Positions 1-64,000 of a DNA stretch of 64,000 nucleotides are shown here, one piece after another. The translations under genes and the position numbers were made by a program. The stretch lies in the NCBI GenBank assembly GCA_043806735.1, contig JAZDGR010000178.1, positions 2,634 to 66,633 on the forward strand, in the 5' to 3' direction. The notes beneath the pieces were generated by a model. The model was given only the letters and a program-made list of their open reading frames with translations, had not been told where the DNA came from and searched no databases. The first letter of the stretch is position 1; the number at the start of each line of letters is the position of its first letter. The stretch is from a bacterium (lineage in GTDB: Bacteria > Bacteroidota > Bacteroidia > Bacteroidales > FEN-979).

Positions 1-1
1 G

Positions 2-568
2 CTTTATCAGATGCAGGCGTTGCAAAATATTGAGTTATTCAAATCATACGGCATTACAAAGATCCTTACAATATGTCCTCACTGCTATAACATTTTTAAA
101 AACGAATATCCTGATCTGGGCGGAATTTATGAAGTAATTAACTATCTGGAGTTTCTTGACTATTTTATTCAAATTGGCAGACTGAAAACCGAACCTGCTG
201 TTTTTAGAAACGTGGTGGTTACGTATCATGACCCGTGTTACCTAGGAAGAGCTAACGATGTTTACAATGAGCCCCGTAGAATCCTTCGGGGATTGACTGC
301 AAAAGTAGTGGAGATGGAACACCACAGGAGTTCTGCTCTTTGCTGTGGTGCGGGGGGAGGCCAGTATTTTAAGGAAGCTGAAAAAGGGACTAAAGAGGTC
401 TATATGGAACGCACGGAAGAAGCATTGAAAACCGGAGCTTCTGTGGTTGCGACCGCATGTCCGTTTTGTATGACAATGCTTACTGACGGACTGAAATACA
501 AACACAAAGAAGAGGAAGTGAAGAACCTGGACATAGCAGAGATGATTGTCCAGTCATTGAATTTATAG
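2..568 (+). CDS. (Fe-S)-binding oxidoreductase, C-terminal part with two cysteine-rich CCG-type motifs; 5' end lies outside the window
   Basis: The frame is open to the window edge. Motifs CPHCYN..HDPCYLGR and CCGAGGG..ACPFCMTM are typical of HdrD/GlpC-like CCG domains. It lies directly upstream of an acyl-CoA dehydrogenase. Confidence 0.75.
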   Translation, partial: LYQMQALQNIELFKSYGITKILTICPHCYNIFKNEYPDLGGIYEVINYLEFLDYFIQIGRLKTEPAVFRNVVVTYHDPCYLGRANDVYNEPRRILRGLTAKVVEMEHHRSSALCCGAGGGQYFKEAEKGTKEVYMERTEEALKTGASVVATACPFCMTMLTDGLKYKHKEEEVKNLDIAEMIVQSLNL

Positions 569-601
569 CAAATACAATCAGTTATAAACAAATCAGAGAC
601 A

Positions 602-2386
602 ATGGACAATAGAAAAGCGTTAAAAAGCGGGGAGTTTCTCGTAGAAGAAGTCGATGAAAATGATGTTTTTATTCCTGAGGAATTTTCAGAGGAACAGAGG
701 ATGATTGCCCAGACGATCAAAGACTTCCTGGTTGCTGAATTATATCCCAACCTCGATCAGATCGATTCTCCGGATATCAACCTGATGAAAACCATATTAA
801 AAAAATCAGGGGAACTGGGCCTTATGGGGATTGCTTTGCCGGAGGAATACAATGGCTTCGGACAAAACTTTGTCACCCAGATGCTTGCTGCTGAAGTGGT
901 TGGAGCAGGGTATTCCTTTTCAGTTGCTTTTATGGCTCATTGTGGGATTGGTACTTTGCCCATCATGTATTATGGGAATGAGGATCAGCGTCAAAGGTAC
1001 GTGACAAAGCTTGCCACAGGAGAGTTGCTGGGGGCGTACTGCCTTACTGAACCGGGTGCCGGAAGCGATGCCAATTCAGGTAAGACAAATGCGAAACTCT
1101 CCGAAGACGGAAAGTTTTATATTTTAAATGGCCAGAAGATGTGGATCACTAATGCAAACTTTGCGGATGTCCAGACAGTTTTTGCCAAGATTGATAATGA
1201 CCGTGTTTTAAGTGCCTTCATTGTAGAACGAAATTACCCGGGAGTCGTGGTCTCTCCTGATGAGAAAAAGATGGGTATCAAAGGTTCTTCAACGGCGCAG
1301 ATCTTTTATAACGATGTAAAGGTCCCGGTTGAAAACCTCATCGGGAAAAGGGGAGAGGGCTTCCGGGTGGCATTGAGTATTCTCCATATGGGTCGGATCA
1401 AATTGGGGGCCAATGTCCTGGGAGCGGCAAAAAAGGCCATCAATGACTCTGTTCAATATGCCAACGAGAGAAAGCAGTTTGGCGTTCTGATTTCGACTTT
1501 TGGTGCAATAAAGCACAAGTTGGCCGAGCAGGTGATCCGAACTTTTGCGCTGGAATCCTCCATTTACCGGGTCAGTAAAGATATCGATCTGTTGATTAAG
1601 CAAAATAAAGCAACAGGTCAGGATAAAGGGAGAGCTGCCATTGAAGGGATCAGCCACTATGCAGTCGAAGCTGCTATTTTGAAGGTTTATGGATCGGAAG
1701 TTCTTGACTTTGTAATTGACGAAGCGGTACAGATTCATGGCGGCATGGGGTACTCTGCCGAAATGGCAGTTGAGCGCGGATATCGTGATTCAAGAATAAA
1801 CCGGATTTTTGAAGGAACAAATGAAATTAACCGTTTGCTGGTTGTCGATACCGCCATGAAACGTGCCATGAAGGGTGATTTTAACCTATTCGGTAAAGCT
1901 GAGGAGATGATGACCCATTTGGAGGAGGTTGTAGAAAAAGGCTCACCGGATGAAGAATATTTCGACAGAAAGATGAGAACCCTGCGGAATTGTAAGAAGG
2001 CAATACTCCTGGCTATCCACGGTGCGTCCGGCAGTTTTGGCCGAACCCTGGTTCAGGAGCAGGAGATTCTCAACAACATCTCGGATATGATCATAGAGTT
2101 GTATGTCGCTGAGTCCACCGCACTGAGAGTTAAAAAAATAGAGACCATGAAAGGATCAGAGGCAGCCTTCATTTACAGAAATATCCTCGATGTTCTGGTT
2201 TATGATTCGTCCGACAGAATCAGGAAAGCGGGACTTGATGCCATCCATTCATTTGCATCCGGTGAGCAAGCGGAAAGGCTCATTACCGCTGTGAATTCCC
2301 TTACCGAAATGAGTGGGGTTAATGTGAAAGAGGCGAGGCGGCGAATTGCAGCCAGACTAATTGAAGAAAACGAATATAAATTTTAA
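602..2386 (+). CDS. acyl-CoA dehydrogenase (long, about 590 aa form)
   Basis: Signatures YCLTEPGAGSD, QIHGGMGY and RIFEGTNEINR are present. The ORF is a clean 594 aa. Confidence 0.9.
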   Translation: MDNRKALKSGEFLVEEVDENDVFIPEEFSEEQRMIAQTIKDFLVAELYPNLDQIDSPDINLMKTILKKSGELGLMGIALPEEYNGFGQNFVTQMLAAEVVGAGYSFSVAFMAHCGIGTLPIMYYGNEDQRQRYVTKLATGELLGAYCLTEPGAGSDANSGKTNAKLSEDGKFYILNGQKMWITNANFADVQTVFAKIDNDRVLSAFIVERNYPGVVVSPDEKKMGIKGSSTAQIFYNDVKVPVENLIGKRGEGFRVALSILHMGRIKLGANVLGAAKKAINDSVQYANERKQFGVLISTFGAIKHKLAEQVIRTFALESSIYRVSKDIDLLIKQNKATGQDKGRAAIEGISHYAVEAAILKVYGSEVLDFVIDEAVQIHGGMGYSAEMAVERGYRDSRINRIFEGTNEINRLLVVDTAMKRAMKGDFNLFGKAEEMMTHLEEVVEKGSPDEEYFDRKMRTLRNCKKAILLAIHGASGSFGRTLVQEQEILNNISDMIIELYVAESTALRVKKIETMKGSEAAFIYRNILDVLVYDSSDRIRKAGLDAIHSFASGEQAERLITAVNSLTEMSGVNVKEARRRIAARLIEENEYKF

Positions 2387-2397
2387 TGATAGAAGAG

Positions 2398-4965
2398 TTA
2401 TTGAACCGTTTCTGATTCAGGGGTCTTTTCCTGTTTTTGCTTAGGAGTTGCAATATTTACGGTGATGTGATCTTGGTCTTTATCGTATCCTATCGTAATC
2501 AGATCATTCAATTTCAGTTTTGTCTTGATGATCTCTTCTGCCAGCTCATCTTCAACATACTTTTGGATAGCCCGCTTAAGGGGGCGGGCTCCAAACTGGG
2601 CATCCCATCCTTTCTCTGCAATGAAATCTTTCGCTTCCGGCGTGATCTCAATCGTATATCCCAACGCTTTTACACGATCATAAAGCTGCTTCAGTTCGAT
2701 GTCGATAATCTTATGGATATCTTCGCGTTCGAGAGCGTTGAAGATGACCACATCATCGATGCGGTTCAAAAACTCGGGAGCAAACGCTTTTTTTAATGCA
2801 TTCTCGATTACGCTGCGGTTATGCTCATCAGTAGAGGCTTGGCGGGCCGAAGTTGAAAATCCCACTCCCTGACCAAAATCTTTCAGCTGGCGAGAACCGA
2901 TGTTGGATGTCATGATTACAATGGTATTCTTGAAATCTACCCTACGCCCGAAACTATCGGTTAACACTCCATCGTCAAGTACCTGAAGCAGGAGGTGAAA
3001 TATATCCGGGTGGGCTTTTTCGATTTCGTCGAGCAAGACAATAGAGTAGGGGCGGCGGCGTATCTTTTCGGTCAGCTGACCTCCCTCTTCGTATCCGACA
3101 TACCCCGGAGGCGCTCCGATTAAACGGGACACCGCAAACTTTTCCATGTATTCACTCATGTCAATCCGAACCAGTGCTTCTTCGGTATCAAAAAGATACC
3201 TGGCTAGCACCTTGGCAAGATGCGTCTTGCCAACTCCGGTGGGCCCAAGGAAAATAAAGGTCCCAATGGGTTTGTTTGGATCTTTAAGGCCTGCACGGTT
3301 GCGGCGGATGGCTTTGACGACTTTCCTGATCGCCTCTTCCTGACCGATTATAGAGAGTTCCAGCTCCTCTTCCATGTGAATCAGCCGCTCTCCTTCGTTA
3401 CGCGCAATTCGTTTGACGGGGATGCCTGTCATCATGGCTACAACCTCAGCTACATTCTCTTCGGCTACAGTCTGGCGGTTAATTTTAGCCTGTTCCTCCC
3501 ATTTTCGTTTTTCCCTTTCAAGGCTCTCCTGCAATTTTCGTTCGGTATCACGCAGATCTGCAGCCTCCTCAAACTTCTGACTATTGATCGCGTTGACCTT
3601 TTGTTTCCTTGTCTCTTCAATTCGGTTTTCAATGTCGATGATCTCCTGAGGAACATTGATATTTGAGATATGCACCCTGGCCCCGGCCTCATCGAGCGCA
3701 TCAATAGCTTTGTCGGGAAGATACCGGTCAGAGATGTACCGGTTTGTCAGTGTAACACATGCCTGAATAGCATCATCCGTGTATTTCACCAGGTGATGAT
3801 CTTCATATTTCTCCTTGATATTATTTAAAATTTCAATGGTCTCTTCTGCAGAAGTCGGGTCAACCAGCACCTTCTGGAACCTGCGTTCCAACGCTCCGTC
3901 TTTCTCAATATACTGACGGTATTCATCAAGCGTAGTAGCCCCAATGCACTGGAGTTCACCCCGGGAGAGTGCCGGTTTGAACATGTTGGAAGCATCCAGG
4001 GATCCGGATGCATTCCCCGCTCCCACAATGGTGTGGATCTCATCAATAAAAAGGATGATATTTGGATTTTTCTCCAGTTCATTTAACACCGCTTTCATAC
4101 GTTCCTCAAACTGCCCACGGTATTTTGTCCCGGCAACAAGGGAGGCAAGGTCCAGTGAAACTATCCGTTTGTTGAACAGGGCTCTCGAAACCCTGCGGTT
4201 GACAATCCGAAGCGCAAGTCCTTCTGCTATAGCAGATTTACCGACACCAGGTTCCCCAATCAAAATGGGATTGTTCTTCTTTCTGCGACTCAGGATCTGA
4301 GCGATGCGCTGTAGCTCCCTTTCTCTTCCGACAACTGGATCCAGCCGGTCTTCCTCTGCTGCACGGGTGATATCCCTTCCGAAGTTGTCAAGAACAGGTG
4401 TTTTTGATTTCGATTCGGAAGGCCTTTTGGGTGAATTGGTAAAACTTTTTCCGCTCTCTTCAGGTTCCTCTTCATCGTCATCTTTCGGAAGGATATCCTG
4501 AGGTTCAAAGGGTTCTTCCTCCTTTACGTTAGTAAGGATGGATTTCAATTCTTCAGATACGGCTCTATAGTTTATTCCATATCCATAGAATGTCTTTGTC
4601 ACCAGGTTGTTTTCGTCTTTGAGAATGGCCAGCAGGAGATGCTCGGTCCCAATCAACTCGCTGTTGAAAAGTTTTGCTTCCAGGTAGGTGATCTTTAGGG
4701 CTCTTTCAGCTTGTTTTATCAGTGGAATGTTGTCCCCCGTTACCGTTTTCTCGGTTTGATTTGCAACGGCAGTCTCAATTCTTTTTCGGATCTCCACCAG
4801 ATTCAACCCAAGGTTCCGCAGAATCTTGATAGCCAAGCCTTCGCCTTCGCGGATGATTCCCAGCAAGAGATGCTCCAGGCCAATATAATTATTTCCCAAC
4901 CTGTGCGCTTCTTCTCGGCTATATATCAATACGTCTTTGACGCGTTGTGAAAATTTTGCTTCCAT
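2398..4965 (-). CDS. clpC: ATP-dependent Clp protease ATP-binding subunit, ClpC type
   Basis: Duplicated Clp_N repeat at the N-terminus. Two Walker A motifs ([16 protein letters not shown]). UVR-like linker ([16 protein letters not shown]). 855 aa. Confidence 0.9.
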
Positions 4966-5269
4966 AATATTGTTCAGAATCTTCTACGTGTATTAACGAT
5001 TTCGATTCACTTTTATTTAGTCTGTGCTTCAAATGTACAAAAATCAAACCATCATCCTAAACCTGAAAAAATGGCTGATCTTTCAAAAATACGATCGAAT
5101 TCGGAAGGAACTATCGGGAACCTCAATAATTATCAACATTTTCCTGTTCATAATCAGCAAAAAAAGATTATCCGGTATCATGGTTTTCTCAATTAAAATT
5201 GGTACCTTCGTAGTGTTAGAATTGATTTCATATCTTCATGATTATCAGATATTTAATTTGTAAATATAC

Positions 5270-7765
5270 ATGGGAGAAACCGGAGAAAAGATTGTTCAGG
5301 TAAATATTGAGAATCAAATGAAGACGGCCTACATCGATTATTCAATGTCGGTCATTGTTGCCAGGGCATTACCTGATGTCAGGGATGGGTTGAAACCGGT
5401 TCATCGAAGAGTTCTTTTTGGCATGTACGAACTGGGCGTCTTTTCGAACAGACCCTTTAAAAAGTCGGCAAGAATCGTTGGGGAGGTGCTTGGCAAATTC
5501 CATCCGCATGGAGATACTTCTGTATACGATGCGATGGTCAGGATGGCTCAGGAATGGAGTCTGAGATATACACTGATAGACGGACAAGGGAACTTTGGCT
5601 CGATGGATGGTGACAACCCTGCAGCAATGCGATACACCGAGGCCAGGTTAAAAAAGATAGCAGAAGAATTATTGGCCGACCTGGATAAAGAGACCGTCGA
5701 TTTTAAGCTCAATTTCGATGATTCCCTTCAGGAACCCACTGTGTTGCCATCCAAGATTCCGAACCTCCTGGTTAACGGGGCCTCAGGGATTGCAGTCGGA
5801 ATGGCTACCAACATGCCTCCTCACAACCTTTCCGAAGTCGTCGATGGAACTCTCGCCTATATTGATAACCGGGAGATCTCCATTGCAGAGCTGATGAAAT
5901 TTATCAAAGCACCTGATTTTCCAACGGGAGGTGTGATCTATGGGTATGACGGTGTGAGGGAAGCATACGAAACGGGAAGAGGGAAAATCATGATGCGCGG
6001 AGAGGCTAAGATTGAGACCGAGGATAATGGGAAAGAACGGATTGTTGTAACATCAGTTCCTTATCAGGTCAACAAAGCTGACATGATTAAAAAAACAGCA
6101 GAGCTGGTCAATGAAAAGAAAATTGAAGGAATTACCGACATCCGTGACGAATCAGACCGCACCGGCGTCAGGATTGTATATGAATTAAAAAAGGAGGTCA
6201 TCACCAATGTTGTTTTGAATAAGCTATACCAGAATACGCCCTTGCAATCTTCTTTCAACGTCAACAACATCGCCCTTGTCAAAGGACGTCCGATGATGCT
6301 GAATCTCAAGGATTTGATTGTCCATTATGTCCATCATCGCCACGAGGTTGTGACCCGCCGGACTCAATTTGAATTGAAAGAAGCAGAGAAGCGTGCCCAT
6401 ATTCTGGAAGGATTATTGATTGCGCTGGATAACCTGGATGAAATTATTGCCCTTATCCGTGCCTCTCTTACACCCGATGAAGCCCGGATCGGATTGATGA
6501 ATCGTTTCAACCTGACAGAAATTCAGGCCAGAGCGATCCTTGATATGAGATTGCAAAGACTTACCGGATTGGAGCGTGAAAAGATCAGGGAAGAATATAA
6601 TGAACTACTGAAACGAATTGAGAATTACAAACTGATCTTATCTGATGAAGCTTTGCGAATGGGAATCATCAAACAGGAGCTGACAGAGATCAAACAGAAG
6701 TACGGGGATGAATCCAGAACTCAAATCGTGTATGCTGCGTCTGATTTCAGGATTGAGGATACCATTGTGGATGAAAATATGGTGATCACCATTTCACATC
6801 TCGGATATATCAAACGTACGCCATTGACAGAATACCGTCGCCAGAACAGGGGAGGGAAAGGGCATAAAGGAACGGAAATCAGGGATGAAGATTTCCTTGA
6901 ACATCTTTTTGTGGCGACAAATCACAATTATCTTCTGCTGTTTACAGAAAAGGGCAAGTGTTTCTGGCTCAGGGTATTTGAGATCCCAGAGGGAAGTAAA
7001 ACGTCCAAGGGGAGGGCTATCCAAAACCTTCTGAATATTGAAAGCGATGATAAAGTCAGAGCATACATCAACGTTAAAAATCTGAAGGATGAGGAGTATA
7101 TCAATTCCAATTTTATCATCCTTGCTACAAAAAAAGGCACAATCAAGAAGACCTCCCTGGAAGCATACTCCCGACCACGGCAGAACGGGATTAACGCAAT
7201 CACCATTAACGAAGGGGATCAACTTCTGGAAGCCCGATTAACAAACGGGGCAGACGAAGTCGTGATGGCTCTTAAATCAGGCCGTGCAATCCGGTTTAAC
7301 GAAGGGAAAGTGAGACCGATGGGCAGAAATGCAGCTGGTGTCAGAGGCATAAGATTGGCCAGACCTGACGATGAAGTGGTCGGGATGATCTTCATTCGGA
7401 AGGATACCCGTTGCGAAATCCTGGTGGTTTCCGAAAATGGGTATGGAAAACGCTCCGATATTGACGATTACCGTGTGACAAACCGGGGTGGGAAAGGAGT
7501 TAAAACCATCAACATAACGGAGAAAACGGGTCGGCTTATTGCCATCAAACAGGTAACAGATAATGACGATCTCATGATCATTAACCGATCCGGTATCATC
7601 ATCCGAATGGCAGTTGCGGATCTAAGGGTGATTGGCAGGGCTACACAGGGTGTCAGACTGATAAAAATAAATGAAGGCGACAGCATTGCGGCTGTTGCGA
7701 GAGTAGATGTTGAGGACGAGCCAGGTACAGACCCGCTAACGAATTCTGAAATTGAAAATAATTGA
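5270..7765 (+). CDS. gyrA: DNA gyrase subunit A
   Basis: GKFHPHGD and [10 protein letters not shown] (active-site Tyr) motifs, plus a C-terminal beta-pinwheel repeat region. 831 aa. Confidence 0.97.
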
Positions 7766-7838
7766 TAATAGTTTAACAATCCCAGCATCATTGTTTAAAT
7801 TTGCACCCGGAAAAAAAAGAACCATTATACTTTTTATT

Positions 7839-9023
7839 ATGAAGAGAATCGCAATCATGATGGGGATGATCCTGATTATTTCCATCACTTTCGGACAAAA
7901 GAACGTTCGTCAGACAGCCTCCAATTACTTGAAAGCCGGAAAACTGGATAAAGCGCTTGAAGCCATTAACCAGTGCATCAAAGAGCCAACCACTGCTGAA
8001 GATAGCCGTACTTGGTTTATCAGGGGGAATATCTATTTGGAAATTGCTAATTCGACTGATCCAACTTACCAGGCGCTCGATGCTGATCCGATAACCCAGG
8101 CTATGGAATCATACAAAAAAGCAATTGAGTTCGATACGAAAAAGGAGTTTTATGAAGACATTTTTGCAAAACTCAACTGGCAGCGGAATAATTTGTACAA
8201 TCAGGCTGTAGATGCTTACAATAAACAAGACTATGCACTGGCTATGAAATATTTTGCAGGAGCGGCACAAGCCATCTCGGCTGCCAAAGTGGCTGATACA
8301 GTGGGGTTATTGAATGCAGCCTATTGCGCCACGCTGGCCAAAGACTATTCAAATGCAAAAAAATTCTACATTGAACTACTAAATAATAAGTATAAGTCAG
8401 TTGTTCTATTGATCAGTCTATCTGATATATATAGAATCGAGAAGGACTATACTAATGCCATGAAATATATTGAAATCGCAAAACAGGAATATCCCAGTGA
8501 TTCAAAAGTTTCTCTTGGAGAAACAAGCATTTATCTTACGTTTGATATGACAGATAAAGCATTGAGCAACCTTCTTGTGTATATCGCTACCGATACGCTA
8601 AATTATTCTGTCTATTTTGCTTTAGGTACTATTTACGACAGAATGGCAAATGATTCCACACTTTCTGACACCAATAAATTACCGGCCTTTAACGATGCAA
8701 TTGCAGCATATAAGAAAACTCTTGAACTAAACCCGGAATATTTTGATGCCTATTATAACATCGGGGCGTTGTGCGTTAATAAAGCAGCACTCATTGATTT
8801 GGAAGCAAATAAACTGCCACTGGAAGAATCGGTGTTATTTGAGAAACTCAAAGGGGAGGCTAATTCTTACTTGATCATGGCAGCACCATACCTGGAAAAA
8901 GCGATTATGATGCAACCGAATGATTTAAATACATTGCAAACATTACGACAAATTTATGTGAGAACAAACCAAACCGTAAAGCTCAAGGAAATTAATGAAA
9001 TAATAAGTTCCATATCCCACTAG
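7839..9023 (+). CDS. TPR-repeat protein with N-terminal signal/anchor
   Basis: I chose the internal ATG at 7839 (MKRIAIMMGMILIISITFG) rather than the ORF start at 7752, which overlaps the gyrA end. It has repeated A/Y/L-rich TPR-like helices. A TPR gene after gyrA is common in Bacteroidota. Confidence 0.7.
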   Translation: MKRIAIMMGMILIISITFGQKNVRQTASNYLKAGKLDKALEAINQCIKEPTTAEDSRTWFIRGNIYLEIANSTDPTYQALDADPITQAMESYKKAIEFDTKKEFYEDIFAKLNWQRNNLYNQAVDAYNKQDYALAMKYFAGAAQAISAAKVADTVGLLNAAYCATLAKDYSNAKKFYIELLNNKYKSVVLLISLSDIYRIEKDYTNAMKYIEIAKQEYPSDSKVSLGETSIYLTFDMTDKALSNLLVYIATDTLNYSVYFALGTIYDRMANDSTLSDTNKLPAFNDAIAAYKKTLELNPEYFDAYYNIGALCVNKAALIDLEANKLPLEESVLFEKLKGEANSYLIMAAPYLEKAIMMQPNDLNTLQTLRQIYVRTNQTVKLKEINEIISSISH

Positions 9024-9034
9024 GGTGGAATAAT

Positions 9035-9065
9035 AAAGGAGGCAATAAAGACCTCCTTTTATTAT
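9035..9065. terminator. hairpin between convergent genes (candidate bidirectional terminator)
   Basis: AAAGGAGG (9035-9042) pairs with CCTCCTTT (9052-9059). It is flanked by A-run and T-run sequence. Confidence 0.55.
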
Positions 9066-9115
9066 TTAGCATTTCTACTTTACATAATATTAATTATAAG
9101 ACAAGTCGTATAAGA

Positions 9116-10123
9116 TTATTTTACAGGAAACAGGATTTGCGTTTCCCATTTGGACGTATCTGGCTCTGTCATAGGATCCGTGATATAGATTTCCCATGGA
9201 TTCCCAGCAATTTCAAGTTTTCCCTGCGCGATATATTTGTCCAGCGCATGATAAACCTTGAAGGTCTGATCATAAGGTCCGAAATAATCAGCTACCACTA
9301 CTTTCTGTGCTGGAATCTCTTCTGCCCGAATACGCCCTTTTCCAGGTACGGAATATACCACAGCGATACCCATATCAAAGACGGAAAACATCGTGACTGA
9401 ATCCCAGGATTGATAAATTGCGAATGGATGTCCAACCGGGGACAGCTTGTTAACTTGAATAAATTTCATCAATTCAGAAAAACCTTTTCCCATCACCTCA
9501 CCATAATTCTCAGGGCCTGCAGAATCTCTGATTACTAAGACGATCTGGTTTCCCATGTATTTTTCTTCGATCGGAGGCCAGCCTTCGCGTTCCTCAGCAA
9601 CTTCCTTCAGTTTTATTAGCCCTTTTTCAAAATCAGGTCCCATCATCCGGTCCATAAACAAACCCATATATCGTGCAAACGGATTAAATCCAAGATCCCC
9701 CTGATCAGTCCAAATCACAAGCACGGAATCGTTTTTTTCCACGCAGGAAATCGACCCCTTGGAGGCATATTTACCTTCATCAAATGTCAAATCATAGGCA
9801 AATAGCTGGCCCGGAACAGCCTCTGTAACAATCAATTCACCCGTCCCAAGCAATTCCCCTTTCCATTTCCAGATCGTTCCGACTTCACAGTCGTTTCCAG
9901 ACAATTCAAAAAGTGCAGTGGTATCAACCTCTTTCGTCCAGGGAGCCCATAGATCCCATTTTTTAAGATTGCACGTTAGATTGTAAATCAGAGCTTTGCT
10001 AGCTCCGATGGTTATGCTTCTCTCGAACTTATACTGCCGAGGAAGTAGAAATGCAATAATGACTAAAACAGCAACAATGATCACCAGCCATAATACAATT
10101 TTTCCTAATGTTCTCATATGCAA
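9116..10123 (-). CDS. membrane-anchored SRPBCC (START/polyketide-cyclase-like) plus GyrI-like ligand-binding domain protein
   Basis: N-terminal TM helix (IVLWLVIIVAVLVIIAFLL). The SRPBCC-like N-terminal half and the GyrI-like C-terminal half (GNPWEIYITDP) were recognised by pattern only. Confidence 0.55.
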   Translation of the reverse strand: MHMRTLGKIVLWLVIIVAVLVIIAFLLPRQYKFERSITIGASKALIYNLTCNLKKWDLWAPWTKEVDTTALFELSGNDCEVGTIWKWKGELLGTGELIVTEAVPGQLFAYDLTFDEGKYASKGSISCVEKNDSVLVIWTDQGDLGFNPFARYMGLFMDRMMGPDFEKGLIKLKEVAEEREGWPPIEEKYMGNQIVLVIRDSAGPENYGEVMGKGFSELMKFIQVNKLSPVGHPFAIYQSWDSVTMFSVFDMGIAVVYSVPGKGRIRAEEIPAQKVVVADYFGPYDQTFKVYHALDKYIAQGKLEIAGNPWEIYITDPMTEPDTSKWETQILFPVK

Positions 10124-10176
10124 ATAGATTTGTTTCTGTAAAAATAAAGAAAAAGAACCCTGAAATCTAGTTCCTT

Positions 10177-10377
10177 CTAAAAATAATTCTGAAAAAAGCT
10201 ACGGACAAGAGAGAGCCTTCTCCTCTCTTGTTGCTCAAGTTTGAAAGTTTTACTTCCAGGTAAAATTGTTCTCTGAAAATGGTCCAGGGGATCGTATTTT
10301 GCAGAATAGTACTTAATCCTGGATGCCATAATCTTGGAGTATTCCTTATCCTGATTTATTTCGCTTAAGCTATTCAT
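10177..10377 (-). CDS. hypothetical small protein (66 aa)
   Basis: ORF only, with no recognisable motif. It is divergent from the 10574 gene across an AT-rich spacer. Confidence 0.25.
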   Translation of the reverse strand: MNSLSEINQDKEYSKIMASRIKYYSAKYDPLDHFQRTILPGSKTFKLEQQERRRLSLVRSFFQNYF

Positions 10378-10573
10378 ATTCTATTAAAATTTAAAAATCG
10401 TATAATCAGGGTAAAACTACGCCAGTAACATAATGAAAAACAAGTAAATTAAATGAAAAATTAATGCTTAAATAACCAGCTTAACAAATAATTCGGTAAA
10501 TTTAAGTACTTAATTAAGCTTAAATTTGCTTAAGTAAAAAATATAACGTATATTTGCTTAATTATTCAGTCAA

Positions 10574-11713
10574 ATGGTAGTGAATCGGTTATCGACGGAA
10601 GTTTTAGCTCAAATTCCTACGCTACTTCCGGGGATTGAACAGGTGGTCCTGATTCAAACAGATCATGCTTGTACCGCTTTTACCGGAGTTTTACTAAAAA
10701 AACGGGAGGATAGTTATTGTACCGAGCCGATAAAAATTGAATCTGGTAGTGAATTTTTCGCAAAGCAGATGCAAGGCACTCTCCACTACCAATGGGTTCA
10801 GAAAAACCAGATTCCGTTTGATATTATATCTAATGTAAAAGTTCAATTAACTATATTTAGTGAACTAAAAAACAGTATTTTAATGATTATTGTTCGACAT
10901 TCTGGATCGGATTTGTCAGATTTACACTTTTTATATTTTAATGAGAACCTGAGCAATTTTCTTATAGATAAGGTAAGTGAGCAGTTTTCTGCACAGCATA
11001 AAAATATGGTAGGATTTCTTCTATACCATTCCATAAAAGCATTGTACAGCATTTATTATCAGCAAGAGCAATTGGTTTTAACCTTTAATGATCAGGTTCA
11101 GGCGATTATTAAGGAGCGAAATAGTCTGAAAGAAGAAATTGGGAGGATATCCGGAAAAGAAAGGCAAGACGTTTTGAGGATGGCACAACATTATCTTGAA
11201 AAGATTTCAGGGGAACTGGGCAAATCTGCGACACTTACCGACTCAGCAAAAACCAGGTTGCGCGATTTTAAAGGTGATTTATTTGAACTGGAAGCTGTTA
11301 TGCGTGAGGCGATTGCATTTGCAGGAGCGCTTTCTTTTTCCTCGGGAACCTCCCCTATTCTGCTGGCTGATTATCACATACGTTTCCCGGATCCTGCCAT
11401 GCAGAAGGTTCAGCACGACATCGACGGATTACCTCAAAGATATATCAAGACACACCTGTTGCTCGACAGGCTGGAGCTCGCTGCATCCGGGCTCAAACAG
11501 AGAAGAGTCCCACTAACCAGCGCAAAGGTCGGGAAAGAGTTCCCGACTCCAGTTTCTGCACCAGCCATCACGGATGCTCTTAGAAAACACAAAAAACGGA
11601 TTGTTTCTCTATTTGAGCAATACCCTAAGAAATGGGAGATTATCCGGCATGAATTCCGCCCCATTCAAAATCTATTCTCTGCCCTCCCCGAAACCGAGCA
11701 GTTGTCAGCTTAA
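10574..11713 (+). CDS. hypothetical protein, possibly a transcription regulator
   Basis: 379-aa ORF with coding-like composition. The central and C-terminal part resembles the lid plus Fis-type HTH tail of sigma54 activators (LTDSAKTRLRDFKGDLFELEAVMREAI..; ..APAITDALRKHKKRI), but no Walker motifs are present. Confidence 0.5.
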   Translation: MVVNRLSTEVLAQIPTLLPGIEQVVLIQTDHACTAFTGVLLKKREDSYCTEPIKIESGSEFFAKQMQGTLHYQWVQKNQIPFDIISNVKVQLTIFSELKNSILMIIVRHSGSDLSDLHFLYFNENLSNFLIDKVSEQFSAQHKNMVGFLLYHSIKALYSIYYQQEQLVLTFNDQVQAIIKERNSLKEEIGRISGKERQDVLRMAQHYLEKISGELGKSATLTDSAKTRLRDFKGDLFELEAVMREAIAFAGALSFSSGTSPILLADYHIRFPDPAMQKVQHDIDGLPQRYIKTHLLLDRLELAASGLKQRRVPLTSAKVGKEFPTPVSAPAITDALRKHKKRIVSLFEQYPKKWEIIRHEFRPIQNLFSALPETEQLSA

Positions 11714-11747
11714 TGAATATTTCTATTTTTGCATTAAACCCCATTAC

Positions 11748-12728
11748 ATGAAGATCGCAGTTACCGGCGCTAACGGGCATGTTGGTGCAAATCTTTGCAG
11801 GGCTCTCGTAAAAAGCGGACATCAGGTAACAGCGCTGACGCATAATCGCACCTCTGCCATTCGCGATCTCCCAATTGAAATGATTAAGGGGGATTTACTC
11901 AACCAGGAATCTTTGCGGAAATTTCTAGCTGGTCAGGAGATTTGCTATCACCTGGCTGCGTTTATCTCCATCAAAGGAGATCCTCATGGAATGGTCTGGA
12001 AAATCAATGTGGATGGGACCCGTAATCTCATTGATACCGCACGCGAATCAGGGATTACAAGATTCATCCATTTCAGCAGTATTCATGCGTTTAACCAACA
12101 TCCGGTGGATTTGCCATTGGATGAGAACCGACCCTTGGTAACCACTGAGGGTTTTGCTTATGACAGGTCAAAAGCTGAAGGGGAACGGATCGTGAAAGCT
12201 GCTTCTTCTGACGGATTTGATGCGCTGATTTTAAGTCCGACCGCTATCATCGGTCCGGTTGACCCGGAACCTTCCCTGACCGGCAAGGCCCTGTTGGAAC
12301 TCTATAACAGACAGATTCCTGCACTGGTTCCCGGTGGATATAACTGGGTTGACGTCAGAGATATCGTTGCAGCAGCAATCAATGCTGTTACCTTGGGACG
12401 CAAAGGCGAGAAATATCTTCTTTCTGGAAAATGGTACAGTTTGCTTGATCTTTCACGGATGGTGGCTCACATAACCGGGAAGCAAACCCCTCAGGCAGTC
12501 ATGCCTATGTGGCTGGCACGAATTGGATTACCTTTTATAACACTCTTTAGCCGGATTACAGGGGCAGAACCCTTATACACAGCAGAATCCCTCCAAATTG
12601 TAGCGGAGGGAAACCGGCAGATAATGAATGAGAAAGCCAGGCGGGAACTCAATTTTCATCCCCGTGATCTGGAGACTACTATCAGGGACGCTTTTACCTG
12701 GTTCAAAGAGAATAACTATATTCAATAA
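11748..12728 (+). CDS. NAD(P)-dependent epimerase/dehydratase family oxidoreductase (extended SDR; 3-beta-HSD / dihydroflavonol-reductase-like)
   Basis: Starts at ATG 11748 (MKIAVTGANGHVGANL, a Rossmann GxxGxxG motif). It has the YDRSK catalytic YxxxK. The ORF-track start at 11574 overlaps the upstream gene. Confidence 0.85.
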   Translation: MKIAVTGANGHVGANLCRALVKSGHQVTALTHNRTSAIRDLPIEMIKGDLLNQESLRKFLAGQEICYHLAAFISIKGDPHGMVWKINVDGTRNLIDTARESGITRFIHFSSIHAFNQHPVDLPLDENRPLVTTEGFAYDRSKAEGERIVKAASSDGFDALILSPTAIIGPVDPEPSLTGKALLELYNRQIPALVPGGYNWVDVRDIVAAAINAVTLGRKGEKYLLSGKWYSLLDLSRMVAHITGKQTPQAVMPMWLARIGLPFITLFSRITGAEPLYTAESLQIVAEGNRQIMNEKARRELNFHPRDLETTIRDAFTWFKENNYIQ

Positions 12729-12740
12729 AACCTTAAACGG

Positions 12741-13499
12741 ATGAAGGATTCCACATTTTACTTTCTGGTCTATGTGGGGATTGCGATTGCCCTGGTGATT
12801 TTTCCTTTCGTGTTGCGGATTGTCGCACCATATGGTCGTCACACTACTAGGAAGTGGGGCGTTCTGATTAACAACCGGGTCGGCTGGATCATCATGGAAT
12901 CCCCTGCGCTGCTTGTTTTCTCCGGGTTTTTCCTGTTTGGGTCGGAGAAACATAATCTGGTTACCTGGCTTTTCTTCGGTTTATGGGTTTTCCATTATAT
13001 AAACCGGACGCTGATCTTTCCTTTTCGTTTACGGACAAAGGGAAAGCAGATGCCACTTGCGATTGTTTTCTTGGCATTGGGATTCAATTTTGTAAATGGA
13101 TTTATCAACGGTTACTATCTGGGGTCGCTTGCTACCATGTATTCCCTCTCCTGGCTTACCGATCCCAGGTTTATCTGTGGAATTATTATGTTTCTTGGGG
13201 GGATGTTAATCAACTGGCAATCGGATGATATCCTGATCCATCTTCGAAAACCAGGAGAGACAGGGTACTTGATCCCTCAGCAGGGCTTTTTCCGTTTTGT
13301 GTCATGTCCGAATCATTTTGGCGAGATAGTTGAGTGGTTTGGCTTTGCCATGATGACCTGGAGCACGCCTGCCCTGGCATTTGCAATATGGACGCTTGTA
13401 AACCTTATGCCTCGAGCCATTCATCATCACAGATGGTATAAAGCGACCTTTTCCGATTATCCGGAGAAGCGCAAAGCTCTTATTCCATACCTATTATAA
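12741..13499 (+). CDS. 3-oxo-5-alpha-steroid 4-dehydrogenase (steroid 5-alpha-reductase) family membrane protein
   Basis: Multi-TM protein. The C-terminal motif FVSCPNHFGEIVEWFGFAM...HRWYKATFSDYPEKRKALIPYLL is characteristic of the Steroid_dh family. Confidence 0.8.
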   Translation: MKDSTFYFLVYVGIAIALVIFPFVLRIVAPYGRHTTRKWGVLINNRVGWIIMESPALLVFSGFFLFGSEKHNLVTWLFFGLWVFHYINRTLIFPFRLRTKGKQMPLAIVFLALGFNFVNGFINGYYLGSLATMYSLSWLTDPRFICGIIMFLGGMLINWQSDDILIHLRKPGETGYLIPQQGFFRFVSCPNHFGEIVEWFGFAMMTWSTPALAFAIWTLVNLMPRAIHHHRWYKATFSDYPEKRKALIPYLL

Positions 13500-13592
13500 A
13501 GCCTGATTTTTCCCCTATTCAGTGCAATAATTTTTCGGATTTCCCGTATGTTTGTATTCAGCGGAGATTTCCAGAATCATTTAAAATCAGAT

Positions 13593-14498
13593 ATGAACAA
13601 AGCAAATTTTTTATTTATCATGTTAGCCGTAACTGGCATTATCTTTTTTTCTTCCTGCGCAAAAAGTGATGACAACCAAGGACCAACTGACAAAAACCCA
13701 ATCCTGAACTTTACAGCAGGAGCCGGATATGTTTCCGGGAATATAACTCTCAATACCGGAGAGCAGTTCAAAGTCGGCATCAATGCATTTGCCAATGCAA
13801 ATACCGTGGCAAAACTGATCAGTCTTACCATCACACGGGTATTCAATAACAAACCCGATATTGTACTTGATTCGACAATGAATACCAGTAGCTTTACCTT
13901 TGATTTCTTTGGTATAGCCAACGGCGAAGTCGGACAGGAGAACTGGATATTTGTCATCAAGGATAAAGACAGTTTAACAACGGAAAAGAGCTTTCTAATC
14001 ACGACACAAAGTACTGTCGGACCTATTACAAATTATACGCAGAAAATTCTGGGCGCTCAGCAAAACAGTATTGGAGGTTTCTTCGCCTCCAGCGATGGTA
14101 CCATCTATTCGCTCGCAGATGCTAAAGTGAATGCATCAAAGATTGACTGGATGTATTTCTTTGATTTTACCAACCAGGCTACCTTGGCCGCTCCTGATGA
14201 TCCGGATGCGGCAACGGTTTTTACAGATCCTACAAATGGGCTCCAGACATGGTCCGTTAAAAATGCCACCAGATTTAAAAAAGTAACCGATCCGGTTGAT
14301 TGGAATGCGATTGTTGATGATAGTGAGATCATTTTATTGACGCAGTCGGGTGTCATTGAATCGAAGGGGAATCAACTTGCCATTGGGGATATTTTGGCTT
14401 TTATTACAACTGCCGGGGAAAAGGGATTGATAAAAATCGTTGCCATTGTTGGCGAAGATGATGGAACCATTGAAATATCAGTGAAAGTCCAGGAATAG
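13593..14498 (+). CDS. lipoprotein of unknown function
   Basis: Internal ATG 13593 gives MNKANFLFIMLAVTGIIFFSSC, a lipoprotein signal with Cys. The remainder is beta-rich. Confidence 0.65.
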   Translation: MNKANFLFIMLAVTGIIFFSSCAKSDDNQGPTDKNPILNFTAGAGYVSGNITLNTGEQFKVGINAFANANTVAKLISLTITRVFNNKPDIVLDSTMNTSSFTFDFFGIANGEVGQENWIFVIKDKDSLTTEKSFLITTQSTVGPITNYTQKILGAQQNSIGGFFASSDGTIYSLADAKVNASKIDWMYFFDFTNQATLAAPDDPDAATVFTDPTNGLQTWSVKNATRFKKVTDPVDWNAIVDDSEIILLTQSGVIESKGNQLAIGDILAFITTAGEKGLIKIVAIVGEDDGTIEISVKVQE

Positions 14499-14515
14499 TT
14501 TTCAATGTAACACAG

Positions 14516-14550
14516 AAAAAGGGCAATGATTATCACATTGCCCTTTTTTC
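14516..14550 (+). terminator. rho-independent-type terminator
   Basis: GGGCAATG (14521-14528) pairs with CATTGCCC (14536-14543) and is followed by TTTTTTC. It lies 20 nt after the stop of the lipoprotein gene. Confidence 0.75.
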
Positions 14551-14559
14551 TTGAATACT

Positions 14560-14885
14560 TTCTTAAAGCCGGGATGGGAACTCTGTCTGGCCGACAGAAT
14601 TCCCATCCTGCATCCCGACGACCGTGATCGCCTGGAGAGTCAAGCTACGGTTATTGAAGCTGGTGAAATCTCCGGGTTACCCCTTCCCTCTCATCCCTGA
14701 TTCCTCCTTAGCTACCCAAAAGTAACTTTGCTGGATACACCGTTAATTATGAAACCTGAGAATCTAGTGAATCTTGCGGATCCACTTTTGTCCAGGCTTG
14801 GGCCGAGAGTGCGGTCCCCTTGCGGTTCCTGCTTTCACCAACCCAAATTTTCAACGGGCCTTTTATCCCTTGCTTGAGAAACCAA
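14560..14885 (-). other. ORF-free, non-AT-rich segment; candidate structured RNA or decayed gene relic
   Basis: No ORF of 60 aa or more in any frame across 14499-15040. The base composition resembles coding DNA and differs from the AT-rich spacer at 14886-15055. There is a long imperfect hairpin at 14571-14608 and two CCGCAAG (GNRA-type loop) motifs on the minus strand. A TATATTTG (Bacteroidota -7 type TAnnTTTG) box lies on the minus strand at 14883-14890. Confidence 0.25.
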
Positions 14886-15055
14886 ATATACACAAGTGAG
14901 GAAGTGATTGTCAATTATTTTAAAAAAAATGTATTCACACAAAATACACAGCGAGTATCAACAAAATGTTAATAAATCAGGATAAATAAAGCTTTGGAAA
15001 ATAGAAAGATAGAAATTAAAAAAATGGAGGTGTTAATAATTTGTTAATAACATGT

Positions 15056-15331
15056 TCATTTCTCGATCGAGACCGTCAGTCCACGGGTACTCATTTCATG
15101 ATGCATTGGTTTAAGCTCCAAGAAATCGCCGGATCTTACCGGGCACTTCCCTTTGTAGTGAGCAATCCAGGCGCATTGTTCTGCCTGCATCGAATCATGT
15201 TGGCACACCTCAACAAGCGTTTCGATAACAAAGTCAAAGGAGTTAACTTCATCGTTGTACAGGATCAGTTGATTGGGCTCTCTTACCTGATCATCTTGAT
15301 GTTCAACTGGTTTGACTTTTTCTCTGACCAT
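15056..15331 (-). CDS. clpS: ATP-dependent Clp protease adaptor ClpS
   Basis: LILYNDEVNSFDFVIETLVEVCQHDSMQAEQCAWIAHYKGKCPV is a typical ClpS core. The start at M22 (15331) is preferred, and the ORF-track start at 15394 is also possible. Confidence 0.85.
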   Translation of the reverse strand: MVREKVKPVEHQDDQVREPNQLILYNDEVNSFDFVIETLVEVCQHDSMQAEQCAWIAHYKGKCPVRSGDFLELKPMHHEMSTRGLTVSIEK

Positions 15332-15406
15332 TTTAAAAGATTCTGTCTGGCAATGATACAAATTTTTCAGGATCAAATCGTATTTTTGGCTCACTATTTT
15401 GAATCT

Positions 15407-16042
15407 ATGGAATTTAACGCCTTTATCGAGAATGTAAGTAGTGCTCTTACACGGCCTTTACCAGGTCGGAGTTCCCAGCTGAAAATGTCGTCCATGAGGC
15501 GGATACTTGAATTGGCAGGATCAATAAATCCAGTAAATCCCACATATAGTAGTGTACTGATCCTATTATATCCTTTTGAAGGTGATATATTTACAGTGTT
15601 CATGAAACGTCCTGATTATGGTGGGGTTCATTCCGGCCAGATCAGTTTACCCGGCGGCAAATATGAACCCGCAGACGGAGACCTTAAAACTACTGCGTTA
15701 AGAGAATCTCAGGAAGAGATTGGGATTTTTCCAAAAGATGTCAGAATAATCGGAAAGCTTACGGATCTGTACATCCCTCCAAGTCGATACCTGGTTACAC
15801 CATATGTAGGATGGGCTCCCCAACGACCAGCTTTCGTCAGGGACCCAAAGGAAGTTGATGAGATTATCGAAATCAGAATCAACGTACTCTTTAAGGATGA
15901 AACAATTTCAGTCAGAAAAATAAAGCTTCCTTTAGGCATGCACATCAAAGCCCCTGCATTTGTAGTAAACAAACAGGTAATCTGGGGGGCTACAGCAATG
16001 ATTCTGAGTGAATTTTGGGATGTGATTCGGGGCTTACTCTGA
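15407..16042 (+). CDS. NUDIX hydrolase (CoA pyrophosphatase-like)
   Basis: Nudix box GGKYEPADGDLKTTALRESQEEIGI. Starts at ATG 15407. The upstream part of ORF 15041..16042 overlaps clpS on the opposite strand and is judged spurious. Confidence 0.85.
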   Translation: MEFNAFIENVSSALTRPLPGRSSQLKMSSMRRILELAGSINPVNPTYSSVLILLYPFEGDIFTVFMKRPDYGGVHSGQISLPGGKYEPADGDLKTTALRESQEEIGIFPKDVRIIGKLTDLYIPPSRYLVTPYVGWAPQRPAFVRDPKEVDEIIEIRINVLFKDETISVRKIKLPLGMHIKAPAFVVNKQVIWGATAMILSEFWDVIRGLL

Positions 16043-16471
16043 GTTTTTCAAGCGGATCTCATGTGTGATTTTACAGGAATTTTTAAGCATTGCATTGACC
16101 CCGCAATAATTCTCGCTTGATAGTTCTACTGCGCGCTTTATTTTTTCCAGAACAGTCTGGTTCTCTTCAAAATTAGTTCCGGAAACTTCGAAAATGATAT
16201 GAACTTTGTGGTAATACTTCGGATGATTTTCCGACAACTCTCAATTTATGATGATTTTCAGGCCGGCAAATTCCACCCTTTTTTTTGTTAAGATAGAAAC
16301 TACATCCATGCCTGTACATCCTGCCAAAGAGCTAAGTACCATTGGTTTAGGTCGCGGGCCAAACCCCGTTCCACCATGCTGCGGGGATGTATCCATTTTC
16401 ACATGGAATCCATCAATATTCGCTTCAAAGGCCAAATGTCCCATCCATCTGGTTTCAACCACTTCAATCAT
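16034..16471 (-). pseudogene. OsmC-family peroxiredoxin-like protein interrupted by an in-frame TGA
   Basis: ORFs 16241..16471 and 16034..16237 are in the same frame and separated only by TGA at 16241-16243 (..LKIIIN*ELSENHPKYYHKVHIIF..). Together they make about 144 aa with the LAGCTGMD and ENYCGVNAML Cys motifs of OsmC. Confidence 0.75.
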
Positions 16472-16480
16472 AGAGAAAAT

Positions 16481-17623
16481 TTAATTTATACTTTTCCGGT
16501 TTTGTTGCCGACCGAAGCAGAATGATCCAGGAATCCTTCCCGTCTGCCAGGAATTGATCCGGGCTCCGGAAGAAGAAGAGAATACATACGCTTTCCCATC
16601 CTGAACATAATCGATGGCATCTGTTGTATATACAGAGCCATCAACCGGGTGGATAGCTAAACCATAAAAAAGTCTTCCATCCGAAGGTATAAATGGCTGG
16701 GAAGGAAGAGCAGAAGAGGTCACAGCCATCTGGAAAATTCCGTTTTTCAAGAAATAAAGGGTATCTCCCGAAGGATTAATTGATAGCTTGCTGGGAATCT
16801 CTACTGTCCCACCAAATGGAAATGCTTTTTCTACTTCACGAAGGTCTGGGTTAACCCTGATCAGGACTGGAGGTTCATACCCATCCCAACCACCAGAACA
16901 CAAAATCCATAATTTCAGTTTCTTATCGATGACAATCCCCATAGGTTCCTTCCCGGTTTGGATACTATCAACGATTTTATCTTCCTTGGTGTTAATGATC
17001 ATCAATTTCGCCTTTCTCTTGGAATTTGGTTCATTGAAGGAGCCCATGCAAGTCACGAACATGTATTGCTGGTATTTGACCATCCCTTCCGTCCATTCAG
17101 GGGTTTTAATGGTATTGATCACAGTGAGGGTGTTCAAATCTACCACGGAAATATCTTTGTGAAGGTTTGTCACATATGCTTTATTGGAATCAACAAACTC
17201 GATATATCGAGGGGAATTGAAACCTTCGATGCTTTTTATGGACTTGAAATCTTCCAGATTAACTACTTCCACTCTATTGGAGTTGTTAACAACAATGAAT
17301 GCCTTGTCCATGAATATCTTCATCGATTGGGCAACATCCCCAAGCGGACGATTATTCGCCAATTGATAGATATCCTGTTCTACAAACCCTGTTTTGGAGT
17401 TGACGAATGTAACGGACGCGTTTCCCCAATTAAAATTGCCTTCGTTGACAATAAAAAAGCCGTCCCGGTAAGTACTGGTATCCCCGGGAGGTGGAGGATC
17501 AGGTGGTTCTTTTTGTTCCCGTATAGGATCTTTTGAACAGGCAAAAAGAATGAATGAAATAAGCAGAATGGAAGAATAGAGAACGATTGAAAAAATTCTG
17601 TTGCGGTAAGGAGAATCATTCAC
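16481..17623 (-). CDS. YncE-like beta-propeller surface lipoprotein
   Basis: Lipoprotein signal (SFILFAC), a Pro-rich linker, then repeated propeller-like blades (FIVNEGNF.., YVTNL.., VVDL..). It lies immediately downstream of a TonB-dependent receptor. Confidence 0.6.
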   Translation of the reverse strand: MNDSPYRNRIFSIVLYSSILLISFILFACSKDPIREQKEPPDPPPPGDTSTYRDGFFIVNEGNFNWGNASVTFVNSKTGFVEQDIYQLANNRPLGDVAQSMKIFMDKAFIVVNNSNRVEVVNLEDFKSIKSIEGFNSPRYIEFVDSNKAYVTNLHKDISVVDLNTLTVINTIKTPEWTEGMVKYQQYMFVTCMGSFNEPNSKRKAKLMIINTKEDKIVDSIQTGKEPMGIVIDKKLKLWILCSGGWDGYEPPVLIRVNPDLREVEKAFPFGGTVEIPSKLSINPSGDTLYFLKNGIFQMAVTSSALPSQPFIPSDGRLFYGLAIHPVDGSVYTTDAIDYVQDGKAYVFSSSSGARINSWQTGRIPGSFCFGRQQNRKSIN

Positions 17624-17644
17624 AGACGCCTGTTTAATAACTAT

Positions 17645-19589
17645 TCATTGACCTGATTTACTAGTAAAATTGCCTCTGATCGTGAATACATAATTTCTTC
17701 CCGGCATTGGACGATTGGCAATAGATTGGTAATCCAGGTCAAATATATTGTTTATTTCGAGTTGTAAAGATAGGATAAATTTATTCAATTGTATTTTTTT
17801 CCCCAAAAAAGATATTCGACATGTTATAACCAGGCATGTAAGTCAGGTTATCCTTTCCGGTATACCTTCTGCTGATGTAGTTGAAAATATAAGAAAAATA
17901 GAAGTTATTCCTTGAAAACCTAACGGATGCATTTGCTGTATTACGGGGAGTATATATCAGTTGTTTCCCAATAGATGCATCATCGGGGGTGAACTGTTTT
18001 TCATAAGTTGATTTGCAATAATTGTAGGTGAAATTCAGGTCAATTGAACTTTTCCCAATAAGAATATTTGAATTGATCCCCGATTCTATTCCTCTTGAAA
18101 GGACTTCACTTATATTCTCCGGGATCCATATAGAGCTGCTGGTAGAGGAAGGAGACCAAACGATCATGTCTTTCAGAAAGATATAGTAACCGGTAATTTC
18201 CGCTTCAATGAAGAAAGTTTTGCCGTGGTTCAGCCAGTTCCAGGTAATATCCCCTTCGGCGCTGTAACTGATCTCCGGAAGAAGGTTTGGATTTCCCCAT
18301 GTATCCCAGTAAAGATCATTCAAAGAGGGGTACCTGTAATTCCGTGAAATGTTCCCGGAAAAGGAAACGTTGGTTTTTGCAAAGGGTTTGTATTCAACTC
18401 CAATGGCAGGAATAAATGGCATGAGGAGTCCATCTACAACTTCTTCCCTGGCGATGCATGACAGTGTAATTTTCTTTGATGGAGTAAAAATAATTTCCGC
18501 GAAACCTGCCAGGACAGATCTTCTTTTCTGACTGGAATAGGCATCGGAATTGACCCAATCGTAGGTATAATCGATGCCCGGTTTAATAAGCAGATTCGAA
18601 AATCCATTGTAGGTAATTCTGAACTGGTTGAGAAATGAATTATACTGATGCTCTGCATTAATCAGGCTGTCATCAATGTATTGCATATATGCATCAACTA
18701 CACCTGATCTCATGGAAATATTGAAAGTCCTGGCAACGTACTTGTACTCCAACACACTTTTCAAAGATTTATCCTTCTGGGTTTCATTGTGTTGAGGATT
18801 AATATTTGTGTTCAACGGAGGGATATCCCGGTAAGAAAAGTTATACCAGATTCTGGCAATGATCATGTGACTATTCCTTACTTTCGCAAACAGATCCTCT
18901 GAAAAACCGTACTGAAGATATGAGCCGTTGATTAGTCGCATCACACTGTCGGCATAGTCGTTATAAAATGGGAAGTCATTTGCTCCTGCTCCGAAGTTTA
19001 ATTTCGTGAGAGATTGAATTTTATTATTCCCAAGGGCAATAGTAAGATCAGTCGATTTACTTTGAAAACTTCCAAATGTTTGGGCAAGGGTGATATTTGC
19101 ACTGTTGGTCCAATCGGGGCTAGAAGTAAGGTTGATTATCCCTCCGAAAGCGCCGCTGGTTCGGGTGATCCCTGCTGCTCCATACAGGATCTCGATGCCG
19201 TCAAACTGTGAGACCGGAACCTGCGAAAGGTCGATCTGGCCCAACATCGGAGAATTTATATTGATCCCGTTCCATTCCACTTGAGTATGATGCGCTGTCG
19301 TTCCCCTGAAAGATGGCGTAGCAAGGTTATTGTTCCCATAGGATTTTACGAAAATGGTAGAATATTGAGAAAGAATGGTACTCAGGTTCGCTTCCATCCT
19401 GGGAATCAGAATGGTAGAGTCCATTCTCACCCGTTTAAATCCAATGTTATTGACCTGAAAACCCGCTTTAATTTCGACCTCTTGTAATCTGACAGTATCG
19501 TTTAATGTCTGGCTAATGGACTGATTACAAATAGCCAATAAAAAAAATAGAACTGGGATCTCCGAACAATGTTTACCGATTCCCCTCAA
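17645..19589 (-). pseudogene. TonB-dependent receptor (BtuB-size), frameshifted near the 3' end
   Basis: Plug motif SFRGTTAHHTQVEWNGININSPMLGQIDLSQVP. The ORF stops at 17781, but the canonical C-terminal strands (LSLQLEINNIFDLDYQSIANRPMPGRNYVFTIRGNF) continue in the +1 frame to a stop at 17645-17647. The shift maps to an A7 run (17794-17800). Confidence 0.8.
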
Positions 19590-19612
19590 TGTATATCCGG
19601 TTTCACAAGAAA

Positions 19613-20608
19613 CTATAATTTAATAACTTTGATGGCTGATGACATGCCATCCTCAAGCGTAAAATTAATAAAATAGATTCCTGCAGGATATTCACTCATG
19701 TCAACATCCAGCGATTTCTGAGAAACCTGATTCCTGATCAAGAGTGTGCCATAGGAATCAAAAAGAGCAAACTTTATAGGGGAGGACATAAGGTTTTGAA
19801 GGTGAAGGGTATGTCGGACAGGATTAGGATAAACAATGACAGGATTGGTATTATCCTGGTCATTAATGGTTATAGCGGATAGGTGAATAATTCCCACAGC
19901 ATCCAGGTCCAATCCACAGGTATTGAATGGAGTTGGCCAGGGATCGTTGATAATATGACCCTGGCTATCAAAAGACTGGTATCCCGGGAGAATACAACCA
20001 CCTACATCGATGATCCGTATTGAAGTAACTGTATTCAAATTGATCCCGGTACTGTCGGTAAGGTCAGACAGATCGAATGGTGTACCAAAAAAGACCCGGT
20101 ATTTCCCTGCAAAATTGTGAATCTTGGTTGCATCAATTGTTCCGAAGGTTGGGACCTGCGGAGATTCAGGTGTCAGAGAGACAGCGGGAAAGCGAACAAA
20201 ATGCTGACCGTCAGAACTCACTTCCACAAACCCAAGCTCCAGAAATGAATTATCGAACGCATTCTCAAACACAGCAAAATCAGGTCCCGGACCATTATAA
20301 ACCTGTCCATTGAGTTGGAGTGTGGCTACTCCCCTATCCCCCAGACTTACCACAAAGTTATCGGGAGGCCCGGTTGCATCTGCAGCCATTCCATAGGATG
20401 CTTTGTTCGAGCCCTGATACATAACCGTAGTATCAACAAAATTCACATATCCTCTTTCCACCGTACATTGAGATGCCCAGTCAATGAATGCGGTACTGTC
20501 CATATACATAGCCGTTGTTCCCGGTTGTCCGGCCGGAGGGGGAAACTGGCCCAGTGTGATTGAGCCAAATGCAACCTGTAAAACAAACAGAATAGATACT
20601 TTTCGCAT
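19613..20608 (-). CDS. secreted protein with T9SS C-terminal sorting domain
   Basis: Signal peptide and a C-terminal domain, VYPNPVRHTLHLQN...GIYFINF...IKVIKL, typical of type A T9SS CTDs. Confidence 0.65.
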   Translation of the reverse strand: MRKVSILFVLQVAFGSITLGQFPPPAGQPGTTAMYMDSTAFIDWASQCTVERGYVNFVDTTVMYQGSNKASYGMAADATGPPDNFVVSLGDRGVATLQLNGQVYNGPGPDFAVFENAFDNSFLELGFVEVSSDGQHFVRFPAVSLTPESPQVPTFGTIDATKIHNFAGKYRVFFGTPFDLSDLTDSTGINLNTVTSIRIIDVGGCILPGYQSFDSQGHIINDPWPTPFNTCGLDLDAVGIIHLSAITINDQDNTNPVIVYPNPVRHTLHLQNLMSSPIKFALFDSYGTLLIRNQVSQKSLDVDMSEYPAGIYFINFTLEDGMSSAIKVIKL

Positions 20609-20638
20609 AAATTCAAGCCAATTTAAAAGAAAAAACCG

Positions 20639-21973
20639 TTATTTCTTGATAAACTTGGCAGAGAGTGATTTACTACCCGCTTTGGCAGTCAGGAAATACA
20701 AGCCCGAAGGGAAATCAGAGCAGTTGATCCAGGTCCCTTTCCGGATATCTCCCGGAAATTCTTTGTAAATCGTTCTTCCCGTAATATCCATGATGGCAAT
20801 CTCGCTAACCTGAGCATCACCGGTGTATTTCACGCGGAGACTATTTTCAACAGGGTTAGGATAAAGTGCAAGGTATCCTTCCCCTGAAGTCGGCTCATCA
20901 ATATTCACAGGGGTCCTGTAATCAATGCCAATGGCATCTGTATTAAACCCAGTGATAAAGGATGTGACAGAATCGCCAAGAGTGGTTCCCACAACATCGA
21001 TTCCAAAACTGATCCGGTTCCCGACGTTGGTGTATAACAAATCATTTACATAATCGGCATCGTAAGAGGTATAATAAATGTGGTTGACAGAACCAGGATC
21101 AGGAAAAATGGTCGTATCTGCAATTTGCTTGGTTTCCATGTTAAATGAACCGATGCCGTTGTTTAAAGTCAGGTAGAGCATAGGTTCAATCACCCCACTG
21201 TTCTTCAAACCGGATCCATTCCCTACTCGCAGGTTTAGAATATAATTTGTATAGGTAAGAGAATAGGTACTATAAGCTGTGACGCTGCCTACATCAGGAT
21301 TACCATAGGGTGTTTCATTCACGGAGAAAAACACTCCACCGTAATTATAGAGGTCACTGATTCCCACTGCATTTGGACCGAAATTAATTTCCCTTGAAAG
21401 GGTCCAGGTATTAAAGTTAATCACGGCGAGCTTCCCTTCGGAGCTCAGGTATCCTCCATTTACTGCCACATAGACTGAATCTTTCGTATCGAGAATTCCC
21501 TTGCAATCCCCAGAGATGTTCTGGATTCGTGCAATCAGAGCAAGATCTTCTGCATTCAGGACTTCCACGAAGAACCGGACGACGGGGAATTGTTTTGATA
21601 CAATCAGCCTGTTGTTGAAAACATGTAACCGGCTCAAGCCAGAATCGGCAACTGAACCTAACCGTTGCAGGGTGTTGGCGTCATACATCACGATGCTATC
21701 CTGTGCGGCAACGTAAATACGCTGATTCGCTATAACCACATCCTGAACTGATTGGGTCTTGATTACGTCAAAAACCGAAGTGGATCCGGTGGAAGGGTCA
21801 TATGTTTGCACGGTTACATAATCAATGAAAGGCGGCGTTGCTTCGTATTGGTTTCCGTTTGCAACAATTACCTGTTCAACCCATTCAGATTTCTGGGAGT
21901 AACTAAATAATGGCAGGATAGACAAGACCACCACGCATGTCAAGAGAAAGTTTACTTTTTTGATATATATCAT
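20639..21973 (-). CDS. beta-propeller-like secreted protein with T9SS C-terminal sorting domain
   Basis: Signal peptide, repeated propeller-like segments, and the C-terminal LYPNPVENSLRVKY...GLYFLTAKAG...KFIKK. Confidence 0.65.
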   Translation of the reverse strand: MIYIKKVNFLLTCVVVLSILPLFSYSQKSEWVEQVIVANGNQYEATPPFIDYVTVQTYDPSTGSTSVFDVIKTQSVQDVVIANQRIYVAAQDSIVMYDANTLQRLGSVADSGLSRLHVFNNRLIVSKQFPVVRFFVEVLNAEDLALIARIQNISGDCKGILDTKDSVYVAVNGGYLSSEGKLAVINFNTWTLSREINFGPNAVGISDLYNYGGVFFSVNETPYGNPDVGSVTAYSTYSLTYTNYILNLRVGNGSGLKNSGVIEPMLYLTLNNGIGSFNMETKQIADTTIFPDPGSVNHIYYTSYDADYVNDLLYTNVGNRISFGIDVVGTTLGDSVTSFITGFNTDAIGIDYRTPVNIDEPTSGEGYLALYPNPVENSLRVKYTGDAQVSEIAIMDITGRTIYKEFPGDIRKGTWINCSDFPSGLYFLTAKAGSKSLSAKFIKK

Positions 21974-22094
21974 TTATTTGTTAATCAAAGGATTAAATTC
22001 TCAATTCTTTGTAATGATAGTCAACAAAGATAAACATTTTTCCGATTTGTATTCCGTTTATTTTTTATAAATTTACCATCCAAATCCACGGCCA

Positions 22095-22313
22095 ATGAGT
22101 AGCCTTCTAAAAGCCCTCCTTTTCTTTCTGGTACTCAGTATTTCATTGCCGGTTTACACTTCTTGCTCAGGTTCCAGAAAAAACGTGTGCAGCGCAAACA
22201 GCACATCCAAGAAAAGAACGCTGAAAAAGAACCGGAGTAATTATGGTCTGAAATACGGGGTTAAAACAAGCCCGACAAATAAGAATTATGTGATCAGAAA
22301 CCGGAATAAATAA
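22095..22313 (+). CDS. small basic lipoprotein (72 aa), hypothetical
   Basis: Signal peptide with lipobox-like VYTSC followed by a Lys/Arg/Asn-rich tail. ORF evidence only. Confidence 0.35.
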   Translation: MSSLLKALLFFLVLSISLPVYTSCSGSRKNVCSANSTSKKRTLKKNRSNYGLKYGVKTSPTNKNYVIRNRNK

Positions 22314-23090
22314 CTATTTTGCGACTCCATTTTTGTATTTTGTCACTTTTACAACCTTCCCGGTTTCATCATATTCAGTCCAAGATCCGTCCTTGATCCC
22401 GTTCACATAAAATCCGGTAATTTTCAATTTCCCATTCCGGTAATATTCTTTGTAATTGCCTTCCAGATTGTTATTAACATAGTTGGAAACGGATGAAGTT
22501 GTATCGTTATCGTAGAAATTCCTTTGCGATCCTTCAAATTGCCCGTTCTGGTAGTTATATATCGCTATCAAACGTCCATCCCGACTGAACCATCTTGATG
22601 GGCCATGCTTCTGATTGTTCAGGTAAAAGGCCTCTTCCTGTATTTTTCCGTTATCATAATAACTGCGATATAACCCGTCAAGCATACCATCACGGAATCG
22701 TTGTTCTTTTAAAAGCTGGGAGCTGAACGGGCTATAATTAAAGACTAACCCATCCAACTTATTGTTTTTATAATGCTCCACGTTTGTGATTTTCCCTTTT
22801 TTATCGAATTGCAACGTGAGTCCTGCCTGTTGTCCGTTGCTGAACGTCTCCACTTTAAAGATCATGTTGTCAGAAAGGTAAGTTTCCCAGATTCCATCCT
22901 TCAACCCATTTGCGTAGTTTCCCATATAGGTAAATTCCCCGCTTCGCTCGACCCAATAACCCATTTTGAGCCCTCGCTCGTTTAGCTGATTTGTAAGTTC
23001 TCTTCCTCCTGCAGGATTTTTGACCTGAGAAAAGCTGGTATAGGAGAACAGCAGGCACGAAATAAATGCCAAATTGAAGATGATTTTCAT
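22314..23090 (-). CDS. MORN-repeat (YwqK-like) protein with signal peptide
   Basis: Starts at ATG 23090 (MKIIFNLAFISCLLFSYTSFSQ). It has repeated G.W..Y..NG.....Y.NG..DG units. Confidence 0.75.
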   Translation of the reverse strand: MKIIFNLAFISCLLFSYTSFSQVKNPAGGRELTNQLNERGLKMGYWVERSGEFTYMGNYANGLKDGIWETYLSDNMIFKVETFSNGQQAGLTLQFDKKGKITNVEHYKNNKLDGLVFNYSPFSSQLLKEQRFRDGMLDGLYRSYYDNGKIQEEAFYLNNQKHGPSRWFSRDGRLIAIYNYQNGQFEGSQRNFYDNDTTSSVSNYVNNNLEGNYKEYYRNGKLKITGFYVNGIKDGSWTEYDETGKVVKVTKYKNGVAK

Positions 23091-23130
23091 ACTAAAGATT
23101 TTTGAGGCAAAGGTAACAATAGGATAGAAA

Positions 23131-24441
23131 TTATAAAGCAACTTCCCCGTGCAAGTCAAAGTATCCCGCTTCACAGATCTTCGCATAGCAGAATTCACCG
23201 GGGTTTAGGGTTTCCCCCCGGTTGTGGATCACTATCTCCTGGTCTACCTCGGGTGAATCAGCTTCGGTTCGTCCAATCCAATACTCCTCTTCTTTCGCAT
23301 CGATAATGACTTTCATGATCTGTCCTATTTTACTCTGGTTTAATTGGAGTGAGATCTCCTCCTGGATCTTCATCAGCGTTGCAAGACGCTTCTGCTTAAT
23401 GTGACTGGGAATATTGTCCTTTCCCAGGGCAGCTGCGGTTCCCTCCTCATTTGAATAGGCAAATGCACCTAGCCTATCAAAGCGGGATTCCTTAATAAAC
23501 TTACAGAGGTCTTCAAAATCCTGTTCCGTTTCTCCGGGATATCCTGTGATGAAGGTTGTCCGAATGGCGATACCGGGAACTCTAGACCGGATGGTCTCTA
23601 TCAACGCCTTGGTTTTATCTCCGTTCATCCCGCGCTTCATGGATCTGAGAATGTGGCTACTGATATGCTGAAGCGGAATATCAATATAGTTACAAATGTT
23701 GGGAACATCTTTCATCACCTCCAGGACTTCTATTGGAAAAGCATGTGGGTAGGTATAATGAAGCCTGATCCATTCAACCCCTTTCACGTTTGATAGTCTG
23801 CGCAAAAGTTCTGCCAGTTTTCTCCGCCCATAAATATCGACTCCGTAGAAGGTGGTATCCTGAGAAATGACAAGAAGTTCCTTAACACCTTTTGCAGCCA
23901 GCATCGAGGTTTCCCTGATGACCTCATCCATGGGTTTGGACCTATGAGGTCCCCGGATCATTGGAATAGCACAAAAGGAACATCTCCTGTCACACCCCTC
24001 GGCGATTTTCAGGTAAGCATAATGGCCCGGGGAAGTCAAATGCCTTTCCCCCAAAAGGTTTTGGCAATATTCTCCTCCCAGATCACTGAGTATTTTCTGA
24101 AGTTCGTGAACCCCGTAAATTCCATCGGCTTCCGGAATTTCCTGTTTCAGTTCTGCCCGGTAGCGTTCAGTCAGGCAGCCCATGAGGAGAAGCCTATGAA
24201 TTTTCCCAGCTTTTTTTGCCGCAACGAAATGAAGGATAACGTCGATTGATTCCTTTTTTGCATCTCCGATGAAGCCACAGGTATTGATTATGACCGAATC
24301 CAGATTTGTTTCACTCTCCGGCTCAAAAACAACATCGAACTGACTGAATTCCAGTTGTTTCATGAGCACCTCCGTGTCGACCAGGTTTTTGGCGCATCCC
24401 AGTGACACCATCCCGATTTTCTTCTTGCGCCGCGTATTCAC
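23131..24441 (-). CDS. rimO: ribosomal protein S12 methylthiotransferase RimO
   Basis: MTTase N-domain (GCAKN), radical SAM motif CDRRCSFCAIP, and a C-terminal TRAM-like segment. 436 aa. Confidence 0.9.
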   Translation of the reverse strand: MNTRRKKKIGMVSLGCAKNLVDTEVLMKQLEFSQFDVVFEPESETNLDSVIINTCGFIGDAKKESIDVILHFVAAKKAGKIHRLLLMGCLTERYRAELKQEIPEADGIYGVHELQKILSDLGGEYCQNLLGERHLTSPGHYAYLKIAEGCDRRCSFCAIPMIRGPHRSKPMDEVIRETSMLAAKGVKELLVISQDTTFYGVDIYGRRKLAELLRRLSNVKGVEWIRLHYTYPHAFPIEVLEVMKDVPNICNYIDIPLQHISSHILRSMKRGMNGDKTKALIETIRSRVPGIAIRTTFITGYPGETEQDFEDLCKFIKESRFDRLGAFAYSNEEGTAAALGKDNIPSHIKQKRLATLMKIQEEISLQLNQSKIGQIMKVIIDAKEEEYWIGRTEADSPEVDQEIVIHNRGETLNPGEFCYAKICEAGYFDLHGEVAL

Positions 24442-24447
24442 AAATGG

Positions 24448-25404
24448 TTAGTTGAAAAGGCTATCGACGAACTCAATGCGGTTAAAAAGTTGAAGATCTT
24501 CCATTTTTTCTCCGATGCCGATATATTTTACAGGAATTTTGAACTGGTCGGAAATTCCAAGAACAACACCTCCTTTGGCTGTTCCATCCAGTTTTGTCAG
24601 GGCCAAAGCATTTACCTCCGTTGCTGAGATAAACTGTCTAGCCTGTTCAAAAGCATTTTGTCCGGTTGATGCGTCCAGGATCAAGAGAACTTCATGCGGA
24701 CCTTCCGGAACAAGTTTTTGGATCACTTTCCTGATTTTGGAGAGTTCATTCATCAGGTTGACTTTGTTGTGCAACCGTCCGGCCGTGTCAATAATCACTA
24801 TATCCATTCCCTTAGCAATGGCTGACTTTACACAATCAAACGCCACTGAGGCAGGATCTGTCCCCATTCCATGCATTATGACAGGTACCCCTACCCGATC
24901 AGCCCAAATGGTCAACTGATCTATTGCGGCAGCACGGAATGTATCTGCAGCTCCAAGGATCACGGTTTTTCCAGCTTGCCTGAACTGCCAGGCAAGTTTC
25001 CCTATGGTTGTCGTTTTCCCGACGCCATTCACACCGACTACCAGGATGACATAGGGCTTTTTTTGATCCGACGGGAAAAATCCGTTACTCTCTTTCGGGT
25101 TGGTTTCCTGAAGAAGTGCGACGATTTCTTCTTTCAGGATCTGGTTCAACTCATTTGTCCCCAGATATTTATCGGAAGCAACCCGTTTTTGAATCCGGTC
25201 AATAATCCGCAACGTAGTCTCGACACCAACATCCGAAGAAACGAGCACTTCTTCGAGGTTATCCAGCACTTCATCATCCACTTTTGATTTGCCGATAACC
25301 GCTTTGGAAATTTTAGAAAACAGCGAAGCTTTTGTCTTTTCGAGGCCCTTGTCAAGGTTCTCTTTTTTTTCTCCGGAAAAGATCTTTTTCGTCGAGAGAA
25401 ACAT
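24448..25404 (-). CDS. ftsY: signal recognition particle receptor FtsY
   Basis: GVNGVGKTTTIGKLA, DTAGR and TKLDG motifs. Starts at ATG 25404 (MFLSTKKIFSGEKK). The longer ORF-track version overlaps the upstream small gene. Confidence 0.92.
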   Translation of the reverse strand: MFLSTKKIFSGEKKENLDKGLEKTKASLFSKISKAVIGKSKVDDEVLDNLEEVLVSSDVGVETTLRIIDRIQKRVASDKYLGTNELNQILKEEIVALLQETNPKESNGFFPSDQKKPYVILVVGVNGVGKTTTIGKLAWQFRQAGKTVILGAADTFRAAAIDQLTIWADRVGVPVIMHGMGTDPASVAFDCVKSAIAKGMDIVIIDTAGRLHNKVNLMNELSKIRKVIQKLVPEGPHEVLLILDASTGQNAFEQARQFISATEVNALALTKLDGTAKGGVVLGISDQFKIPVKYIGIGEKMEDLQLFNRIEFVDSLFN

Positions 25405-25408
25405 CCAA

Positions 25409-25570
25409 TTAATTCTCTTTCCCTGCCAGATAATCTTTGATTTTATCATTGGCAACCATTGACGCTTTGAACGAATAGGCACCAGTTTTGGGAGATTTAA
25501 CCATTTTGATAACCTTGGTGATATCCTTTGAAGTGGCTCCTTTAAATGTTGCAACTACTTTCTTTGCCAT
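25409..25570 (-). CDS. DUF4295-type small protein (53 aa), not in the ORF track
   Basis: I translated this myself: MAKKVVATFKGATSKDITKVIKMVKSPKTGAYSFKASMVANDKIKDYLAGKEN. It sits between rpmG and ftsY, as in many Bacteroidota. Confidence 0.7.
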   Translation of the reverse strand: MAKKVVATFKGATSKDITKVIKMVKSPKTGAYSFKASMVANDKIKDYLAGKEN

Positions 25571-25583
25571 GACCTATTGTGTA

Positions 25584-25772
25584 TTATTTAATTTCTTTGT
25601 GAACCGTCACTTTTTTGAGGTACGGGTTGTACTTTTTAATTTCCAGCCGTTCGGGTGTGTTTTTCTTATTTTTTGTGGTGATGTACCTCGACATGCCAGG
25701 AACGCTGCTGTTTTTCTGTTCGGTACACTCCAGAATCACCTGAATCCGCTGATCTTTACTCTTTTTTGCCAT
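25584..25772 (-). CDS. rpmG: 50S ribosomal protein L33
   Basis: [49 protein letters not shown] is a typical L33. Confidence 0.92.
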
Positions 25773-25880
25773 TGTTACTTCCTCACTATTTTTAGGCGTG
25801 CAAAATTAAAAATTTTCCGGATAACTTCAAAAGAATCCTTAAAAATCTTTATTTTAGAAGGCCAGACCTATTTATATCTT

Positions 25881-26657
25881 ATGATCCTTACAGAAATCTT
25901 TGACAACATCGGGATTTTATCACTGAATCATCCTGAGAAACTGAACGCAATCTCGCATTCCCTAGTGAGGGAGTTTGCCGAGAGCCTGGAAACATTCCGG
26001 AAAAAGCAGATCAAAGTTGTCATCATCAAAGCCGAACCAAACAAAAGCAATGTTTGGTCGGCCGGACATGATGTGGCCGAGTTGCCTCTAGACCATGGTG
26101 ATCCATTGGATTATTTTGATCAGCTTGAGGTCCTTCTCCGAGCCATCCAGCGATATCCCGGTCCGGTCATTGCCCAGGTCCATGGCAGTGTATGGGGTGG
26201 AGCTTGTGATCTGATTATGACCTGTGACATTGTTATCGGGGATCCTACCTGCACTTTTGCGATCACGCCTGCCAAAATTGGATTACCTTACAACGCCTCC
26301 GGAATTGCTCATTTTCTGAGCAGATTAGGCATCAATCAAGCCAAGGAGATGTTTTTTACCGCGCAACCAATCAATGCTGAGCTTTCAGATAAATGGGGCA
26401 TTGTAAACCATGTAGTTCCTGAGGAACAGCTGGAGGTATTTGTACTGGAAATGGCCAGGAGAATGACTTCACTTTCTTCTCAGGCGATCGCAGTTATCAA
26501 AGAGCAATTTCGGATTCTAGCCGGGACTCAGGCTATCAGTGCGGAGGTTTTTGAACGGATTGAAGGATTACGAAAGAAAGTTTGGGAAAGCGGGGATTAC
26601 ACTGAAGGCATCAGGGCATTTTTAGAAAAAAGAAAGCCCGAATTCAAAGGGGATTAG
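25881..26657 (+). CDS. enoyl-CoA hydratase/isomerase family protein (methylmalonyl-CoA decarboxylase-like)
   Basis: Starts at ATG 25881. It has a crotonase fold (VIIKAE..VWSAGHDV, GSVWGGACDL, AFLEKRKPEF). The upstream part of ORF 25488.. overlaps rpmG/DUF4295 on the antisense strand. Confidence 0.85.
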   Translation: MILTEIFDNIGILSLNHPEKLNAISHSLVREFAESLETFRKKQIKVVIIKAEPNKSNVWSAGHDVAELPLDHGDPLDYFDQLEVLLRAIQRYPGPVIAQVHGSVWGGACDLIMTCDIVIGDPTCTFAITPAKIGLPYNASGIAHFLSRLGINQAKEMFFTAQPINAELSDKWGIVNHVVPEEQLEVFVLEMARRMTSLSSQAIAVIKEQFRILAGTQAISAEVFERIEGLRKKVWESGDYTEGIRAFLEKRKPEFKGD

Positions 26658-26661
26658 ACAT

Positions 26662-27561
26662 ATGAAATGGGATTCCTATCTCCGCAGTTACCAGGCATAT
26701 CTGCAACTGGAGAAATCTTTATCGCCCAATACCGTGGAAGCTTACCTTCACGATGTAAAGATGCTTGTTCAATATCTTGAAATATCGGGCAACGATCTCC
26801 TGCCTTCTACCGTTAAATTACATCATCTTCAATCATTTCTGAAATGGGTCACGGAGCTGGGAATGACGGCGCGGACTCAGGCCAGGGTTATTTCAGGAAT
26901 AAAATCTTTTTACAAATACCTTCAACTGGAAAATCTTGTACAAAAGGATCCGTCTGAGCTTCTGGAGTCCCCAAAGGTTGGTCGAAAGCTTCCGGTGGTA
27001 TTGAATATTTCAGAAATAGATACATTAATCGGGGTCATTGACTTGAGTAAACCCGAGGGTGAGCGCAACAAGGCCATTCTGGAAACGCTGTACGGATGCG
27101 GATTACGGGTATCCGAACTGGTTGACCTGAAGATCTCCTGCCTTCGTTTTAATGAAGGATTCATCCGGGTTATCGGCAAGGGGAACAAAGAACGGTTGGT
27201 GCCGGTGGGACAGTCCGCTCAGAAGCAAATTCGCATATACCTGGATTCGGTCAGGCGTCTTCAACCGATCAAACGGGGCTACGAGGATTTTCTTTTCCTG
27301 AACCGCCGCGGATCGAAGCTAACACGGGCAATGATCTTCAACATAATCAAAGAGTTGGCTGAAAAAGCAGGGATCAAAAAGAACATCAGTCCGCATACAT
27401 TTCGTCACTCTTTCGCCACTCATCTGGTGGAAGGTGGTGCAGATCTCCGGGCAGTTCAGGAGATGCTCGGGCATGAGTCGATAACTACTACCGAGATATA
27501 TACTCATCTGGACCGGGAGTACTTAAGGAGTACAATCATCCAATATCACCCGAGGGGGTAA
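26662..27561 (+). CDS. xerD: site-specific tyrosine recombinase XerD
   Basis: The N-terminal SAM-like domain and the catalytic HTFRHSFATHL..LGHESITTTEIYTHL (R-H-R-Y) are present. Confidence 0.88.
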   Translation: MKWDSYLRSYQAYLQLEKSLSPNTVEAYLHDVKMLVQYLEISGNDLLPSTVKLHHLQSFLKWVTELGMTARTQARVISGIKSFYKYLQLENLVQKDPSELLESPKVGRKLPVVLNISEIDTLIGVIDLSKPEGERNKAILETLYGCGLRVSELVDLKISCLRFNEGFIRVIGKGNKERLVPVGQSAQKQIRIYLDSVRRLQPIKRGYEDFLFLNRRGSKLTRAMIFNIIKELAEKAGIKKNISPHTFRHSFATHLVEGGADLRAVQEMLGHESITTTEIYTHLDREYLRSTIIQYHPRG

Positions 27562-27562
27562 A

Positions 27563-28369
27563 TTATTTAAAAGGAGAATCGGGTTCTTTCGCCATGTGGT
27601 TGTAAACCATCCTATCCAGCAGTTTCGGGAAAATCTTATTCAGAAGAACGGTCATTTTCCCTTGAGTAGTAAGTGTAAGTCTGTGTTTCCGTTTTTCGAT
27701 GGCGTTGCAGATATGCATAGCTACCTCTTCGGCCGACATCATCTTAGCTTCATCCCTGGGGGATTCGCCTTGCTGACTACCATCCTTAGCCAATGATGTA
27801 TTCCGGATATTTGAAGTGGTAAAACCGGGACAAGCGATGAGTACATGGAGACCTTTTTTCATATTCTCAATCCGCACAACTTCCAGAAATCCCTGCATCG
27901 CAAACTTGGATGCCGAATAACCGGCTCTTCCCGGTAATCCTTTGTAGCCCGCTACGGAAGAGACTCCCACAAGTGAACCTCCTGTTTCAAGCAGGTGAGG
28001 CAAAGCATATTTTGTGCAGTAAACAGTTCCCCAGAAATTTGTATTCATCACCTTTTTCATTACGTCAAGGTCCACTTCTTCAAACAGGGCTCTCATGGAG
28101 ATCCCGGCATTGTTGATTAGGACATCAATCCGGCCAAAATGATTCACTGTCGAGCTGACCAGGTTTTTGCAATCTTCTTCTTTTGATACATCTGTCAAGA
28201 CTGTTATCACTTCTGTTCCGGTAATCCCTAATTTTTCGCTGTTCACTGTTAACTGTTCCCTGTTCCTTGCTGCCAGCGAGAGCCTGGCTCCTCTCCTGGC
28301 ACACTCAAACGCAAGCGCTTGTCCTATACCCGAGGAGGCCCCGGTGATGATTACGATCTTGTCTTTCAT
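27563..28369 (-). CDS. SDR family oxidoreductase
   Basis: TGASSGIGQA, NNAG and YSASKFA motifs. Confidence 0.88.
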   Translation of the reverse strand: MKDKIVIITGASSGIGQALAFECARRGARLSLAARNREQLTVNSEKLGITGTEVITVLTDVSKEEDCKNLVSSTVNHFGRIDVLINNAGISMRALFEEVDLDVMKKVMNTNFWGTVYCTKYALPHLLETGGSLVGVSSVAGYKGLPGRAGYSASKFAMQGFLEVVRIENMKKGLHVLIACPGFTTSNIRNTSLAKDGSQQGESPRDEAKMMSAEEVAMHICNAIEKRKHRLTLTTQGKMTVLLNKIFPKLLDRMVYNHMAKEPDSPFK

Positions 28370-28378
28370 AATAAATCG

Positions 28379-28435
28379 TGAAATGGTGAAATGGCGAAAT
28401 TAAGAAATTTAAGAAATTGGGAAATTAGGTAATTA
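28379..28435. repeat. 8-bp-periodic degenerate tandem array (NNNGAAAT-type units)
   Basis: Units are gtgaaatg gtgaaatg gcgaaatt aagaaattt aagaaatt gggaaatt aggtaatt. The array starts 10 nt from the SDR start codon, in a divergent spacer. Confidence 0.85.
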
Positions 28436-28478
28436 TGGGAAGCAATGATTTTGTATTTTCGTCACATAATCCTCTTCT

Positions 28479-29669
28479 ATGACTGAACGGGAACTCTTCT
28501 ACAGGTATCTGGGATTGCCATCTTTCACTCCGATGGGACTGGAGATTGAACATGCCGAGGGGATTTATCTCACGGATAAAACCGGGAAAAGTTACATTGA
28601 CCTCGTTTCAGGAATCTCGGTTAGCAACATTGGCCATCGCCATCCAAAAGTTCTGGATGCCATCCGGGATCAACTGGAAAAATACCTTTATCTCAACGTA
28701 TACGGAGAATTTATTCAATCTCCACAGGTCCAACTTGCCAAAAGGCTAGTGGATCTTATGCCTGCCCCGCTTGAATCCGTCTTCTTTGTAAATTCTGGCA
28801 GCGAGGCCATCGAAGGAGCTTTGAAGCTGGCTAAAAGGTACACCGGTCGCAGCGAGGTCATCGCATTTTATAATGCCTATCATGGTTCCACCCAGGGAGC
28901 TTTAAGTATTCTGGGGAACGAGGTGATGAAACATCCTTTCAGGCCTCTAATACCAGATATCAGGTTCCTGAGATTCAATAACTTTCCTGACCTGGAGCAG
29001 ATCTCGGAAAAAACAGCATGTGTTGTGGCGGAGACAATCCAGGCAGAAGCCGGCCTGATCCTTCCGGTTGACAGTTATCTTTTTCAACTCAGAAAAAGAT
29101 GTTCTGACACTGGAACTCTCCTCATCGTGGATGATGTTCAGATGGGTTTCGGGCGCACCGGAAAGCTATTCTCCTTTGAGCACTATGGCATTGTGCCTGA
29201 TATTCTTGTGCTTGCAAAGGCTTTTGGAGCAGGCATGCCACTGGGTGCTTTTATCGCCCCCAAAAAGGTCATGGACACCCTGGCATTCGATCCGGAATTG
29301 GGCCACATCACCACCTTTGGAGGACACCCGGTAAGTTGTGCAGCTGCGCTGGCAGGTTTAGAGGTGCTCTGTTCCGGAAGTTTGTTGGCCGATGTCGAAG
29401 CAAAAGGCAGGCGATTCGAAGCGAAACTAGCGGGTCATCCAGTTATTAAATCATTGAGGAGGAAAGGATTGGCAATTGGCGCTGATTTGGCAGGCCCGGG
29501 AAAGAGAAAGCTTTTTATGGAGGCAGTTGTTGGGAAAGGGATCATCATTGACTGGTACCTGTTTCAACCCGCCACCTTCAGGATAGCGCCTCCTCTGACG
29601 ATCACTTTCGAGGAGATAGACCTTGCTTGTGAAGCGTTGACAGCGGCTTTGGAGAAGGTCAAGATGTAA
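28479..29669 (+). CDS. class-III PLP-dependent aminotransferase (acetylornithine/GABA aminotransferase family)
   Basis: SGSEAIEGALKLA, DDVQMGFGRTGKLF and LAKAFGAGMPLGAF motifs. Confidence 0.88.
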   Translation: MTERELFYRYLGLPSFTPMGLEIEHAEGIYLTDKTGKSYIDLVSGISVSNIGHRHPKVLDAIRDQLEKYLYLNVYGEFIQSPQVQLAKRLVDLMPAPLESVFFVNSGSEAIEGALKLAKRYTGRSEVIAFYNAYHGSTQGALSILGNEVMKHPFRPLIPDIRFLRFNNFPDLEQISEKTACVVAETIQAEAGLILPVDSYLFQLRKRCSDTGTLLIVDDVQMGFGRTGKLFSFEHYGIVPDILVLAKAFGAGMPLGAFIAPKKVMDTLAFDPELGHITTFGGHPVSCAAALAGLEVLCSGSLLADVEAKGRRFEAKLAGHPVIKSLRRKGLAIGADLAGPGKRKLFMEAVVGKGIIIDWYLFQPATFRIAPPLTITFEEIDLACEALTAALEKVKM

Positions 29670-29696
29670 ATTCGTCATTCGTAATTCGTCATTTGA
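29669..29696. repeat. heptamer array aattcgt cattcgt aattcgt catttga
   Basis: It fills the 30-nt spacer between the aminotransferase stop (29667-29669) and the aat GTG start (29700). Confidence 0.85.
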
Positions 29697-29699
29697 AGA

Positions 29700-30398
29700 G
29701 TGCCTATTTATTTGTTACCTGATGAACCTGTTTTCCCCCCGGCATCGGAAGCGGAGGAGGAAGGTTTGCTTGCGGTCGGCGGGGATTTCTCAGTTGACAG
29801 GTTATTGGCGGCATACGCTTCAGGGATCTTCCCCTGGTTTGTCCACGACGGAACTATCTACTGGTTCTCACCAGATCCGCGCCTTGTATTATTTCCAGGC
29901 AACTTCAAAGAATCCCGATCGCTGATTCGGATTCTACGAACTGCGCGATTCGAGGTGCGTTTTGATGAGGATTTTGAAGGGGTTGTCAGGGCCTGTTCGA
30001 AGGTGAATCGTTCACATGAATCAGGCACGTGGATCAGCGAAGATTTCATTTCGGGATACCTAGAGTTGCATCGGAAAGGATTTGCCCATTCTGTTGAGAC
30101 CTATCATAACGGCGACCTTGTCGGAGGTCTGTACGGTGTCTCCCTGGGTAGAGCCTTTTTTGGCGAAAGCATGTTCTTTACCTATTCAAACGCATCGAAA
30201 GTGGCGTTGTTTTTTCTGGTTGAACGATTAAAGGAATGGGAGTTCTCCTTTATCGACTGCCAGGTGGAGACGGAACATTTCCGGAGGATGGGAGCTTGTT
30301 CAATACCCAGATCTGAGTACCTGAAACTACTGGCTTCAGCCATTCGCTTTCCGACTAAAAGAGGGAGATGGGGGAAGGAGGTGAGACGTAAGACGTAA
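29700..30398 (+). CDS. aat: leucyl/phenylalanyl-tRNA--protein transferase
   Basis: GLLAVGGD..LLAAYASGIFPWF and GGLYGVSLGRAFFGESMF motifs. GTG start. Confidence 0.9.
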   Translation: MPIYLLPDEPVFPPASEAEEEGLLAVGGDFSVDRLLAAYASGIFPWFVHDGTIYWFSPDPRLVLFPGNFKESRSLIRILRTARFEVRFDEDFEGVVRACSKVNRSHESGTWISEDFISGYLELHRKGFAHSVETYHNGDLVGGLYGVSLGRAFFGESMFFTYSNASKVALFFLVERLKEWEFSFIDCQVETEHFRRMGACSIPRSEYLKLLASAIRFPTKRGRWGKEVRRKT

Positions 30399-30431
30399 GA
30401 CGTAGGACGTGGGACGTAGGACGTAAATGAG
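30383..30431. repeat. heptamer array (RRGACGT units, 7 copies) overlapping the aat stop codon
   Basis: Units are gagacgt aagacgt aagacgt aggacgt gggacgt aggacgt aaatgag. The last four codons and the TAA of aat lie within the array. Confidence 0.9.
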
Positions 30432-30442
30432 ATAATAGTTCT

Positions 30443-31672
30443 TTACAGCCCGAGTTTTTGGCGGATATCCAGGGGAATGGTATTTTTATTGACCATGATA
30501 TCCATGGTTTTCAGTTCCACGAATGGTTTTGATGCATAAAAGTATCCCTTGTACTTGTGATCGCTGAAACCCCAGGAATTCTTCACGATATAATATACAT
30601 TGCCATTCTGGTCTCTTGCTATTCCAATGATGTGCATCCCATGGTCGTCGGTAGTCTGATAATTATCGAACTCTGTCTGGCGTAATTCCTGGGTGATTTT
30701 TTTCTCAGGAACAGGGCGATTAAACTTGTAGAGAAGTTCTTCCTTTTCTTTCTCGGTCATCTTCTCCCAGCGGGACTGCTCCAATCCGGAAAGCTCGGGT
30801 GCGTCCTTATCCGGGACAATGGCAACACCGTTCTTCCAGGAGAATCCTTTTTCACTTACATCGCTGCCCCACACCACGGTGTATCCGTTTTCCAATGAAT
30901 TATCCAGGATCCTCATCATATCCTGCAGGGGGACATTATAAACTTCGTCCATCAGCCAGTTATCGGGGATTTCCAGGATGAATTTGGAATAAAAGGGATG
31001 GTGCGTGTAGGATGTGATCTCCACGTAATCATCGGGATTGAGCCCCAGCATTTTTGCATAAGAAACCGGTGTGTACTCGACTCCTTGATAGGTGAATTTT
31101 TTCGGAATTTCTCCGAGGTAGACATCCAGGATCCCGGTATATCCTTTGATCCAGACCGGACTTAGTTTCTTATTCGGATTTTTCAGGACCGCATTCACGT
31201 ATGCTTCCAGCAGTGCATCCATCTCTCCATGCACTGGTTTATCTTCTCCAATTACGAGGCCCGTATAGATTTCTTCCGGGACCAATCCATAGTTTTTAAG
31301 AACGTAGGTCACGTCGTGAGCCGCACCTCCTCCAGCAAAGTTGTGTTTACCCTGAAAGCGGACATAAAGCGGGGCTTTATCGGCATACGTTTTATATACC
31401 ACGAACATTTCGGAAAGGTCAAAGGTATCTTTCCCCTGCCTCAGCAATTCCGATTCCAGAAAAGAAATAGCTGAATAGCTCCAGCAGGTACCTGACCGGT
31501 ATTGATTTTTAACAGGCGTAGCCGGAAGTTTGATGACTTCTGTAAAAACATAGCCGGTATCGGCTTTTTTCTCTTTAACACTATCCTGGGCGAAGGATGA
31601 AATTGAAAATCCCAGGAAAATCAATGCTAATAAAGTAATACTCTGTTTCATTGTGATATCTTTTTTTTTCAA
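30443..31672 (-). CDS. pepC: aminopeptidase C (peptidase C1B, bleomycin-hydrolase family) with signal peptide
   Basis: Active-site QYRSGTCWSYS, HGMHIIG and a C1B-type C-terminus. Confidence 0.88.
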   Translation of the reverse strand: MKKKDITMKQSITLLALIFLGFSISSFAQDSVKEKKADTGYVFTEVIKLPATPVKNQYRSGTCWSYSAISFLESELLRQGKDTFDLSEMFVVYKTYADKAPLYVRFQGKHNFAGGGAAHDVTYVLKNYGLVPEEIYTGLVIGEDKPVHGEMDALLEAYVNAVLKNPNKKLSPVWIKGYTGILDVYLGEIPKKFTYQGVEYTPVSYAKMLGLNPDDYVEITSYTHHPFYSKFILEIPDNWLMDEVYNVPLQDMMRILDNSLENGYTVVWGSDVSEKGFSWKNGVAIVPDKDAPELSGLEQSRWEKMTEKEKEELLYKFNRPVPEKKITQELRQTEFDNYQTTDDHGMHIIGIARDQNGNVYYIVKNSWGFSDHKYKGYFYASKPFVELKTMDIMVNKNTIPLDIRQKLGL

Positions 31673-31681
31673 AAGTAAAAA

Positions 31682-32656
31682 TTAATCCGGTTCAAACGGA
31701 TGATTTTTGTCAAAATCGGGCCTGTAATGATTGAAACTTCCCATTCCCTGGATGAAGCCTCGATGCAGGCCAAATTCTTCTAACACTTTTATTGCCTTGC
31801 GGTACTCTTTTAGTGAAAGTGATCTCCCGAGCACCGGATGGGAGTATACGGCTGTTGTAGGATAATATTGCGACATCAATCCAATATGGAGTTGAGGCGA
31901 CACCTCTTCTGCAATGAAACTGAGGACTTTACGGGTGTTCTCTTCCTGGCCGGGAAGGACCAAATGCCGGATCAGGATGCCGGATTCGGCATATCCTTCC
32001 TTATTTAACGGCAAGGCAGATCCTTTTTGTCGATACATCTCCTTCAACGCTGCTGCTGCAACCTCAGGATAACCAGGAGCGTCTGAGAATTGTCTAGCCA
32101 GGTCGGAGTCAATGTATTTAAAATCAGGAAGATAGACATCAATTATCCCTTCCAGGGTGCGAAGCGTCGAAACTTTGTCGTAGCCGTTGGTGTTAAAAAC
32201 CCAGGTGGGTTGATAGCCTAAAAGTTCAACAGCCTGGATTATGATCTTCATCTGGGGAATAAAATGAGAAGGCGAAACAAAACCGACGATGTTTATGCCG
32301 GTAGCCAGAATCCTTGTGATCTGGGACAGAACCTCATTCAGATTCATCTGATCCCGCGAATGATCTCTGTGGTTATTACTGATCTGATCATTCTGGCAAT
32401 AGATGCACTGCAGGTTACAGTTTGTGAAAAAGATGTTGCAGATTCCACGCGAACCACTGATGACCGGTTCCTCTCCGCGATGAATGCAGATGGAAGAGAG
32501 GCTAAATCCTGTGCCGGCCTTACAGTATCCCAAAGTCTGAGAGAACCTGTCAGCATGACAATTCCTGGGGCAGAGGGCGCAATCACGGAGCGTTTCGAGT
32601 TCAGAAAGAAGCGGGGTGAAGTCCATTTTTTCAATAGTTTTTCTGTACATTCGCAA
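31682..32656 (-). CDS. radical SAM protein (PflX / pyruvate-formate-lyase-activase-like)
   Basis: CALCPRNCHADR...GYCK N-terminal motif followed by the radical SAM cluster CNLQCIYCQN. Confidence 0.8.
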   Translation of the reverse strand: MRMYRKTIEKMDFTPLLSELETLRDCALCPRNCHADRFSQTLGYCKAGTGFSLSSICIHRGEEPVISGSRGICNIFFTNCNLQCIYCQNDQISNNHRDHSRDQMNLNEVLSQITRILATGINIVGFVSPSHFIPQMKIIIQAVELLGYQPTWVFNTNGYDKVSTLRTLEGIIDVYLPDFKYIDSDLARQFSDAPGYPEVAAAALKEMYRQKGSALPLNKEGYAESGILIRHLVLPGQEENTRKVLSFIAEEVSPQLHIGLMSQYYPTTAVYSHPVLGRSLSLKEYRKAIKVLEEFGLHRGFIQGMGSFNHYRPDFDKNHPFEPD

Positions 32657-32718
32657 GCAAGAATGTTACTGCAAAGACATTCAGACGCAACGGACGCAAA
32701 GATAAGGAATTCAACAAG

Positions 32719-33363
32719 ATGGATTTCAGCCGCTATACGCACTTTATCTGGGATTGGAACGGAACCTTGCTGGACGATGCATGGTTGTGCGTGGAGGTCA
32801 TGAATGGCATGTTGAAAGTACGGGATCTTCCTACCTTGACACTCGAGATATACCGGGAGATTTTCGATTTCCCGGTCAAGGATTATTATCTGAAGCTGGG
32901 ATTTGATTTTGAGATCGAATCTTTTGAAAAAGTAGGCATGGAGTTTATGGTTTTATATAACCAAAGGCAACATGAGTGTCATCTCTATCCGGAAGTGAAA
33001 CATCTTCTCTCCTATTGTCGGCTCAAAGGTTACGGTCAATCTATTTTGTCTGCCAGGGAGCAGAATGAACTGGTGACCGAGATCATTAACCTGGGGGTCA
33101 GAGATTATTTTCATTTGGTATATGGTCTGGATGATCATTACGCTCATGGAAAGACTGACGTGGGTTTCCGTCTGATCCGGGATCTGGGCATCCCCAAAAG
33201 GGAGCTGATTTTTATTGGGGATACACTCCATGATGCAGAAGTAGCGCGGGAGATCGGGATCGATTGCATTCTGATCCCAAATGGTCACCATTCAGAAGAA
33301 CGGGTCCGTTCGTCGGGATTTCCCGTAGTGAGTTCCTTAGCAGATTTTGTTAACACGATCTAA
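32719..33363 (+). CDS. HAD-superfamily hydrolase (phosphoglycolate-phosphatase-like)
   Basis: DWNGTLLDD motif I and FIGDTLHDAEVA motif IV. Confidence 0.8.
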   Translation: MDFSRYTHFIWDWNGTLLDDAWLCVEVMNGMLKVRDLPTLTLEIYREIFDFPVKDYYLKLGFDFEIESFEKVGMEFMVLYNQRQHECHLYPEVKHLLSYCRLKGYGQSILSAREQNELVTEIINLGVRDYFHLVYGLDDHYAHGKTDVGFRLIRDLGIPKRELIFIGDTLHDAEVAREIGIDCILIPNGHHSEERVRSSGFPVVSSLADFVNTI

Positions 33364-33365
33364 GT

Positions 33366-36300
33366 ATGCGAGTAGTTCAATTCGTTTTCTTGCTGGTTGC
33401 CTTCCTGAACGTTGCTGCCCCGACCTCCGGCCAGGGTATGAAGGGAAAAGATTCGAAGACGCATACCATTTCAATTCAGAATTCAGAATTCAGAATTCAG
33501 AATTCAAAATTTAAAAATCAACGTACTGATAGTAATTCGGTTCTTTCAAAGCTGATTCTAATGGTTGGACGGGAGCCGGTGGTGCCCGGGGATTTGGAAC
33601 TCGTCGCCGCCATGGATTTCATTCAATCCCTTGACGGGTATTCAGCTACATATACCACCTTCCACGAGTTGAAAAAGCATCCGAAACAACTTCACGATGT
33701 CGACCTGGTTTGGTTTCATCGTCCGGATACAATGGATTTTTCACCCGAGGAATCTGACCTGAAAATGATCGGTTTATTACAGGAATATATTTCCGGAGGC
33801 GGATCAATGCTGCTTACCCTGGATGGGTTCAGGTACCTGAATTTGCTGGGTGTTGAATCAACGATCCCATCCACCCGGTTAAAGGCTTCTATCGATGAAG
33901 GGTACGGACGAAAACTGGGATTTCATGCTTTCCGGGAGCATCCCGTGTTCCAAGGCCTCCATGGAGGATCTTACGTTTACCAGCCGGCTAAAGATATGAC
34001 GGTCAGGGTTCACGGTTTTTTTGGCGATACTATTCCTGAAAAGGGAAACGTGGTTGCGATCGATTGGGATTATATCTTTTTCCGAGAAAACTCGAAACTG
34101 ATCATCGAGTATACCTTGGGCGGCGGAAAAGTGCTTGCTGTGGGCGGCTATACTTATTTTTCGCAGCCGAACGGCAACCGGCTTCAACTGGATAAATTCA
34201 CCACAAACACCTTTGCATACCTGACTGGGGAATCTGAGAATCAGCCTGTCTTCTTTTGGAATTATTCGATCCCGAAGGTTGTCCAATGCTCTGAAAAAGA
34301 ACAAAATCGCGATGTCATGTTTGCCGTAATCCCCGAAAGCAACAATTGGGATATGCCAACCCATCCTATCCAGTTCTCGCCGAGACCTGCCACTGACAAT
34401 TATTGCGAAGTTGCCGGTGAGCGGATGGTGGTCATGGGACGTGAAAGAGGCGGCATTGAAGAGATCTGGGCCCATCCTTTCATGGCGGTCCGGGACTATG
34501 AAGCCGGTGTGCATCTTGTTGGTGGCAGAGGTGAGTTATCTGACAGTGTAATCTGGCTTAAAACCCTAACTCCCGAAATCGTGATCCGCCCTGATTGCTT
34601 TATCAGATATTACAGAATTGGGGCTGACTACCTGAAGGAAATTGTCGCGGCGGATCCGCTGAATACGTCCGTTGTGGTTCATTATGAATACCATGGAGCC
34701 GATCCGATTATTCTAGAAATCCGGTTTACAAGCAACCTAAGGTTCATGTGGCCCTATCCTGAAACAGCCATTGGCACCCTATGTTACAGATGGGATGCCG
34801 ATTATCATGCTTACCTTATTCAGGACCAATCGGGGGATTTCAACGTACTGGTTGGGGCAACTAAGGCGCCTTCGGATCATTCGGTCAGGAAAGGAGATGG
34901 ATTCATCATCGATGCCGGGTTATCTTACTCCCTGAAACCAGGAGAGGCAATGGATCTGATCATCTCCTCAGGGAATGAAGGGGTTGAAAAACTACAATCG
35001 GAATTTGACCGAGCTATTCGCAATCCGGAACAAATCTTTACAAATGCCAGAGAGCATGTAGATAACTTGCTGACTACTAGTGTGATGATCACTTCCCCGG
35101 ACAAGAACTTTAACTTGGGTTACCGGTGGGCACTCGTAGGAATTGACCGCTTTTTTGTGACGACTCCCGGGATGGGATCGGCTCTGATAGCGGGATATGG
35201 TACTACGAGACGGGGTTGGGACGGTGGCCAGAAAGTCAGCGGAAGGCCGGGCTACGCATGGTATTTTGGACGAGATGGCGAGTGGAGCGGCTTTGCTTTA
35301 CTGGATTATGGAGATTTCGAAAAAGTGAAGAAGAACCTCGAATTTTACCGGAAATACCAGGATCTAAACGGGAAGATCTTCCACGAAGCCACTACTTCCG
35401 GCGTCATCCATTACGATGCTTCAGATGCAACTCCCTTATACATTGTATTGGCAGGCAAATACTTCCGGCATTCCGGCGATACCAATTTCCTGAAGGACCA
35501 CTGGCCTGCGATTAAAAAGGCCATAAACTTCTGTTTTTCCACAGATACTGACGGGGATCACCTGATTGAAAATACTGGCGTAGGGCATGGTTGGGTGGAG
35601 GGGGGGGAACTCTATGGTTCCCATTCTTCCGTTTATTTGACCGGGTGTTGGGCTGCAGCTCTTGAAGAAGCTGCCACCATGGCTTCTACTGCAAAGGATC
35701 AGGAGGCAACCAATTACTGGAAGGAAGTTAAGGTGCTTAAAGACCTCATTGACAGAAATTTCTGGAATATTAAAAACGGGTTTTATTCGTATGGCTTGAA
35801 TCTGGATGGTTCGTTCCGGACAGAGCCGACGATCCTGCCCTCGGTTCCTGCTTATTTCGGAGTCACGGATAAAGATAAATTTCGTTTTGTTTTAAACCAA
35901 TACGCCTCCAATGCTTTCTCCACTAACTGGGGTACCCGGATCATACGTGAAGATAGTCCGATGTTCAAGCCCACCGGTTACCACTATGGAAGTGTCTGGC
36001 CTCTTTTTACGGGATGGACGGCCTTAGCAGAGTACCGGTATGGAAATTACCCTCAGGGATTTGCGCATATCCTGAATAACCTGAATGTTTACAAGTCGTG
36101 GGGGCTCGGCTATGTCGAGGAGGTTCTGAACGGCGCCGAATACCAGCCATCCGGCGTTTGTCCGCACCAATGCTGGTCGGAGACTATGGTGATTCAACCT
36201 ATTCTGGAAGGGATGCTGGGGATTGAGGTATTTGCAGAGGAGCACAAGATCCGTCTCTCTCCCCGGTTGCCTGCAGACTGGGATTCCTTGAGGGTTGAGC

Positions 36301-36845
36301 ATATCCGGATGTCAGATCAGAAGCTGAATTTCCAGTTCAGACGAGATTCAGTTTCGTTGAAATGGAACATCTCTTCCTCAGGGCAAGGTCAGATAACCCT
36401 GGAATTTATGCCCGAATTGCCTCCGGGGACCCAAATCAGACAAGTTCTGGTGAATGGGAAAGTATTTCCGTTCGTTTCATTCAGAACCCCCAGGTACGTC
36501 TCCTTGCAGGTGCATTTGAGGGTGCAGGGAAAAATGACGGTTGAGGTTCAATACGCTGAGGGAATATCTGTTCTTCCGGTCATCCAGGATCCCAAACCGG
36601 GAGACCGGGCCGAGGGATTACGGATCATTGATGCGCAGTTACGAGGAAATAAATATACCATTTACCTTGAAGGAGTGGCCGGGAGCCGGGATACCCTTTC
36701 GGTTTGGAGTGCAGGCCCTGTTTCCCAGGCTGAAAATGCAAGTTATATTTCCCGGAAAAACTTTATAACTAAATTTTTAGTTGAATTTGAAGCAGCGGAT
36801 GAAAAATACTCCCGGAAACGGTTGGTATTGACGCTTCATAACTAG
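33366..36845 (+). CDS. large secreted glycoside-hydrolase-like protein with amylo-alpha-1,6-glucosidase (GDE_C-type, six-hairpin) domain
   Basis: Signal peptide-like N-terminus. Core YAWYFGRDGEWSGFALL..NGKIFHE..YDASDATPLYIVLAGKYFRHSGD. 1159 aa. Confidence 0.7.
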   Translation: MRVVQFVFLLVAFLNVAAPTSGQGMKGKDSKTHTISIQNSEFRIQNSKFKNQRTDSNSVLSKLILMVGREPVVPGDLELVAAMDFIQSLDGYSATYTTFHELKKHPKQLHDVDLVWFHRPDTMDFSPEESDLKMIGLLQEYISGGGSMLLTLDGFRYLNLLGVESTIPSTRLKASIDEGYGRKLGFHAFREHPVFQGLHGGSYVYQPAKDMTVRVHGFFGDTIPEKGNVVAIDWDYIFFRENSKLIIEYTLGGGKVLAVGGYTYFSQPNGNRLQLDKFTTNTFAYLTGESENQPVFFWNYSIPKVVQCSEKEQNRDVMFAVIPESNNWDMPTHPIQFSPRPATDNYCEVAGERMVVMGRERGGIEEIWAHPFMAVRDYEAGVHLVGGRGELSDSVIWLKTLTPEIVIRPDCFIRYYRIGADYLKEIVAADPLNTSVVVHYEYHGADPIILEIRFTSNLRFMWPYPETAIGTLCYRWDADYHAYLIQDQSGDFNVLVGATKAPSDHSVRKGDGFIIDAGLSYSLKPGEAMDLIISSGNEGVEKLQSEFDRAIRNPEQIFTNAREHVDNLLTTSVMITSPDKNFNLGYRWALVGIDRFFVTTPGMGSALIAGYGTTRRGWDGGQKVSGRPGYAWYFGRDGEWSGFALLDYGDFEKVKKNLEFYRKYQDLNGKIFHEATTSGVIHYDASDATPLYIVLAGKYFRHSGDTNFLKDHWPAIKKAINFCFSTDTDGDHLIENTGVGHGWVEGGELYGSHSSVYLTGCWAAALEEAATMASTAKDQEATNYWKEVKVLKDLIDRNFWNIKNGFYSYGLNLDGSFRTEPTILPSVPAYFGVTDKDKFRFVLNQYASNAFSTNWGTRIIREDSPMFKPTGYHYGSVWPLFTGWTALAEYRYGNYPQGFAHILNNLNVYKSWGLGYVEEVLNGAEYQPSGVCPHQCWSETMVIQPILEGMLGIEVFAEEHKIRLSPRLPADWDSLRVEHIRMSDQKLNFQFRRDSVSLKWNISSSGQGQITLEFMPELPPGTQIRQVLVNGKVFPFVSFRTPRYVSLQVHLRVQGKMTVEVQYAEGISVLPVIQDPKPGDRAEGLRIIDAQLRGNKYTIYLEGVAGSRDTLSVWSAGPVSQAENASYISRKNFITKFLVEFEAADEKYSRKRLVLTLHN
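33473..33521. repeat. heptamer array AATTCAG x4 (perfect) plus 3 degenerate units, inside the 5' part of the ORF
   Basis: Units are aattcag aattcag aattcag aattcag aattcaa aatttaa aaatcaa, encoding ..IQNSEFRIQNSKFKNQ.. after the predicted signal peptide. Confidence 0.9.
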
Positions 36846-36857
36846 CTTATTAACCTA

Positions 36858-38432
36858 GTGATGGTCTCCTTTTTTCACCAGGATCTTACAATCTTGCAAA
36901 CCGCGTTCCTGCTTGCCGGATGTGTATTAATTCTGAGCAGCCTCTATTTTCACGTATCCAATAAATCTCAACTGAGCTTATGGTTCCTGATCTTCGGTTC
37001 TTTCGGCATATTTCTTTTCGCAGCCTTACTGGATCCGTTTCTCAATCTGTGGGATGAGCGATTTCATGCCCTGGCGGCAAAAAACCTGATGAATCACCCC
37101 TTCAAGCCTATGCTTTATGCAGATCCTGTGGTTGATATTCCATATGACCGATGGGATAGAGCACATATATGGCTGAATAAACAACCGTTTTTCCTCTGGC
37201 CGGCGGCTTTCTTCTTCAATATCTTTGGTGTCAACGAGGTTACCTTGCGGATACCGAGCGCTCTAGAAGGTTCTATTCTGGTCTTTTTGGCGTTCAGAAC
37301 AGGGAAACTGCTCATTTCTGAACGGACAGGATATTATTCTGCATTTCTGGTTGCTACTGCTTTTTATATGGTTGAAATAATTTCGGGGCGCCAAGAGCTT
37401 GAGCACAACGACATCGCTTTTCTGGTTTGGGTTTCAGCAAGCATCTGGGCCTGGGTGGAATATCTCCGGTCAGGAAAACGACGGTGGATTGTATTGATTG
37501 GCATTTTCAGCGGAGTTGCTATCCTGGTAAAATGGCTGGTGGGTCTATTAGTGTACCTGGGATGGGTTTTTTATATAGTTATTACTCCCCCTGGTCATAG
37601 AAGAAAAGAGATCTTGAGACTTATAATCTCTGTTTGTATCACGATTGCAATTGCCTTGCCGTGGTATGCTTTTATCCTTCTGAAATATCCCATGGAAGCC
37701 ATGGTAACCCTGAATCTTTATACTGCTCATCTTACCAGACCATTGGATGGTCATGGTGGAGATTTCTGGTTTCACTTTAACAATATTGCTCTTTTATACG
37801 GAACGATTGTACCCTTTATAATAATCCCGGCATGGTGGATTTTATATCAAAGAATCACTCCAAAATCATTAGCTATATCTTTGATTTTCATGATATTAGT
37901 CGTATACTTATTTTTTTCCTTTGCGAAAACGAAGATGCCCAGCCTTCCCTGGGTTGCCTCTCTTCCTCTTTACCTCACTTTAGGATGTCTGGTTGATTAT
38001 TTTATCACCCGGGTCAACACCATCAAAGCTTCAAGACTTGTTGTTTCGGCTAGTATATTTATTCTTTTAGTGCTCATTGGTTTTTATAATCTTAGGATTC
38101 CGACAATATTGGACAAACATACAAAGGATGTTAAACGTAATGTCTTATTAGCCAATCTTCAACATAATAAAATGATTTTTCTTGATCTCCCCAGTCAACT
38201 TCCAGATAACTCCGTGGTATTCAATGTGAAAGGCAGACACTATATCGAATGCATGTTTTACAGCGGCTTCCCCTCCTATCCTTTCATTCCTTCCAAATAT
38301 CAGATCCTGAACGTTTGCCGACAAGGGAGGGCAGTGGCAATCTTCCAATCCCCTATCGATGAACTTCCGGATTACATCCTGAAAAATCCGGCAATAATCA
38401 TCATTCAGCAGGAGCTTTTAGGGTGGGATTAG
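36858..38432 (+). CDS. GT39-family (ArnT/PMT-like) integral membrane glycosyltransferase
   Basis: About 12 TM segments. The N-terminal loop WDERFHALAAKN is typical of the PMT_2/ArnT-like family. Confidence 0.7.
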   Translation: MMVSFFHQDLTILQTAFLLAGCVLILSSLYFHVSNKSQLSLWFLIFGSFGIFLFAALLDPFLNLWDERFHALAAKNLMNHPFKPMLYADPVVDIPYDRWDRAHIWLNKQPFFLWPAAFFFNIFGVNEVTLRIPSALEGSILVFLAFRTGKLLISERTGYYSAFLVATAFYMVEIISGRQELEHNDIAFLVWVSASIWAWVEYLRSGKRRWIVLIGIFSGVAILVKWLVGLLVYLGWVFYIVITPPGHRRKEILRLIISVCITIAIALPWYAFILLKYPMEAMVTLNLYTAHLTRPLDGHGGDFWFHFNNIALLYGTIVPFIIIPAWWILYQRITPKSLAISLIFMILVVYLFFSFAKTKMPSLPWVASLPLYLTLGCLVDYFITRVNTIKASRLVVSASIFILLVLIGFYNLRIPTILDKHTKDVKRNVLLANLQHNKMIFLDLPSQLPDNSVVFNVKGRHYIECMFYSGFPSYPFIPSKYQILNVCRQGRAVAIFQSPIDELPDYILKNPAIIIIQQELLGWD

Positions 38433-38455
38433 TTCAAAATTTTAACTGAAACAGT

Positions 38456-40609
38456 ATGAGAATATGTATCCTGATCCTTTTTAGCCTCTCCTTATGGGGA
38501 GGTGTTGAATCCCAGAATCTCAAGGCTGTAGAAGATTATCTCCGTTTGGATGCCCGGGCAGATGACCCCTTGTATACCACCTATGCTGCTGCCATAAAGC
38601 GATCAAGGCTCTATGGAGATAAAGCCTACAAGATGGATTATTATTCTGATTGCCGGCCGGTTACCTATTCCTCCGATCAGGCGGGAAGTATGTTCTGCCT
38701 CTGGAAAGTGGATGAAGTGGTGATCCGGAATATCGGCGAGTATTTCAAAAAGCCTGTAGTGTTGTTTTCTTTTCCTGATATGGCAATTCTGGAGTATGAA
38801 CCTTTCAGGGGGATCCGGGTCCGGGAGACCTTTTTCGTTTACAGTTCCCGCATTACCCTGGTTGAGATGGAGGTTACTAACCTGGATCGAATTGTCCATG
38901 AAGTTGTCGCGTATCCGGTACTTTGGCTGGGAAATGATTCCCTTCGGATCGAAGGATTTGACAGTTTACACAACGGTTATATTACGACCCGGTATGAGAG
39001 TCCGTACCGATTGATCAGCAGTCTGAAGATGGAATACGGCTATCCCACGAAAACAAGGGACTTCTTTGCCAGTAATTTTCCGGTCGCTTCGTATGGGGGA
39101 TGTTCCGGTGACATGGATCAGTTCTATAATCTGATCAAGACCGATTTCTATTCCGCTACAAGGCTTGATTTATTAAATAATAAAGATACTGGTCTTGTTG
39201 ATTTTATATCACTTCAATTAAAGAAACGATTAAGGCCTGGTGAACGAGCTAATTTTAGGTATATCCGGGGAGTTCAGGATCAGAAAGAGGATCTGACAGC
39301 TCTAAAAGATGAAATTGATCAGCTCAGGAAGATTTATTTGAAGACCTTTTACGAAGACAATTTGATCCTGTTTTCAAAGATTCCACGGATCCGGTTCAAA
39401 ACGAAAGATGAAAAGCTGGTGTACCTCGGAGCTTTCAACCTGGTCCGCAGTTCAATGGTTCCTCCATCAGGAAAAACAACCTATAATTTCTATGTTTTCA
39501 GCCGCAATCCGCTCTGGGGATGGGGGCATGGACACCAGGTGCTGCATGAATCCCTCAGCATGCTTGCTTATGTATATATGGATCCCGAATCGGCCGAAGG
39601 ATCGCAACGGGTCTATATAGAGCAGCAGCGTGAAGACGGACTGATCGCTTACCGGCACGGGCCCAGGGGATTACAGGATTACCCGTATAAGAACAAGTCC
39701 ACTACCTCTGCTCCCTTTTTCAGCTGGATCAACTTGGAACTTTATCAGGTAAGTAAGGACAAAAAGTTTCTCGAAGAGGCTTATGTTGCTGGGTGCAAAT
39801 ATACCGATTGGCTGATCAGGAACAGAGACCAGGACGCGGACGGTACCTTTGAATGGGGACCTTATGGCATCATTGAGAATGTCAGGGACTGGTACAATGC
39901 TGTGTTTCAGGTATCTGCAGAAAGATATCTGGATGTGGACAAGGAGGATATTTCTGACGAACTTGAGTGTCTTGATCTTACACTAATGGTGATCAAGGAG
40001 GAAAAGAGTCTGACGAAGATGGCACAAATACTTGGAAAACAGGAAGAAGCAAAGGCCTGGATGGAAAAAGCCGAAAAAACCAGTAAACTTGTCAATGAAC
40101 GAATGTGGGATGATTCCACAGGATTTTACTACTCTGTCAACAAAGGCGATCATGGCTGGTTTTTCATGAACCGTGATCTCCGGCGGCAGGAACTCATCGG
40201 ATTTCTGCCGTTGTGGGCAGGGGTAGCTCCACCGGATAGAGCTTCGAGCCTGGTGGAAACCCTTACCGATACCACCCGGTTTTGGCGAAGGTATGGTATC
40301 CCTACCCTTTCAGCAGCAGATCCCTGGTACAGTCCGAATGTAGACTATTGCTGTAAATGGAACGGACCGGTTTGGTTATTATGGGACTACATGGTGTATG
40401 ATGGACTGAAGCAATATGGATACGATTCACTGGCAAATTTACTGGCCGGCAAAATGGTACATTGTGTAGTCACCCAACTGAAAAAGAATCACAATTATTG
40501 GGAATCTTACAGTCCTGATAATGAGGTATTAAACTGTCCATCAAATTACATTTGGGATGCGATTATGGCGAGGCTTCTGATCGAGGAGTACATGGAAAGT
40601 GAAAAGTGA
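38456..40609 (+). CDS. six-hairpin glycoside hydrolase (GH63 / trehalase-like)
   Basis: Signal peptide. The C-terminal (alpha/alpha)6-like motifs are DADGTFEW, RYGIPTLS and WNGPVWLLWDYMVYDGLKQYGY. Confidence 0.6.
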   Translation: MRICILILFSLSLWGGVESQNLKAVEDYLRLDARADDPLYTTYAAAIKRSRLYGDKAYKMDYYSDCRPVTYSSDQAGSMFCLWKVDEVVIRNIGEYFKKPVVLFSFPDMAILEYEPFRGIRVRETFFVYSSRITLVEMEVTNLDRIVHEVVAYPVLWLGNDSLRIEGFDSLHNGYITTRYESPYRLISSLKMEYGYPTKTRDFFASNFPVASYGGCSGDMDQFYNLIKTDFYSATRLDLLNNKDTGLVDFISLQLKKRLRPGERANFRYIRGVQDQKEDLTALKDEIDQLRKIYLKTFYEDNLILFSKIPRIRFKTKDEKLVYLGAFNLVRSSMVPPSGKTTYNFYVFSRNPLWGWGHGHQVLHESLSMLAYVYMDPESAEGSQRVYIEQQREDGLIAYRHGPRGLQDYPYKNKSTTSAPFFSWINLELYQVSKDKKFLEEAYVAGCKYTDWLIRNRDQDADGTFEWGPYGIIENVRDWYNAVFQVSAERYLDVDKEDISDELECLDLTLMVIKEEKSLTKMAQILGKQEEAKAWMEKAEKTSKLVNERMWDDSTGFYYSVNKGDHGWFFMNRDLRRQELIGFLPLWAGVAPPDRASSLVETLTDTTRFWRRYGIPTLSAADPWYSPNVDYCCKWNGPVWLLWDYMVYDGLKQYGYDSLANLLAGKMVHCVVTQLKKNHNYWESYSPDNEVLNCPSNYIWDAIMARLLIEEYMESEK

Positions 40610-40670
40610 ACAATGAACAATGAAGGTGAATAGGGAGTGGTTAGTAGTGGATAACGGGATGGGAGGTTAG
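40594..40670. repeat. heptamer array (GAANANT-type units decaying 3'-ward) overlapping the stop codon
   Basis: Units are ggaaagt gaaaagt gaacaat gaacaat gaaggt gaatagg gagtggt tagtagt ggataac gggatgg gaggtta. The gene's TGA is at 40607-40609. Confidence 0.8.
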
Positions 40671-40728
40671 GTTCTTTGATGAGTTTTATAGACCTTTGCA
40701 ATGAATTTGTAGTGAAAGTGAGTTGTAT

Positions 40729-42741
40729 ATGAAATTGAATCCAGCACATTATTTCCTGATTGTCTTCGTGGTTCTTATTGTGACCTCCTGTGATCCTTCG
40801 ACCAACAAGGCCAATCTCGAGAGGTTATTATCCCCAGCATCACTCCCCTATTCAAAGCCGGGAAAGCTTTTTCAAGTTGCCAGCACGGATTCCACAGGGC
40901 AAAACAATGACCGTATAACCATTGCCCCGGGAGTTACTGCAACGATTCTGAATGTTTCCGGCCCCGGCATCATTACCCGGATTTGGTTTACAGTAGACTC
41001 CAGAGATCCGTACTTTTTGCGGAGAATCGTACTAAAGATGTATTGGGACGATGAGCCGGAGCCTTCCGTGAATGTTCCTCTTGGCGATTTCTTTGGTTGC
41101 GGATTTGAATATAAACCTTATATTTCCCAGTATCTTGGTATGACCAGCGGAGGGTATATCTGTTATTTCCCTATGCCTTTTGAAAAATCTGCCCGAATCG
41201 AGATTCAAAACGAGACGGGCCAGGAGATTTATGCCTTTTATTACCAGATTAACTATTTCAAACTGGAAGGGTACCTCGATCGTAGCGTCGGGTATTTTCA
41301 TGCTTTCTGGAACCGTAATATCCGGACTAACTATGATTCGAATTATACGATCCTCAATATGGACGGCCAGGGTCATGTGGTTGGCGTGAATCTAAACATG
41401 CAATCTTACGATGGGGGGCTTTCTTACCTGGAAGGGAACGAAAAAATATTTGTGGATGGAGAAAAGAAACCTTCTATTGTTGGAACAGGCACAGAAGACT
41501 ATTTTTCCAGCGGATGGTACTTTAACCAGGGTGAATTTGCCGGACCTTATCATGGTCTGATCTTAAAAGATGACAGTTTAGGCCGTATTGCTGCATATCG
41601 TTTGCATATCACGGATCCAATCCCGTTTAAGAAACACATTCTTTTTACCATAGAGCATGGTCATAGGAATACAGAAATCGCAGATTACGCCAGTACCGTC
41701 TATTGGTATCAGCTTGGCGAACACATGTATTTGCCTTCTTTACCCAAAGCGGGAATGCGGATTCCCTTAAAACAAATCACCCCGAATAACCTGATTGAAG
41801 CGGAAGATTTACCTGTTCAAACAGGCACTATCCTGTCAAAGATTGTGGATGTTTCTGATCTGGGACCTGATTGGAGTGGAGGTCGTTACGTGGTTTTTAA
41901 TACGGATAGGGGAAATGTTTTAAAAATAGAACTGAAAAATATGTTTGAAGCCGGGTATACAATGAACCTGTTTTACTCGACCGGACCTGATTACGGCAAC
42001 GTAAGAATCTACTCGGCCGGTAAAAAAGTTGGTGAAATAAACGGCTATTCTCCGATAATCAAAGCTGGAGGAAAAGTTTCGCTATCAAATCTATCGGCTC
42101 TATATGGAAAGCTTGAATTTAAACTGGAAGTTGTTGGGAAAGATCCGCTTTCGAAGGGATATCTCGTTGGTCTTGACGGAGCTGAAATCATCCCAAACCG
42201 GTTGTATATTCCCGATTGGTACATCCTTGGCCCTTTCCCAAACCGACGAATCACCGAAACTCAACGCTTAGGATTGGATTCCATCTACCCACCGGAGATT
42301 CAGTTAGACATCCATTCAACTTATACCGGCATGAACAGTCAGGAACTTAATTGGAAATACATAAAAACCCCGGAAAACGGCTATGTGTCTCTATGGGATA
42401 AAATGAAACCCAATGAACTGGTTGTCACTTATGCCGTAACCTTCATATACTCCACGAAAGAAAAGGATGCCCTTGTCATGATCGGGAGTGACGATGGAGC
42501 TAAGCTATTTATCAACGACAAAGAAGTATACCGGTTTCTTGGTGTGCGCATCGCAGAACCTGATCAGGTCATCATCCCGGTTCATCTTAATTCAGGATGG
42601 AATACTTTGCTTCTAAAAATTGAAAATAACCTCGGAGGATATGCCTTTTACGCACGCATCCTTGACCCGGGGAACAGTTTGTTTTTCAGCGCTAAACATC
42701 AAGATCCGCCAACATTATGGCTGGAAAATCAAGAGAAATAG
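40729..42741 (+). CDS. DUF2961 / GH172-family glycoside hydrolase lipoprotein with extra C-terminal beta-sandwich
   Basis: MKLNPAHYFLIVFVVLIVTSC lipoprotein signal, plus GPGIITRIWFT, PLGDFFGCG, CYFPMPF, FHAFWNR and GTGTEDYFSSGWYF motifs. Confidence 0.75.
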   Translation: MKLNPAHYFLIVFVVLIVTSCDPSTNKANLERLLSPASLPYSKPGKLFQVASTDSTGQNNDRITIAPGVTATILNVSGPGIITRIWFTVDSRDPYFLRRIVLKMYWDDEPEPSVNVPLGDFFGCGFEYKPYISQYLGMTSGGYICYFPMPFEKSARIEIQNETGQEIYAFYYQINYFKLEGYLDRSVGYFHAFWNRNIRTNYDSNYTILNMDGQGHVVGVNLNMQSYDGGLSYLEGNEKIFVDGEKKPSIVGTGTEDYFSSGWYFNQGEFAGPYHGLILKDDSLGRIAAYRLHITDPIPFKKHILFTIEHGHRNTEIADYASTVYWYQLGEHMYLPSLPKAGMRIPLKQITPNNLIEAEDLPVQTGTILSKIVDVSDLGPDWSGGRYVVFNTDRGNVLKIELKNMFEAGYTMNLFYSTGPDYGNVRIYSAGKKVGEINGYSPIIKAGGKVSLSNLSALYGKLEFKLEVVGKDPLSKGYLVGLDGAEIIPNRLYIPDWYILGPFPNRRITETQRLGLDSIYPPEIQLDIHSTYTGMNSQELNWKYIKTPENGYVSLWDKMKPNELVVTYAVTFIYSTKEKDALVMIGSDDGAKLFINDKEVYRFLGVRIAEPDQVIIPVHLNSGWNTLLLKIENNLGGYAFYARILDPGNSLFFSAKHQDPPTLWLENQEK

Positions 42742-43598
42742 TCCTGATTGGTATTTGTCTGATCAGCTTTTATGCGGCACTGCATTCACAGACCGCGATT
42801 AAACAGGTCACAGATGTTCCCACTAGTTTCTGTGTTTCCGAAGCTGAGTGGAAGCTGTATAAAATGATCAACGAATATCGCCGGCAATATGACCTCCCTC
42901 CCATCCCTTTATCTAAATCCCTCTGCTTCGTTGCCAATACCCATGTAAAGGATCTTTTTTTCTATCATCCGGACAAGGATCCCTGCAATTTTCACTCCTG
43001 GTCGGACAAAGGTCCCTGGAAACCATTCTGTTATCCTGGTGATGAGGATAAGAAGAACTCGGTTTGGGACAAGCCAAAGGAATTAACCAAATATCCCGGC
43101 AAAGGATTTGAGATTGTTTATTGGGAAAATAATTCCGTGATCATTGACAGTGTCATCAGTTTCTGGCGTTCGTTCGACTACTTCAACAGTTTCCTGATGA
43201 ATACAGGCAAGTGGCAGGGAAAGCAATGGAACGCCATCGGCATCGGGATCTGCGAAAATTACGCAGCAGCCTGGTTTGGGGAACTGGCTGACACGGAAGG
43301 GCCCCCAGGGGTATGCGGGAAAGAAATTACTAATTCAACACAAAATTTACCCGCCATAAAGACCTCTCAACTTATTCGCGGGACCTATTATATCATTGTG
43401 AAAAGCCAATTACCATTAAAAGAGGCTGAGAAGGTGGTTCAGGATCTTCAAGCAAAAGGATATAAAGACGCGAAGCTGTTTGATTCTGACAGTAAGATCC
43501 GGGTTTCTATATTTGAGGATACAGATCGGGAAAAAGCAATTCAAAAGCTGAAAGAGGCAAAAGTAATCTATCAGGATGCCTGGTTATTTAAACCATAA
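42717..43598 (+). CDS. CAP (SCP/PR-1-like) domain plus SPOR domain protein
   Basis: INEYRRQYDLPPIPLSKSLCFVANTHVKDL is CAP-like. The C-terminal YYIIVKSQLPLKEAEKVVQDLQAKGYKDAKLF is SPOR-like. Confidence 0.6.
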   Translation: MAGKSREIVLIGICLISFYAALHSQTAIKQVTDVPTSFCVSEAEWKLYKMINEYRRQYDLPPIPLSKSLCFVANTHVKDLFFYHPDKDPCNFHSWSDKGPWKPFCYPGDEDKKNSVWDKPKELTKYPGKGFEIVYWENNSVIIDSVISFWRSFDYFNSFLMNTGKWQGKQWNAIGIGICENYAAAWFGELADTEGPPGVCGKEITNSTQNLPAIKTSQLIRGTYYIIVKSQLPLKEAEKVVQDLQAKGYKDAKLFDSDSKIRVSIFEDTDREKAIQKLKEAKVIYQDAWLFKP

Positions 43599-43610
43599 AA
43601 CACTGACCAG

Positions 43611-46415
43611 CTAATCACAGGCATCTTTCACCAACCTGAACCCAACGGTAGCGTTGCGGTTTAAGCCGGGGCCAACCAGCAACAACATCTCCGGATGGTC
43701 AGCCGGGAACGGACCACCGGCCACGTACCAGATGCTGGTCGCAGGGTGATAATAGCTTCCTCCGCGGATGATATTGAAATAATAACATCCATTGTCGTAG
43801 AGGTCACCGGTCATCTGCCAGACATTCCCGATCAAATCCTCCACCCCGAATGTGCTGGCACCCATTGGAAATGAAGTAACCGGTGTGGGATAATTCCGGT
43901 TGTAATTGCATCGGGTTGAATCCATTTTATTTCCCCAAGGATATTTCAACATTTCAGATCCCTGAGCAGCATATTACCATTCCCGTTCGGTGGGAAGCCG
44001 TTTGGATTTCCAGGCTGCAAATGCCTGTATGTCTTTCAGGTTAACATACACTACGGGGTAATCCTCCTGCCCTGCCGGAATCTTTCCCTTTTCCCAGTGT
44101 TTCAGGTAGTTACAAGTATCATAGGGTTGGTAATGTGTTTTGCGGATAAAATCCAGCCACTGCCGGTTCGTGACCGGGAAGCGATCGATAAAAAACCGCT
44201 TCATGGATATCTCTACGGTATCCGAAAAGTCGGGAAAAGGAATGAAAGGTTCCAGTGTACTGGAATCACGTTTCGTATAAAAACGAAATATTCCGAAAGG
44301 GATCTCTACCATTCCTTCGGGTGCGACTTTAGCCGGATCTGTCCTTTCGGTTTCTGAGATCAACCGGAGAACATTGTGTTGCGGGAAAAAGACCCGTTCA
44401 TCCCAAAGCTGATCCTGATTAAAAAGCTGAACAACAATCTTTTCAGTTGTTTCAGGGAGAGAATCCCAATAGGCAAAGCTGCTTCCGGAAGCCGGAAACG
44501 TGTACTTTTTTGAACGGTAAACCGGATTTTCGCCGGTTATTGTAATCCTGTCCCCTGCTGAGGTACTAAACACAATAGAATCATTCGTGATGTCTACTTT
44601 CAGGTACGATGGCAGCAAAGCAATACATGCCACATTCCCTTCCCGTCGCGTGTGAATCCAGCTTCTCTCAAAAGGCTCTATATCGACCGGGATTAAACCT
44701 TTTCCTTCCTGTTCAACCGGAGAGATCTCGAGGTGATTCCAGAGGTCGAAGTAATGGTAGCCAGAAGGCGGCTCTGTCACTTCAAAAAGCGGACCTGAAA
44801 ATCCCCGGGGATTCATGCTGAGAATGGTATAAAGTGTTTTCTTCCCGTCAGTCCACCGGTTTATGTATATACTATCTTCCAGAGCAGGCAACAGCAGGTC
44901 AAACTCATAGTTGTGAAAAACCGTCGAGTTTTCACGCAGGATTTTGGTCGTTTTGCCCAAATATTCATATTCTTCATCAATCCAGACTGGACGGCCCGGT
45001 CGTGCTGTGTTTATCTCCACACCATACCCATTGAAAAAGGCACAGGCAAGTTCCCGGTGCAACCGGTCATCGGCAAGCTGGAGCACCCTGAAAATGGCAA
45101 AATCGGGCTTGATCAGCTTGTTCAGATTGACAGGTGGTGGCAAGACCAGTGCATCATGGACCCGGCCGGATACGATGCCGGGCATATCTTTTGGGATCGC
45201 CATTCCTTCGCTGTACATTATGATTCCCGGTTTGACATTATCGGCCGCAGCCTGAAGTTCGTAACTGGAAGCTCCCCTGGTATCAAGGACCACCCCATCG
45301 GCATCAATGTCGCGAAGAAGCTGTTCCATCCCCTGCAGATGGTCCTCTTTCCGGCCCGACTCATCCCAGGGGTTGTAGGAGATAAAATACCGTTTCCCGT
45401 GAAGATGAGCAAAATCAGCTTGCTTCCTCAATTCCGGAATCCCTCCCGGAAGATCGCGGTACATATCCCACTGGTTCCGCTGGTCAAGTCCGAGCCTTGG
45501 CCAGGTTGGCCAAAGGGTAAAAATATCATATCCGCCTGTCAGTGAATCGTACTGAAAGAGGCTTGAGTAAAACGTATAGCTCTGTGTCTTGAAGTCATAA
45601 TATTTTTTATCCCATGCAAACTGAAGTAACATGAGGTAGTTATGGTTCATCCATTTCAGGTCTGTCCGGTTGTACATGGACGGATCAAAGAAGGGTATGT
45701 CATACAGCCATCGATCCTGGAACATCATCTTCAATCCTTCAAGCCAATCCCCTTCATGAATATCCAGCCATACGGAATATTCCACCCATCCTCCGGGTTT
45801 CAGTGTAACCGCCCACCGGTCGAGCTCCGTTTTCTCCTTATCCCGGTTTGTTCGCCTGGCCAGTGCACACAGGGAGAGCGAATCGTTGACTTTCCAATCG
45901 GCAAATCCAAGGTGCCAGGCATTATCCGGGAGGATCACTCCGACCGGGCCGTACCCTGGTCTGTATAATTTTGTTCGGCAGAGGTAATCGGGCCATTCTT
46001 TGGTTCCTTCCGCTGAAATATATACTTTATCGGATCCATCACCCAGCGGGACCAGATTCTCAATTCTGTGGTTTATCGTGCTTATGTTGGCGAACCGGAT
46101 ACTATATTTCAATCCGGGCCGGAAGGCAGTATCAAATGTCACTTTTCCCTGGATGGAATTTCCCAGCATAAATGAGATTTCTCCTTCCCGATAATCCGGA
46201 GGGGAGCAGAAGGATGCAAAATAGTTATCATCGAGTAAAAGAGTGTAGAAAGGGATCTCATAAGGGAATTTCACTAGGGTGCTATCTGTCAATTGCACAC
46301 CTTTCAGCAGAAAAGCGTTGGGTTCCATAAATTGAAGGGAAGCCAGTTGTGCAGATACAGGCAAAGAAAAGATTCCAAGGAGGCAGATTCCAAGAAGTTT
46401 ATATTTTTTTTTCAT
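43611..46415 (-). pseudogene. about 930-aa secreted protein (unknown N-terminal region plus FGE-sulfatase/SUMF1-type domain) interrupted by an in-frame TAA
   Basis: ORFs 43974..46415 and 43611..43952 share one frame. The read-through is ..LPTEREW*YAAQGSEMLKYPWGN.., where the FGE-sulfatase consensus has EWEYAARGG..YPWG. RGGSYY and GFRLVKD lie downstream. Confidence 0.8.
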
Positions 46416-46422
46416 AATTCAA

Positions 46423-46905
46423 TTAATAAAAGAGGTCTTTTTGCGCAAATGCCTTTTCGTGTTCCAGCAACCATTTTTTCCTCCACAAACCGCCTGCGTA
46501 GCCAACCAGTTTTCCATCGTTACCCAGCACCCGGTGACAGGGAATAATAATCCAGACAGGATTTTTTGCATCCGCCTGGCCGACTGCACGGAAAGCCTTC
46601 GGAACCCCAATCCGCTCGGCCAGGTGATGGTATGTAATCGTTTTCCCGTAAGTGATTTTTTCAAGTTCATACCACACCTTCATCTGAAATTCCGTACCGA
46701 GGATATCCAGTTTTACACTGAAACTTTGCCTGCTCCCCTCAAAATACTCTTTCAATTGAAGTACGGCTTCCCTTAAACAAAAGGGGGTGAACCACTTACG
46801 TATTTCTTTATCAATAAACTTAACACTTTGGATTCCCCGGTGTGTGCCGGTCACCTCCAGGCATCCAATCGGGGTTTTTAAGTAGGCCCGTTTTACCGAT
46901 TTCAT
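46423..46905 (-). CDS. ogt: methylated-DNA--protein-cysteine methyltransferase
   Basis: Active-site IIPCHRVLG and a helix-turn-wing segment, TYHHLAERIGVPKAFRAVG. Confidence 0.9.
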   Translation of the reverse strand: MKSVKRAYLKTPIGCLEVTGTHRGIQSVKFIDKEIRKWFTPFCLREAVLQLKEYFEGSRQSFSVKLDILGTEFQMKVWYELEKITYGKTITYHHLAERIGVPKAFRAVGQADAKNPVWIIIPCHRVLGNDGKLVGYAGGLWRKKWLLEHEKAFAQKDLFY

Positions 46906-46906
46906 T

Positions 46907-47119
46907 TTATTTGGTTTTTAATCTTTTTGCGCGGATTCCAAAGAAGAGCATCCCTCCTCCGAAAACGAGCATCAACAGTCCAGACCAGATGTTTACATTA
47001 ATTTCGAAAGATCGTTTGTATAGTTCCGGATCGGCTTCTGTGGTGAGTCCAAAAACAAGTAGCAACAACCCAAGAAGAGAGAACATAAATCCGATGGGCA
47101 ACCTGATATCTACTTCCAT
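46907..47119 (-). CDS. small two-TM membrane protein downstream of the symporter
   Basis: 70 aa with two hydrophobic helices. It is tightly packed between the symporter gene and ogt. Confidence 0.5.
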   Translation of the reverse strand: MEVDIRLPIGFMFSLLGLLLLVFGLTTEADPELYKRSFEINVNIWSGLLMLVFGGGMLFFGIRAKRLKTK

Positions 47120-47131
47120 AATCTTTCCTCC

Positions 47132-48847
47132 TTACCAGAATATAATGGATAAAACAACTGCAATAATCCCTATGATAACAGCCAAAAACTGAGGTCTTTG
47201 AACCCAGTGCCTGCTAGTATCTTTAGTACGGGGTGTAAGTGAATATACCAGCCCTGTCAATTCTTCCTTCGTTTTGTTCTGTTTCGTCAAAAGAGAAATC
47301 AGAATTGTAAGGATAAGACAGGTCGTGAAGGCAAAAATGGCGGTCCAGAAATTCTGGGCCATTTCGCTTGGATAGACATGGACAACTGTTCCAAGCCAAC
47401 CCCCTTTGATCAGGGAATTAGCGCCGACTGGTTGTGTTAGTCCATGGTGGATGGCGGCAGCGGTTGTCCCCGATAACAATCCGAAAAACGCTCCGTGTCC
47501 TGTGGTTCGTCGCCAGAACATCCCCAACAGAAAGGTAGCAAAAAGCGGCGCATTGATAAAGGCGAAAATGAGTTGCAGGAAGTCCATCACGTTGTTGAAA
47601 AGCTTTGCCATATAGGCTGCGCCAATACTAACAACAATGCCGAATATGGTGGCCATCTGGCCCATCCAGAGATAATGTTTATCGGATTTATCCGGGTTGA
47701 TATAACTCTGATAGATATCGTATGTCCACACTGTGTTGAATGCAGTCACGTTCCCTGCCATGCCCGACATGAAGGAGGCCATCAATGCGGTGAGGCCAAG
47801 TCCAAGGACCCCGGTCGGGAAATAATGTCCAAGCATCATCGGGATCACTTTATTATAATCGTATGAGCCGTCTTTTAACGGGAGTGTGAATCCACTATCG
47901 GGATTAGAGGTAAGCGCGATCGCGATCATCCCGGGCACAATTACCAGAAAAGGAATGAACATCTTGGGGAGCGCTCCGATCAAGGGTGTTTTCCTGGCGG
48001 CTGTCATGGATCCTGCGGCCATGGCCCGTTGAACGACAAGGAAATTGGTACACCAGTAGCCGAAAGAGAGCACAAATCCAAGTCCCATGATCAAGCCGAA
48101 CCATTCGATGCCCATTGGATTATCGGAGGCTTTGGCAACGGGACGCCAGGTTTCTGTCCAGGCGCCTGCAGCATATCCGTGACTGGTAGCCACTTCCGCC
48201 AGCTGGGTTTTGAGTCCCTCCCATCCGCCGACGCTGATCAATCCCAGAAAAACCAGCGGCAGAAAACCAATCACGATCAGGAAGAACTGAAGGACTTCAT
48301 TGTAGATGGCCGATTTCAATCCTCCCAGATAGGTATACACCAACACGATCAGGGCAGAGATGATGATGCTCAGAGTAAAATCCCATCCCAGCAGGGTTTC
48401 CATGAGCATGGCCAGAGCATACATGGAGATGCCGCTGGCAAAGATGGTCATTACGGCAAAAGAGACTGCGTTGAACCCGCGTGTCTTTTCGTCGAACCTG
48501 AGTTTGAGGTATTCCGGCACCGACCGTGCTTTTGAACCATAATAGAACGGCATCATGAAGAGTCCTAGGAAAATCATGGCAGGAATCGCCCCTAACCAGT
48601 AGAAATGAGTAGTGATCATCCCGTATTTGGCTCCCGACGCTGCCATCCCCATCACCTCAAGCGCCCCGAGGTTCGTGGAGATAAAGGCGAGTCCGGTAAT
48701 CCAGGCCGGAATCGATTTCCCTCCTGTCAGAAAATCGGAGCTGGATTTCATGTATCGTTTAAGCGCCCATCCAATGCCAAGAACAAACACAAAGTAGATG
48801 CCCATGATCGTGTAGTCGATCCATCCGAGAGAGAAGGCTGTATCCAT
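47132..48847 (-). CDS. sodium:solute symporter (SSS/SGLT family)
   Basis: About 14 TM helices, with the GGKSIPAW..FISTNLGALE pattern of SSS transporters. ATG 48847 is preferred, and 48877 is also possible. Confidence 0.85.
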   Translation of the reverse strand: MDTAFSLGWIDYTIMGIYFVFVLGIGWALKRYMKSSSDFLTGGKSIPAWITGLAFISTNLGALEVMGMAASGAKYGMITTHFYWLGAIPAMIFLGLFMMPFYYGSKARSVPEYLKLRFDEKTRGFNAVSFAVMTIFASGISMYALAMLMETLLGWDFTLSIIISALIVLVYTYLGGLKSAIYNEVLQFFLIVIGFLPLVFLGLISVGGWEGLKTQLAEVATSHGYAAGAWTETWRPVAKASDNPMGIEWFGLIMGLGFVLSFGYWCTNFLVVQRAMAAGSMTAARKTPLIGALPKMFIPFLVIVPGMIAIALTSNPDSGFTLPLKDGSYDYNKVIPMMLGHYFPTGVLGLGLTALMASFMSGMAGNVTAFNTVWTYDIYQSYINPDKSDKHYLWMGQMATIFGIVVSIGAAYMAKLFNNVMDFLQLIFAFINAPLFATFLLGMFWRRTTGHGAFFGLLSGTTAAAIHHGLTQPVGANSLIKGGWLGTVVHVYPSEMAQNFWTAIFAFTTCLILTILISLLTKQNKTKEELTGLVYSLTPRTKDTSRHWVQRPQFLAVIIGIIAVVLSIIFW

Positions 48848-48940
48848 AAAAAGAAAGTTGATTGGGTATTGATACAAAGATATAAAAAGAAGGGAATTAA
48901 TAGCTTTGTACTACAATATAAGCACGAAAACCGGGATTGA

Positions 48941-50128
48941 ATGAAAAACACGCAATTCATTATCTTTCTCTCCGTCGTCATTCTAGTTTACGGATCGGTG
49001 AATTTGTATATTTTCCTGCGCGGATTCCAGGCTATCCCTGCCGGATCCTGCTGGCGCCCGTGGTTCAGCGTGATTTTCTGGGGTTTTGTTTCCACCTTTA
49101 TCCTTGCCAGGGTCCTGGAACAGATTACTCCTTCTATACTGAGTGCTGCTATGACATGGATCGGTTCCTTCTGGCTCGGTTTTATGCTGTTTTTCTTCCT
49201 GGCCGTGGCAGCGATAGATTTGGCCCGGCTGCTGAACTCCCTTTTTCACTTCTTCCCTGCTTCCTTTTACATGAATCCTGCCTATACGAAGCTCTTTACC
49301 TTTTTTATCGTGCTTGGTTTTTCTGTCATTTTGGTAGTAGGCGGTTTCATCTACGCCCGGATGCCGCGGATTAAGGAGTTACATATCACCATCTCGAAAC
49401 CTAAAGCGAAACCGGGGACATTGACGATTGTGATGGTTTCCGACATTCACCTGGGGACAATTATCGCCAGCAGGAAGGCTAACCGGTTAGTGGAAAAGAT
49501 CAATTCCATTGATCCTGATATTGTCTTATTCGCCGGAGATGTGGTGGATGAGGACCTGGCACCGGTTATCAAAAACAACCTTGGCGAAGCCTTATCCGGG
49601 ATTAAATCAAGATTAGGTGTTTATGCCATCACCGGCAACCATGAATACATCGGAGGCGTGGGGCCGGCTGTGAACTACCTGGAAGATCACGGGATCAACA
49701 TACTGCGCGATACCGCCATCCTGGTTGATGACCAGTTTTACCTGGTTGGTCGCGACGACCGGGACAAACCCCGGTTTACCGGAAAATCCCGAAAAGAGCT
49801 GAAGGATATTATCCAGGGAGTTGACACAAGTTACCCGGTCATCCTGATGGACCATCAGCCGTTCCATCTTTCCAAAGCGGCGGAACTTGGCGTTGACCTG
49901 CAGCTCTCCGGACACACACACCATGGCCAGCTTTGGCCGTTCAATTACATCACCAAGGCTATTTACGAATTAAGCTGGGGCTATAAGCGGATCGGGAACA
50001 CCCATTTCTATGTTTCCAGCGGTTATGGAACCTGGGGGCCGCCGTTGCGCCTGGGCAACCGGCCAGAGATCGTGGTGGTCGATATACTATTTATTTTACC
50101 GCAACCATTTCCCCGGAATAGGAAATGA
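48941..50128 (+). CDS. membrane-anchored metallophosphoesterase (YkuE-like)
   Basis: Four N-terminal TM helices followed by the SDIHLG, GDVVDE, GNHE and GHTHHG motifs. Confidence 0.85.
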   Translation: MKNTQFIIFLSVVILVYGSVNLYIFLRGFQAIPAGSCWRPWFSVIFWGFVSTFILARVLEQITPSILSAAMTWIGSFWLGFMLFFFLAVAAIDLARLLNSLFHFFPASFYMNPAYTKLFTFFIVLGFSVILVVGGFIYARMPRIKELHITISKPKAKPGTLTIVMVSDIHLGTIIASRKANRLVEKINSIDPDIVLFAGDVVDEDLAPVIKNNLGEALSGIKSRLGVYAITGNHEYIGGVGPAVNYLEDHGINILRDTAILVDDQFYLVGRDDRDKPRFTGKSRKELKDIIQGVDTSYPVILMDHQPFHLSKAAELGVDLQLSGHTHHGQLWPFNYITKAIYELSWGYKRIGNTHFYVSSGYGTWGPPLRLGNRPEIVVVDILFILPQPFPRNRK

Positions 50129-52528
50129 TTTTTTCGGGGTTCGTCGTGATTTCTAGTCCTGTTCCATGGTTGGGGCTGACAATGACAACTTTAAAAATCC
50201 GGGTTTGCAACATTCCGGCAAAGTTTCCTTTTCGTTTTCCGATGGTGAGCGTCGCATTTTCATGGTCCCAGGCGAAGTCGATTGTTGTGTATTTTCCATT
50301 TTCGTAATTGTAATTATCCCCCTCATCCTCATACAGAGTAAACATTGCATCAGTACCCGAATAGAGGCGAAGCTCGATCGGATCTGGGGATTTTTCTTCA
50401 GCGTATTGCAGGAACGGGCCCATCGGGATGATGGAACCTGCTCTTACATATAGCGGAATGATGTCGATGGGTGTTTCACGGGTCATTTTTGTGCCGCCCT
50501 GAAGTCTGGTCCCTGTCCAGAAATCGAACCAATCGGTTCCTGCCGGTAAATAAAGGGAAACCGAATCCGGATCATCCAGTAATCTTGTTCTTGTGGTGTC
50601 CTTCGGGAAATATTGTTCCTCCGTTACCGGAGTTACCAGAATCGAAGGGCCAAACATATACTGATTATCAATCTCATAAACGTTTTTATCCCGGGCGAAA
50701 TCCATCGGGAGTCCACGCATCATAGTATAGCCTTCCGATGTGACTTTCCATGCTACTGAATAGATATACGGCATCAGTCGATAACGGAGATGGAGGAACC
50801 GGCTCATTGCCTCATAATTCCAGTCACCCACATCGCCGAATTGCCAGACCTCCCGCGGACTATGGGTTCCGTGAGACCGGAAGACCGGGCAGAATGCACC
50901 AAATTCGAACCATCTGACATACAATTCTTTGTATGATGGATCTTTACATCCTCCAGGGTATTCGCCCGGACCAAATCCTTTATCATGTCCCTTGAGAAAG
51001 AAAGCACCGATATCCGTAGTCCAGTATGGGATCCCTGCCATGCAGAAATTTAGTCCGGCCGAAATCTGACGACGAAACACGCTGTAGCTGGCGTTGATAT
51101 CACCCGACCAGGTGATGGCGGCGTTTCGCTGCTGTCCGGCAAATGCTGACCGGGTCAAAATCAATACCCGTTTATCCGGGAAATCCTTACGCCATTTTCC
51201 GTAAACTCCTTCAGTTGTCATCAGGGAGTATGGATTGAGGTATACAGCTATCGGTCCCAAGGCCGTATTCCCAAACTTCTTGATGTTGGTTTCCGACTCT
51301 TCAAATGTATGCTGGTCGGCCAGTTCAGGCTCGGTGGCATCCATCCACAACCCGTCGACGCCTTTTGCCATCAGGCCATCGCTGATATAGCGCCAGTAAA
51401 TATCCCGGGCCTGGGGATTGAATGCATCATACAAATAACCGCTGCTCCAATGTACTGGCAGATAGGTCAAGCCTTTTTCGTTTAGTTCCCTGAAGATCTT
51501 TGTATCCCGCCCAAGGGCAGGCCAGATCGAAATCACATAATGAACATGAAAGAGGGTATGGAGTTTTTCCAGTGTTTTTGCCGGCTCTGGATAAACTTTC
51601 GGATCGAATTCCATTGAACTCCACATGTTATTCTCACCCCAATAACGCCAGTCCTGGACGATCACATCAAGGGGAAGGCGGCGCATACGGTATTCCGCAA
51701 CAACATCAGTGAGCTCTTTGGCATCGATATAACGTTCCTTGCTTTGCCAGAATCCGTATGCCCATTTTCCAAACATGGGAGCCTGTCCCGTAGCCATCCG
51801 ATAGCCAGCAATGACCTCTCCATATCGTCACCAAAAAAAAGATAATAATCGGCCTGGTTCCCATATTCCGACCAGAAAGTGGCTCCGTTACTACGGTCGT
51901 CTCTAAAATAGGTTTTGGAGTAGTTGTCCCACAGGATCCCCCAGCCTTGCGTCGAGACAAGAAACGGATTTACTGCCGTAGTATTGGTCTGGATGAGCGT
52001 CACCTCTTTCCCCCGGTGGTTCATCCAGCCGTATTGATGCTGCCCTAAACCATAAATCCCTTCGTCGGGAGTAAGTTTGAACGTTTCAAACACGTTCCAT
52101 GAGGGCTCCTCACCGATCATTACAGGAGAAAATGCACGTTCTTTTTCCGCGATGAGAAGGTTGCCTTTGTGGTCAGTGAATCTGCAAAGAATCGTAGCCG
52201 GGTCGATCTCAACCGTAATTGCCGCTGTTTTCAAGAGTATTTTATCTGCTTTTCTGTCCAGGATCCAGGATGCCGGAGCCCAGGATCCGGTGACTGAAAG
52301 ACTCTGTTTTTCGGGTATTTGTTGTCCGGGAGCGCAAGTCACGTGCACGATCCTGTCGGTACAAATCGCTACTCTCAGGGTAAAGAGTTCGCACCTAAGA
52401 AACACTCCATTAGCCATTTGTTCCAATTTGTATTTCTCTTTCGGAAGAGCCATGCCGGGGTTGGATGAAAACATGACACAAGTAAGTGTAGCGAGCAAGA
52501 ACTGCACACAGGATCTGGGTGTTTTCAT
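50091..52528 (-). pseudogene. GH31 alpha-glucosidase/alpha-xylosidase split by a 1-nt frameshift
   Basis: The N-terminal ORF 51662..52528 and C-terminal ORF 50091..51797 overlap. The conserved sequence ..YYLFFGDDME / EVIAGYRMATGQAPMFGKWAYGFWQSKERY changes frame at about 51817-51820. GVDGLWMDATEPE and WSGDI are intact. Confidence 0.85.
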
Positions 52529-52564
52529 GCGGTAAATGTAAGAAGAAAACCCTATTTTTGCGAG

Positions 52565-53623
52565 ATGAAGAAAAGCTGGCGCCTCATCTAACCTTGCTTA
52601 TCACATAAACATCGACTTGCTGGATATTGAATATGGCGAAGTCGAGAAAAACCAAAACCTTTCGGAGATCCTGGCTCCTTATGTATCATACCAGGTTATT
52701 GATAAATTAGCCAGGACAACGCGAAATATCTTTGATGTCAGGAAGATCAAGCCGGGGAACCAGTATGCCTTCATTACTACGCGTGATTCTGCGAAAACAA
52801 CTCTCTACTTTGTTTATGAGATTTCTGACACGGACTTTGTGGTCTATGATTTCCGTGATTCTTTGAGAGTATATAAAGACCGGAAGAAAGTCACCAGGAC
52901 GATAAACAGTGCATCGGGAACCATCACTTCCTCTCTCTGGAATACCTTCCTAGACCGTGGACTGGACATTAACCTTGCCTTGAAGTTATCAGATGTATAT
53001 GCCAAACTATAGATTTCTATGGACTTCAGAATGGAGACAATTTCAGGTTATTATATGAAAAGCTATCGATTAATACAAACCAGATAGGAATCGGAAACAT
53101 TATTGCCTGCGAATTTGAATCGGGGGGGAAGAAATTCTATGCTTTTTACTTTGTGCAGGACAGTGTGGGGGAGTATTTTGATGAACTGGCCCAGAGGTTG
53201 CAGCGCACTTTCCTCAAAGCACCTCTTCGTTTTTCGAGAATCAGCTCGCGATTTTCGCATGCACGTAAGCATCCGATCCTCAAGATCTACAGGCCGCATT
53301 TTGGGGTCGATTACAGTGCACCCCGTGGAACTCCCGTTGTCGCCCTGGGAGACGGCAAAGTGATTGAGGCCGGCTGGCATGGAGGATTCGGAAGGTATGT
53401 GAGAATCCGTCACAATAGTGTCTATTCAACCGGGTACGGTCATTTAAGCGGCTATGGACCGGGGATCAAAGCAGGTAAATATGTGAAACAAGGAGATGTC
53501 AGTGGTATTACCAGCATGCGCTGGAATTATCAAGGAGGGGATTTGAGGTTTCTGTCCTGGCCCATTCCTGTTCTCACCTGCGCAAGAAAATCCAGGATAG
53601 TGCAATCAGGTGTACCGGCCTGA
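52565..53623 (+). pseudogene. M23 peptidoglycan metalloendopeptidase, multiply disrupted
   Basis: MKKSWRLI* at 52565-52591. Homology resumes at 52617. There is a frameshift at about 53005 (..LSDVYA / TIDFYGLQNGD..). The HFGVDYSAP motif is intact, but the C-terminal HxH region is frameshifted after about 53500. Confidence 0.75.
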
Positions 53624-53625
53624 CC

Positions 53626-54153
53626 ATGAATAACTACTCTTTTTTGAATCCGTTGAAGCATTGGAAAGTGTGCCGGACCATCTGGAAAGAGAATCCGGAT
53701 GTTGTCATTTTGAACGGACGAAATGAATTAAAACTGGGAGCTATTTCTTCCTGTCTACTTCGGGTAAATAAAATCATTTACAGAAGAGGAAACGGAAAAC
53801 GGATCCGGCCACAACGGATTGCCGTTCTGGGTCGACTTTCGATGGAAAAGGGGGTCGACCTGGCCATCATGGCTTTTAAGAGAATCCGACAGGAGTTACC
53901 GGCTGCCAGGCTGGTCATCATCGGGGAAGGGGGAGAACGGCAAGCTCTGATGAGGTTATCGGATCAGTTTGGGATGGACGGGAGTGTCGAATTTGTCGGA
54001 TTCCAAGAAAACCCCACGGAAGTTCTTTCGGGGTGTTCAGTTCTGATGATCCCTTCGCGATGGGAAGGTTTTTCCTATGCAAAGCTGGAAGCCATGAGCC
54101 TCAAAATGCCTGTCGTTGCTTTCGGAGAAACAGGATTTGATTATTCCCGATAG
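53626..54153 (+). pseudogene. GT4-family glycosyltransferase fragment (internal and terminal deletions)
   Basis: ..PDVVILNGRNELKLGA.. joins directly to ..RIAVLGRLSMEKGVDLAIMAF..IIGEGGER..PSRWEGFSYAKLEAMS.. . It is 175 aa against the roughly 370 aa expected. Confidence 0.65.
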
Positions 54154-54179
54154 TGCAAACAAAGCTCCGATCTCCTTTC

Positions 54180-54541
54180 TCTCTTCAGGGCAGATCCGTT
54201 ATCTGGCTGACGCAGGATGGGAAATCGGATCCCACCTTGTTTCCCACAAATCGGTTATTCAACTTTCAGACCAGGATGTGAGAGATGAACTTGAACAATC
54301 CAAAACCCAACTGGAAGGAATCTCCGGGAAGCCAGTCGTTACAGTTGCTTATCCCTATGGTTCCTATGATGAACGGACTCTGCGAATGGTTAGGGAGATA
54401 GGATTCCATTTCGGATTAACGACTGATCAGCCTCCCCTTGGCAACTTTCCTTTGCTTGAACTCCCCAGAAACCATGTCAAAGGAGCCAGCTGGCACCATA
54501 GATTCTCTTTCACGCGCATTTTCCGGCATCATGGAGCTTAA
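54180..54541 (+). pseudogene. polysaccharide deacetylase (NodB-type) C-terminal half only
   Basis: ..GQIRYLADAGWEIGSHLVSHKSV..ELEQSKTQLEGISGKPVVTVAYPYGSYD.. is present. The N-terminal metal-binding half is absent. Confidence 0.6.
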
Positions 54542-55131
54542 GGTCTATACCAGAATTGACGATCCTGAGCTTGTTATCGGGTGGAAGAGCTTCGAAGAAG
54601 AGGCAGAAATTTTTCCTCAATCGAGGTATTCCTGGGCAAACTGTTGGTGGAAGCACATGTGGAGCAAACAATCCCTGTATACTATTGCAGTGAAAAATGA
54701 TGTGGTGGGAAGACTATATTCATTCGCTGCGAACAAGTGTAAGGCGGAATATCCGGGCCCGGCTCCGGAAGCTGGAGACTTCCGGGAAGGTAACATTCAG
54801 ATGCATTGATAAACAGACTGATTTCGAAGAAGTTGAACAGGTTCTGGGTACTATGTATGCTATCAGGTTAAGAGAATCAGGCCGAAATCCCAAAACTCGG
54901 GATGAACTTCTTTTCAGAAAAGAGTTGATCACTCAAGGATTTCAGGAGAAGTACCTCGTGCTTTTCCTTTTGCAGTATGTCAGGCATTTATCCCTGGAAG
55001 TTGGATTTCTCGGCAGGAGGAAAACCCCAGACGAAAGTTACCGTTTTCAGTTCATCACGAAGGCTACGGGCATTACTGTACCGTGTTCTGTTGACAAAGT
55101 CTGGAGTCCAGACAAATTCATGAAGAGATGA
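54531..55131 (+). pseudogene. CelD/BioF2-like GNAT acetyltransferase, frameshifted and internally deleted
   Basis: MELKVYTRIDDPELVIGWKSFEEEAEIFPQSRYSWANCWWKH.. continues in another frame as ..WEDYIHSLRTSVRRNIRARLRKLETSGKVTF.. . The expected middle part is missing. Confidence 0.55.
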
Positions 55132-56194
55132 TCGTTTTACTCCGGATTTTGAAAGCCGGACACTCATCGGAACCGGTATACCATTTACACCTTGGCTTGC
55201 AATCGAGGCAGGAAACGATCATCTCTTCATGGTGCTGGGCTTTGGATACCCAATGCGGGTCTGCTAGGATCGGTCTACCCAGGTTCACAAAATCGGCGTA
55301 GTTATGTTCAATCAAATAATTCGCGCGTTCAGGTGTGCGGATCTCATTCACCACTCCCACCGGTAGCCCAACCCTGGATTTGATCACGGTTCCGCTGTAA
55401 CAGATCCAGTTGAATTCGAATCCTTTGGGCGGACGGGGAAGACTTACCAGGGTGCCTCCGTGTGAAACATCAAGTAAATCCACTTTTTGCTGTTCCAGTA
55501 ACTGTGCAATGCGGATCCCATTTTCAAGTGCCGGAGAGTTTGCTCCCATGCGGTAAGCCACTAAAAAGGAATTCCCGCACCGGGTCCTGATCCCTTCGAT
55601 GATCTCACAAGCCAGCTTCATCCTGCCCCAAAGATCTCCTCCATATTCATCTTCCCTGTGGTTGTAATGACTTGACGCAAACTGACTGAGGAGGTAACCG
55701 TGGGCTCCATGAATCTGGACACCGTCAAATCCGGCCTGTTGTGCCCGTAACGCTGCCCGGATAAAATTATCCCGGATGGCGTGAATTTCTTCTAGGGTCA
55801 AAGCTCTTGATTTCGGGTTTTTTGGATCGGCGGAGGGTCCCAATGGCAACTGGGTGACACTTTCTGGTGCGACAAGTCCGGCATGATGCAGCTGAATCAG
55901 GGAGACGGCCCCAAAGGCTTTCACAACTCTGGAAATCTGGCTCAGTCCTTCAATTTGCTCATCAGACCATATTCCCAATTGGCAGGGAGCTAACCGGCCA
56001 TCATTTTGGATACAGGTTGCCTCGGTCACGATAATACCAGCACCCCCTTCAGCTCGTTCGTGGTAATGGTCAATGTTTCTTTTGGTGACCAATCCATCTT
56101 CCCCCGTATACTCAAAGCAGACCATGGGAGGCATGATCACCCGGTTTTTAACAGGGATGCCTTTCAATATAAAAGAGGTAAAAAGGGCCAGCAT
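55118..56194 (-). CDS. NADH:flavin oxidoreductase (Old Yellow Enzyme family) with C-terminal Cys cluster
   Basis: Contains PPMV.., HGAHGYLLSQF, and the C-terminal CLDCKPRCKWYTGSDECP. ATG 56194 is preferred because it abuts the upstream gene's stop at 56197. Confidence 0.85.
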   Translation of the reverse strand: MLALFTSFILKGIPVKNRVIMPPMVCFEYTGEDGLVTKRNIDHYHERAEGGAGIIVTEATCIQNDGRLAPCQLGIWSDEQIEGLSQISRVVKAFGAVSLIQLHHAGLVAPESVTQLPLGPSADPKNPKSRALTLEEIHAIRDNFIRAALRAQQAGFDGVQIHGAHGYLLSQFASSHYNHREDEYGGDLWGRMKLACEIIEGIRTRCGNSFLVAYRMGANSPALENGIRIAQLLEQQKVDLLDVSHGGTLVSLPRPPKGFEFNWICYSGTVIKSRVGLPVGVVNEIRTPERANYLIEHNYADFVNLGRPILADPHWVSKAQHHEEMIVSCLDCKPRCKWYTGSDECPAFKIRSKTIISS

Positions 56195-56196
56195 AC

Positions 56197-56706
56197 TTAA
56201 TTCGATTTCGTAAAAGGATGCGGATTTTTCCACATCTTCCAAATGAGAAAGACCGGAAAAAGAAACCAGGGAGCATTGGCCAGCAATACCAACGGCAGGT
56301 TGAGGGCCGGTGTGGGGCCCCAGATCTCTTCACTGCAGATGATGGTTACATTGGTAAAGAGTATAGACATCACAATGAACGTCGGGATCCGGATCCAGTC
56401 TTTTCCTTTACTAAACGCATAGATCGCAAAGGCGTAATAGGGGCCGAAAAGAATGACATCCAGCCAGATTGTCGCTTTCCACCAAACCGGACGGAGCCAC
56501 GGAAGGGGATCGAAGGTACTCCCCCACCAGTGTACCATATCCACTAGGAAAGGTAAGGGCCAGACCGGGTACTTAAAGTTTCCTGGATCTTGAATAACAA
56601 GTTGCTCAAGATCAACGATGTACGTTATAAAGAACAGGTTTAATAAGAAAAATACCAGGTAGATGTAATCCACCTTTCGCTGTTTTAGAGGAATCGGGGT
56701 GCGCAT
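56197..56706 (-). CDS. EXPERA-domain membrane protein (TMEM97 / sigma-2-receptor / EBP-like; DUF2781)
   Basis: Four TM helices. The segment GPYYAFAIYAFSKGKDWIRIPTFIVMS matches, from memory, the TMEM97 segment ..ATYAFLKGSCKWIRTPAIIYS.. . Starts at ATG 56706. The ORF-track TTG start at 56751 lies inside a repeat array. Confidence 0.65.
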   Translation of the reverse strand: MRTPIPLKQRKVDYIYLVFFLLNLFFITYIVDLEQLVIQDPGNFKYPVWPLPFLVDMVHWWGSTFDPLPWLRPVWWKATIWLDVILFGPYYAFAIYAFSKGKDWIRIPTFIVMSILFTNVTIICSEEIWGPTPALNLPLVLLANAPWFLFPVFLIWKMWKNPHPFTKSN

Positions 56707-56721
56707 ATGTGGTTTAATTAA

Positions 56722-56750
56722 CAGTTTGCAGTTGGCAGTTGCAGTTGGCA
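56722..56750. repeat. heptamer array cagtttg cagttgg cagttg cagttgg
   Basis: It lies 16 nt upstream of the EXPERA start on the minus strand, and 14 nt downstream of the SDR stop. Its complement, CCAACTG, recurs at 58896-58923. Confidence 0.8.
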
Positions 56751-56763
56751 AAGGTAAAATAAA

Positions 56764-57588
56764 TCAAAGATTTTTCATCTTCTCACGGCCGGTCCGGGCC
56801 ATCTGACATGCGAGGTTCAGCCTGAATCCCGAAAAGTTGGAGATGAACGCCCCCAACCTGACCGAAGGGTCTGAGTACATGATAGGTTTTGGTTTAAGGA
56901 TCAGCCGGATCAATTGATCGGCCACATCTTCAGGCGTTCTGGGTTTGGTGAATTTCCGGGTCAGCCAGTTTTGTTTCCGGCTCATGAGAAAGTCCTGCGA
57001 AACTTCCCCGATCCGTGATTCGGGCTTAGAGTCTGTCAGAATGTACCCGGGGAAATACTCACTGACGATAATCCCTGAACCGGTCCATTCGGCTTGGATG
57101 GTGCGGGTCCATGCCGAAAACGCAGCTTTCGAGCACACATAAGGAGCATAAAAAGGGATCCCCATCATAAACCCGGGAGAGCCGATGTTGATAATATGCA
57201 ATCCTCCATGATCTTTCGATAGGGACACCGCTTCCTGTGTTGCGGCAACTGCTCCGATCAGGTTGGTCTGGATGGTTTTCAGGAGATCTGCGGAAGAGAC
57301 TGTTTCAGCCGGTGAGACAATAATACAGGCTGCATTGTTGACCAATACATCTAATCTGCCAAAATGTGCGATTACGTCCCTGACCATTTGCTTTGCCTGA
57401 AGTTCGTCGTGCATATCCACCCGGATGACAAAGGCACCGGTCATCTTTTCTGCCAGTTCATCAAGCTTATCTTTTCGACGGGCTGCAAGGGCCACCCGGG
57501 CGCCTGCCCGCTCAAAAGCCAGGGCAGCTGCCGCACCTATTCCCGAAGAAGCGCCTGTGATAAGAATGATCTTGTCGCGGATATACAT
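56764..57588 (-). CDS. SDR family oxidoreductase
   Basis: ITGASSGIGAA, NNAA and YVCSKAA motifs. Confidence 0.88.
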   Translation of the reverse strand: MYIRDKIILITGASSGIGAAAALAFERAGARVALAARRKDKLDELAEKMTGAFVIRVDMHDELQAKQMVRDVIAHFGRLDVLVNNAACIIVSPAETVSSADLLKTIQTNLIGAVAATQEAVSLSKDHGGLHIINIGSPGFMMGIPFYAPYVCSKAAFSAWTRTIQAEWTGSGIIVSEYFPGYILTDSKPESRIGEVSQDFLMSRKQNWLTRKFTKPRTPEDVADQLIRLILKPKPIMYSDPSVRLGAFISNFSGFRLNLACQMARTGREKMKNL

Positions 57589-57609
57589 GAATTACGAATT
57601 ACGAATTAG
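57589..57609. repeat. heptamer array gaattac gaattac gaattag, abutting the SDR start codon
   Basis: On the minus strand it reads cctaattc gtaattc gtaattc ATG. The ATTCGTAATTCGT core is the same as at 29669-29696. Confidence 0.85.
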
Positions 57610-57688
57610 GCAAAAATCGAGATTTCAATCGTAAATTTAAAATTATACTTCGTAAATTCATAAGTTTGTATGAACCAAATACGAGATT

Positions 57689-58834
57689 ATGAGGACAAGT
57701 ATACACCTGCTGCTCTTGCTGATCCTCGGATCAGGAGCGATCATCTCCTGCCAGAATTCAGGAAACCGGAATGCATCATCCGATACTTTAACACTTTCCG
57801 TCATGAAAACACCATTTGGCATTGCCGACAACAAAGAGGTTTTCCTCTATACACTCACTAACAAACATGCGATCACAGTAAAGATCACCAACTATGGCGC
57901 CATCATCACCCAGATATGGATTCCGGACAAATCAGGAAGACCGGGGGATATTGTGCTAGGATATGACAGCCTGCAGGATTACATTCAAAATAATCCCTAT
58001 TTCGGAGCCATTGCGGGAAGGTATGCCAACCGGATCGCCAAAGGGAAGTTTTCGCTGGATGGAAAAACTTATCAACTGGTAAAAAACAACGGGAATAACC
58101 ATCTGCATGGTGGAGCTAAGGGACTGGACAAAGTCGTGTGGGATGCCCACGAATTTTCGGATTCGCTGGTAACCGGGGTAGTTCTGACGTACCTGAGCAA
58201 GGATGGAGAAGAAGGGTATCCCGGAAATTTGAACATTCAGGTCACCTACTCATTAAATAACCTGGATGAACTGGAAACGCTTATCGAAGCTACAACGGAT
58301 AAACCTACCCCTGTTAATCTTTGCAACCACACCTATTTCAATCTTAGCGAAGCCGACACCAATATTCTGGGGCACATTCTTTCTATCGTAGCAGCAGAAC
58401 TCACCGATGTAAATGATGAGCTGATTCCTACAGGTACGCTTCCCCCAATTGCAGGAACGCCTATGGATTTCAATATACCTCATCAAATCGGTCAGGGGAT
58501 CTCTGACGTTAAGGGCGGGTATGACCACAACTATGTGTTGTCGAAAACTCCCGGAGCATTTGCCTTTGCTGCGACCTTGATAGATCCACGGTCTGGACGC
58601 GAAGTCAAGATCTATACGACCCAACCCGGGATTCAGTTCTACTCAGGGAATTTCCTGGATGGCACCATCCAAGGAAAGGGCGGGAAAATTTACCAAAAAC
58701 ATTATGGATTATGCCTTGAAACGCAGCATTTCCCAGACTCCCCGAACCAGCCAGCCTTTCCGAATACCATTCTGAGACCAGGGGAGGAGTATAAGGAGGT
58801 GACGGTGTACAAGTTTAGGGTGACTGATCAATGA
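57689..58834 (+). CDS. galM: aldose 1-epimerase (galactose mutarotase) with signal peptide
   Basis: GRYANRIA, NNGNNHLHGG and CLETQHFPDSPN motifs. Confidence 0.9.
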   Translation: MRTSIHLLLLLILGSGAIISCQNSGNRNASSDTLTLSVMKTPFGIADNKEVFLYTLTNKHAITVKITNYGAIITQIWIPDKSGRPGDIVLGYDSLQDYIQNNPYFGAIAGRYANRIAKGKFSLDGKTYQLVKNNGNNHLHGGAKGLDKVVWDAHEFSDSLVTGVVLTYLSKDGEEGYPGNLNIQVTYSLNNLDELETLIEATTDKPTPVNLCNHTYFNLSEADTNILGHILSIVAAELTDVNDELIPTGTLPPIAGTPMDFNIPHQIGQGISDVKGGYDHNYVLSKTPGAFAFAATLIDPRSGREVKIYTTQPGIQFYSGNFLDGTIQGKGGKIYQKHYGLCLETQHFPDSPNQPAFPNTILRPGEEYKEVTVYKFRVTDQ

Positions 58835-58930
58835 AGAGAGAACAGAGAACAGTGAACAGTGAAAAGTGAATAGTGAATAATGACTGGTGACCGGTAACTG
58901 CCAACTGCCAACTGGTAACTGCTAACTTAC
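58833..58930. repeat. 14-unit heptamer array spanning the whole galM-galK convergent spacer
   Basis: Units are gaagaga gaacaga gaacagt gaacagt gaaaagt gaatagt gaataat gactggt gaccggt aactgcc aactgcc aactggt aactgct aacttac. Both stop codons (58832-34 and 58922-24) lie in or at the array. Confidence 0.92.
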
Positions 58931-60085
58931 TTTTCTGACGCCGTCGGAGACTTCGGCGAGGTAGAAATCGGCTTTCAGGCCGGTTTTCAGGTGATAATTC
59001 CTTCCAACCTGATCCATGAAGTGATCTACTGTTTCATTCTTCACTAGGTTTACTGTACAACCTCCAAATCCAGCTCCGGTCATCCGGGCGCCCAGTACTC
59101 CGTTGATTTTCTGCGCTTCTTCTACGAGCGTATCCAACTCGATTCCTGTCACTTCATAATTCTCTTTCAGCGATTCGTGTGAAGCGTTCATCAACGCGCC
59201 AAACTGCAGGATATCATGGTTCCAAAGGCAGGAGACCGAATTCAGCACACGTTGGTTTTCAGAGAGTACATGGCGGGCTCTGCGGCGAATGACTTCATCG
59301 GGAATCTGATCCTGGATTTTGTAAAACTGCATAAAACTGATCTCTCCCAACTGACTGATATCGAATAATCTGCTAAGATAAGAGACCGCGAGTTGACATT
59401 CGGCCACCCGTTCATTGTATTTGGAATCGGTTAACCCCCGCTGCTTATTGGTATTTGCGATGACCAGGCTGATTCCATCCAGGATCAGGGGCACCATCTT
59501 GTTTTCAAGGGTTCGGCAGTTCAGGAAAATAGCGTGATCCTTTTCCCCCATCCCGACAGCAAACTGATCCATGATCCCGCAGTTTACACCGACAAACTGG
59601 TTCTCCGCTTTTTGCGAAAGTCTGATCAATTCCAGCAGGCTGATTTCCGTCTTCAGAATTGCATTTAAAGCAAAAGCCGTCACCATCTCAATGGATGCCG
59701 AGGAGGATAAACCGGCGCTATTGGGGATGGTTCCCGAGTAGAGCAACTCCATCCCGGGGATACGAATGTTGCGCTGTTTGAATTGATCAAAAATTCCCAA
59801 CGGGTAATTGACCCACTGCTTTTCAACCCTGTTGGAAATATCCGCAACCGGGATCTCTGCCCGGAAATCAAAATTCGTTGAAGCAAGCCGGATAAGGGGC
59901 CCTTCTATCCTCCGGATGATAAGATTAATTCCGAACTGAAGGGCACATGGCAGAACAAAGCCTCCGTTGTAATCGGTATGTTCACCGATCAAGTTTACGC
60001 GACCCGGGGCGAAAAACGGGGCAGGTTGATTTTCAGGTTGTCCGAAGAGCTGGAAATACATCCTGTAAAGTGCATCATGGTTCAT
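58922..60085 (-). CDS. galK: galactokinase
   Basis: GRVNLIGEHTDYNGG and NSAGLSSSAS (GHMP kinase) motifs. Confidence 0.93.
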   Translation of the reverse strand: MNHDALYRMYFQLFGQPENQPAPFFAPGRVNLIGEHTDYNGGFVLPCALQFGINLIIRRIEGPLIRLASTNFDFRAEIPVADISNRVEKQWVNYPLGIFDQFKQRNIRIPGMELLYSGTIPNSAGLSSSASIEMVTAFALNAILKTEISLLELIRLSQKAENQFVGVNCGIMDQFAVGMGEKDHAIFLNCRTLENKMVPLILDGISLVIANTNKQRGLTDSKYNERVAECQLAVSYLSRLFDISQLGEISFMQFYKIQDQIPDEVIRRRARHVLSENQRVLNSVSCLWNHDILQFGALMNASHESLKENYEVTGIELDTLVEEAQKINGVLGARMTGAGFGGCTVNLVKNETVDHFMDQVGRNYHLKTGLKADFYLAEVSDGVRKVS

Positions 60086-60155
60086 ACAAAGAGTTCGATT
60101 TACGGCCGAAGGTAGAAAATTTTTTACTTTTGCACCCGGATTAACCTACATTCTA

Positions 60156-62687
60156 ATGAAAACATATTTCAAGATTTTTCTCTTATTGACTCTTTTTGTA
60201 TTTGGAGCAGCTCCCTCTTTTGCACAGGACGAGGGAATCTTATCCCTGAACGGAACCTGGCAGTTCCGGCAACAAGGATCCACTAAAATCTACAATGCAG
60301 AGGTTCCGGGGCTGGTTCAACTTGTTTTAAAACAAAACCGGGTTATTGCGGATCCCTTTTATGCCACCTATGAAGAGAAGCTGCAATGGATCAGTGACAC
60401 GGGATGGGTTTATGAGAAGTATTTTCAACTCGACCGCGAGTTTTTTGCCAACCGCCATATTGAGCTGGTATGTGAAGGCCTGGACACTTACGCTAATGTG
60501 TATATCAATGATTCCCTGGTGATTACGGCTGATAACATGTTCAAATCATGGGTTGCCAACATCAAGCGGTTTCTTCGAATGGGATATAATAAAATCAAGA
60601 TTGAATTTCCTTCGATTACCAAATTGAACAAGGCTTTCTACCATCAGTTACCTTATAAGCTACCCGGTGATGAAAAGGTGGTTTGCCGCAAAGCGGCTTA
60701 TCAGTTTGGCTGGGATTGGGGACCCCGGTTTGTTACCATGGGGATATGGAAACCGATATATATTCGCTACTGGAAATATGTCAATGTTCTGGGAGTCAAT
60801 TTTATCCAGAAAAGTCTGACCGACTCGGTCGCGAAGATGGTCGCTGCTTTTGTCGTAAACTCAACGCTCTCTGACACAGCCGAATTCAAGCTTCTCTATG
60901 ATACAAGCGTTTTCTTCACGGGGAAAGAGAAACTGAACAAAGGGATCAATGCCATCCGGATTGATTTTGACCTTACCAATCCCAAGAGGTGGAATCCCAA
61001 CGGCATGGGAGCTCCGGTACTTTACAATTTAGGCTATCAGGTATTTTTCGCGGGGTATCTGGAAGGTGAAGGCCATCAGAAAATCGGATTGCGAACCGTT
61101 GAGTTGGTTCAGGAACCCGACTCCATTGGCCGTTCTTTTTATCTGAAGATCAACGGGAAGCCGGTTTTTGTGCGGGGGGCTAACTACATTCCGATGGACA
61201 ATTTTCCAACCCGTGTTACAGACTCTATGTACAATGCATTACTCACTGATGCAGACCTTGCGAACATGAATATGCTCCGGGTATGGGGAGGAGGTATTTA
61301 TGAACACGATACTTTTTATGACTTGTGCGATAAGAAGGGAATTATGGTGTGGCAGGATTTCATGTTTGCCAATGCTATGTATCCCGACTCTCCCGAATTC
61401 CTCAACAGCGTCAGAGATGAAGTAATCCAGAATATCGTCAGGCTGCGCCGGCACCCCTGTATTGTCCTCTGGTGCGGGAACAATGAGATAGACGAAGGCT
61501 GGCATAACTGGGGGTGGGTGAAAGAATACGGGTACAGCAAGGACGATTCTACCCGAATTTACAACAACTACAAGAAGATGTTCCGAGAGGTGATCCCTTA
61601 CGCGGTGATCAAGCATGATACCCTGCGTCCGTATATCTCCACAAGCCCAAAATACGGCTGGGGGAAAACGTCCAGTCTCACGGAAGGGGATATGCACTAC
61701 TGGGGAGTCTGGTGGGGAAAAGAGCCTTTTGAGATGTACAACAAAAAGGTCGGCCGATTCATGTCGGAATATGGATTCCAGGGATTTCCCGATTATACAA
61801 CGATTGAGAAGTTTACCCGTGAGGCTGATCGCCAGTTGGGGTCGATTGTCATGAAAGCCCATCAGAAACATCCTGTCGGATACGAAACGATTGACGAATA
61901 CATGCGGCGGGATTACAAGGTTCCCACAGATTTTAAAATGTACGGGTACGTAAGTCAACTTTTGCAGGCCGACGGTATTAAGACTGCTATCGATGCCCAC
62001 CGCAGAGCCAAGCCGGCTTGCATGGGAACCATGTACTGGCAATTGAACGATTCATGGCCTGTTGTATCCTGGTCTTCTATTGATTACTATGGAAAGAAGA
62101 AGGCCTTGTATTATGCCGTGAAACGCGAGTACAGGGATTTCTTTGTCGAGCCGGTCATGAAGGGTGACCGGTTGAAGGTTTACGCAACCTTTGATGAACC
62201 GGATCCGCAAAAAGCAAATTTCCGGGTGGTCCTTTCTGATTTTAACGGACGGGTTCTCTGGCAGCAGCAAACGGTATACACATTTGCAGCAGACAGAACG
62301 GAAATTGTGGTAGATACAAATCTTTCATCAACCCTGGAAGGAGCTGACAAGTCCTCTCTTTTCGTTTATGCCGAGATTCAAAATATCCTGGGAGTAAGGG
62401 CTACTAACATTTGCTACTTCGTGCCTCCCAAGGATATGAAGCTGGAGAAAGCAGAGATTGAAGTGACCGTGCAGGAGATCAAGGAAGGGTATATGATTGA
62501 CCTTTACACATCAAAACTTGCCAAAGGCGTATATTTGTCAACTCCTGTGAACGGAGAATTCACTGACAACTATTTCGACCTGCTCCCCTTTGAGGCAAAG
62601 AGAATCCAATTCAAGACAACAGAGCGAGTCGATGACTTTGCCAGTAAAATCAACTTAATCACCCTGTTAGACTCATTTACACCATGA
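60156..62687 (+). CDS. GH2 beta-mannosidase with signal peptide
   Basis: WCGNNEI (acid/base) and MSEYGFQ (nucleophile) motifs. 843 aa. Confidence 0.85.
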   Translation: MKTYFKIFLLLTLFVFGAAPSFAQDEGILSLNGTWQFRQQGSTKIYNAEVPGLVQLVLKQNRVIADPFYATYEEKLQWISDTGWVYEKYFQLDREFFANRHIELVCEGLDTYANVYINDSLVITADNMFKSWVANIKRFLRMGYNKIKIEFPSITKLNKAFYHQLPYKLPGDEKVVCRKAAYQFGWDWGPRFVTMGIWKPIYIRYWKYVNVLGVNFIQKSLTDSVAKMVAAFVVNSTLSDTAEFKLLYDTSVFFTGKEKLNKGINAIRIDFDLTNPKRWNPNGMGAPVLYNLGYQVFFAGYLEGEGHQKIGLRTVELVQEPDSIGRSFYLKINGKPVFVRGANYIPMDNFPTRVTDSMYNALLTDADLANMNMLRVWGGGIYEHDTFYDLCDKKGIMVWQDFMFANAMYPDSPEFLNSVRDEVIQNIVRLRRHPCIVLWCGNNEIDEGWHNWGWVKEYGYSKDDSTRIYNNYKKMFREVIPYAVIKHDTLRPYISTSPKYGWGKTSSLTEGDMHYWGVWWGKEPFEMYNKKVGRFMSEYGFQGFPDYTTIEKFTREADRQLGSIVMKAHQKHPVGYETIDEYMRRDYKVPTDFKMYGYVSQLLQADGIKTAIDAHRRAKPACMGTMYWQLNDSWPVVSWSSIDYYGKKKALYYAVKREYRDFFVEPVMKGDRLKVYATFDEPDPQKANFRVVLSDFNGRVLWQQQTVYTFAADRTEIVVDTNLSSTLEGADKSSLFVYAEIQNILGVRATNICYFVPPKDMKLEKAEIEVTVQEIKEGYMIDLYTSKLAKGVYLSTPVNGEFTDNYFDLLPFEAKRIQFKTTERVDDFASKINLITLLDSFTP

Positions 62688-62731
62688 TATCCCGCAGGCA
62701 ATTACCGTTGGCACGCTGATGACGCGGATAA

Positions 62732-62920
62732 AACGCGGGTTTTGGCCCCCTGACCGTCCCGTCAGAACTGAAGCAATAGCCTGTCCAATTGCATCTGCTG
62801 AATCCCCAAGCCTCCAATTTCCGGAATGCAGATGTGGTGCTAACAGCCGACTGCGTGCCCTTTGCCATGGGTAATTTCCACGCCCGTTTCCTGAAAGGGA
62901 AATCGCTGGCTATTCAATAA
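62732..62920 (+). pseudogene. fragment of a 4Fe-4S-type protein (..WPVQLHL..ADCVPFA..FH..FLKGK.. family) with an in-frame TAG
   Basis: My own translation is ..SELKQ*PVQLHLLNPQASNFRNADVVLTADCVPFAMGNFHARFLKGKSLAIQ*. TAG at 62777-62779 sits where relatives (recalled from memory) have Trp. Both N- and C-terminal parts of the family are absent. Confidence 0.5.
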
Positions 62921-63002
62921 AAAATGTTGATATCGCGGAAATCTGTAAAAAAATCAGAAAATCAGACCCAAAATTGTTAATAACCCCTATTTTTGCCAGG
63001 AA

Positions 63003-63813
63003 CATTTCGGACTACAGTACTATAAAAGACAGGGATTTATTCCAGGGGATTTAGAAGGTGAATCGGTTTCCAAGATCCTCGAGTACGCCTGCGACGATTG
63101 GTGCATAGCAGAGCTGACAAAAGCCATGGGTAAAGAGAATGAATAACCAGTGGTTTGCGCCTTTTGATCCCTATGAGGTCAATTTCAATTACACCGAAGC
63201 AAATGCCTGGCAATACAGATTCTATGTTCCTCAGGATATTTCCGGACTGATCAACCTCATGGGTGGAACCAAACAGTTTTCGAAACGACTGGATGACCTC
63301 TTCTCTGCGAGTACCGAAACCACCGGCCGGAATCAGGCAGATATTACGGGACTTATCGGTCATTATGCTCATGGAAATGAACCGAGTCATCATATGGCAT
63401 ACCTTTACAACTATGTGGGACAACCATGGAAAACGCAGGAGCTCGTACATCAAATCATGCAAAATTTTTACACCAACACCCGGGATGGTTTATACGGAAA
63501 CGAAGATTGCGGACAACTATCGGCCTGGTATGTATTCAGCGCCCTGGGCTTTTATCCGGTAACTCCAGGGTCTGATTTTTATGCGATCGGTACACCCTTG
63601 TTCCCCTTTGCCAAGATGGAGCTGGAGAACGGAAAAACTTTCACAATTAAAGCAAACAACCTGCATAGTGAGAATCGCTATATTCAATCCTGCACGCTAA
63701 ACGGAAGAAACCATGAGGCACCAGCCATAAGCCATGAGGAGATCATGACCGGAGGAGAACTTCGTTTCGAAATGGGACCCAAGCCAAATAAGGATTGGGG
63801 AGTCTCGTTGGCA
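63003..63813 (+). pseudogene. GH92 alpha-mannosidase, C-terminal third only, with internal deletion/frameshift
   Basis: ..GFIPGDLEGESVSKILEYACDDWCIAEL..GKENE* runs to the TAA at 63144-46. In the +1 frame it continues ..PFDPYEVNFNYTEANAWQYRFYVPQD..YAHGNEPSHHMAYLY..GNEDCGQLSAWYV..LNGR..GGELRFEMGPKPNKDWG. About 500 N-terminal residues are absent, and no in-frame stop occurs before the window end. Confidence 0.75.
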
Positions 63814-63848
63814 GATACGGGATACGGGATACGAGTAAGATTATCCGG
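63814..63848. repeat. heptamer array gatacgg gatacgg gatacga gtaagat tatccgg
   Basis: It lies exactly where the GH92 homology ends, which is the expected stop region. Confidence 0.8.
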
Positions 63849-64000
63849 CATCCGGGATCTGAAAGCACATTCTTTCTCTATTCCGGACCTTTCACCATTT
63901 ACGAGACCTCGGATCTGCAAGCCTTTGCCCAGAAAGAGGGCGGAGAAGCAAGTTTCCTCATCGAATCCCCGTTCCGGAAGATTCCAAAGAACCGAAAGAT

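Follow-up and report, generated by a model that had tools for sequence, protein, structure and literature searches.

In a 64,000-nt stretch of Bacteroidota DNA (the window), short spacers between genes are occupied by degenerate tandem repeats of seven nucleotides, which raises the question of what these arrays are, how they arose and whether they serve the genes they adjoin. A preliminary description had listed nine loci with degenerate heptamer tandem arrays, one of them with an 8-nt unit, and had noted that units drift by point changes along an array. All nine were recovered as described by Tandem Repeats Finder and direct reading, the latter also showing the gradual drift of units. In a lag-match scan the window yielded 10 period-7 arrays, against 0.1 for dinucleotide shuffles; a single array had period 8, and periods 6 and 9-13 gave none. 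Each array comprises 2.9-7 copies, reaching about 14 units where two arrays adjoin, in addition to the one 8-nt array. All are located at 28-64 kb, and no array occurs at 1-28 kb despite five spacers of 300-540 nt in that part. The array-rich half of the window also contains split or decayed genes. The arrays, including two stretches (28233 and 52257) that were absent from the earlier list, are as follows:

28233-28269, minus strand: heptamer stretch, GAACAGN x5 in sense (TTCNCTG x5), inside the SDR coding sequence.
28373-28435, no strand assigned: 8-nt array of about 8 copies, AAATGGTG drifting to GAAATTAA (also read as GTGAAATG drifting to AAGAAATT), in a divergent spacer; it lies 4 nt from the SDR start codon and extends to a conserved promoter-like motif of the aminotransferase gene (TTTTGTAWTTTCG).
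29670-29693, plus strand: ATTCGTC/ATTCGTA x3.4, filling the 30-nt aminotransferase-aat spacer, which is bounded by the TAA stop at 29667-29669 and the GTG start at 29700.
30376-30426, plus strand: GACGTAA/GACGTAG (AGACGTA) x6-7, in a convergent spacer; it contains the aat stop codon (30396-30398) and the final ~7 codons, with six stop triplets in sense and none in antisense.
33473-33521, plus strand: AATTCAG x5.6-7, inside a 1159-aa glycoside hydrolase ORF; the sense strand is stop-free.
40593-40640, plus strand: degenerate GTGAAAA/GTGAACA/ATGAACA units at the 3' end of a GH63-like gene, whose TGA stop (40607-40609) lies within the second unit; four stop triplets in sense, none in antisense.
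52257-52288, minus strand: weak GGATCCN-type stretch (score 34, 69% matches) in the N-terminal part of a split GH31 gene; the GGATCCN family is also found in coding linkers of relatives.
56722-56750, minus strand: CCAACTG (CAGTTGG) x4.3 with one 6-nt unit, in the spacer between co-directional minus-strand genes, ~13 nt past the stop of the second SDR gene and ~12 nt ahead of the ATG of an EXPERA-family gene.
57589-57608, minus strand: TAATTCG (GAATTAC) x2.9, a leader-side array abutting the ATG of the second SDR gene.
58832-58885, plus strand: GAACAGT/GTGAAAA/GTGAATA (TGAACAG) x6.6-7.5, beginning at the galM TGA stop (58832-58834); eight stop triplets in sense, none in antisense.
58890-58927, minus strand: AACTGCC/AACTGGT x4.6, reaching the minus-strand galK stop (58922-58924); together with the preceding array it occupies the entire galM/galK convergent spacer.
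63814-63860, plus strand: GATACGG x2.9 (63814-63833), then ATCCGGC ATCCGGG, directly after a GH92 catalytic domain.

The period was also specific beyond the window. Across 97 sources (1.04 Mb, comprising 800 kb of related Bacteroidota and 240 kb of control loci, these being aat loci, all but one from other phyla), 104 period-7 arrays were counted versus 14, 22, 7 and 0 at periods 6, 8, 9 and 10, and the control loci held just one of the 104. Absence from independent assemblies had been named beforehand as the mark of an artefact; such assemblies, 99.1-100% identical, show the arrays again. The arrays are real and far beyond chance, and an assembly artefact is excluded. The genomes closest to the window are uncultured Prolixibacteraceae and Bacteroidetes MAGs, and the window itself encodes T9SS sorting domains. 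As judged from the sequences, the arrays are a lineage trait of this Bacteroidota group and not an artefact of assembly, because relatives carry 7- and 8-nt arrays in orthologous spacers, sometimes with the identical unit.

The preliminary description regarded gene boundaries as the characteristic location and placed every array except the one at 33473 within about 20 nt of a stop or start codon. Most arrays do lie in spacers, 91 of 110 being outside ORFs though ~94% of the sequence is ORF, and they are commonest in convergent spacers, 18% of which bear one. As a special property, however, the boundary location is mostly a consequence of short spacers: with lengths of 20-95 nt in spacers of 30-113 nt, arrays can hardly avoid coming within 20 nt of a gene end. 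Array-bearing spacers are ~10-55 nt longer than array-free ones, depending on spacer type. Coding sequence or a pseudogene linker, and not a spacer, is the site of at least three arrays of the window (33473, 63814 and 28233), and 33473 is not the sole exception to the 20-nt rule. No in-frame stop is close to the array at 63814; its host is a truncated, frameshifted GH92 pseudogene in which none follows within the window. Arrays within ORFs occupy a signal-peptide linker and GH92 inter-domain linkers, where orthologues hold different unit families, and the orthologous GH92 linker bears heptamer arrays in the relatives L018, L020 and L029. The 33473 array is truly coding, as had been proposed, and encodes a variable linker between signal peptide and mature domain; the peptide motifs flanking it are in frame and conserved in L001 and L002, which have different heptamer units at this place. 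The 28233 stretch encodes ...RNREQLTVNSEKL... and aligns to L001 and L002 gap-free, with 4-5 residues differing and no length change relative to the orthologues. As the gene maps were crude longest-ORF calls, start codons are uncertain.

The positional signal, which goes beyond what had been observed before, is a polarity of the strands that follows the gene end next to the array. Arrays at 3' ends have an A-rich, C-poor sense strand with TGA or TAA in every unit, so that a stop occurs in all three frames within three units, and the gene's own stop often lies inside the array, commonly as one of the first units. Start-adjacent arrays have a G-poor sense strand like the ordinary leaders of these genomes, and arrays within ORFs consist of stop-free units. 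In co-directional spacers the stop triplets of arrays number 101 in sense versus 33 in antisense; where one strand is clearly richer in stops, it is the sense strand in 14 arrays and the antisense strand in 0, and 22 of 27 arrays contain more A than T (p=0.0015). By comparison, 162 array-free spacers displayed no strand bias (893 vs 914 stop triplets; A = T). Stop-side arrays overall contain 177 sense versus 50 antisense stop triplets and have 26% G and 9% C, compared with 6% G and 21% C on the start side (Mann-Whitney p=3e-4); their C content of ~9-10% also contrasts with 20% in the array-free background. The G-poor class is represented by 24 start-proximal arrays, and stop-bearing arrays are located 45-217 nt from the next start, both figures depending on start codons from longest-ORF calls. 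Polarity is strongest where an array overlaps the stop and falls to about 7 to 3 elsewhere by our own count, but among the 14 polar arrays of co-directional spacers 3 keep the sense orientation at a distance of 24-47 nt from the stop. Within convergent spacers, 11 arrays agree with the polarity of transcription, 4 disagree and 3 are ambiguous.

That unit families recur at different loci and in both orientations had been noted before and was borne out statistically, as three array pairs of the window share identical consensus units (rotation and strand allowed) versus 0.09 expected (P ~0.001). The window consensus units are AACAGTG, AATTACG, AAGACGT, AATTCAG, AAAAGTG, AACTGCC and ACGGGAT, making up about seven families, and at least ten families occur across contigs. 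The unit at 56722 equals that at 58896-58927 in opposite orientation, and the unit at 57589 is that of 29670. Families recurring over many contigs are AAATCGT/ATTCGTA, GATAATT, RTGAnnA, GGCATCC and GGTGAAAT, with array copy numbers from ~3 to ~23.

The preliminary description had further attributed no hairpin potential to the arrays and had set them apart from CRISPR arrays, REP elements and terminators, and both judgements stood. Folding of the array-bearing spacers in the window was no stronger than that of shuffles (z -1.85 to +0.9), and neither strand of the galM/galK spacer folds significantly (z -0.22 and -0.36). A CRISPR array was rejected, as units of 7-8 nt abut directly, in contrast to CRISPR repeats of ~24-48 nt with unique spacers of similar length. 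REP elements and intrinsic terminators were rejected as well, as there is no stable hairpin; terminator-like sites were not enriched, and none was found at arrays. Strong folding, from inverted array pairs, was encountered only in two relatives, L042 and L037.

Comparison with relatives gave evidence for both persistence and turnover. The GGTGAAAT/GGTGATAT unit of the 28373 array is present at the orthologous place in ~3 copies in L001 and ~10 copies in L002, and the GGTGAAAT 8-mer beside the SDR start is thus kept in three genomes, the proteins of which are only 68-79% identical. In several lineages the galM stop is followed by RTGAnnA units, and the 58832 family is found at this place in L036, L042, L089 and L052; the divergent spacer at 57589 carries AAATCGT or TTACGAT units in relatives. 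At the same time orthologous spacers differ in array copy number, and the galM/galK spacer is minimal and array-free in many relatives. The aminotransferase-aat spacer of L001 and L002 bears other arrays (TAACTGGA 8-mers and TTCTAAC), and the aat/peptidase spacer holds GACGTAA x6 in the window and GGATCCN arrays in L002 but is missing from L001, where the genes overlap. A comparison of array length, suggested in the preliminary description, showed stability with one exception: in these near-identical contigs, which are consensus assemblies with low-frequency variants invisible, copy numbers were identical within four groups (L032/L033, L052-L054, L064/L066 and L070/L071; 99.8-100% identity), and a single unit-level change was seen between L043 and L045 (99.7% identical).

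No named feature class had been assigned to the arrays, but heptameric simple-sequence repeats (SSRs) have been described repeatedly, as LSSR, STRR and TAACTGA repeats, and the arrays belong to this known, poorly understood class. They consist of head-to-tail 7-nt units in at least 3 copies with degenerate units allowed, the period being in excess over chance and over other periods and lineage-specific, and they are mainly intergenic, at many loci, with limited unit families. As summarised in PMC4679880, Mrazek (2007) found that heptameric repeats outnumber every other category of long SSR in the genomes of many bacteria. LSSR have 5-11 nt units (Mrazek, 2007); they and GGGAATC-type repeats are ~90% intergenic and keep their position among relatives but vary in length and sequence, and polymerase slippage with a 7-nt contact has been proposed as origin (Mrazek, 2007; Rehm, 2015, PMC4692102). 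The GGGAATC/GGGGAYT heptamers of Xanthomonas and Nostoc lie ~28 nt from the ORF on their 5' side but ~160 nt from the one downstream (Rehm, 2015, PMC4692102). Period 7 is over-represented among SSRs there as here; however, the Xanthomonas and Nostoc units are G-rich and quadruplex-forming without strand preference relative to ORFs, whereas the present arrays are A-rich and strand-polar and form no G4 structures.

Closer in character are the TAACTGA direct repeats of marine Beggiatoaceae, Cyanobacteria and five Bacteroidetes, which in forward orientation stop every reading frame and extend over the stop codon of the gene upstream (MacGregor, 2015, PMC4679880). Like the window arrays, these are tandem 7-nt repeats, mostly intergenic and unstructured, with frequent stop-codon overlap, and in the Bacteroidetes concerned other heptamer repeats occur in the same spacers. 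Sense orientation with three-frame stops and upstream stop overlap was likewise found here (14 to 0; 177 vs 50 triplets). The window contains no TAACTGA array, the nearest units being AACTGCC/TAACTGC at 58896 and the 8-mer TAACTGGA in L001 and L002. The Beggiatoa repeats are found immediately ahead of the next gene's start, whereas stop-bearing arrays here are tied to the stop of the preceding gene, and the G-poor start-side arrays form a separate class unlike the TAACTGA repeats. What is new is that base composition and strand polarity vary with the gene end that the array touches.

Cyanobacterial STRR are 7-bp tandem repeats at many intergenic loci with few unit families per genome, for which a part in stabilising transcripts or coupling translation has been suggested (PMC2670836). 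STRR can lie within genes, as some window arrays do, but often form hairpins, which the window arrays do not. Known STRR units are CCCCAGT, TTGGTCA and CAACAGT; GAACAGT is one base off the latter, and presumably no window unit matches an STRR unit. STRR proper were rejected on the host, which is a member of the Bacteroidota by its closest genomes and T9SS sorting domains and not a heterocystous cyanobacterium. Phase-variable parallels are found in H. influenzae, with 7-bp repeats at the hmw1A promoter, and in V. cholerae, with TTTTGAT heptads at the ctxAB promoter; in such regulatory spacers the number of tandem heptamers can determine how active the promoter is. Unlike such contingency SSRs, many arrays here lie in convergent spacers or coding linkers, and there are dozens of loci with many different units instead of one regulated gene. 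Phase-variable contingency loci were rejected given that, among consensus assemblies, copy number was identical in four contig groups and one unit-level change was seen (L043/L045).

We consider it somewhat better than even, at a probability of roughly 0.55, that the arrays are slippage-generated heptanucleotide SSRs of the LSSR/STRR kind, with an occasional 8-nt unit, which survive where tolerated and are filtered at the level of transcript and translation. As the DNA is replicated, units would be duplicated in tandem and strands realigned, preferentially in a 7-nt register, to produce arrays that grow until constrained sequence is met and that persist only in sequence free to vary, such as spacers, last codons, signal-peptide and inter-domain linkers and pseudogenes. 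The polarity may then be caused by a filter acting on transcript and translation: only stop-bearing units could cross a stop codon without lengthening the protein, and only leader-like units would be tolerated before start codons. The weaker polarity away from the stop is expected from such a filter. Variation of the aat/peptidase spacer and the array-free galM/galK spacers indicate that arrays are dispensable and turning over, and they are probably at most unstructured spacer RNA and not dedicated elements. Several observations sit less easily with slippage and filtering. The unit vocabulary is non-random, the conserved GGTGAAAT and RTGAnnA units count against neutrality because a neutral consensus should drift at that divergence, and the C-poverty of stop-side arrays relative to background implies that a stop filter alone is insufficient. 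The sense-oriented arrays at a distance from the stop point in the same direction, and the data bearing on slippage itself are one unit-level change among near-identical assemblies and the differing copy numbers of orthologous spacers.

A role as functional RNA-level elements is less probable. The arrays would then either offer multivalent binding to a protein of the cold-shock domain, S1 or RRM type that covers ~7 nt of single-stranded RNA, or act as unstructured punctuation where cistrons end. Those on the stop side would remove ribosomes whatever their frame and define the 3' UTR, and G-poor start-side arrays would serve as standby sites or translation enhancers, which would extend MacGregor's hypothesis on TAACTGA. 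Polarity following transcription even in promoter-free convergent spacers is consistent with this, as are the two position-specific composition classes, the vocabulary, the lack of structure in array-bearing spacers and the retention of units at orthologous sites where the encoded proteins are 66-79% identical; binding of S1, Csp or CsrA has been proposed in the literature, with one CspB protein per heptamer (PMC4679880). The binding protein is hypothetical here, and ten or more unit families are hard to square with one such protein. Arrays are also missing from orthologous spacers in many relatives, one of these spacers being replaced by a gene overlap, the families are shared with coding linkers and a pseudogene, and copy number varies from ~3 to ~23.

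A sequence-specific generator, by ectopic gene conversion, templated insertion or horizontal spread of units, would make the arrays copies of a limited repertoire, and we regard it as improbable. It would account for identical units at non-homologous loci in both orientations, for families common to spacers, coding linkers and the length-neutral, conversion-like SDR patch, and for the resemblance of TAACTGGA (L001, L002) and the window's AACTGCC/TAACTGC to TAACTGA, for which horizontal transmission was proposed. However, no array was seen to be accompanied by an enzyme gene, a terminal feature or a duplication of the target site, the gradual drift along arrays is the expectation of local duplication and point mutation, and a filter for a stop triplet and A-richness narrows the allowed units enough to yield recurrences.

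Action at the DNA level, as phase-variable repeats altering promoter spacing or as tandem or UP-like sites for a transcription factor or nucleoid protein, appears more improbable still. AATCGTN units do lie directly upstream of the conserved galM TAAGTTTG box in several lineages, the 28373 array does extend to TTTTGTAWTTTCG, and L043 and L045 do differ by a unit-level change; but convergent spacers, where promoters are absent, bear arrays most often, polarity goes with the gene end rather than the promoter, no copy-number difference occurs within the four array-bearing contig groups, and a 7-nt period is out of step with helical phasing. A chance pattern or an error of sequencing or assembly is negligible, for although the split genes of the window could reflect indel errors, arrays exceed shuffles 10 to 0.1 and recur in independent metagenome assemblies and at orthologous sites of two other genomes, and those within ORFs keep the reading frame between conserved flanks.

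All nine loci at which the preliminary description had placed degenerate tandem repeats of 7 nt, or at one locus of 8 nt, were recovered with their respective units by Tandem Repeats Finder at a relaxed score and confirmed by reading the sequence.

Arrays of the window, found by Tandem Repeats Finder and direct reading
28373-28435, array of 8-nt units
29670-29693, array of 7-nt units
30376-30426, array of 7-nt units
33473-33521, array of 7-nt units
40593-40640, array of 7-nt units
56722-56750, array of 7-nt units
57589-57608, array of 7-nt units
58832-58885 with 58890-58927, arrays of 7-nt units at one locus
63814-63833, array of 7-nt units

A lag-match scan counted ten period-7 arrays in the window, as opposed to 0.1 in dinucleotide-preserving shuffles, and one period-8 array, with none in the window at periods 6 and 9-13. 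Two arrays were absent from the earlier list, namely 28233-28269, located inside the SDR coding sequence, and the weak array 52257-52288. The recurrence of unit families was also borne out, as the consensus was identical in three array pairs (AACAGTG, AATTACG and AACTGCC; rotation and strand allowed) where 0.09 such pairs were expected (P ~0.001). A borderline A-rich stretch at 14997-15023 (GAAAATA GAAAGATA GAAATTA; Tandem Repeats Finder score 31, 76% matches) sits in a 542-nt spacer before a NUDIX-domain gene and remains below the lag-match threshold.

The arrays had been described as lacking hairpin potential and as being neither CRISPR arrays, REP elements nor terminators, and both statements stand. 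The array-bearing spacers of the window fold no better than shuffles (z -1.85 to +0.9), and a hairpin or bidirectional terminator was ruled out for the 58832-58927 spacer (z -0.2 and -0.4). Scans for sigma-70 promoters and intrinsic terminators showed no enrichment of such sites in the window and none at the arrays, and no Rfam families or tRNA genes were found in the window. A hairpin reading is good only for inverted array pairs in two related loci, L042 (1584-1708) and L037 (2322-2490), where a convergent spacer carries two same-family arrays in inverted orientation (GTGAAAA... / ...TTTTCAC) that form long hairpins (-41 and -40 kcal/mol; z -6.0 and -4.1). These pairs could serve as bidirectional terminators and have no counterpart in the window.

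According to Pfam annotation, the gene set of the window is of the Bacteroidota type, with many glycoside hydrolases, galM, galK, T9SS sorting domains and a TonB-dependent receptor plug domain. By Aat protein, the closest genomes were two MAGs of uncultured organisms, one from Prolixibacteraceae (L001, 72% identity) and one from Bacteroidetes (L002, 68%). Searches for exact protein matches found no other assembly of the same organism, and the comparison was made with related loci, 80 of which came from a metagenome scan with galM. Altogether, 97 sources with 1.04 Mb were analyzed, comprising 800 kb of related Bacteroidota sequence and 240 kb of aat control loci, all but one of the latter from other phyla. 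They contained 104 period-7 arrays and 14, 22, 7 and 0 arrays of periods 6, 8, 9 and 10, respectively; only one of the 104 was located in the control loci, and array density among the relatives ranged from 0 to 7 per 10 kb. Between independent assemblies of 99.1-100% identity the arrays were matched exactly with one exception, a unit-level change in a 36-nt array that carried 3 of the 19 differences over 6.9 kb. The arrays, being reproduced in independent assemblies, are thus a real trait of the lineage and a fairly stable one, and an artefact is excluded.

L001 and L002 carry 7- and 8-nt arrays in spacers orthologous to those of the window. Window and relatives alike have an 8-mer (GGTGAAAT/GGTGATAT) beside the start codon of the SDR gene, in about 3 to 10 copies, and the aminotransferase/aat spacer holds an array in all three genomes, with differing units and lengths. 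The aat/peptidase spacer is occupied by six copies of GACGTAA in the window and by GGATCCN units in L002, and in L001 the two genes overlap with zero spacer. Among the related contigs, L027 carries GAAATAAGAAATTAAGAAATTAGAAAATCAGG at 2190-2230, 3' of the galM stop, and its 8-mer GAAATTAA is that of the window array at 28396-28435, at a non-homologous locus. Units of 16 nt (GGTATGAGAGTAAGAG) and 17 nt (CGAATGCACAGGAATGA) occur 3' of the galM stop in L024 and L047, and period-9 arrays at L043:966-1176.

With genes mapped by crude longest-ORF calls, which assign about 94% of the sequence to ORFs, 91 of 110 arrays were located outside ORFs, and 50 of the 369 spacers of at least 10 nt carried an array (18% of convergent, 14% of co-directional and 9% of divergent spacers). 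Array-bearing spacers were, depending on spacer type, about 10-55 nt longer than array-free ones; the arrays therefore add to, or create, spacers. The claimed distance of no more than about 20 nt between the start of an array and a stop or start codon is near-automatic when arrays measuring 20-95 nt occupy spacers of 30-113 nt, and the claim fails at 63814 because the GH92 gene there is a truncated, frameshifted remnant without an in-frame stop before the window end.

The main new result is the polarity and composition of the arrays by gene-end position. Arrays in co-directional spacers contained 101 stop triplets on the sense strand versus 33 on the antisense strand, with sense-strand counts of 408 A, 249 T, 167 G and 139 C and A exceeding T in 22 of 27 arrays (p=0.0015). 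Where one strand was clearly stop-rich, 14 arrays were oriented with the genes and none against, a count in which up to three doubtful in-ORF calls might hide exceptions. Inheritance of this polarity from background spacer composition was rejected, since the bias was absent from 162 array-free co-directional spacers (893 versus 914 stop triplets, A = T). On the sense strand, arrays nearer to the upstream stop codon had 26% G and 9% C, those nearer to the downstream start codon 6% G and 21% C (Mann-Whitney p=3e-4). Over all contexts, 37 stop-proximal arrays consisted of 42% A, 10% C, 22% G and 26% T, with 177 sense versus 50 antisense stop triplets, as compared to 31% A, 20% C, 19% G and 30% T in the first 35 nt after stops of array-free spacers; the 24 start-proximal arrays had 12.5% G, close to the 14% of ordinary leaders. 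In convergent spacers, the stop-rich strand agreed with the nearer gene in 11 cases, disagreed in four and was ambiguous in three.

Stop-side arrays mostly start between -22 and +11 nt relative to the stop codon, so the gene's own stop is one of the first units, as in three genes of the window.

Gene stops located inside arrays
58832, TGA of galM
40607, TGA of the GH63-like gene
30396, stop of aat, about seven C-terminal codons of which are array-encoded

TGA was the stop in 20 of 42 genes ending at an array, compared to 33% of all genes. A 7-nt unit with a stop triplet closes every reading frame over the length of three units. The idea that such all-frame termination is itself the selected function was not adopted, because an array that overlaps a stop codon has a stop triplet in each unit by construction, and the arrays also far exceed the three units needed. 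What was actually observed is that arrays extend into the ends of genes very frequently, and in one polarity only.

The evidence is best fitted by slippage in a 7-nt register together with a tolerance filter, although we infer rather than observe both origin and filter. Repeats would arise by slippage and accumulate wherever they are tolerated, being filtered at the level of transcript and translation; a stop-bearing array could expand across a stop codon or vary in copy number without lengthening the protein, which a stop-free unit could not. This reading is favored by stop-free units in ORFs, leader-like composition beside start codons, the occurrence of arrays in pseudogenes and linkers, their lack in many orthologous spacers and the greater length of spacers in which they occur. 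In arrays without stop overlap the polarity falls to about 7 versus 3 by our own count from the array listings, a weakening away from the stop that such a filter predicts. Slippage with a 7-nt register has already been proposed for heptameric simple-sequence repeats in general (MacGregor, 2015, PMC4679880; Rehm, 2015, PMC4692102).

The in-ORF arrays examined are real coding sequence at tolerant places. The 33473 array is flanked on one side by a conserved signal peptide (…SQG[MVI]KG…H[TS]I) and on the other by the beginning of the mature domain, which is conserved as well (LMVG[RQ]EP), and L001 and L002 have other heptamer units at this place; a mis-called start codon was ruled out, as both flanks are conserved in frame in the three genomes. 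The 63814 array directly follows the end of the GH92 catalytic domain. In four relatives, full-length GH92 proteins have linkers with GGCATCC, GGATCCG or ATTACGA heptamers; those of L018, L020 and L029 follow the catalytic domain, and L020 and L088 have such linkers between domains farther downstream. Within the GH92 catalytic domain there is likewise heptamer-periodic sequence (CATCCAG / GGCATCA; L018:11607-11631, L029:17024-17060), where it encodes the loop G(I)xHxxSxIxHQ(D/E)IM; the window remnant reads GRNHEAPAISHEEIM there. In the SDR gene, 35 nt at 28233-28269 read GAACAGG GAACAGT TAACAGT GAACAGC GAA, with a length equal to that of the L001 and L002 orthologues and 4-5 residues replaced (TVNSE versus KAIEE). 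This looks like a length-neutral, conversion-like rewrite with the unit of the 40593 and 58832 arrays.

Alternatively, the arrays may act at the RNA level, as a binding platform or as punctuation, or they may stem from a sequence-specific generator or from copying between arrays. Both explanations gain from a limited unit vocabulary that recurs across loci and genomes, from units kept at orthologous places with encoded proteins only 66-79% identical, from AATCGTN units just upstream of the conserved galM promoter box TAAGTTTG in several lineages, and from stop-side arrays being C-poorer than a stop filter requires. A contingency or promoter role at the DNA level is less likely, because arrays are commonest in convergent spacers and their copy number is stable. 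A more specific, rather unlikely version of the RNA-level reading is that the arrays of the clade form a strand-specific mRNA punctuation code with a conserved unit vocabulary, in which trailers rich in A/G and poor in C would close every frame where cistrons end and A/C-rich, G-poor leaders would precede start codons, read by at least one single-stranded RNA-binding protein with a 7-nt footprint that would control translation, mRNA decay or the access of Rho at gene boundaries. If so, cyanobacterial STRRs and the Beggiatoa TAACTGA repeats, whose function has to our knowledge been open since 1990, could have the same logic. An RNA-level role has been proposed for the TAACTGA repeats (MacGregor, 2015, PMC4679880).

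The galM box (TAAGTTTG/TACGTTTG) is conserved across lineages 21-28 nt upstream of the ATG (window 57660-57688; many galM loci) and matches the Bacteroidetes -7 promoter element, TAnnTTTG; in several lineages, AATCGTN heptamers lie directly upstream. Another conserved non-coding motif, TTTTGTAWTTTCGTYACAT, precedes the start codon of the aminotransferase gene by about 25 nt in three genomes (window 28440-28478, L001:8660-8713, L002:2590-2661) and is probably the -7 region of that gene's promoter. The 8-nt array of the aminotransferase/SDR spacer stops just short of it.

The arrays had been thought to fall into no named feature class; instead, they show the defining features of heptameric simple-sequence repeats, for which we know of no lineage with an established function or mechanism. 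In many bacteria, no other type of long simple-sequence repeat is as abundant (MacGregor, 2015, PMC4679880). Like TAACTGA repeats, the arrays are in forward orientation, close every frame and overlap the stop codon of the gene upstream (PMC4679880), but their unit differs, so they are not TAACTGA repeats; like the Xanthomonas and Nostoc heptamers they lie close to the 5' neighboring ORF (PMC4692102). Strictly speaking, they are not cyanobacterial STRRs either, since these differ in both host and units. Other heptamer repeats were already noted in Bacteroidetes spacers with TAACTGA arrays (PMC4679880), and the window arrays therefore belong to a kind that is known but functionally unexplained. 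What they add is a vocabulary of several unit families and two composition classes set by gene-end position, in a Bacteroidota clade densely populated with heptamer arrays whose composition depends on contact with a stop codon, start codon or coding linker, array-free spacers being unbiased. Testable predictions follow as to whether a translation-level filter or an RNA-binding code causes the polarity. A caution follows for the annotation of such genomes: repeat units write the C-terminal codons and stop codon of many genes as well as some protein linkers, and stop-free arrays can falsely extend ORFs.

Within the window, all ten period-7 arrays are located in the carbohydrate-utilization half (28000-64000) and none in the housekeeping half (1-28000), which has five spacers of 300-540 nt; by our own arithmetic, this distribution has a probability of about 0.003 under uniform placement. 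The array-free 1-28 kb was rejected as a recently acquired island, as it encodes ClpB-like, GyrA, FtsY, MiaB-like and XerD-like proteins. Split or decayed-looking genes occur at 50091-52528, 52617-55131 and 62690-63999: GH31 is split over two overlapping frames (50091-51797 and 51662-52528), a run of ORFs of 131-175 aa includes a glycosyltransferase fragment, and the GH92 remnant has no N-terminus and a frameshift near 63140. These genes are either pseudogenes or assembly indel errors.

What the first reader, a model, noticed from the sequence alone, without database searches (positions are those of the whole stretch)
58833..58930. Entire 98-bp spacer between convergent galM and galK consists of 14 phased heptamers that morph from GAANAGT to AACTGNN
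The array runs stop codon to stop codon: the galM TGA is at 58832-34 and the galK stop at 58922-24 lies within the last units. The period of exactly 7 is maintained through 14 units while the unit sequence drifts stepwise: gaagaga, gaacaga, gaacagt x2, gaaaagt, gaatagt, gaataat, gactggt, gaccggt, aactgcc x2, aactggt, aactgct, aacttac. TGA recurs every 7 nt from 58853 to 58888, so all three plus-strand frames are closed repeatedly. There is no inverted repeat that could form a terminator for either convergent gene. Keeping the phase while the sequence changes argues for selection on, or a generating mechanism tied to, the 7-bp period itself.
Basis: seen in the sequence. Interest (0 to 1): 0.65.

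Follow-up and report, generated by a model that had tools for sequence, protein, structure and literature searches.

The report
Heptamer simple-repeat spacer between galM and galK
The 87 bases between two facing sugar-metabolism genes consist of fourteen 7-base tandem repeats, which is a clean example of a repeat class already described in cyanobacteria, Xanthomonas, Beggiatoa and some Bacteroidetes whose function is still unknown, not a new kind of element.

Summary
Window 58833-58930 is 14 in-phase heptamers running from the galM stop (TGA, 58832-34) to the galK stop (58922-24). Lag-7 identity is 0.79 against 0.27 +/- 0.045 in shuffles, the highest for any 98-nt window in the 64 kb.

It is not unique. 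Period 7 is the preferred tandem period throughout the window: 6 arrays against 0-1 for other periods. The other arrays have unrelated units and also sit at gene boundaries. Uncultured Bacteroidales relatives carry 7-8-nt arrays directly after galK, with different units.

The "morph" is a single-switch cline in every column, bridged by near-palindromic units (GACTGGT, GACCGGT). The two halves have opposite polarity (CAGT then ACTG), and each starts at its own gene's stop codon.

In relatives, such inverted array pairs fold into very stable segmented hairpins (z -5 to -7). In this window the fold is no better than shuffles (z about -0.3).

Best reading: a slippage-generated heptanucleotide simple-sequence repeat (STRR / TAACTGA-like), mostly tolerated filler, with at most a weak role at the transcripts' 3' ends.

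The class is published (MacGregor 2015; Rehm 2015; Mrazek 2007 as cited there). Verdict: new member of a known kind, with modest interest.

The parts
57689..58834 (+). galM (aldose 1-epimerase); its TGA stop at 58832-34 is the first triplet of the first repeat unit when the array is read as TGAAGAG
   Evidence: ORF list; Pfam Aldose_epim E 7e-92 covering residues 53-375 of 381; units read from the stop
58832..58881 (+). Purine-rich on + (A24 G13 C3 T7). Unit order is graded: GAAGAGA, GAACAGA, GAACAGT x2, GAAAAGT, GAATAGT, GAATAAT.
   Evidence: TRF 58832-58877, period 7, 6.6 copies, 87% matches; adjacent-unit Hamming sum 5 against 9.4 for permuted order, p = 7e-4; composition
58882..58895 (.). 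Two bridging units, GACTGGT and GACCGGT. They are near-palindromic (ACCGGT at 58890-95). They lie 2-3 substitutions from array 1 units and 1-3 from array 2 units. The polarity switches here from CAGT to ACTG without loss of phase.
   Evidence: Hamming matrix and offset test: the in-phase offset gives 4/7 matches across the junction, other offsets 0-2; column view
58896..58930 (-). Array 2: five units, AACTGCC-type on the + strand. Read in galK sense from its stop codon it is TAGCAGT TACCAGT TGGCAGT TGGCAGT. In the + frame that starts at a TAA it reads TAACTGC / CAACTGC / CAACTGG, each one mismatch from the published TAACTGA repeat. It overlaps the galK stop and last two codons.
   Evidence: TRF 58896-58927, period 7, 4.6 copies, 88% matches; sense-strand reading
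58922..60085 (-). galK (galactokinase), convergent with galM
   Evidence: ORF list; Pfam GalKase_gal_bdg, GHMP_kinases_N and GHMP_kinases_C; relatives align through residue 386-387 of 387
56718..56750 (-). Second copy of the CAACTGC family. It lies between the stop of an SDR gene (56764) and the start of an EXPERA-family gene (56706). It is a 23-nt, 91% inverted copy of 58896-58918.
   Evidence: the repeat finder I1; pattern search gives 3 matches against 0.01 expected; sequence
40593..40625 (+). Second copy of the GAANAGT family (GAAAAGT x2, GAACAAT x2). It spans the TGA stop of a glycoside-hydrolase gene (38456-40609).
   Evidence: Pfam MGH1-like_GH

Best explanation
The spacer is a heptanucleotide simple-sequence repeat. 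It belongs to the class described as long SSRs (Mrazek), as STRR in cyanobacteria and as TAACTGA repeats in Beggiatoaceae, cyanobacteria and Bacteroidetes.

How it most likely arose (inferred). Slipped-strand mispairing of 7-nt units occurred in the only DNA here that tolerates it, the gap between two stop codons. Expansion started at, and includes, each gene's stop codon. Point substitutions then spread to neighbouring units by further local duplication. This gives a cline in every column and preserves the phase automatically.

The two halves have opposite polarity (CAGT on galM's sense strand, CAGT on galK's sense strand) and are joined by near-palindromic units.

The preference for 7 nt is a property of the genome's replication and repair machinery, not of this locus.

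Functionally the array is probably tolerated filler that separates two convergent genes. Any termination or RNA-stabilising effect from the weak CAGU/ACUG ladder is secondary.
For: Shown:
- The array is real and far beyond chance.
- Period 7 is specifically enriched in the window: 6 arrays against 0-1 for periods 4-15, and 11 TRF rows of period 7. Units are unrelated between loci. Intergenic DNA, but not coding DNA, has lag-7/14/21 peaks.
- Short spacers in the window are often made wholly of such arrays: 29670-29699, 30399-30442, 56707-56763 and 58835-58921, plus an octamer case at 28370-28478.
- Arrays intrude into coding ends and into tolerant coding stretches. The last codons and the stop of the Leu/Phe-tRNA-protein transferase gene lie inside the (GACGTAA)n array. 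An (AATTCAG) x5.6 array lies after a signal-peptide-like N-terminus.
- Unit order is graded (p < 1e-5 for all 14 units, 7e-4 for the first 7) and every column switches once.
- No fold beyond shuffles on either strand, and no Rfam match.
- Turnover among relatives is high. The nearest syntenic relative, L081, has no heptamer arrays in 11 kb. At the conserved junction between galK and a convergent 925-aa gene, seven MAGs carry arrays with different units and seven others have 0-13 nt or array-free spacers.

From the literature:
- Heptanucleotide repeats are the commonest long-SSR class, and polymerase slippage over about 7 nt has been proposed (PMC4679880, PMC4692102).
- In other Bacteroidetes, close relatives have shorter repeat-free spacers with the same gene neighbours (PMC4679880).
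Against: - The same unit families recur at separate loci in the window: CAACTGC twice, with a 91% inverted 23-mer, and GAANAGT three times. Purely local seeding does not predict this.
- Arrays with a CAGT core lie on the sense strand of the gene whose stop they abut in 8 of 10 strict cases across the window and relatives. This matches the orientation reported for TAACTGA and hints at strand-specific selection.
- In relatives, inverted array pairs form hairpins with z of -5 to -7, and the arms co-vary between lineages. That is hard to see as neutral.
- Copy-number polymorphism, the direct signature of active slippage, could not be tested because no same-species sequence was found.
Confidence: 0.6

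Rival explanations
1. Segmented ('ladder') hairpin acting as a bidirectional 3'-end element. The CAGU units of one half pair with the ACUG units of the other in 7-nt register, around the ACCGGU centre. The resulting structure stops or stabilises both convergent transcripts in a genome that lacks canonical hairpin-plus-U terminators.
For: - The minimum-energy fold on both strands is this ladder.
- It is flanked by a purine-rich run on the 5' side and UUACUUUUCU on the 3' side.
- Canonical terminator-like sites are not enriched in the window: 16 found against 19 expected, and 30 against 22.
- Inverted array pairs in convergent spacers of relatives fold far better than shuffles: L021 z -5.5, L014 -5.7, L089 -6.8, L022 -5.3, L085 -5.0. 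Different arm sequences stay complementary across lineages at the same junction.
- Inverted pairs of heptamer arrays close to upstream ORFs are reported in Xanthomonas (PMC4692102).
Against: - In the window the fold is indistinguishable from shuffles (z -0.22 and -0.36, with 70-72 of 200 shuffles folding as well).
- The arms are complementary in only 4 of 7 positions, and two arbitrary heptamers share a complementary 4-mer with a probability of roughly 0.2.
- Rungs of 4 bp separated by 3x3 loops are not a credible terminator stem.
- The other arrays in this genome are single and unstructured (z -1.3, -0.1, +0.1).
- Relatives with the same junction manage with 0-3 nt spacers.
Confidence: 0.15
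2. Periodic binding platform for a trans-acting protein on RNA or single-stranded DNA, for example a cold-shock, S1 or CsrA-like protein as proposed for TAACTGA. One protomer binds per 7 nt. Orientation depends on position: CAGU after stop codons and ACUG before start codons.
For: - The same unit families are dispersed to several loci in one genome.
- Orientation bias: 8 sense against 2 antisense near stops, and 2 of 2 ACTG-sense near starts. This agrees with MacGregor's forward-before-start and reverse-after-stop pattern.
- The arrays are predicted to be unstructured, so they would be accessible.
- Deleting heptamer repeats altered reporter expression in Nostoc (bioRxiv 10.1101/2022.06.06.494920).
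Against: - Units at other loci in the same window share no core (ATTCGTC, AATTCAG, GAATTAC, GATACGG), so one factor cannot read them all.
- The sample for the orientation bias is small and partly non-independent.
- No candidate protein was identified here or in the literature.
- Relatives lack the arrays at homologous junctions.
Confidence: 0.15
3. Rho-loading (rut-like) tract for read-through and antisense transcripts. Each transcript that runs past its own array enters the other array on its C-rich, G-poor, unstructured strand.
For: The minus-strand RNA across 58835-58881 is pyrimidine-rich and G-poor, because the + strand there has A24 G13 C3 T7. No structure is predicted.
Against: - The galM-side read-through tract (58882-58921) has C11 and G11, so it has no skew.
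- In relatives the sense strand of the proximal array is already C > G (TCAGTCT in L021), so there is no consistent skew rule.
- A 7-nt spacing of YC dimers does not match the spacing described for Rho primary sites (from my own knowledge).
Confidence: 0.05

Closest known systems
TAACTGA heptamer direct repeats of Beggiatoaceae, cyanobacteria and five Bacteroidetes (MacGregor 2015, PMC4679880)
   Same: - Tandem 7-nt units in intergenic DNA that abut start or stop codons.
- The right half here reads TAACTGC / CAACTGC / CAACTGG / TAACTGC, one mismatch from TAACTGA.
[quoted passage not shown]
- Other heptamer repeats share the same spacers.
- Close relatives have shorter, repeat-free spacers.
- The forward strand is full of stop codons.
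   Different: - No exact TAACTGA unit is present.
- Most published sets lie just upstream of start codons, whereas this one lies between two stop codons.
- Here the array changes unit sequence along its length and is fused in phase to a second family (GAANAGT).
Cyanobacterial STRR heptamers (Mazel et al. 1990; units CCCCAGT, CAACAGT and TTGGTCA, recalled from memory; their existence in Calothrix PCC 7601 is cited in PMC4692102)
   Same: - Genome-wide families of tandem heptamers in non-coding DNA with no known function.
- STRR3 (CAACAGT) differs from the GAACAGT unit here by one base, and the CAGT core is shared.
   Different: - Different phylum.
- STRR arrays were defined by hybridisation and PCR fingerprinting in heterocystous cyanobacteria.
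- No evidence here for hundreds of copies, because only 64 kb was seen.
G-rich heptamer SSRs GGGAATC (Xanthomonas) and GGGGA(T/C)T (Nostoc) (Rehm et al. 2015, PMC4692102)
   Same: - Intergenic, on average 28 nt from the upstream ORF.
- Extensive length and sequence variation between close species.
- 70-75 cases per genome of two arrays in convergent orientation on opposite strands, the same inverted-pair layout as here and in L021, L014 and L089.
- Relative L003 carries (GGGGATT/GGAGATT) x25.6.
   Different: - The array here has no G-tracts and cannot form a G-quadruplex.
- Its two halves share only a 4-nt core.
REP/BIME extragenic palindromes of enterobacteria (from my own knowledge)
   Same: They occupy the same niche: short repeated sequences in 3' intergenic spacers, often between convergent genes, in inverted arrangements.
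   Different: - REPs are about 35-nt imperfect palindromes with stable stems, spread by RAYT transposases.
- This is a tandem 7-nt array without a significant stem.

Membership tests
Heptanucleotide long simple-sequence repeat (LSSR / STRR-like) | Head-to-tail copies of a 7-nt unit, longer than chance allows | tested here: met
   14 units; lag-7 identity 0.79 against 0.27 +/- 0.045 in shuffles; TRF scores 57 and 43
Heptanucleotide long simple-sequence repeat (LSSR / STRR-like) | Non-coding location | tested here: met
   Lies between the galM stop and the galK stop, overlapping only the stops and two codons
Heptanucleotide long simple-sequence repeat (LSSR / STRR-like) | Many arrays per genome, with period 7 predominant over other periods | tested here: met
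   Within the 64 kb only: 6 arrays of period 7 against 0-1 for periods 4-15; 11 TRF rows of period 7; intergenic lag-7/14/21 peaks. The whole genome was not available.
Heptanucleotide long simple-sequence repeat (LSSR / STRR-like) | Copy-number and sequence variability between close relatives | tested here: inconclusive
   Between species there is complete turnover. Within the species it was not testable, because no same-species contig or adequate read set was found.
TAACTGA direct repeats (MacGregor 2015) | Unit is exactly TAACTGA in two or more tandem copies | tested here: not met
   Units are TAACTGC, CAACTGC, CAACTGG, TAACTGC and TAACTTA. There is no exact TAACTGA.
TAACTGA direct repeats (MacGregor 2015) | Orientation: forward before start codons, reverse after stop codons | tested here: met
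   58896-58921 is reverse relative to galK, whose stop it abuts. 56718-56750 is forward, 15 nt before a start codon.
Intrinsic (Rho-independent) terminator | Stable G+C-rich stem-loop | tested here: not met
   The pattern scan finds none in the spacer. The fold has z -0.22 and -0.36 with only 4-bp rungs.
Intrinsic (Rho-independent) terminator | U-tract directly after the stem; mapped 3' ends | not testable with these tools
   A U-rich run (UUACUUUUCU) follows on the + strand, but it lies in galK coding sequence. No RNA data exist for this organism.
Inverted paired heptamer arrays (Xanthomonas type, Rehm 2015) | Two arrays of one unit family on opposite strands in close proximity | tested here: inconclusive
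   The halves share only the CAGT/ACTG core (4 of 7 positions in either orientation). The pattern is clearly met in relatives L021, L014, L089 and L085.
Phase-variation (contingency) SSR | Repeat lies in an ORF or promoter, so that unit number switches expression | tested here: not met
   Located between two stop codons of convergent genes.
Described structured RNA family (Rfam) | Match to a covariance model | tested here: not met
   No hit at E <= 1 in 56000-61000 and none at gathering score in the whole window.

The most novel reading that the evidence does not exclude
In a set of uncultured Bacteroidales, inverted pairs of 7-8-nt arrays are modular 3'-end elements. Their CAGU/ACUG (or GUCUGA/UCAGAC) rungs build ladder hairpins, and slippage tunes the length and strength of those hairpins. 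They serve as bidirectional terminators or RNA stabilisers in place of canonical hairpin-plus-U terminators. On this reading the window's galM-galK spacer is a young or decaying member. The sense-strand orientation rule, shared with the published TAACTGA repeats, would then reflect an RNA-level function common to three phyla.
Probability: 0.15. Interest if true: 0.6.

Novelty: new member of a known kind. Interest (0 to 1): 0.3.

Why it matters
Heptamer tandem repeats have been known since 1990, and nobody knows why 7 nt is favoured or whether the arrays do anything. This locus adds nothing categorically new, but it is an unusually legible example.

- It preserves a full cline of unit variants.
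- It shows a polarity switch through a palindromic unit.
- Both arrays are anchored on stop codons.

The comparative set found here is more useful than the locus itself. One conserved convergent junction in seven MAGs carries different but internally complementary arrays. That gives a natural experiment for testing whether such arrays are selected as hairpins or are mutational by-products.

Tried and rejected
1. Same-species comparison for copy-number variation. No exact GalK product is on record. The best GalK relative is 68% identical in genome contigs and 65% in metagenome contigs. Only two groundwater runs hold traces of the organism, and their contigs do not span the spacer.
2. RNA evidence for 3' ends. 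No RNA run holds the sequence.
3. Rfam and tRNA scans found nothing.
4. Canonical terminator and sigma-70 promoter scans. No terminator was found in the spacer. Two 9/12 promoter-like matches lie inside the array, but they are at chance level and use a consensus that Bacteroidetes do not use.
5. Stop-codon shield. I asked whether arrays are oriented so that the sense strand carries stop triplets. Rejected: the galK-sense strand is open for about 70 codons after its TAG, and (TCAGTCT)n in L021 has no stops.
6. C>G skew (rut) rule for orientation. Rejected as a general rule, because L021 contradicts it.
7. The segment 56741-58895, flanked by inverted CAACTGC arrays, as an inversion or insertion cassette. 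Inverting it gives no more natural gene order, and relatives give no support.
8. A MITE or other mobile element. There are no terminal repeats or further copies apart from the array families themselves.
9. Literature. One search failed on a formatting error. Searches for a terminator role of heptamer repeats found nothing.
Full report
OBSERVATION

It is fourteen heptamers in one register:
GAAGAGA GAACAGA GAACAGT GAACAGT GAAAAGT GAATAGT GAATAAT GACTGGT GACCGGT AACTGCC AACTGCC AACTGGT AACTGCT AACTTAC.

- The flanking ORFs are an aldose 1-epimerase (57689-58834, +; Pfam Aldose_epim, E 7e-92) and a galactokinase (58922-60085, -; GalKase_gal_bdg plus GHMP kinase N and C domains).
- The non-coding gap is 58835-58921 (87 nt). 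The first unit overlaps the galM TGA, and the last two units overlap the galK TAG and its last two codons. Unit 14 is a weak member.
- Lag-7 identity over the 98 nt is 0.79, while every other lag except 14 is 0.20-0.29. In 20,000 shuffles the mean is 0.27 (sd 0.045, maximum 0.56). No other 98-nt window in the 64 kb comes near; the next best is 0.63, at another heptamer array.
- Tandem Repeats Finder splits the region into two arrays: TGAACAG x6.6 and AACTGCC x4.6.

IT IS ONE OF MANY

- With a fixed criterion (18 of 21 matches at lag p) the window holds six arrays of period 7, one of period 8 and none of periods 4-6 or 9-13. TRF lists eleven period-7 rows.
- The units are unrelated: ATTCGTC (29670), GACGTAA/G (30377), AATTCAG (33473), GAAAAGT/GAACAAT (40593), CAGTTGG (56722), GAATTAC (57589), GATACGG (63814).
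- Intergenic DNA as a whole shows identity peaks at lags 7, 14 and 21 that coding DNA lacks.
- Several short spacers are made almost wholly of such arrays:
  - 29670-29699, stop to start;
  - 30399-30442, stop to stop;
  - 56707-56763, stop to start;
  - 28370-28478, start to start, here with phased octamers AAATNNNG.
- Arrays also run into coding sequence where that is tolerated. The last six codons and the TAA of the Leu/Phe-tRNA-protein transferase gene (29700-30398) are array units. (AATTCAG) x5.6 lies just after a signal-peptide-like N-terminus of ORF 33366-36845. A GAACAGT-like run lies inside the adh_short domain of ORF 27563-28369.

So the 7-nt period, not any particular sequence, is what these arrays share.

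ANATOMY OF THE FOCAL ARRAY

- Written column by column, every position switches only once along the array. For example, column 3 reads AAAAAAACCCCCCC and column 5 reads AAAAAAAGGGGGGT.
- The summed Hamming distance between neighbouring units is 19, against 44 for permuted order (p < 1e-5). For the first seven units alone p = 7e-4.
- A direct path of single and double substitutions links the two ends: GAACAGT > GAATAGT > GACTGGT > AACTGGT > AACTGCT > AACTGCC.
- This is the ordinary footprint of local unit duplication plus point mutation. The phase is kept because neither process can change it, so no selection on the phase is needed.
- The two halves also have opposite polarity. Read in each gene's own sense from its own stop codon, galM is followed by TGAAGAG AGAACAG AGAACAG TGAACAG TGAAAAG... 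and galK by TAGCAGT TACCAGT TGGCAGT TGGCAGT TACCGGT CACCAGT. Each array begins exactly with its gene's stop codon, and both sense strands carry NNNCAGT.
- The bridging units contain the palindrome ACCGGT (58890-95). They read almost the same on both strands, which is how the polarity can flip without a phase break.
- The direct comparison and the reverse-complement comparison of the two consensus units both give 4 of 7 matches. 'One drifting array' and 'two inverted arrays fused in phase' therefore cannot be told apart from this locus alone.

STRUCTURE

- The minimum-energy fold of either strand is a ladder of 4-bp CAGU/ACUG rungs with 3x3 loops around a small central hairpin. It is no more stable than shuffled sequence: -17.8 kcal/mol on both strands, z -0.22 and -0.36.
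- The terminator pattern scan finds nothing in the spacer.
- Terminator-like sites are not enriched anywhere in the window.

RELATIVES

- No sequence from the same species was found. The best GalK relatives are uncultured Bacteroidales MAGs at 68% or lower identity. Traces of the organism occur in two groundwater metagenomes.
- The closest syntenic relative is L081 (GalK 65%, GalM 64%). It has another gene between galK and galM, a small ordinary hairpin after galK, and no heptamer array in 11 kb.
- Other Bacteroidales do have 7-8-nt arrays directly after the galK stop, with other units:
  - L021: (TCAGTCT)6 ... (ACTGCCG)5
  - L020: (CAGTCTN)3 ... (ACTGCCG)3
  - L014 and L089: (GGTCTGA)n ... 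(CTTCAGA)n
  - L019: (GGCAGTA)n
  - L015: (GCAGTCTT)n
  - L085: (AATGCTTG)n
  - L002: (GCGGACAN)n
  - L082: (GGAGGAT)n
- Fourteen loci share one junction, galK convergent with a 925-aa gene.
  - The seven whose neighbour protein is 72-79% identical all have array-filled spacers of 60-180 nt, with different units.
  - Of the seven at about 55% identity, six have spacers of 0-13 nt or overlapping genes, and one has an array-free 84-nt spacer.
- In the array-bearing group the two arrays are inverted and fold into long segmented hairpins far beyond shuffles: L021 z -5.5, L014 -5.7, L089 -6.8, L022 -5.3. L015 reaches -2.4, L020 -1.6 and L019 -0.1. Another pair in L085 has z -5.0.
- Across lineages the arm sequences differ but remain complementary.

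This is the most interesting thing found. It concerns the relatives, not the window, where all the arrays tested are unstructured.

ORIENTATION AND FAMILIES

- Among strict arrays (three or more exact CAGT or ACTG cores at period 7 or 8) lying within 40 nt of a stop codon, eight have CAGT on the sense strand of that gene and two do not. Both arrays next to start codons have ACTG in sense.
- This matches the published TAACTGA pattern, forward before starts and reverse after stops. The sample is small and partly non-independent.
- Unit families recur within the window. 56718-56740 is a 91% inverted copy of 58896-58918 (3 matches against 0.01 expected). GAANAGT-type runs occur at 40593 and at 28231-28265.
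- Purely local seeding does not predict such sharing. This remains unexplained.

WHAT IS KNOWN

- MacGregor (2015, PMC4679880) described TAACTGA tandem repeats in Beggiatoaceae, cyanobacteria and five Bacteroidetes. They abut start or stop codons, share spacers with other heptamer repeats, and are absent from close relatives' shorter spacers.
- That paper summarises Mrazek et al. (2007). Heptanucleotide repeats are the most abundant long-SSR class in most genomes, possibly because about 7 nt interact with the polymerase and favour slippage.
- Rehm et al. (2015, PMC4692102) described about 185 GGGAATC arrays per Xanthomonas genome. They lie on average 28 nt from the upstream ORF and vary between close species. 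In 70-75 cases per genome two arrays lie in convergent orientation on opposite strands. The paper also describes GGGGA(T/C)T arrays in Nostoc.
- A preprint reports expression effects from deleting heptamer repeats upstream of Nostoc rec genes, with no binding partner identified.
- The cyanobacterial STRR units (CCCCAGT, CAACAGT, TTGGTCA; Mazel 1990) are recalled from memory. CAACAGT is one base from the unit here.

MECHANISM

Most likely (0.6): a slippage-generated heptanucleotide SSR. It expanded from the stop-codon edges into a formerly very short convergent spacer and diversified by substitution plus local duplication. It is tolerated as filler.
- Shown: periodicity, genome-level preference for period 7, graded unit order, lack of structure, intrusion into tolerant coding ends, and turnover among relatives.
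- Inferred: slippage itself, seeding at the stop codons, and neutrality.

Rivals:
- A weak ladder hairpin serving both 3' ends (0.15).
- A periodic protein-binding platform on RNA or ssDNA (0.15).
- A rut-like tract (0.05).

VERDICT

This is a new member of a known kind, and interest is about 0.3.

Noticed in passing
window 28370-28478: The whole divergent (start-to-start) spacer between an SDR gene (-) and a class-III aminotransferase gene (+) is made of phased octamers. They drift from AAATCGTG, AAATGGTG and AAATGGCG to AAATTAAG, AAATTGGG and AAATTAGG. This is the same kind of 'morphing' as the focal array, but with period 8.
   Followed up: partly
window 29670-29693 and 30377-30426: The Leu/Phe-tRNA-protein transferase gene (29700-30398, GTG start) is flanked by arrays of opposite polarity: (ATTCGTC) x3.4 right after the upstream stop and (GACGTAA/G) x6 at its 3' end. 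The second array supplies the gene's last six codons and its TAA stop.
   Followed up: partly
window 33473-33521: (AATTCAG) x5.6-7 lies inside ORF 33366-36845, a GH116/GDE-like glycoside hydrolase, directly after a signal-peptide-like N-terminus. It appears to be a heptamer array tolerated in coding sequence, unless the true start lies downstream.
   Followed up: partly
window 28231-28266 (- strand): A GAACAGG GAACAGT TAACAGT GAACAGC run of the same family as the focal array lies inside the adh_short domain of SDR ORF 27563-28369, encoding ...RNREQLTVNSEKL...
   Followed up: partly
window 56718-56740 vs 58896-58918: These are 23-nt inverted copies (91% complementary) of the CAACTGC array family, 2.2 kb apart, bracketing the divergent SDR-galM gene pair. 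The same-family arrays are dispersed, and the cause is unknown.
   Followed up: partly
window 57589-57608: (GAATTAC) x2.9 abuts the ATG of SDR gene 56764-57588 on its 5' side, so the 5' leader ends in three perfect heptamers.
   Followed up: no
L021 7135-7223; L014 7143-7199; L089 6158-6290; L022 7132-7210; L085 7517-7572: Convergent spacers in related Bacteroidales MAGs hold inverted pairs of 7-8-nt arrays. These fold into long segmented hairpins (z -5.0 to -6.8). At one conserved junction (galK convergent with a 925-aa gene), the arm sequences differ between MAGs but remain complementary.
   Followed up: partly
L003 8217-8394; L008 11960-12143: Very long arrays occur in relatives. (GGGGATT/GGAGATT) x25.6 has the same unit as the G-quadruplex-forming Nostoc repeat of Rehm et al. 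2015. (ATTTGGTG) x23.6 is followed by (AACTTCCT) x6.8.
   Followed up: no
runs X1, X2 on window 58832-58883: In two groundwater metagenomes, many unrelated contigs (depth 3-13) match only the GAACAGT array part of the spacer at 80% identity or more. The organism itself is barely present there (one 151-nt contig with 1 difference, at 58543-58693). GAACAGT-like arrays therefore seem common in that community.
   Followed up: no
window 1-20000 and 44001-64000: Hairpin-plus-T-run terminator-like sites are no more frequent than in shuffled sequence (16 found against 19 expected; 30 against 22), and they do not mark gene ends. No tRNA or Rfam family occurs in the 64 kb.
   Followed up: partly
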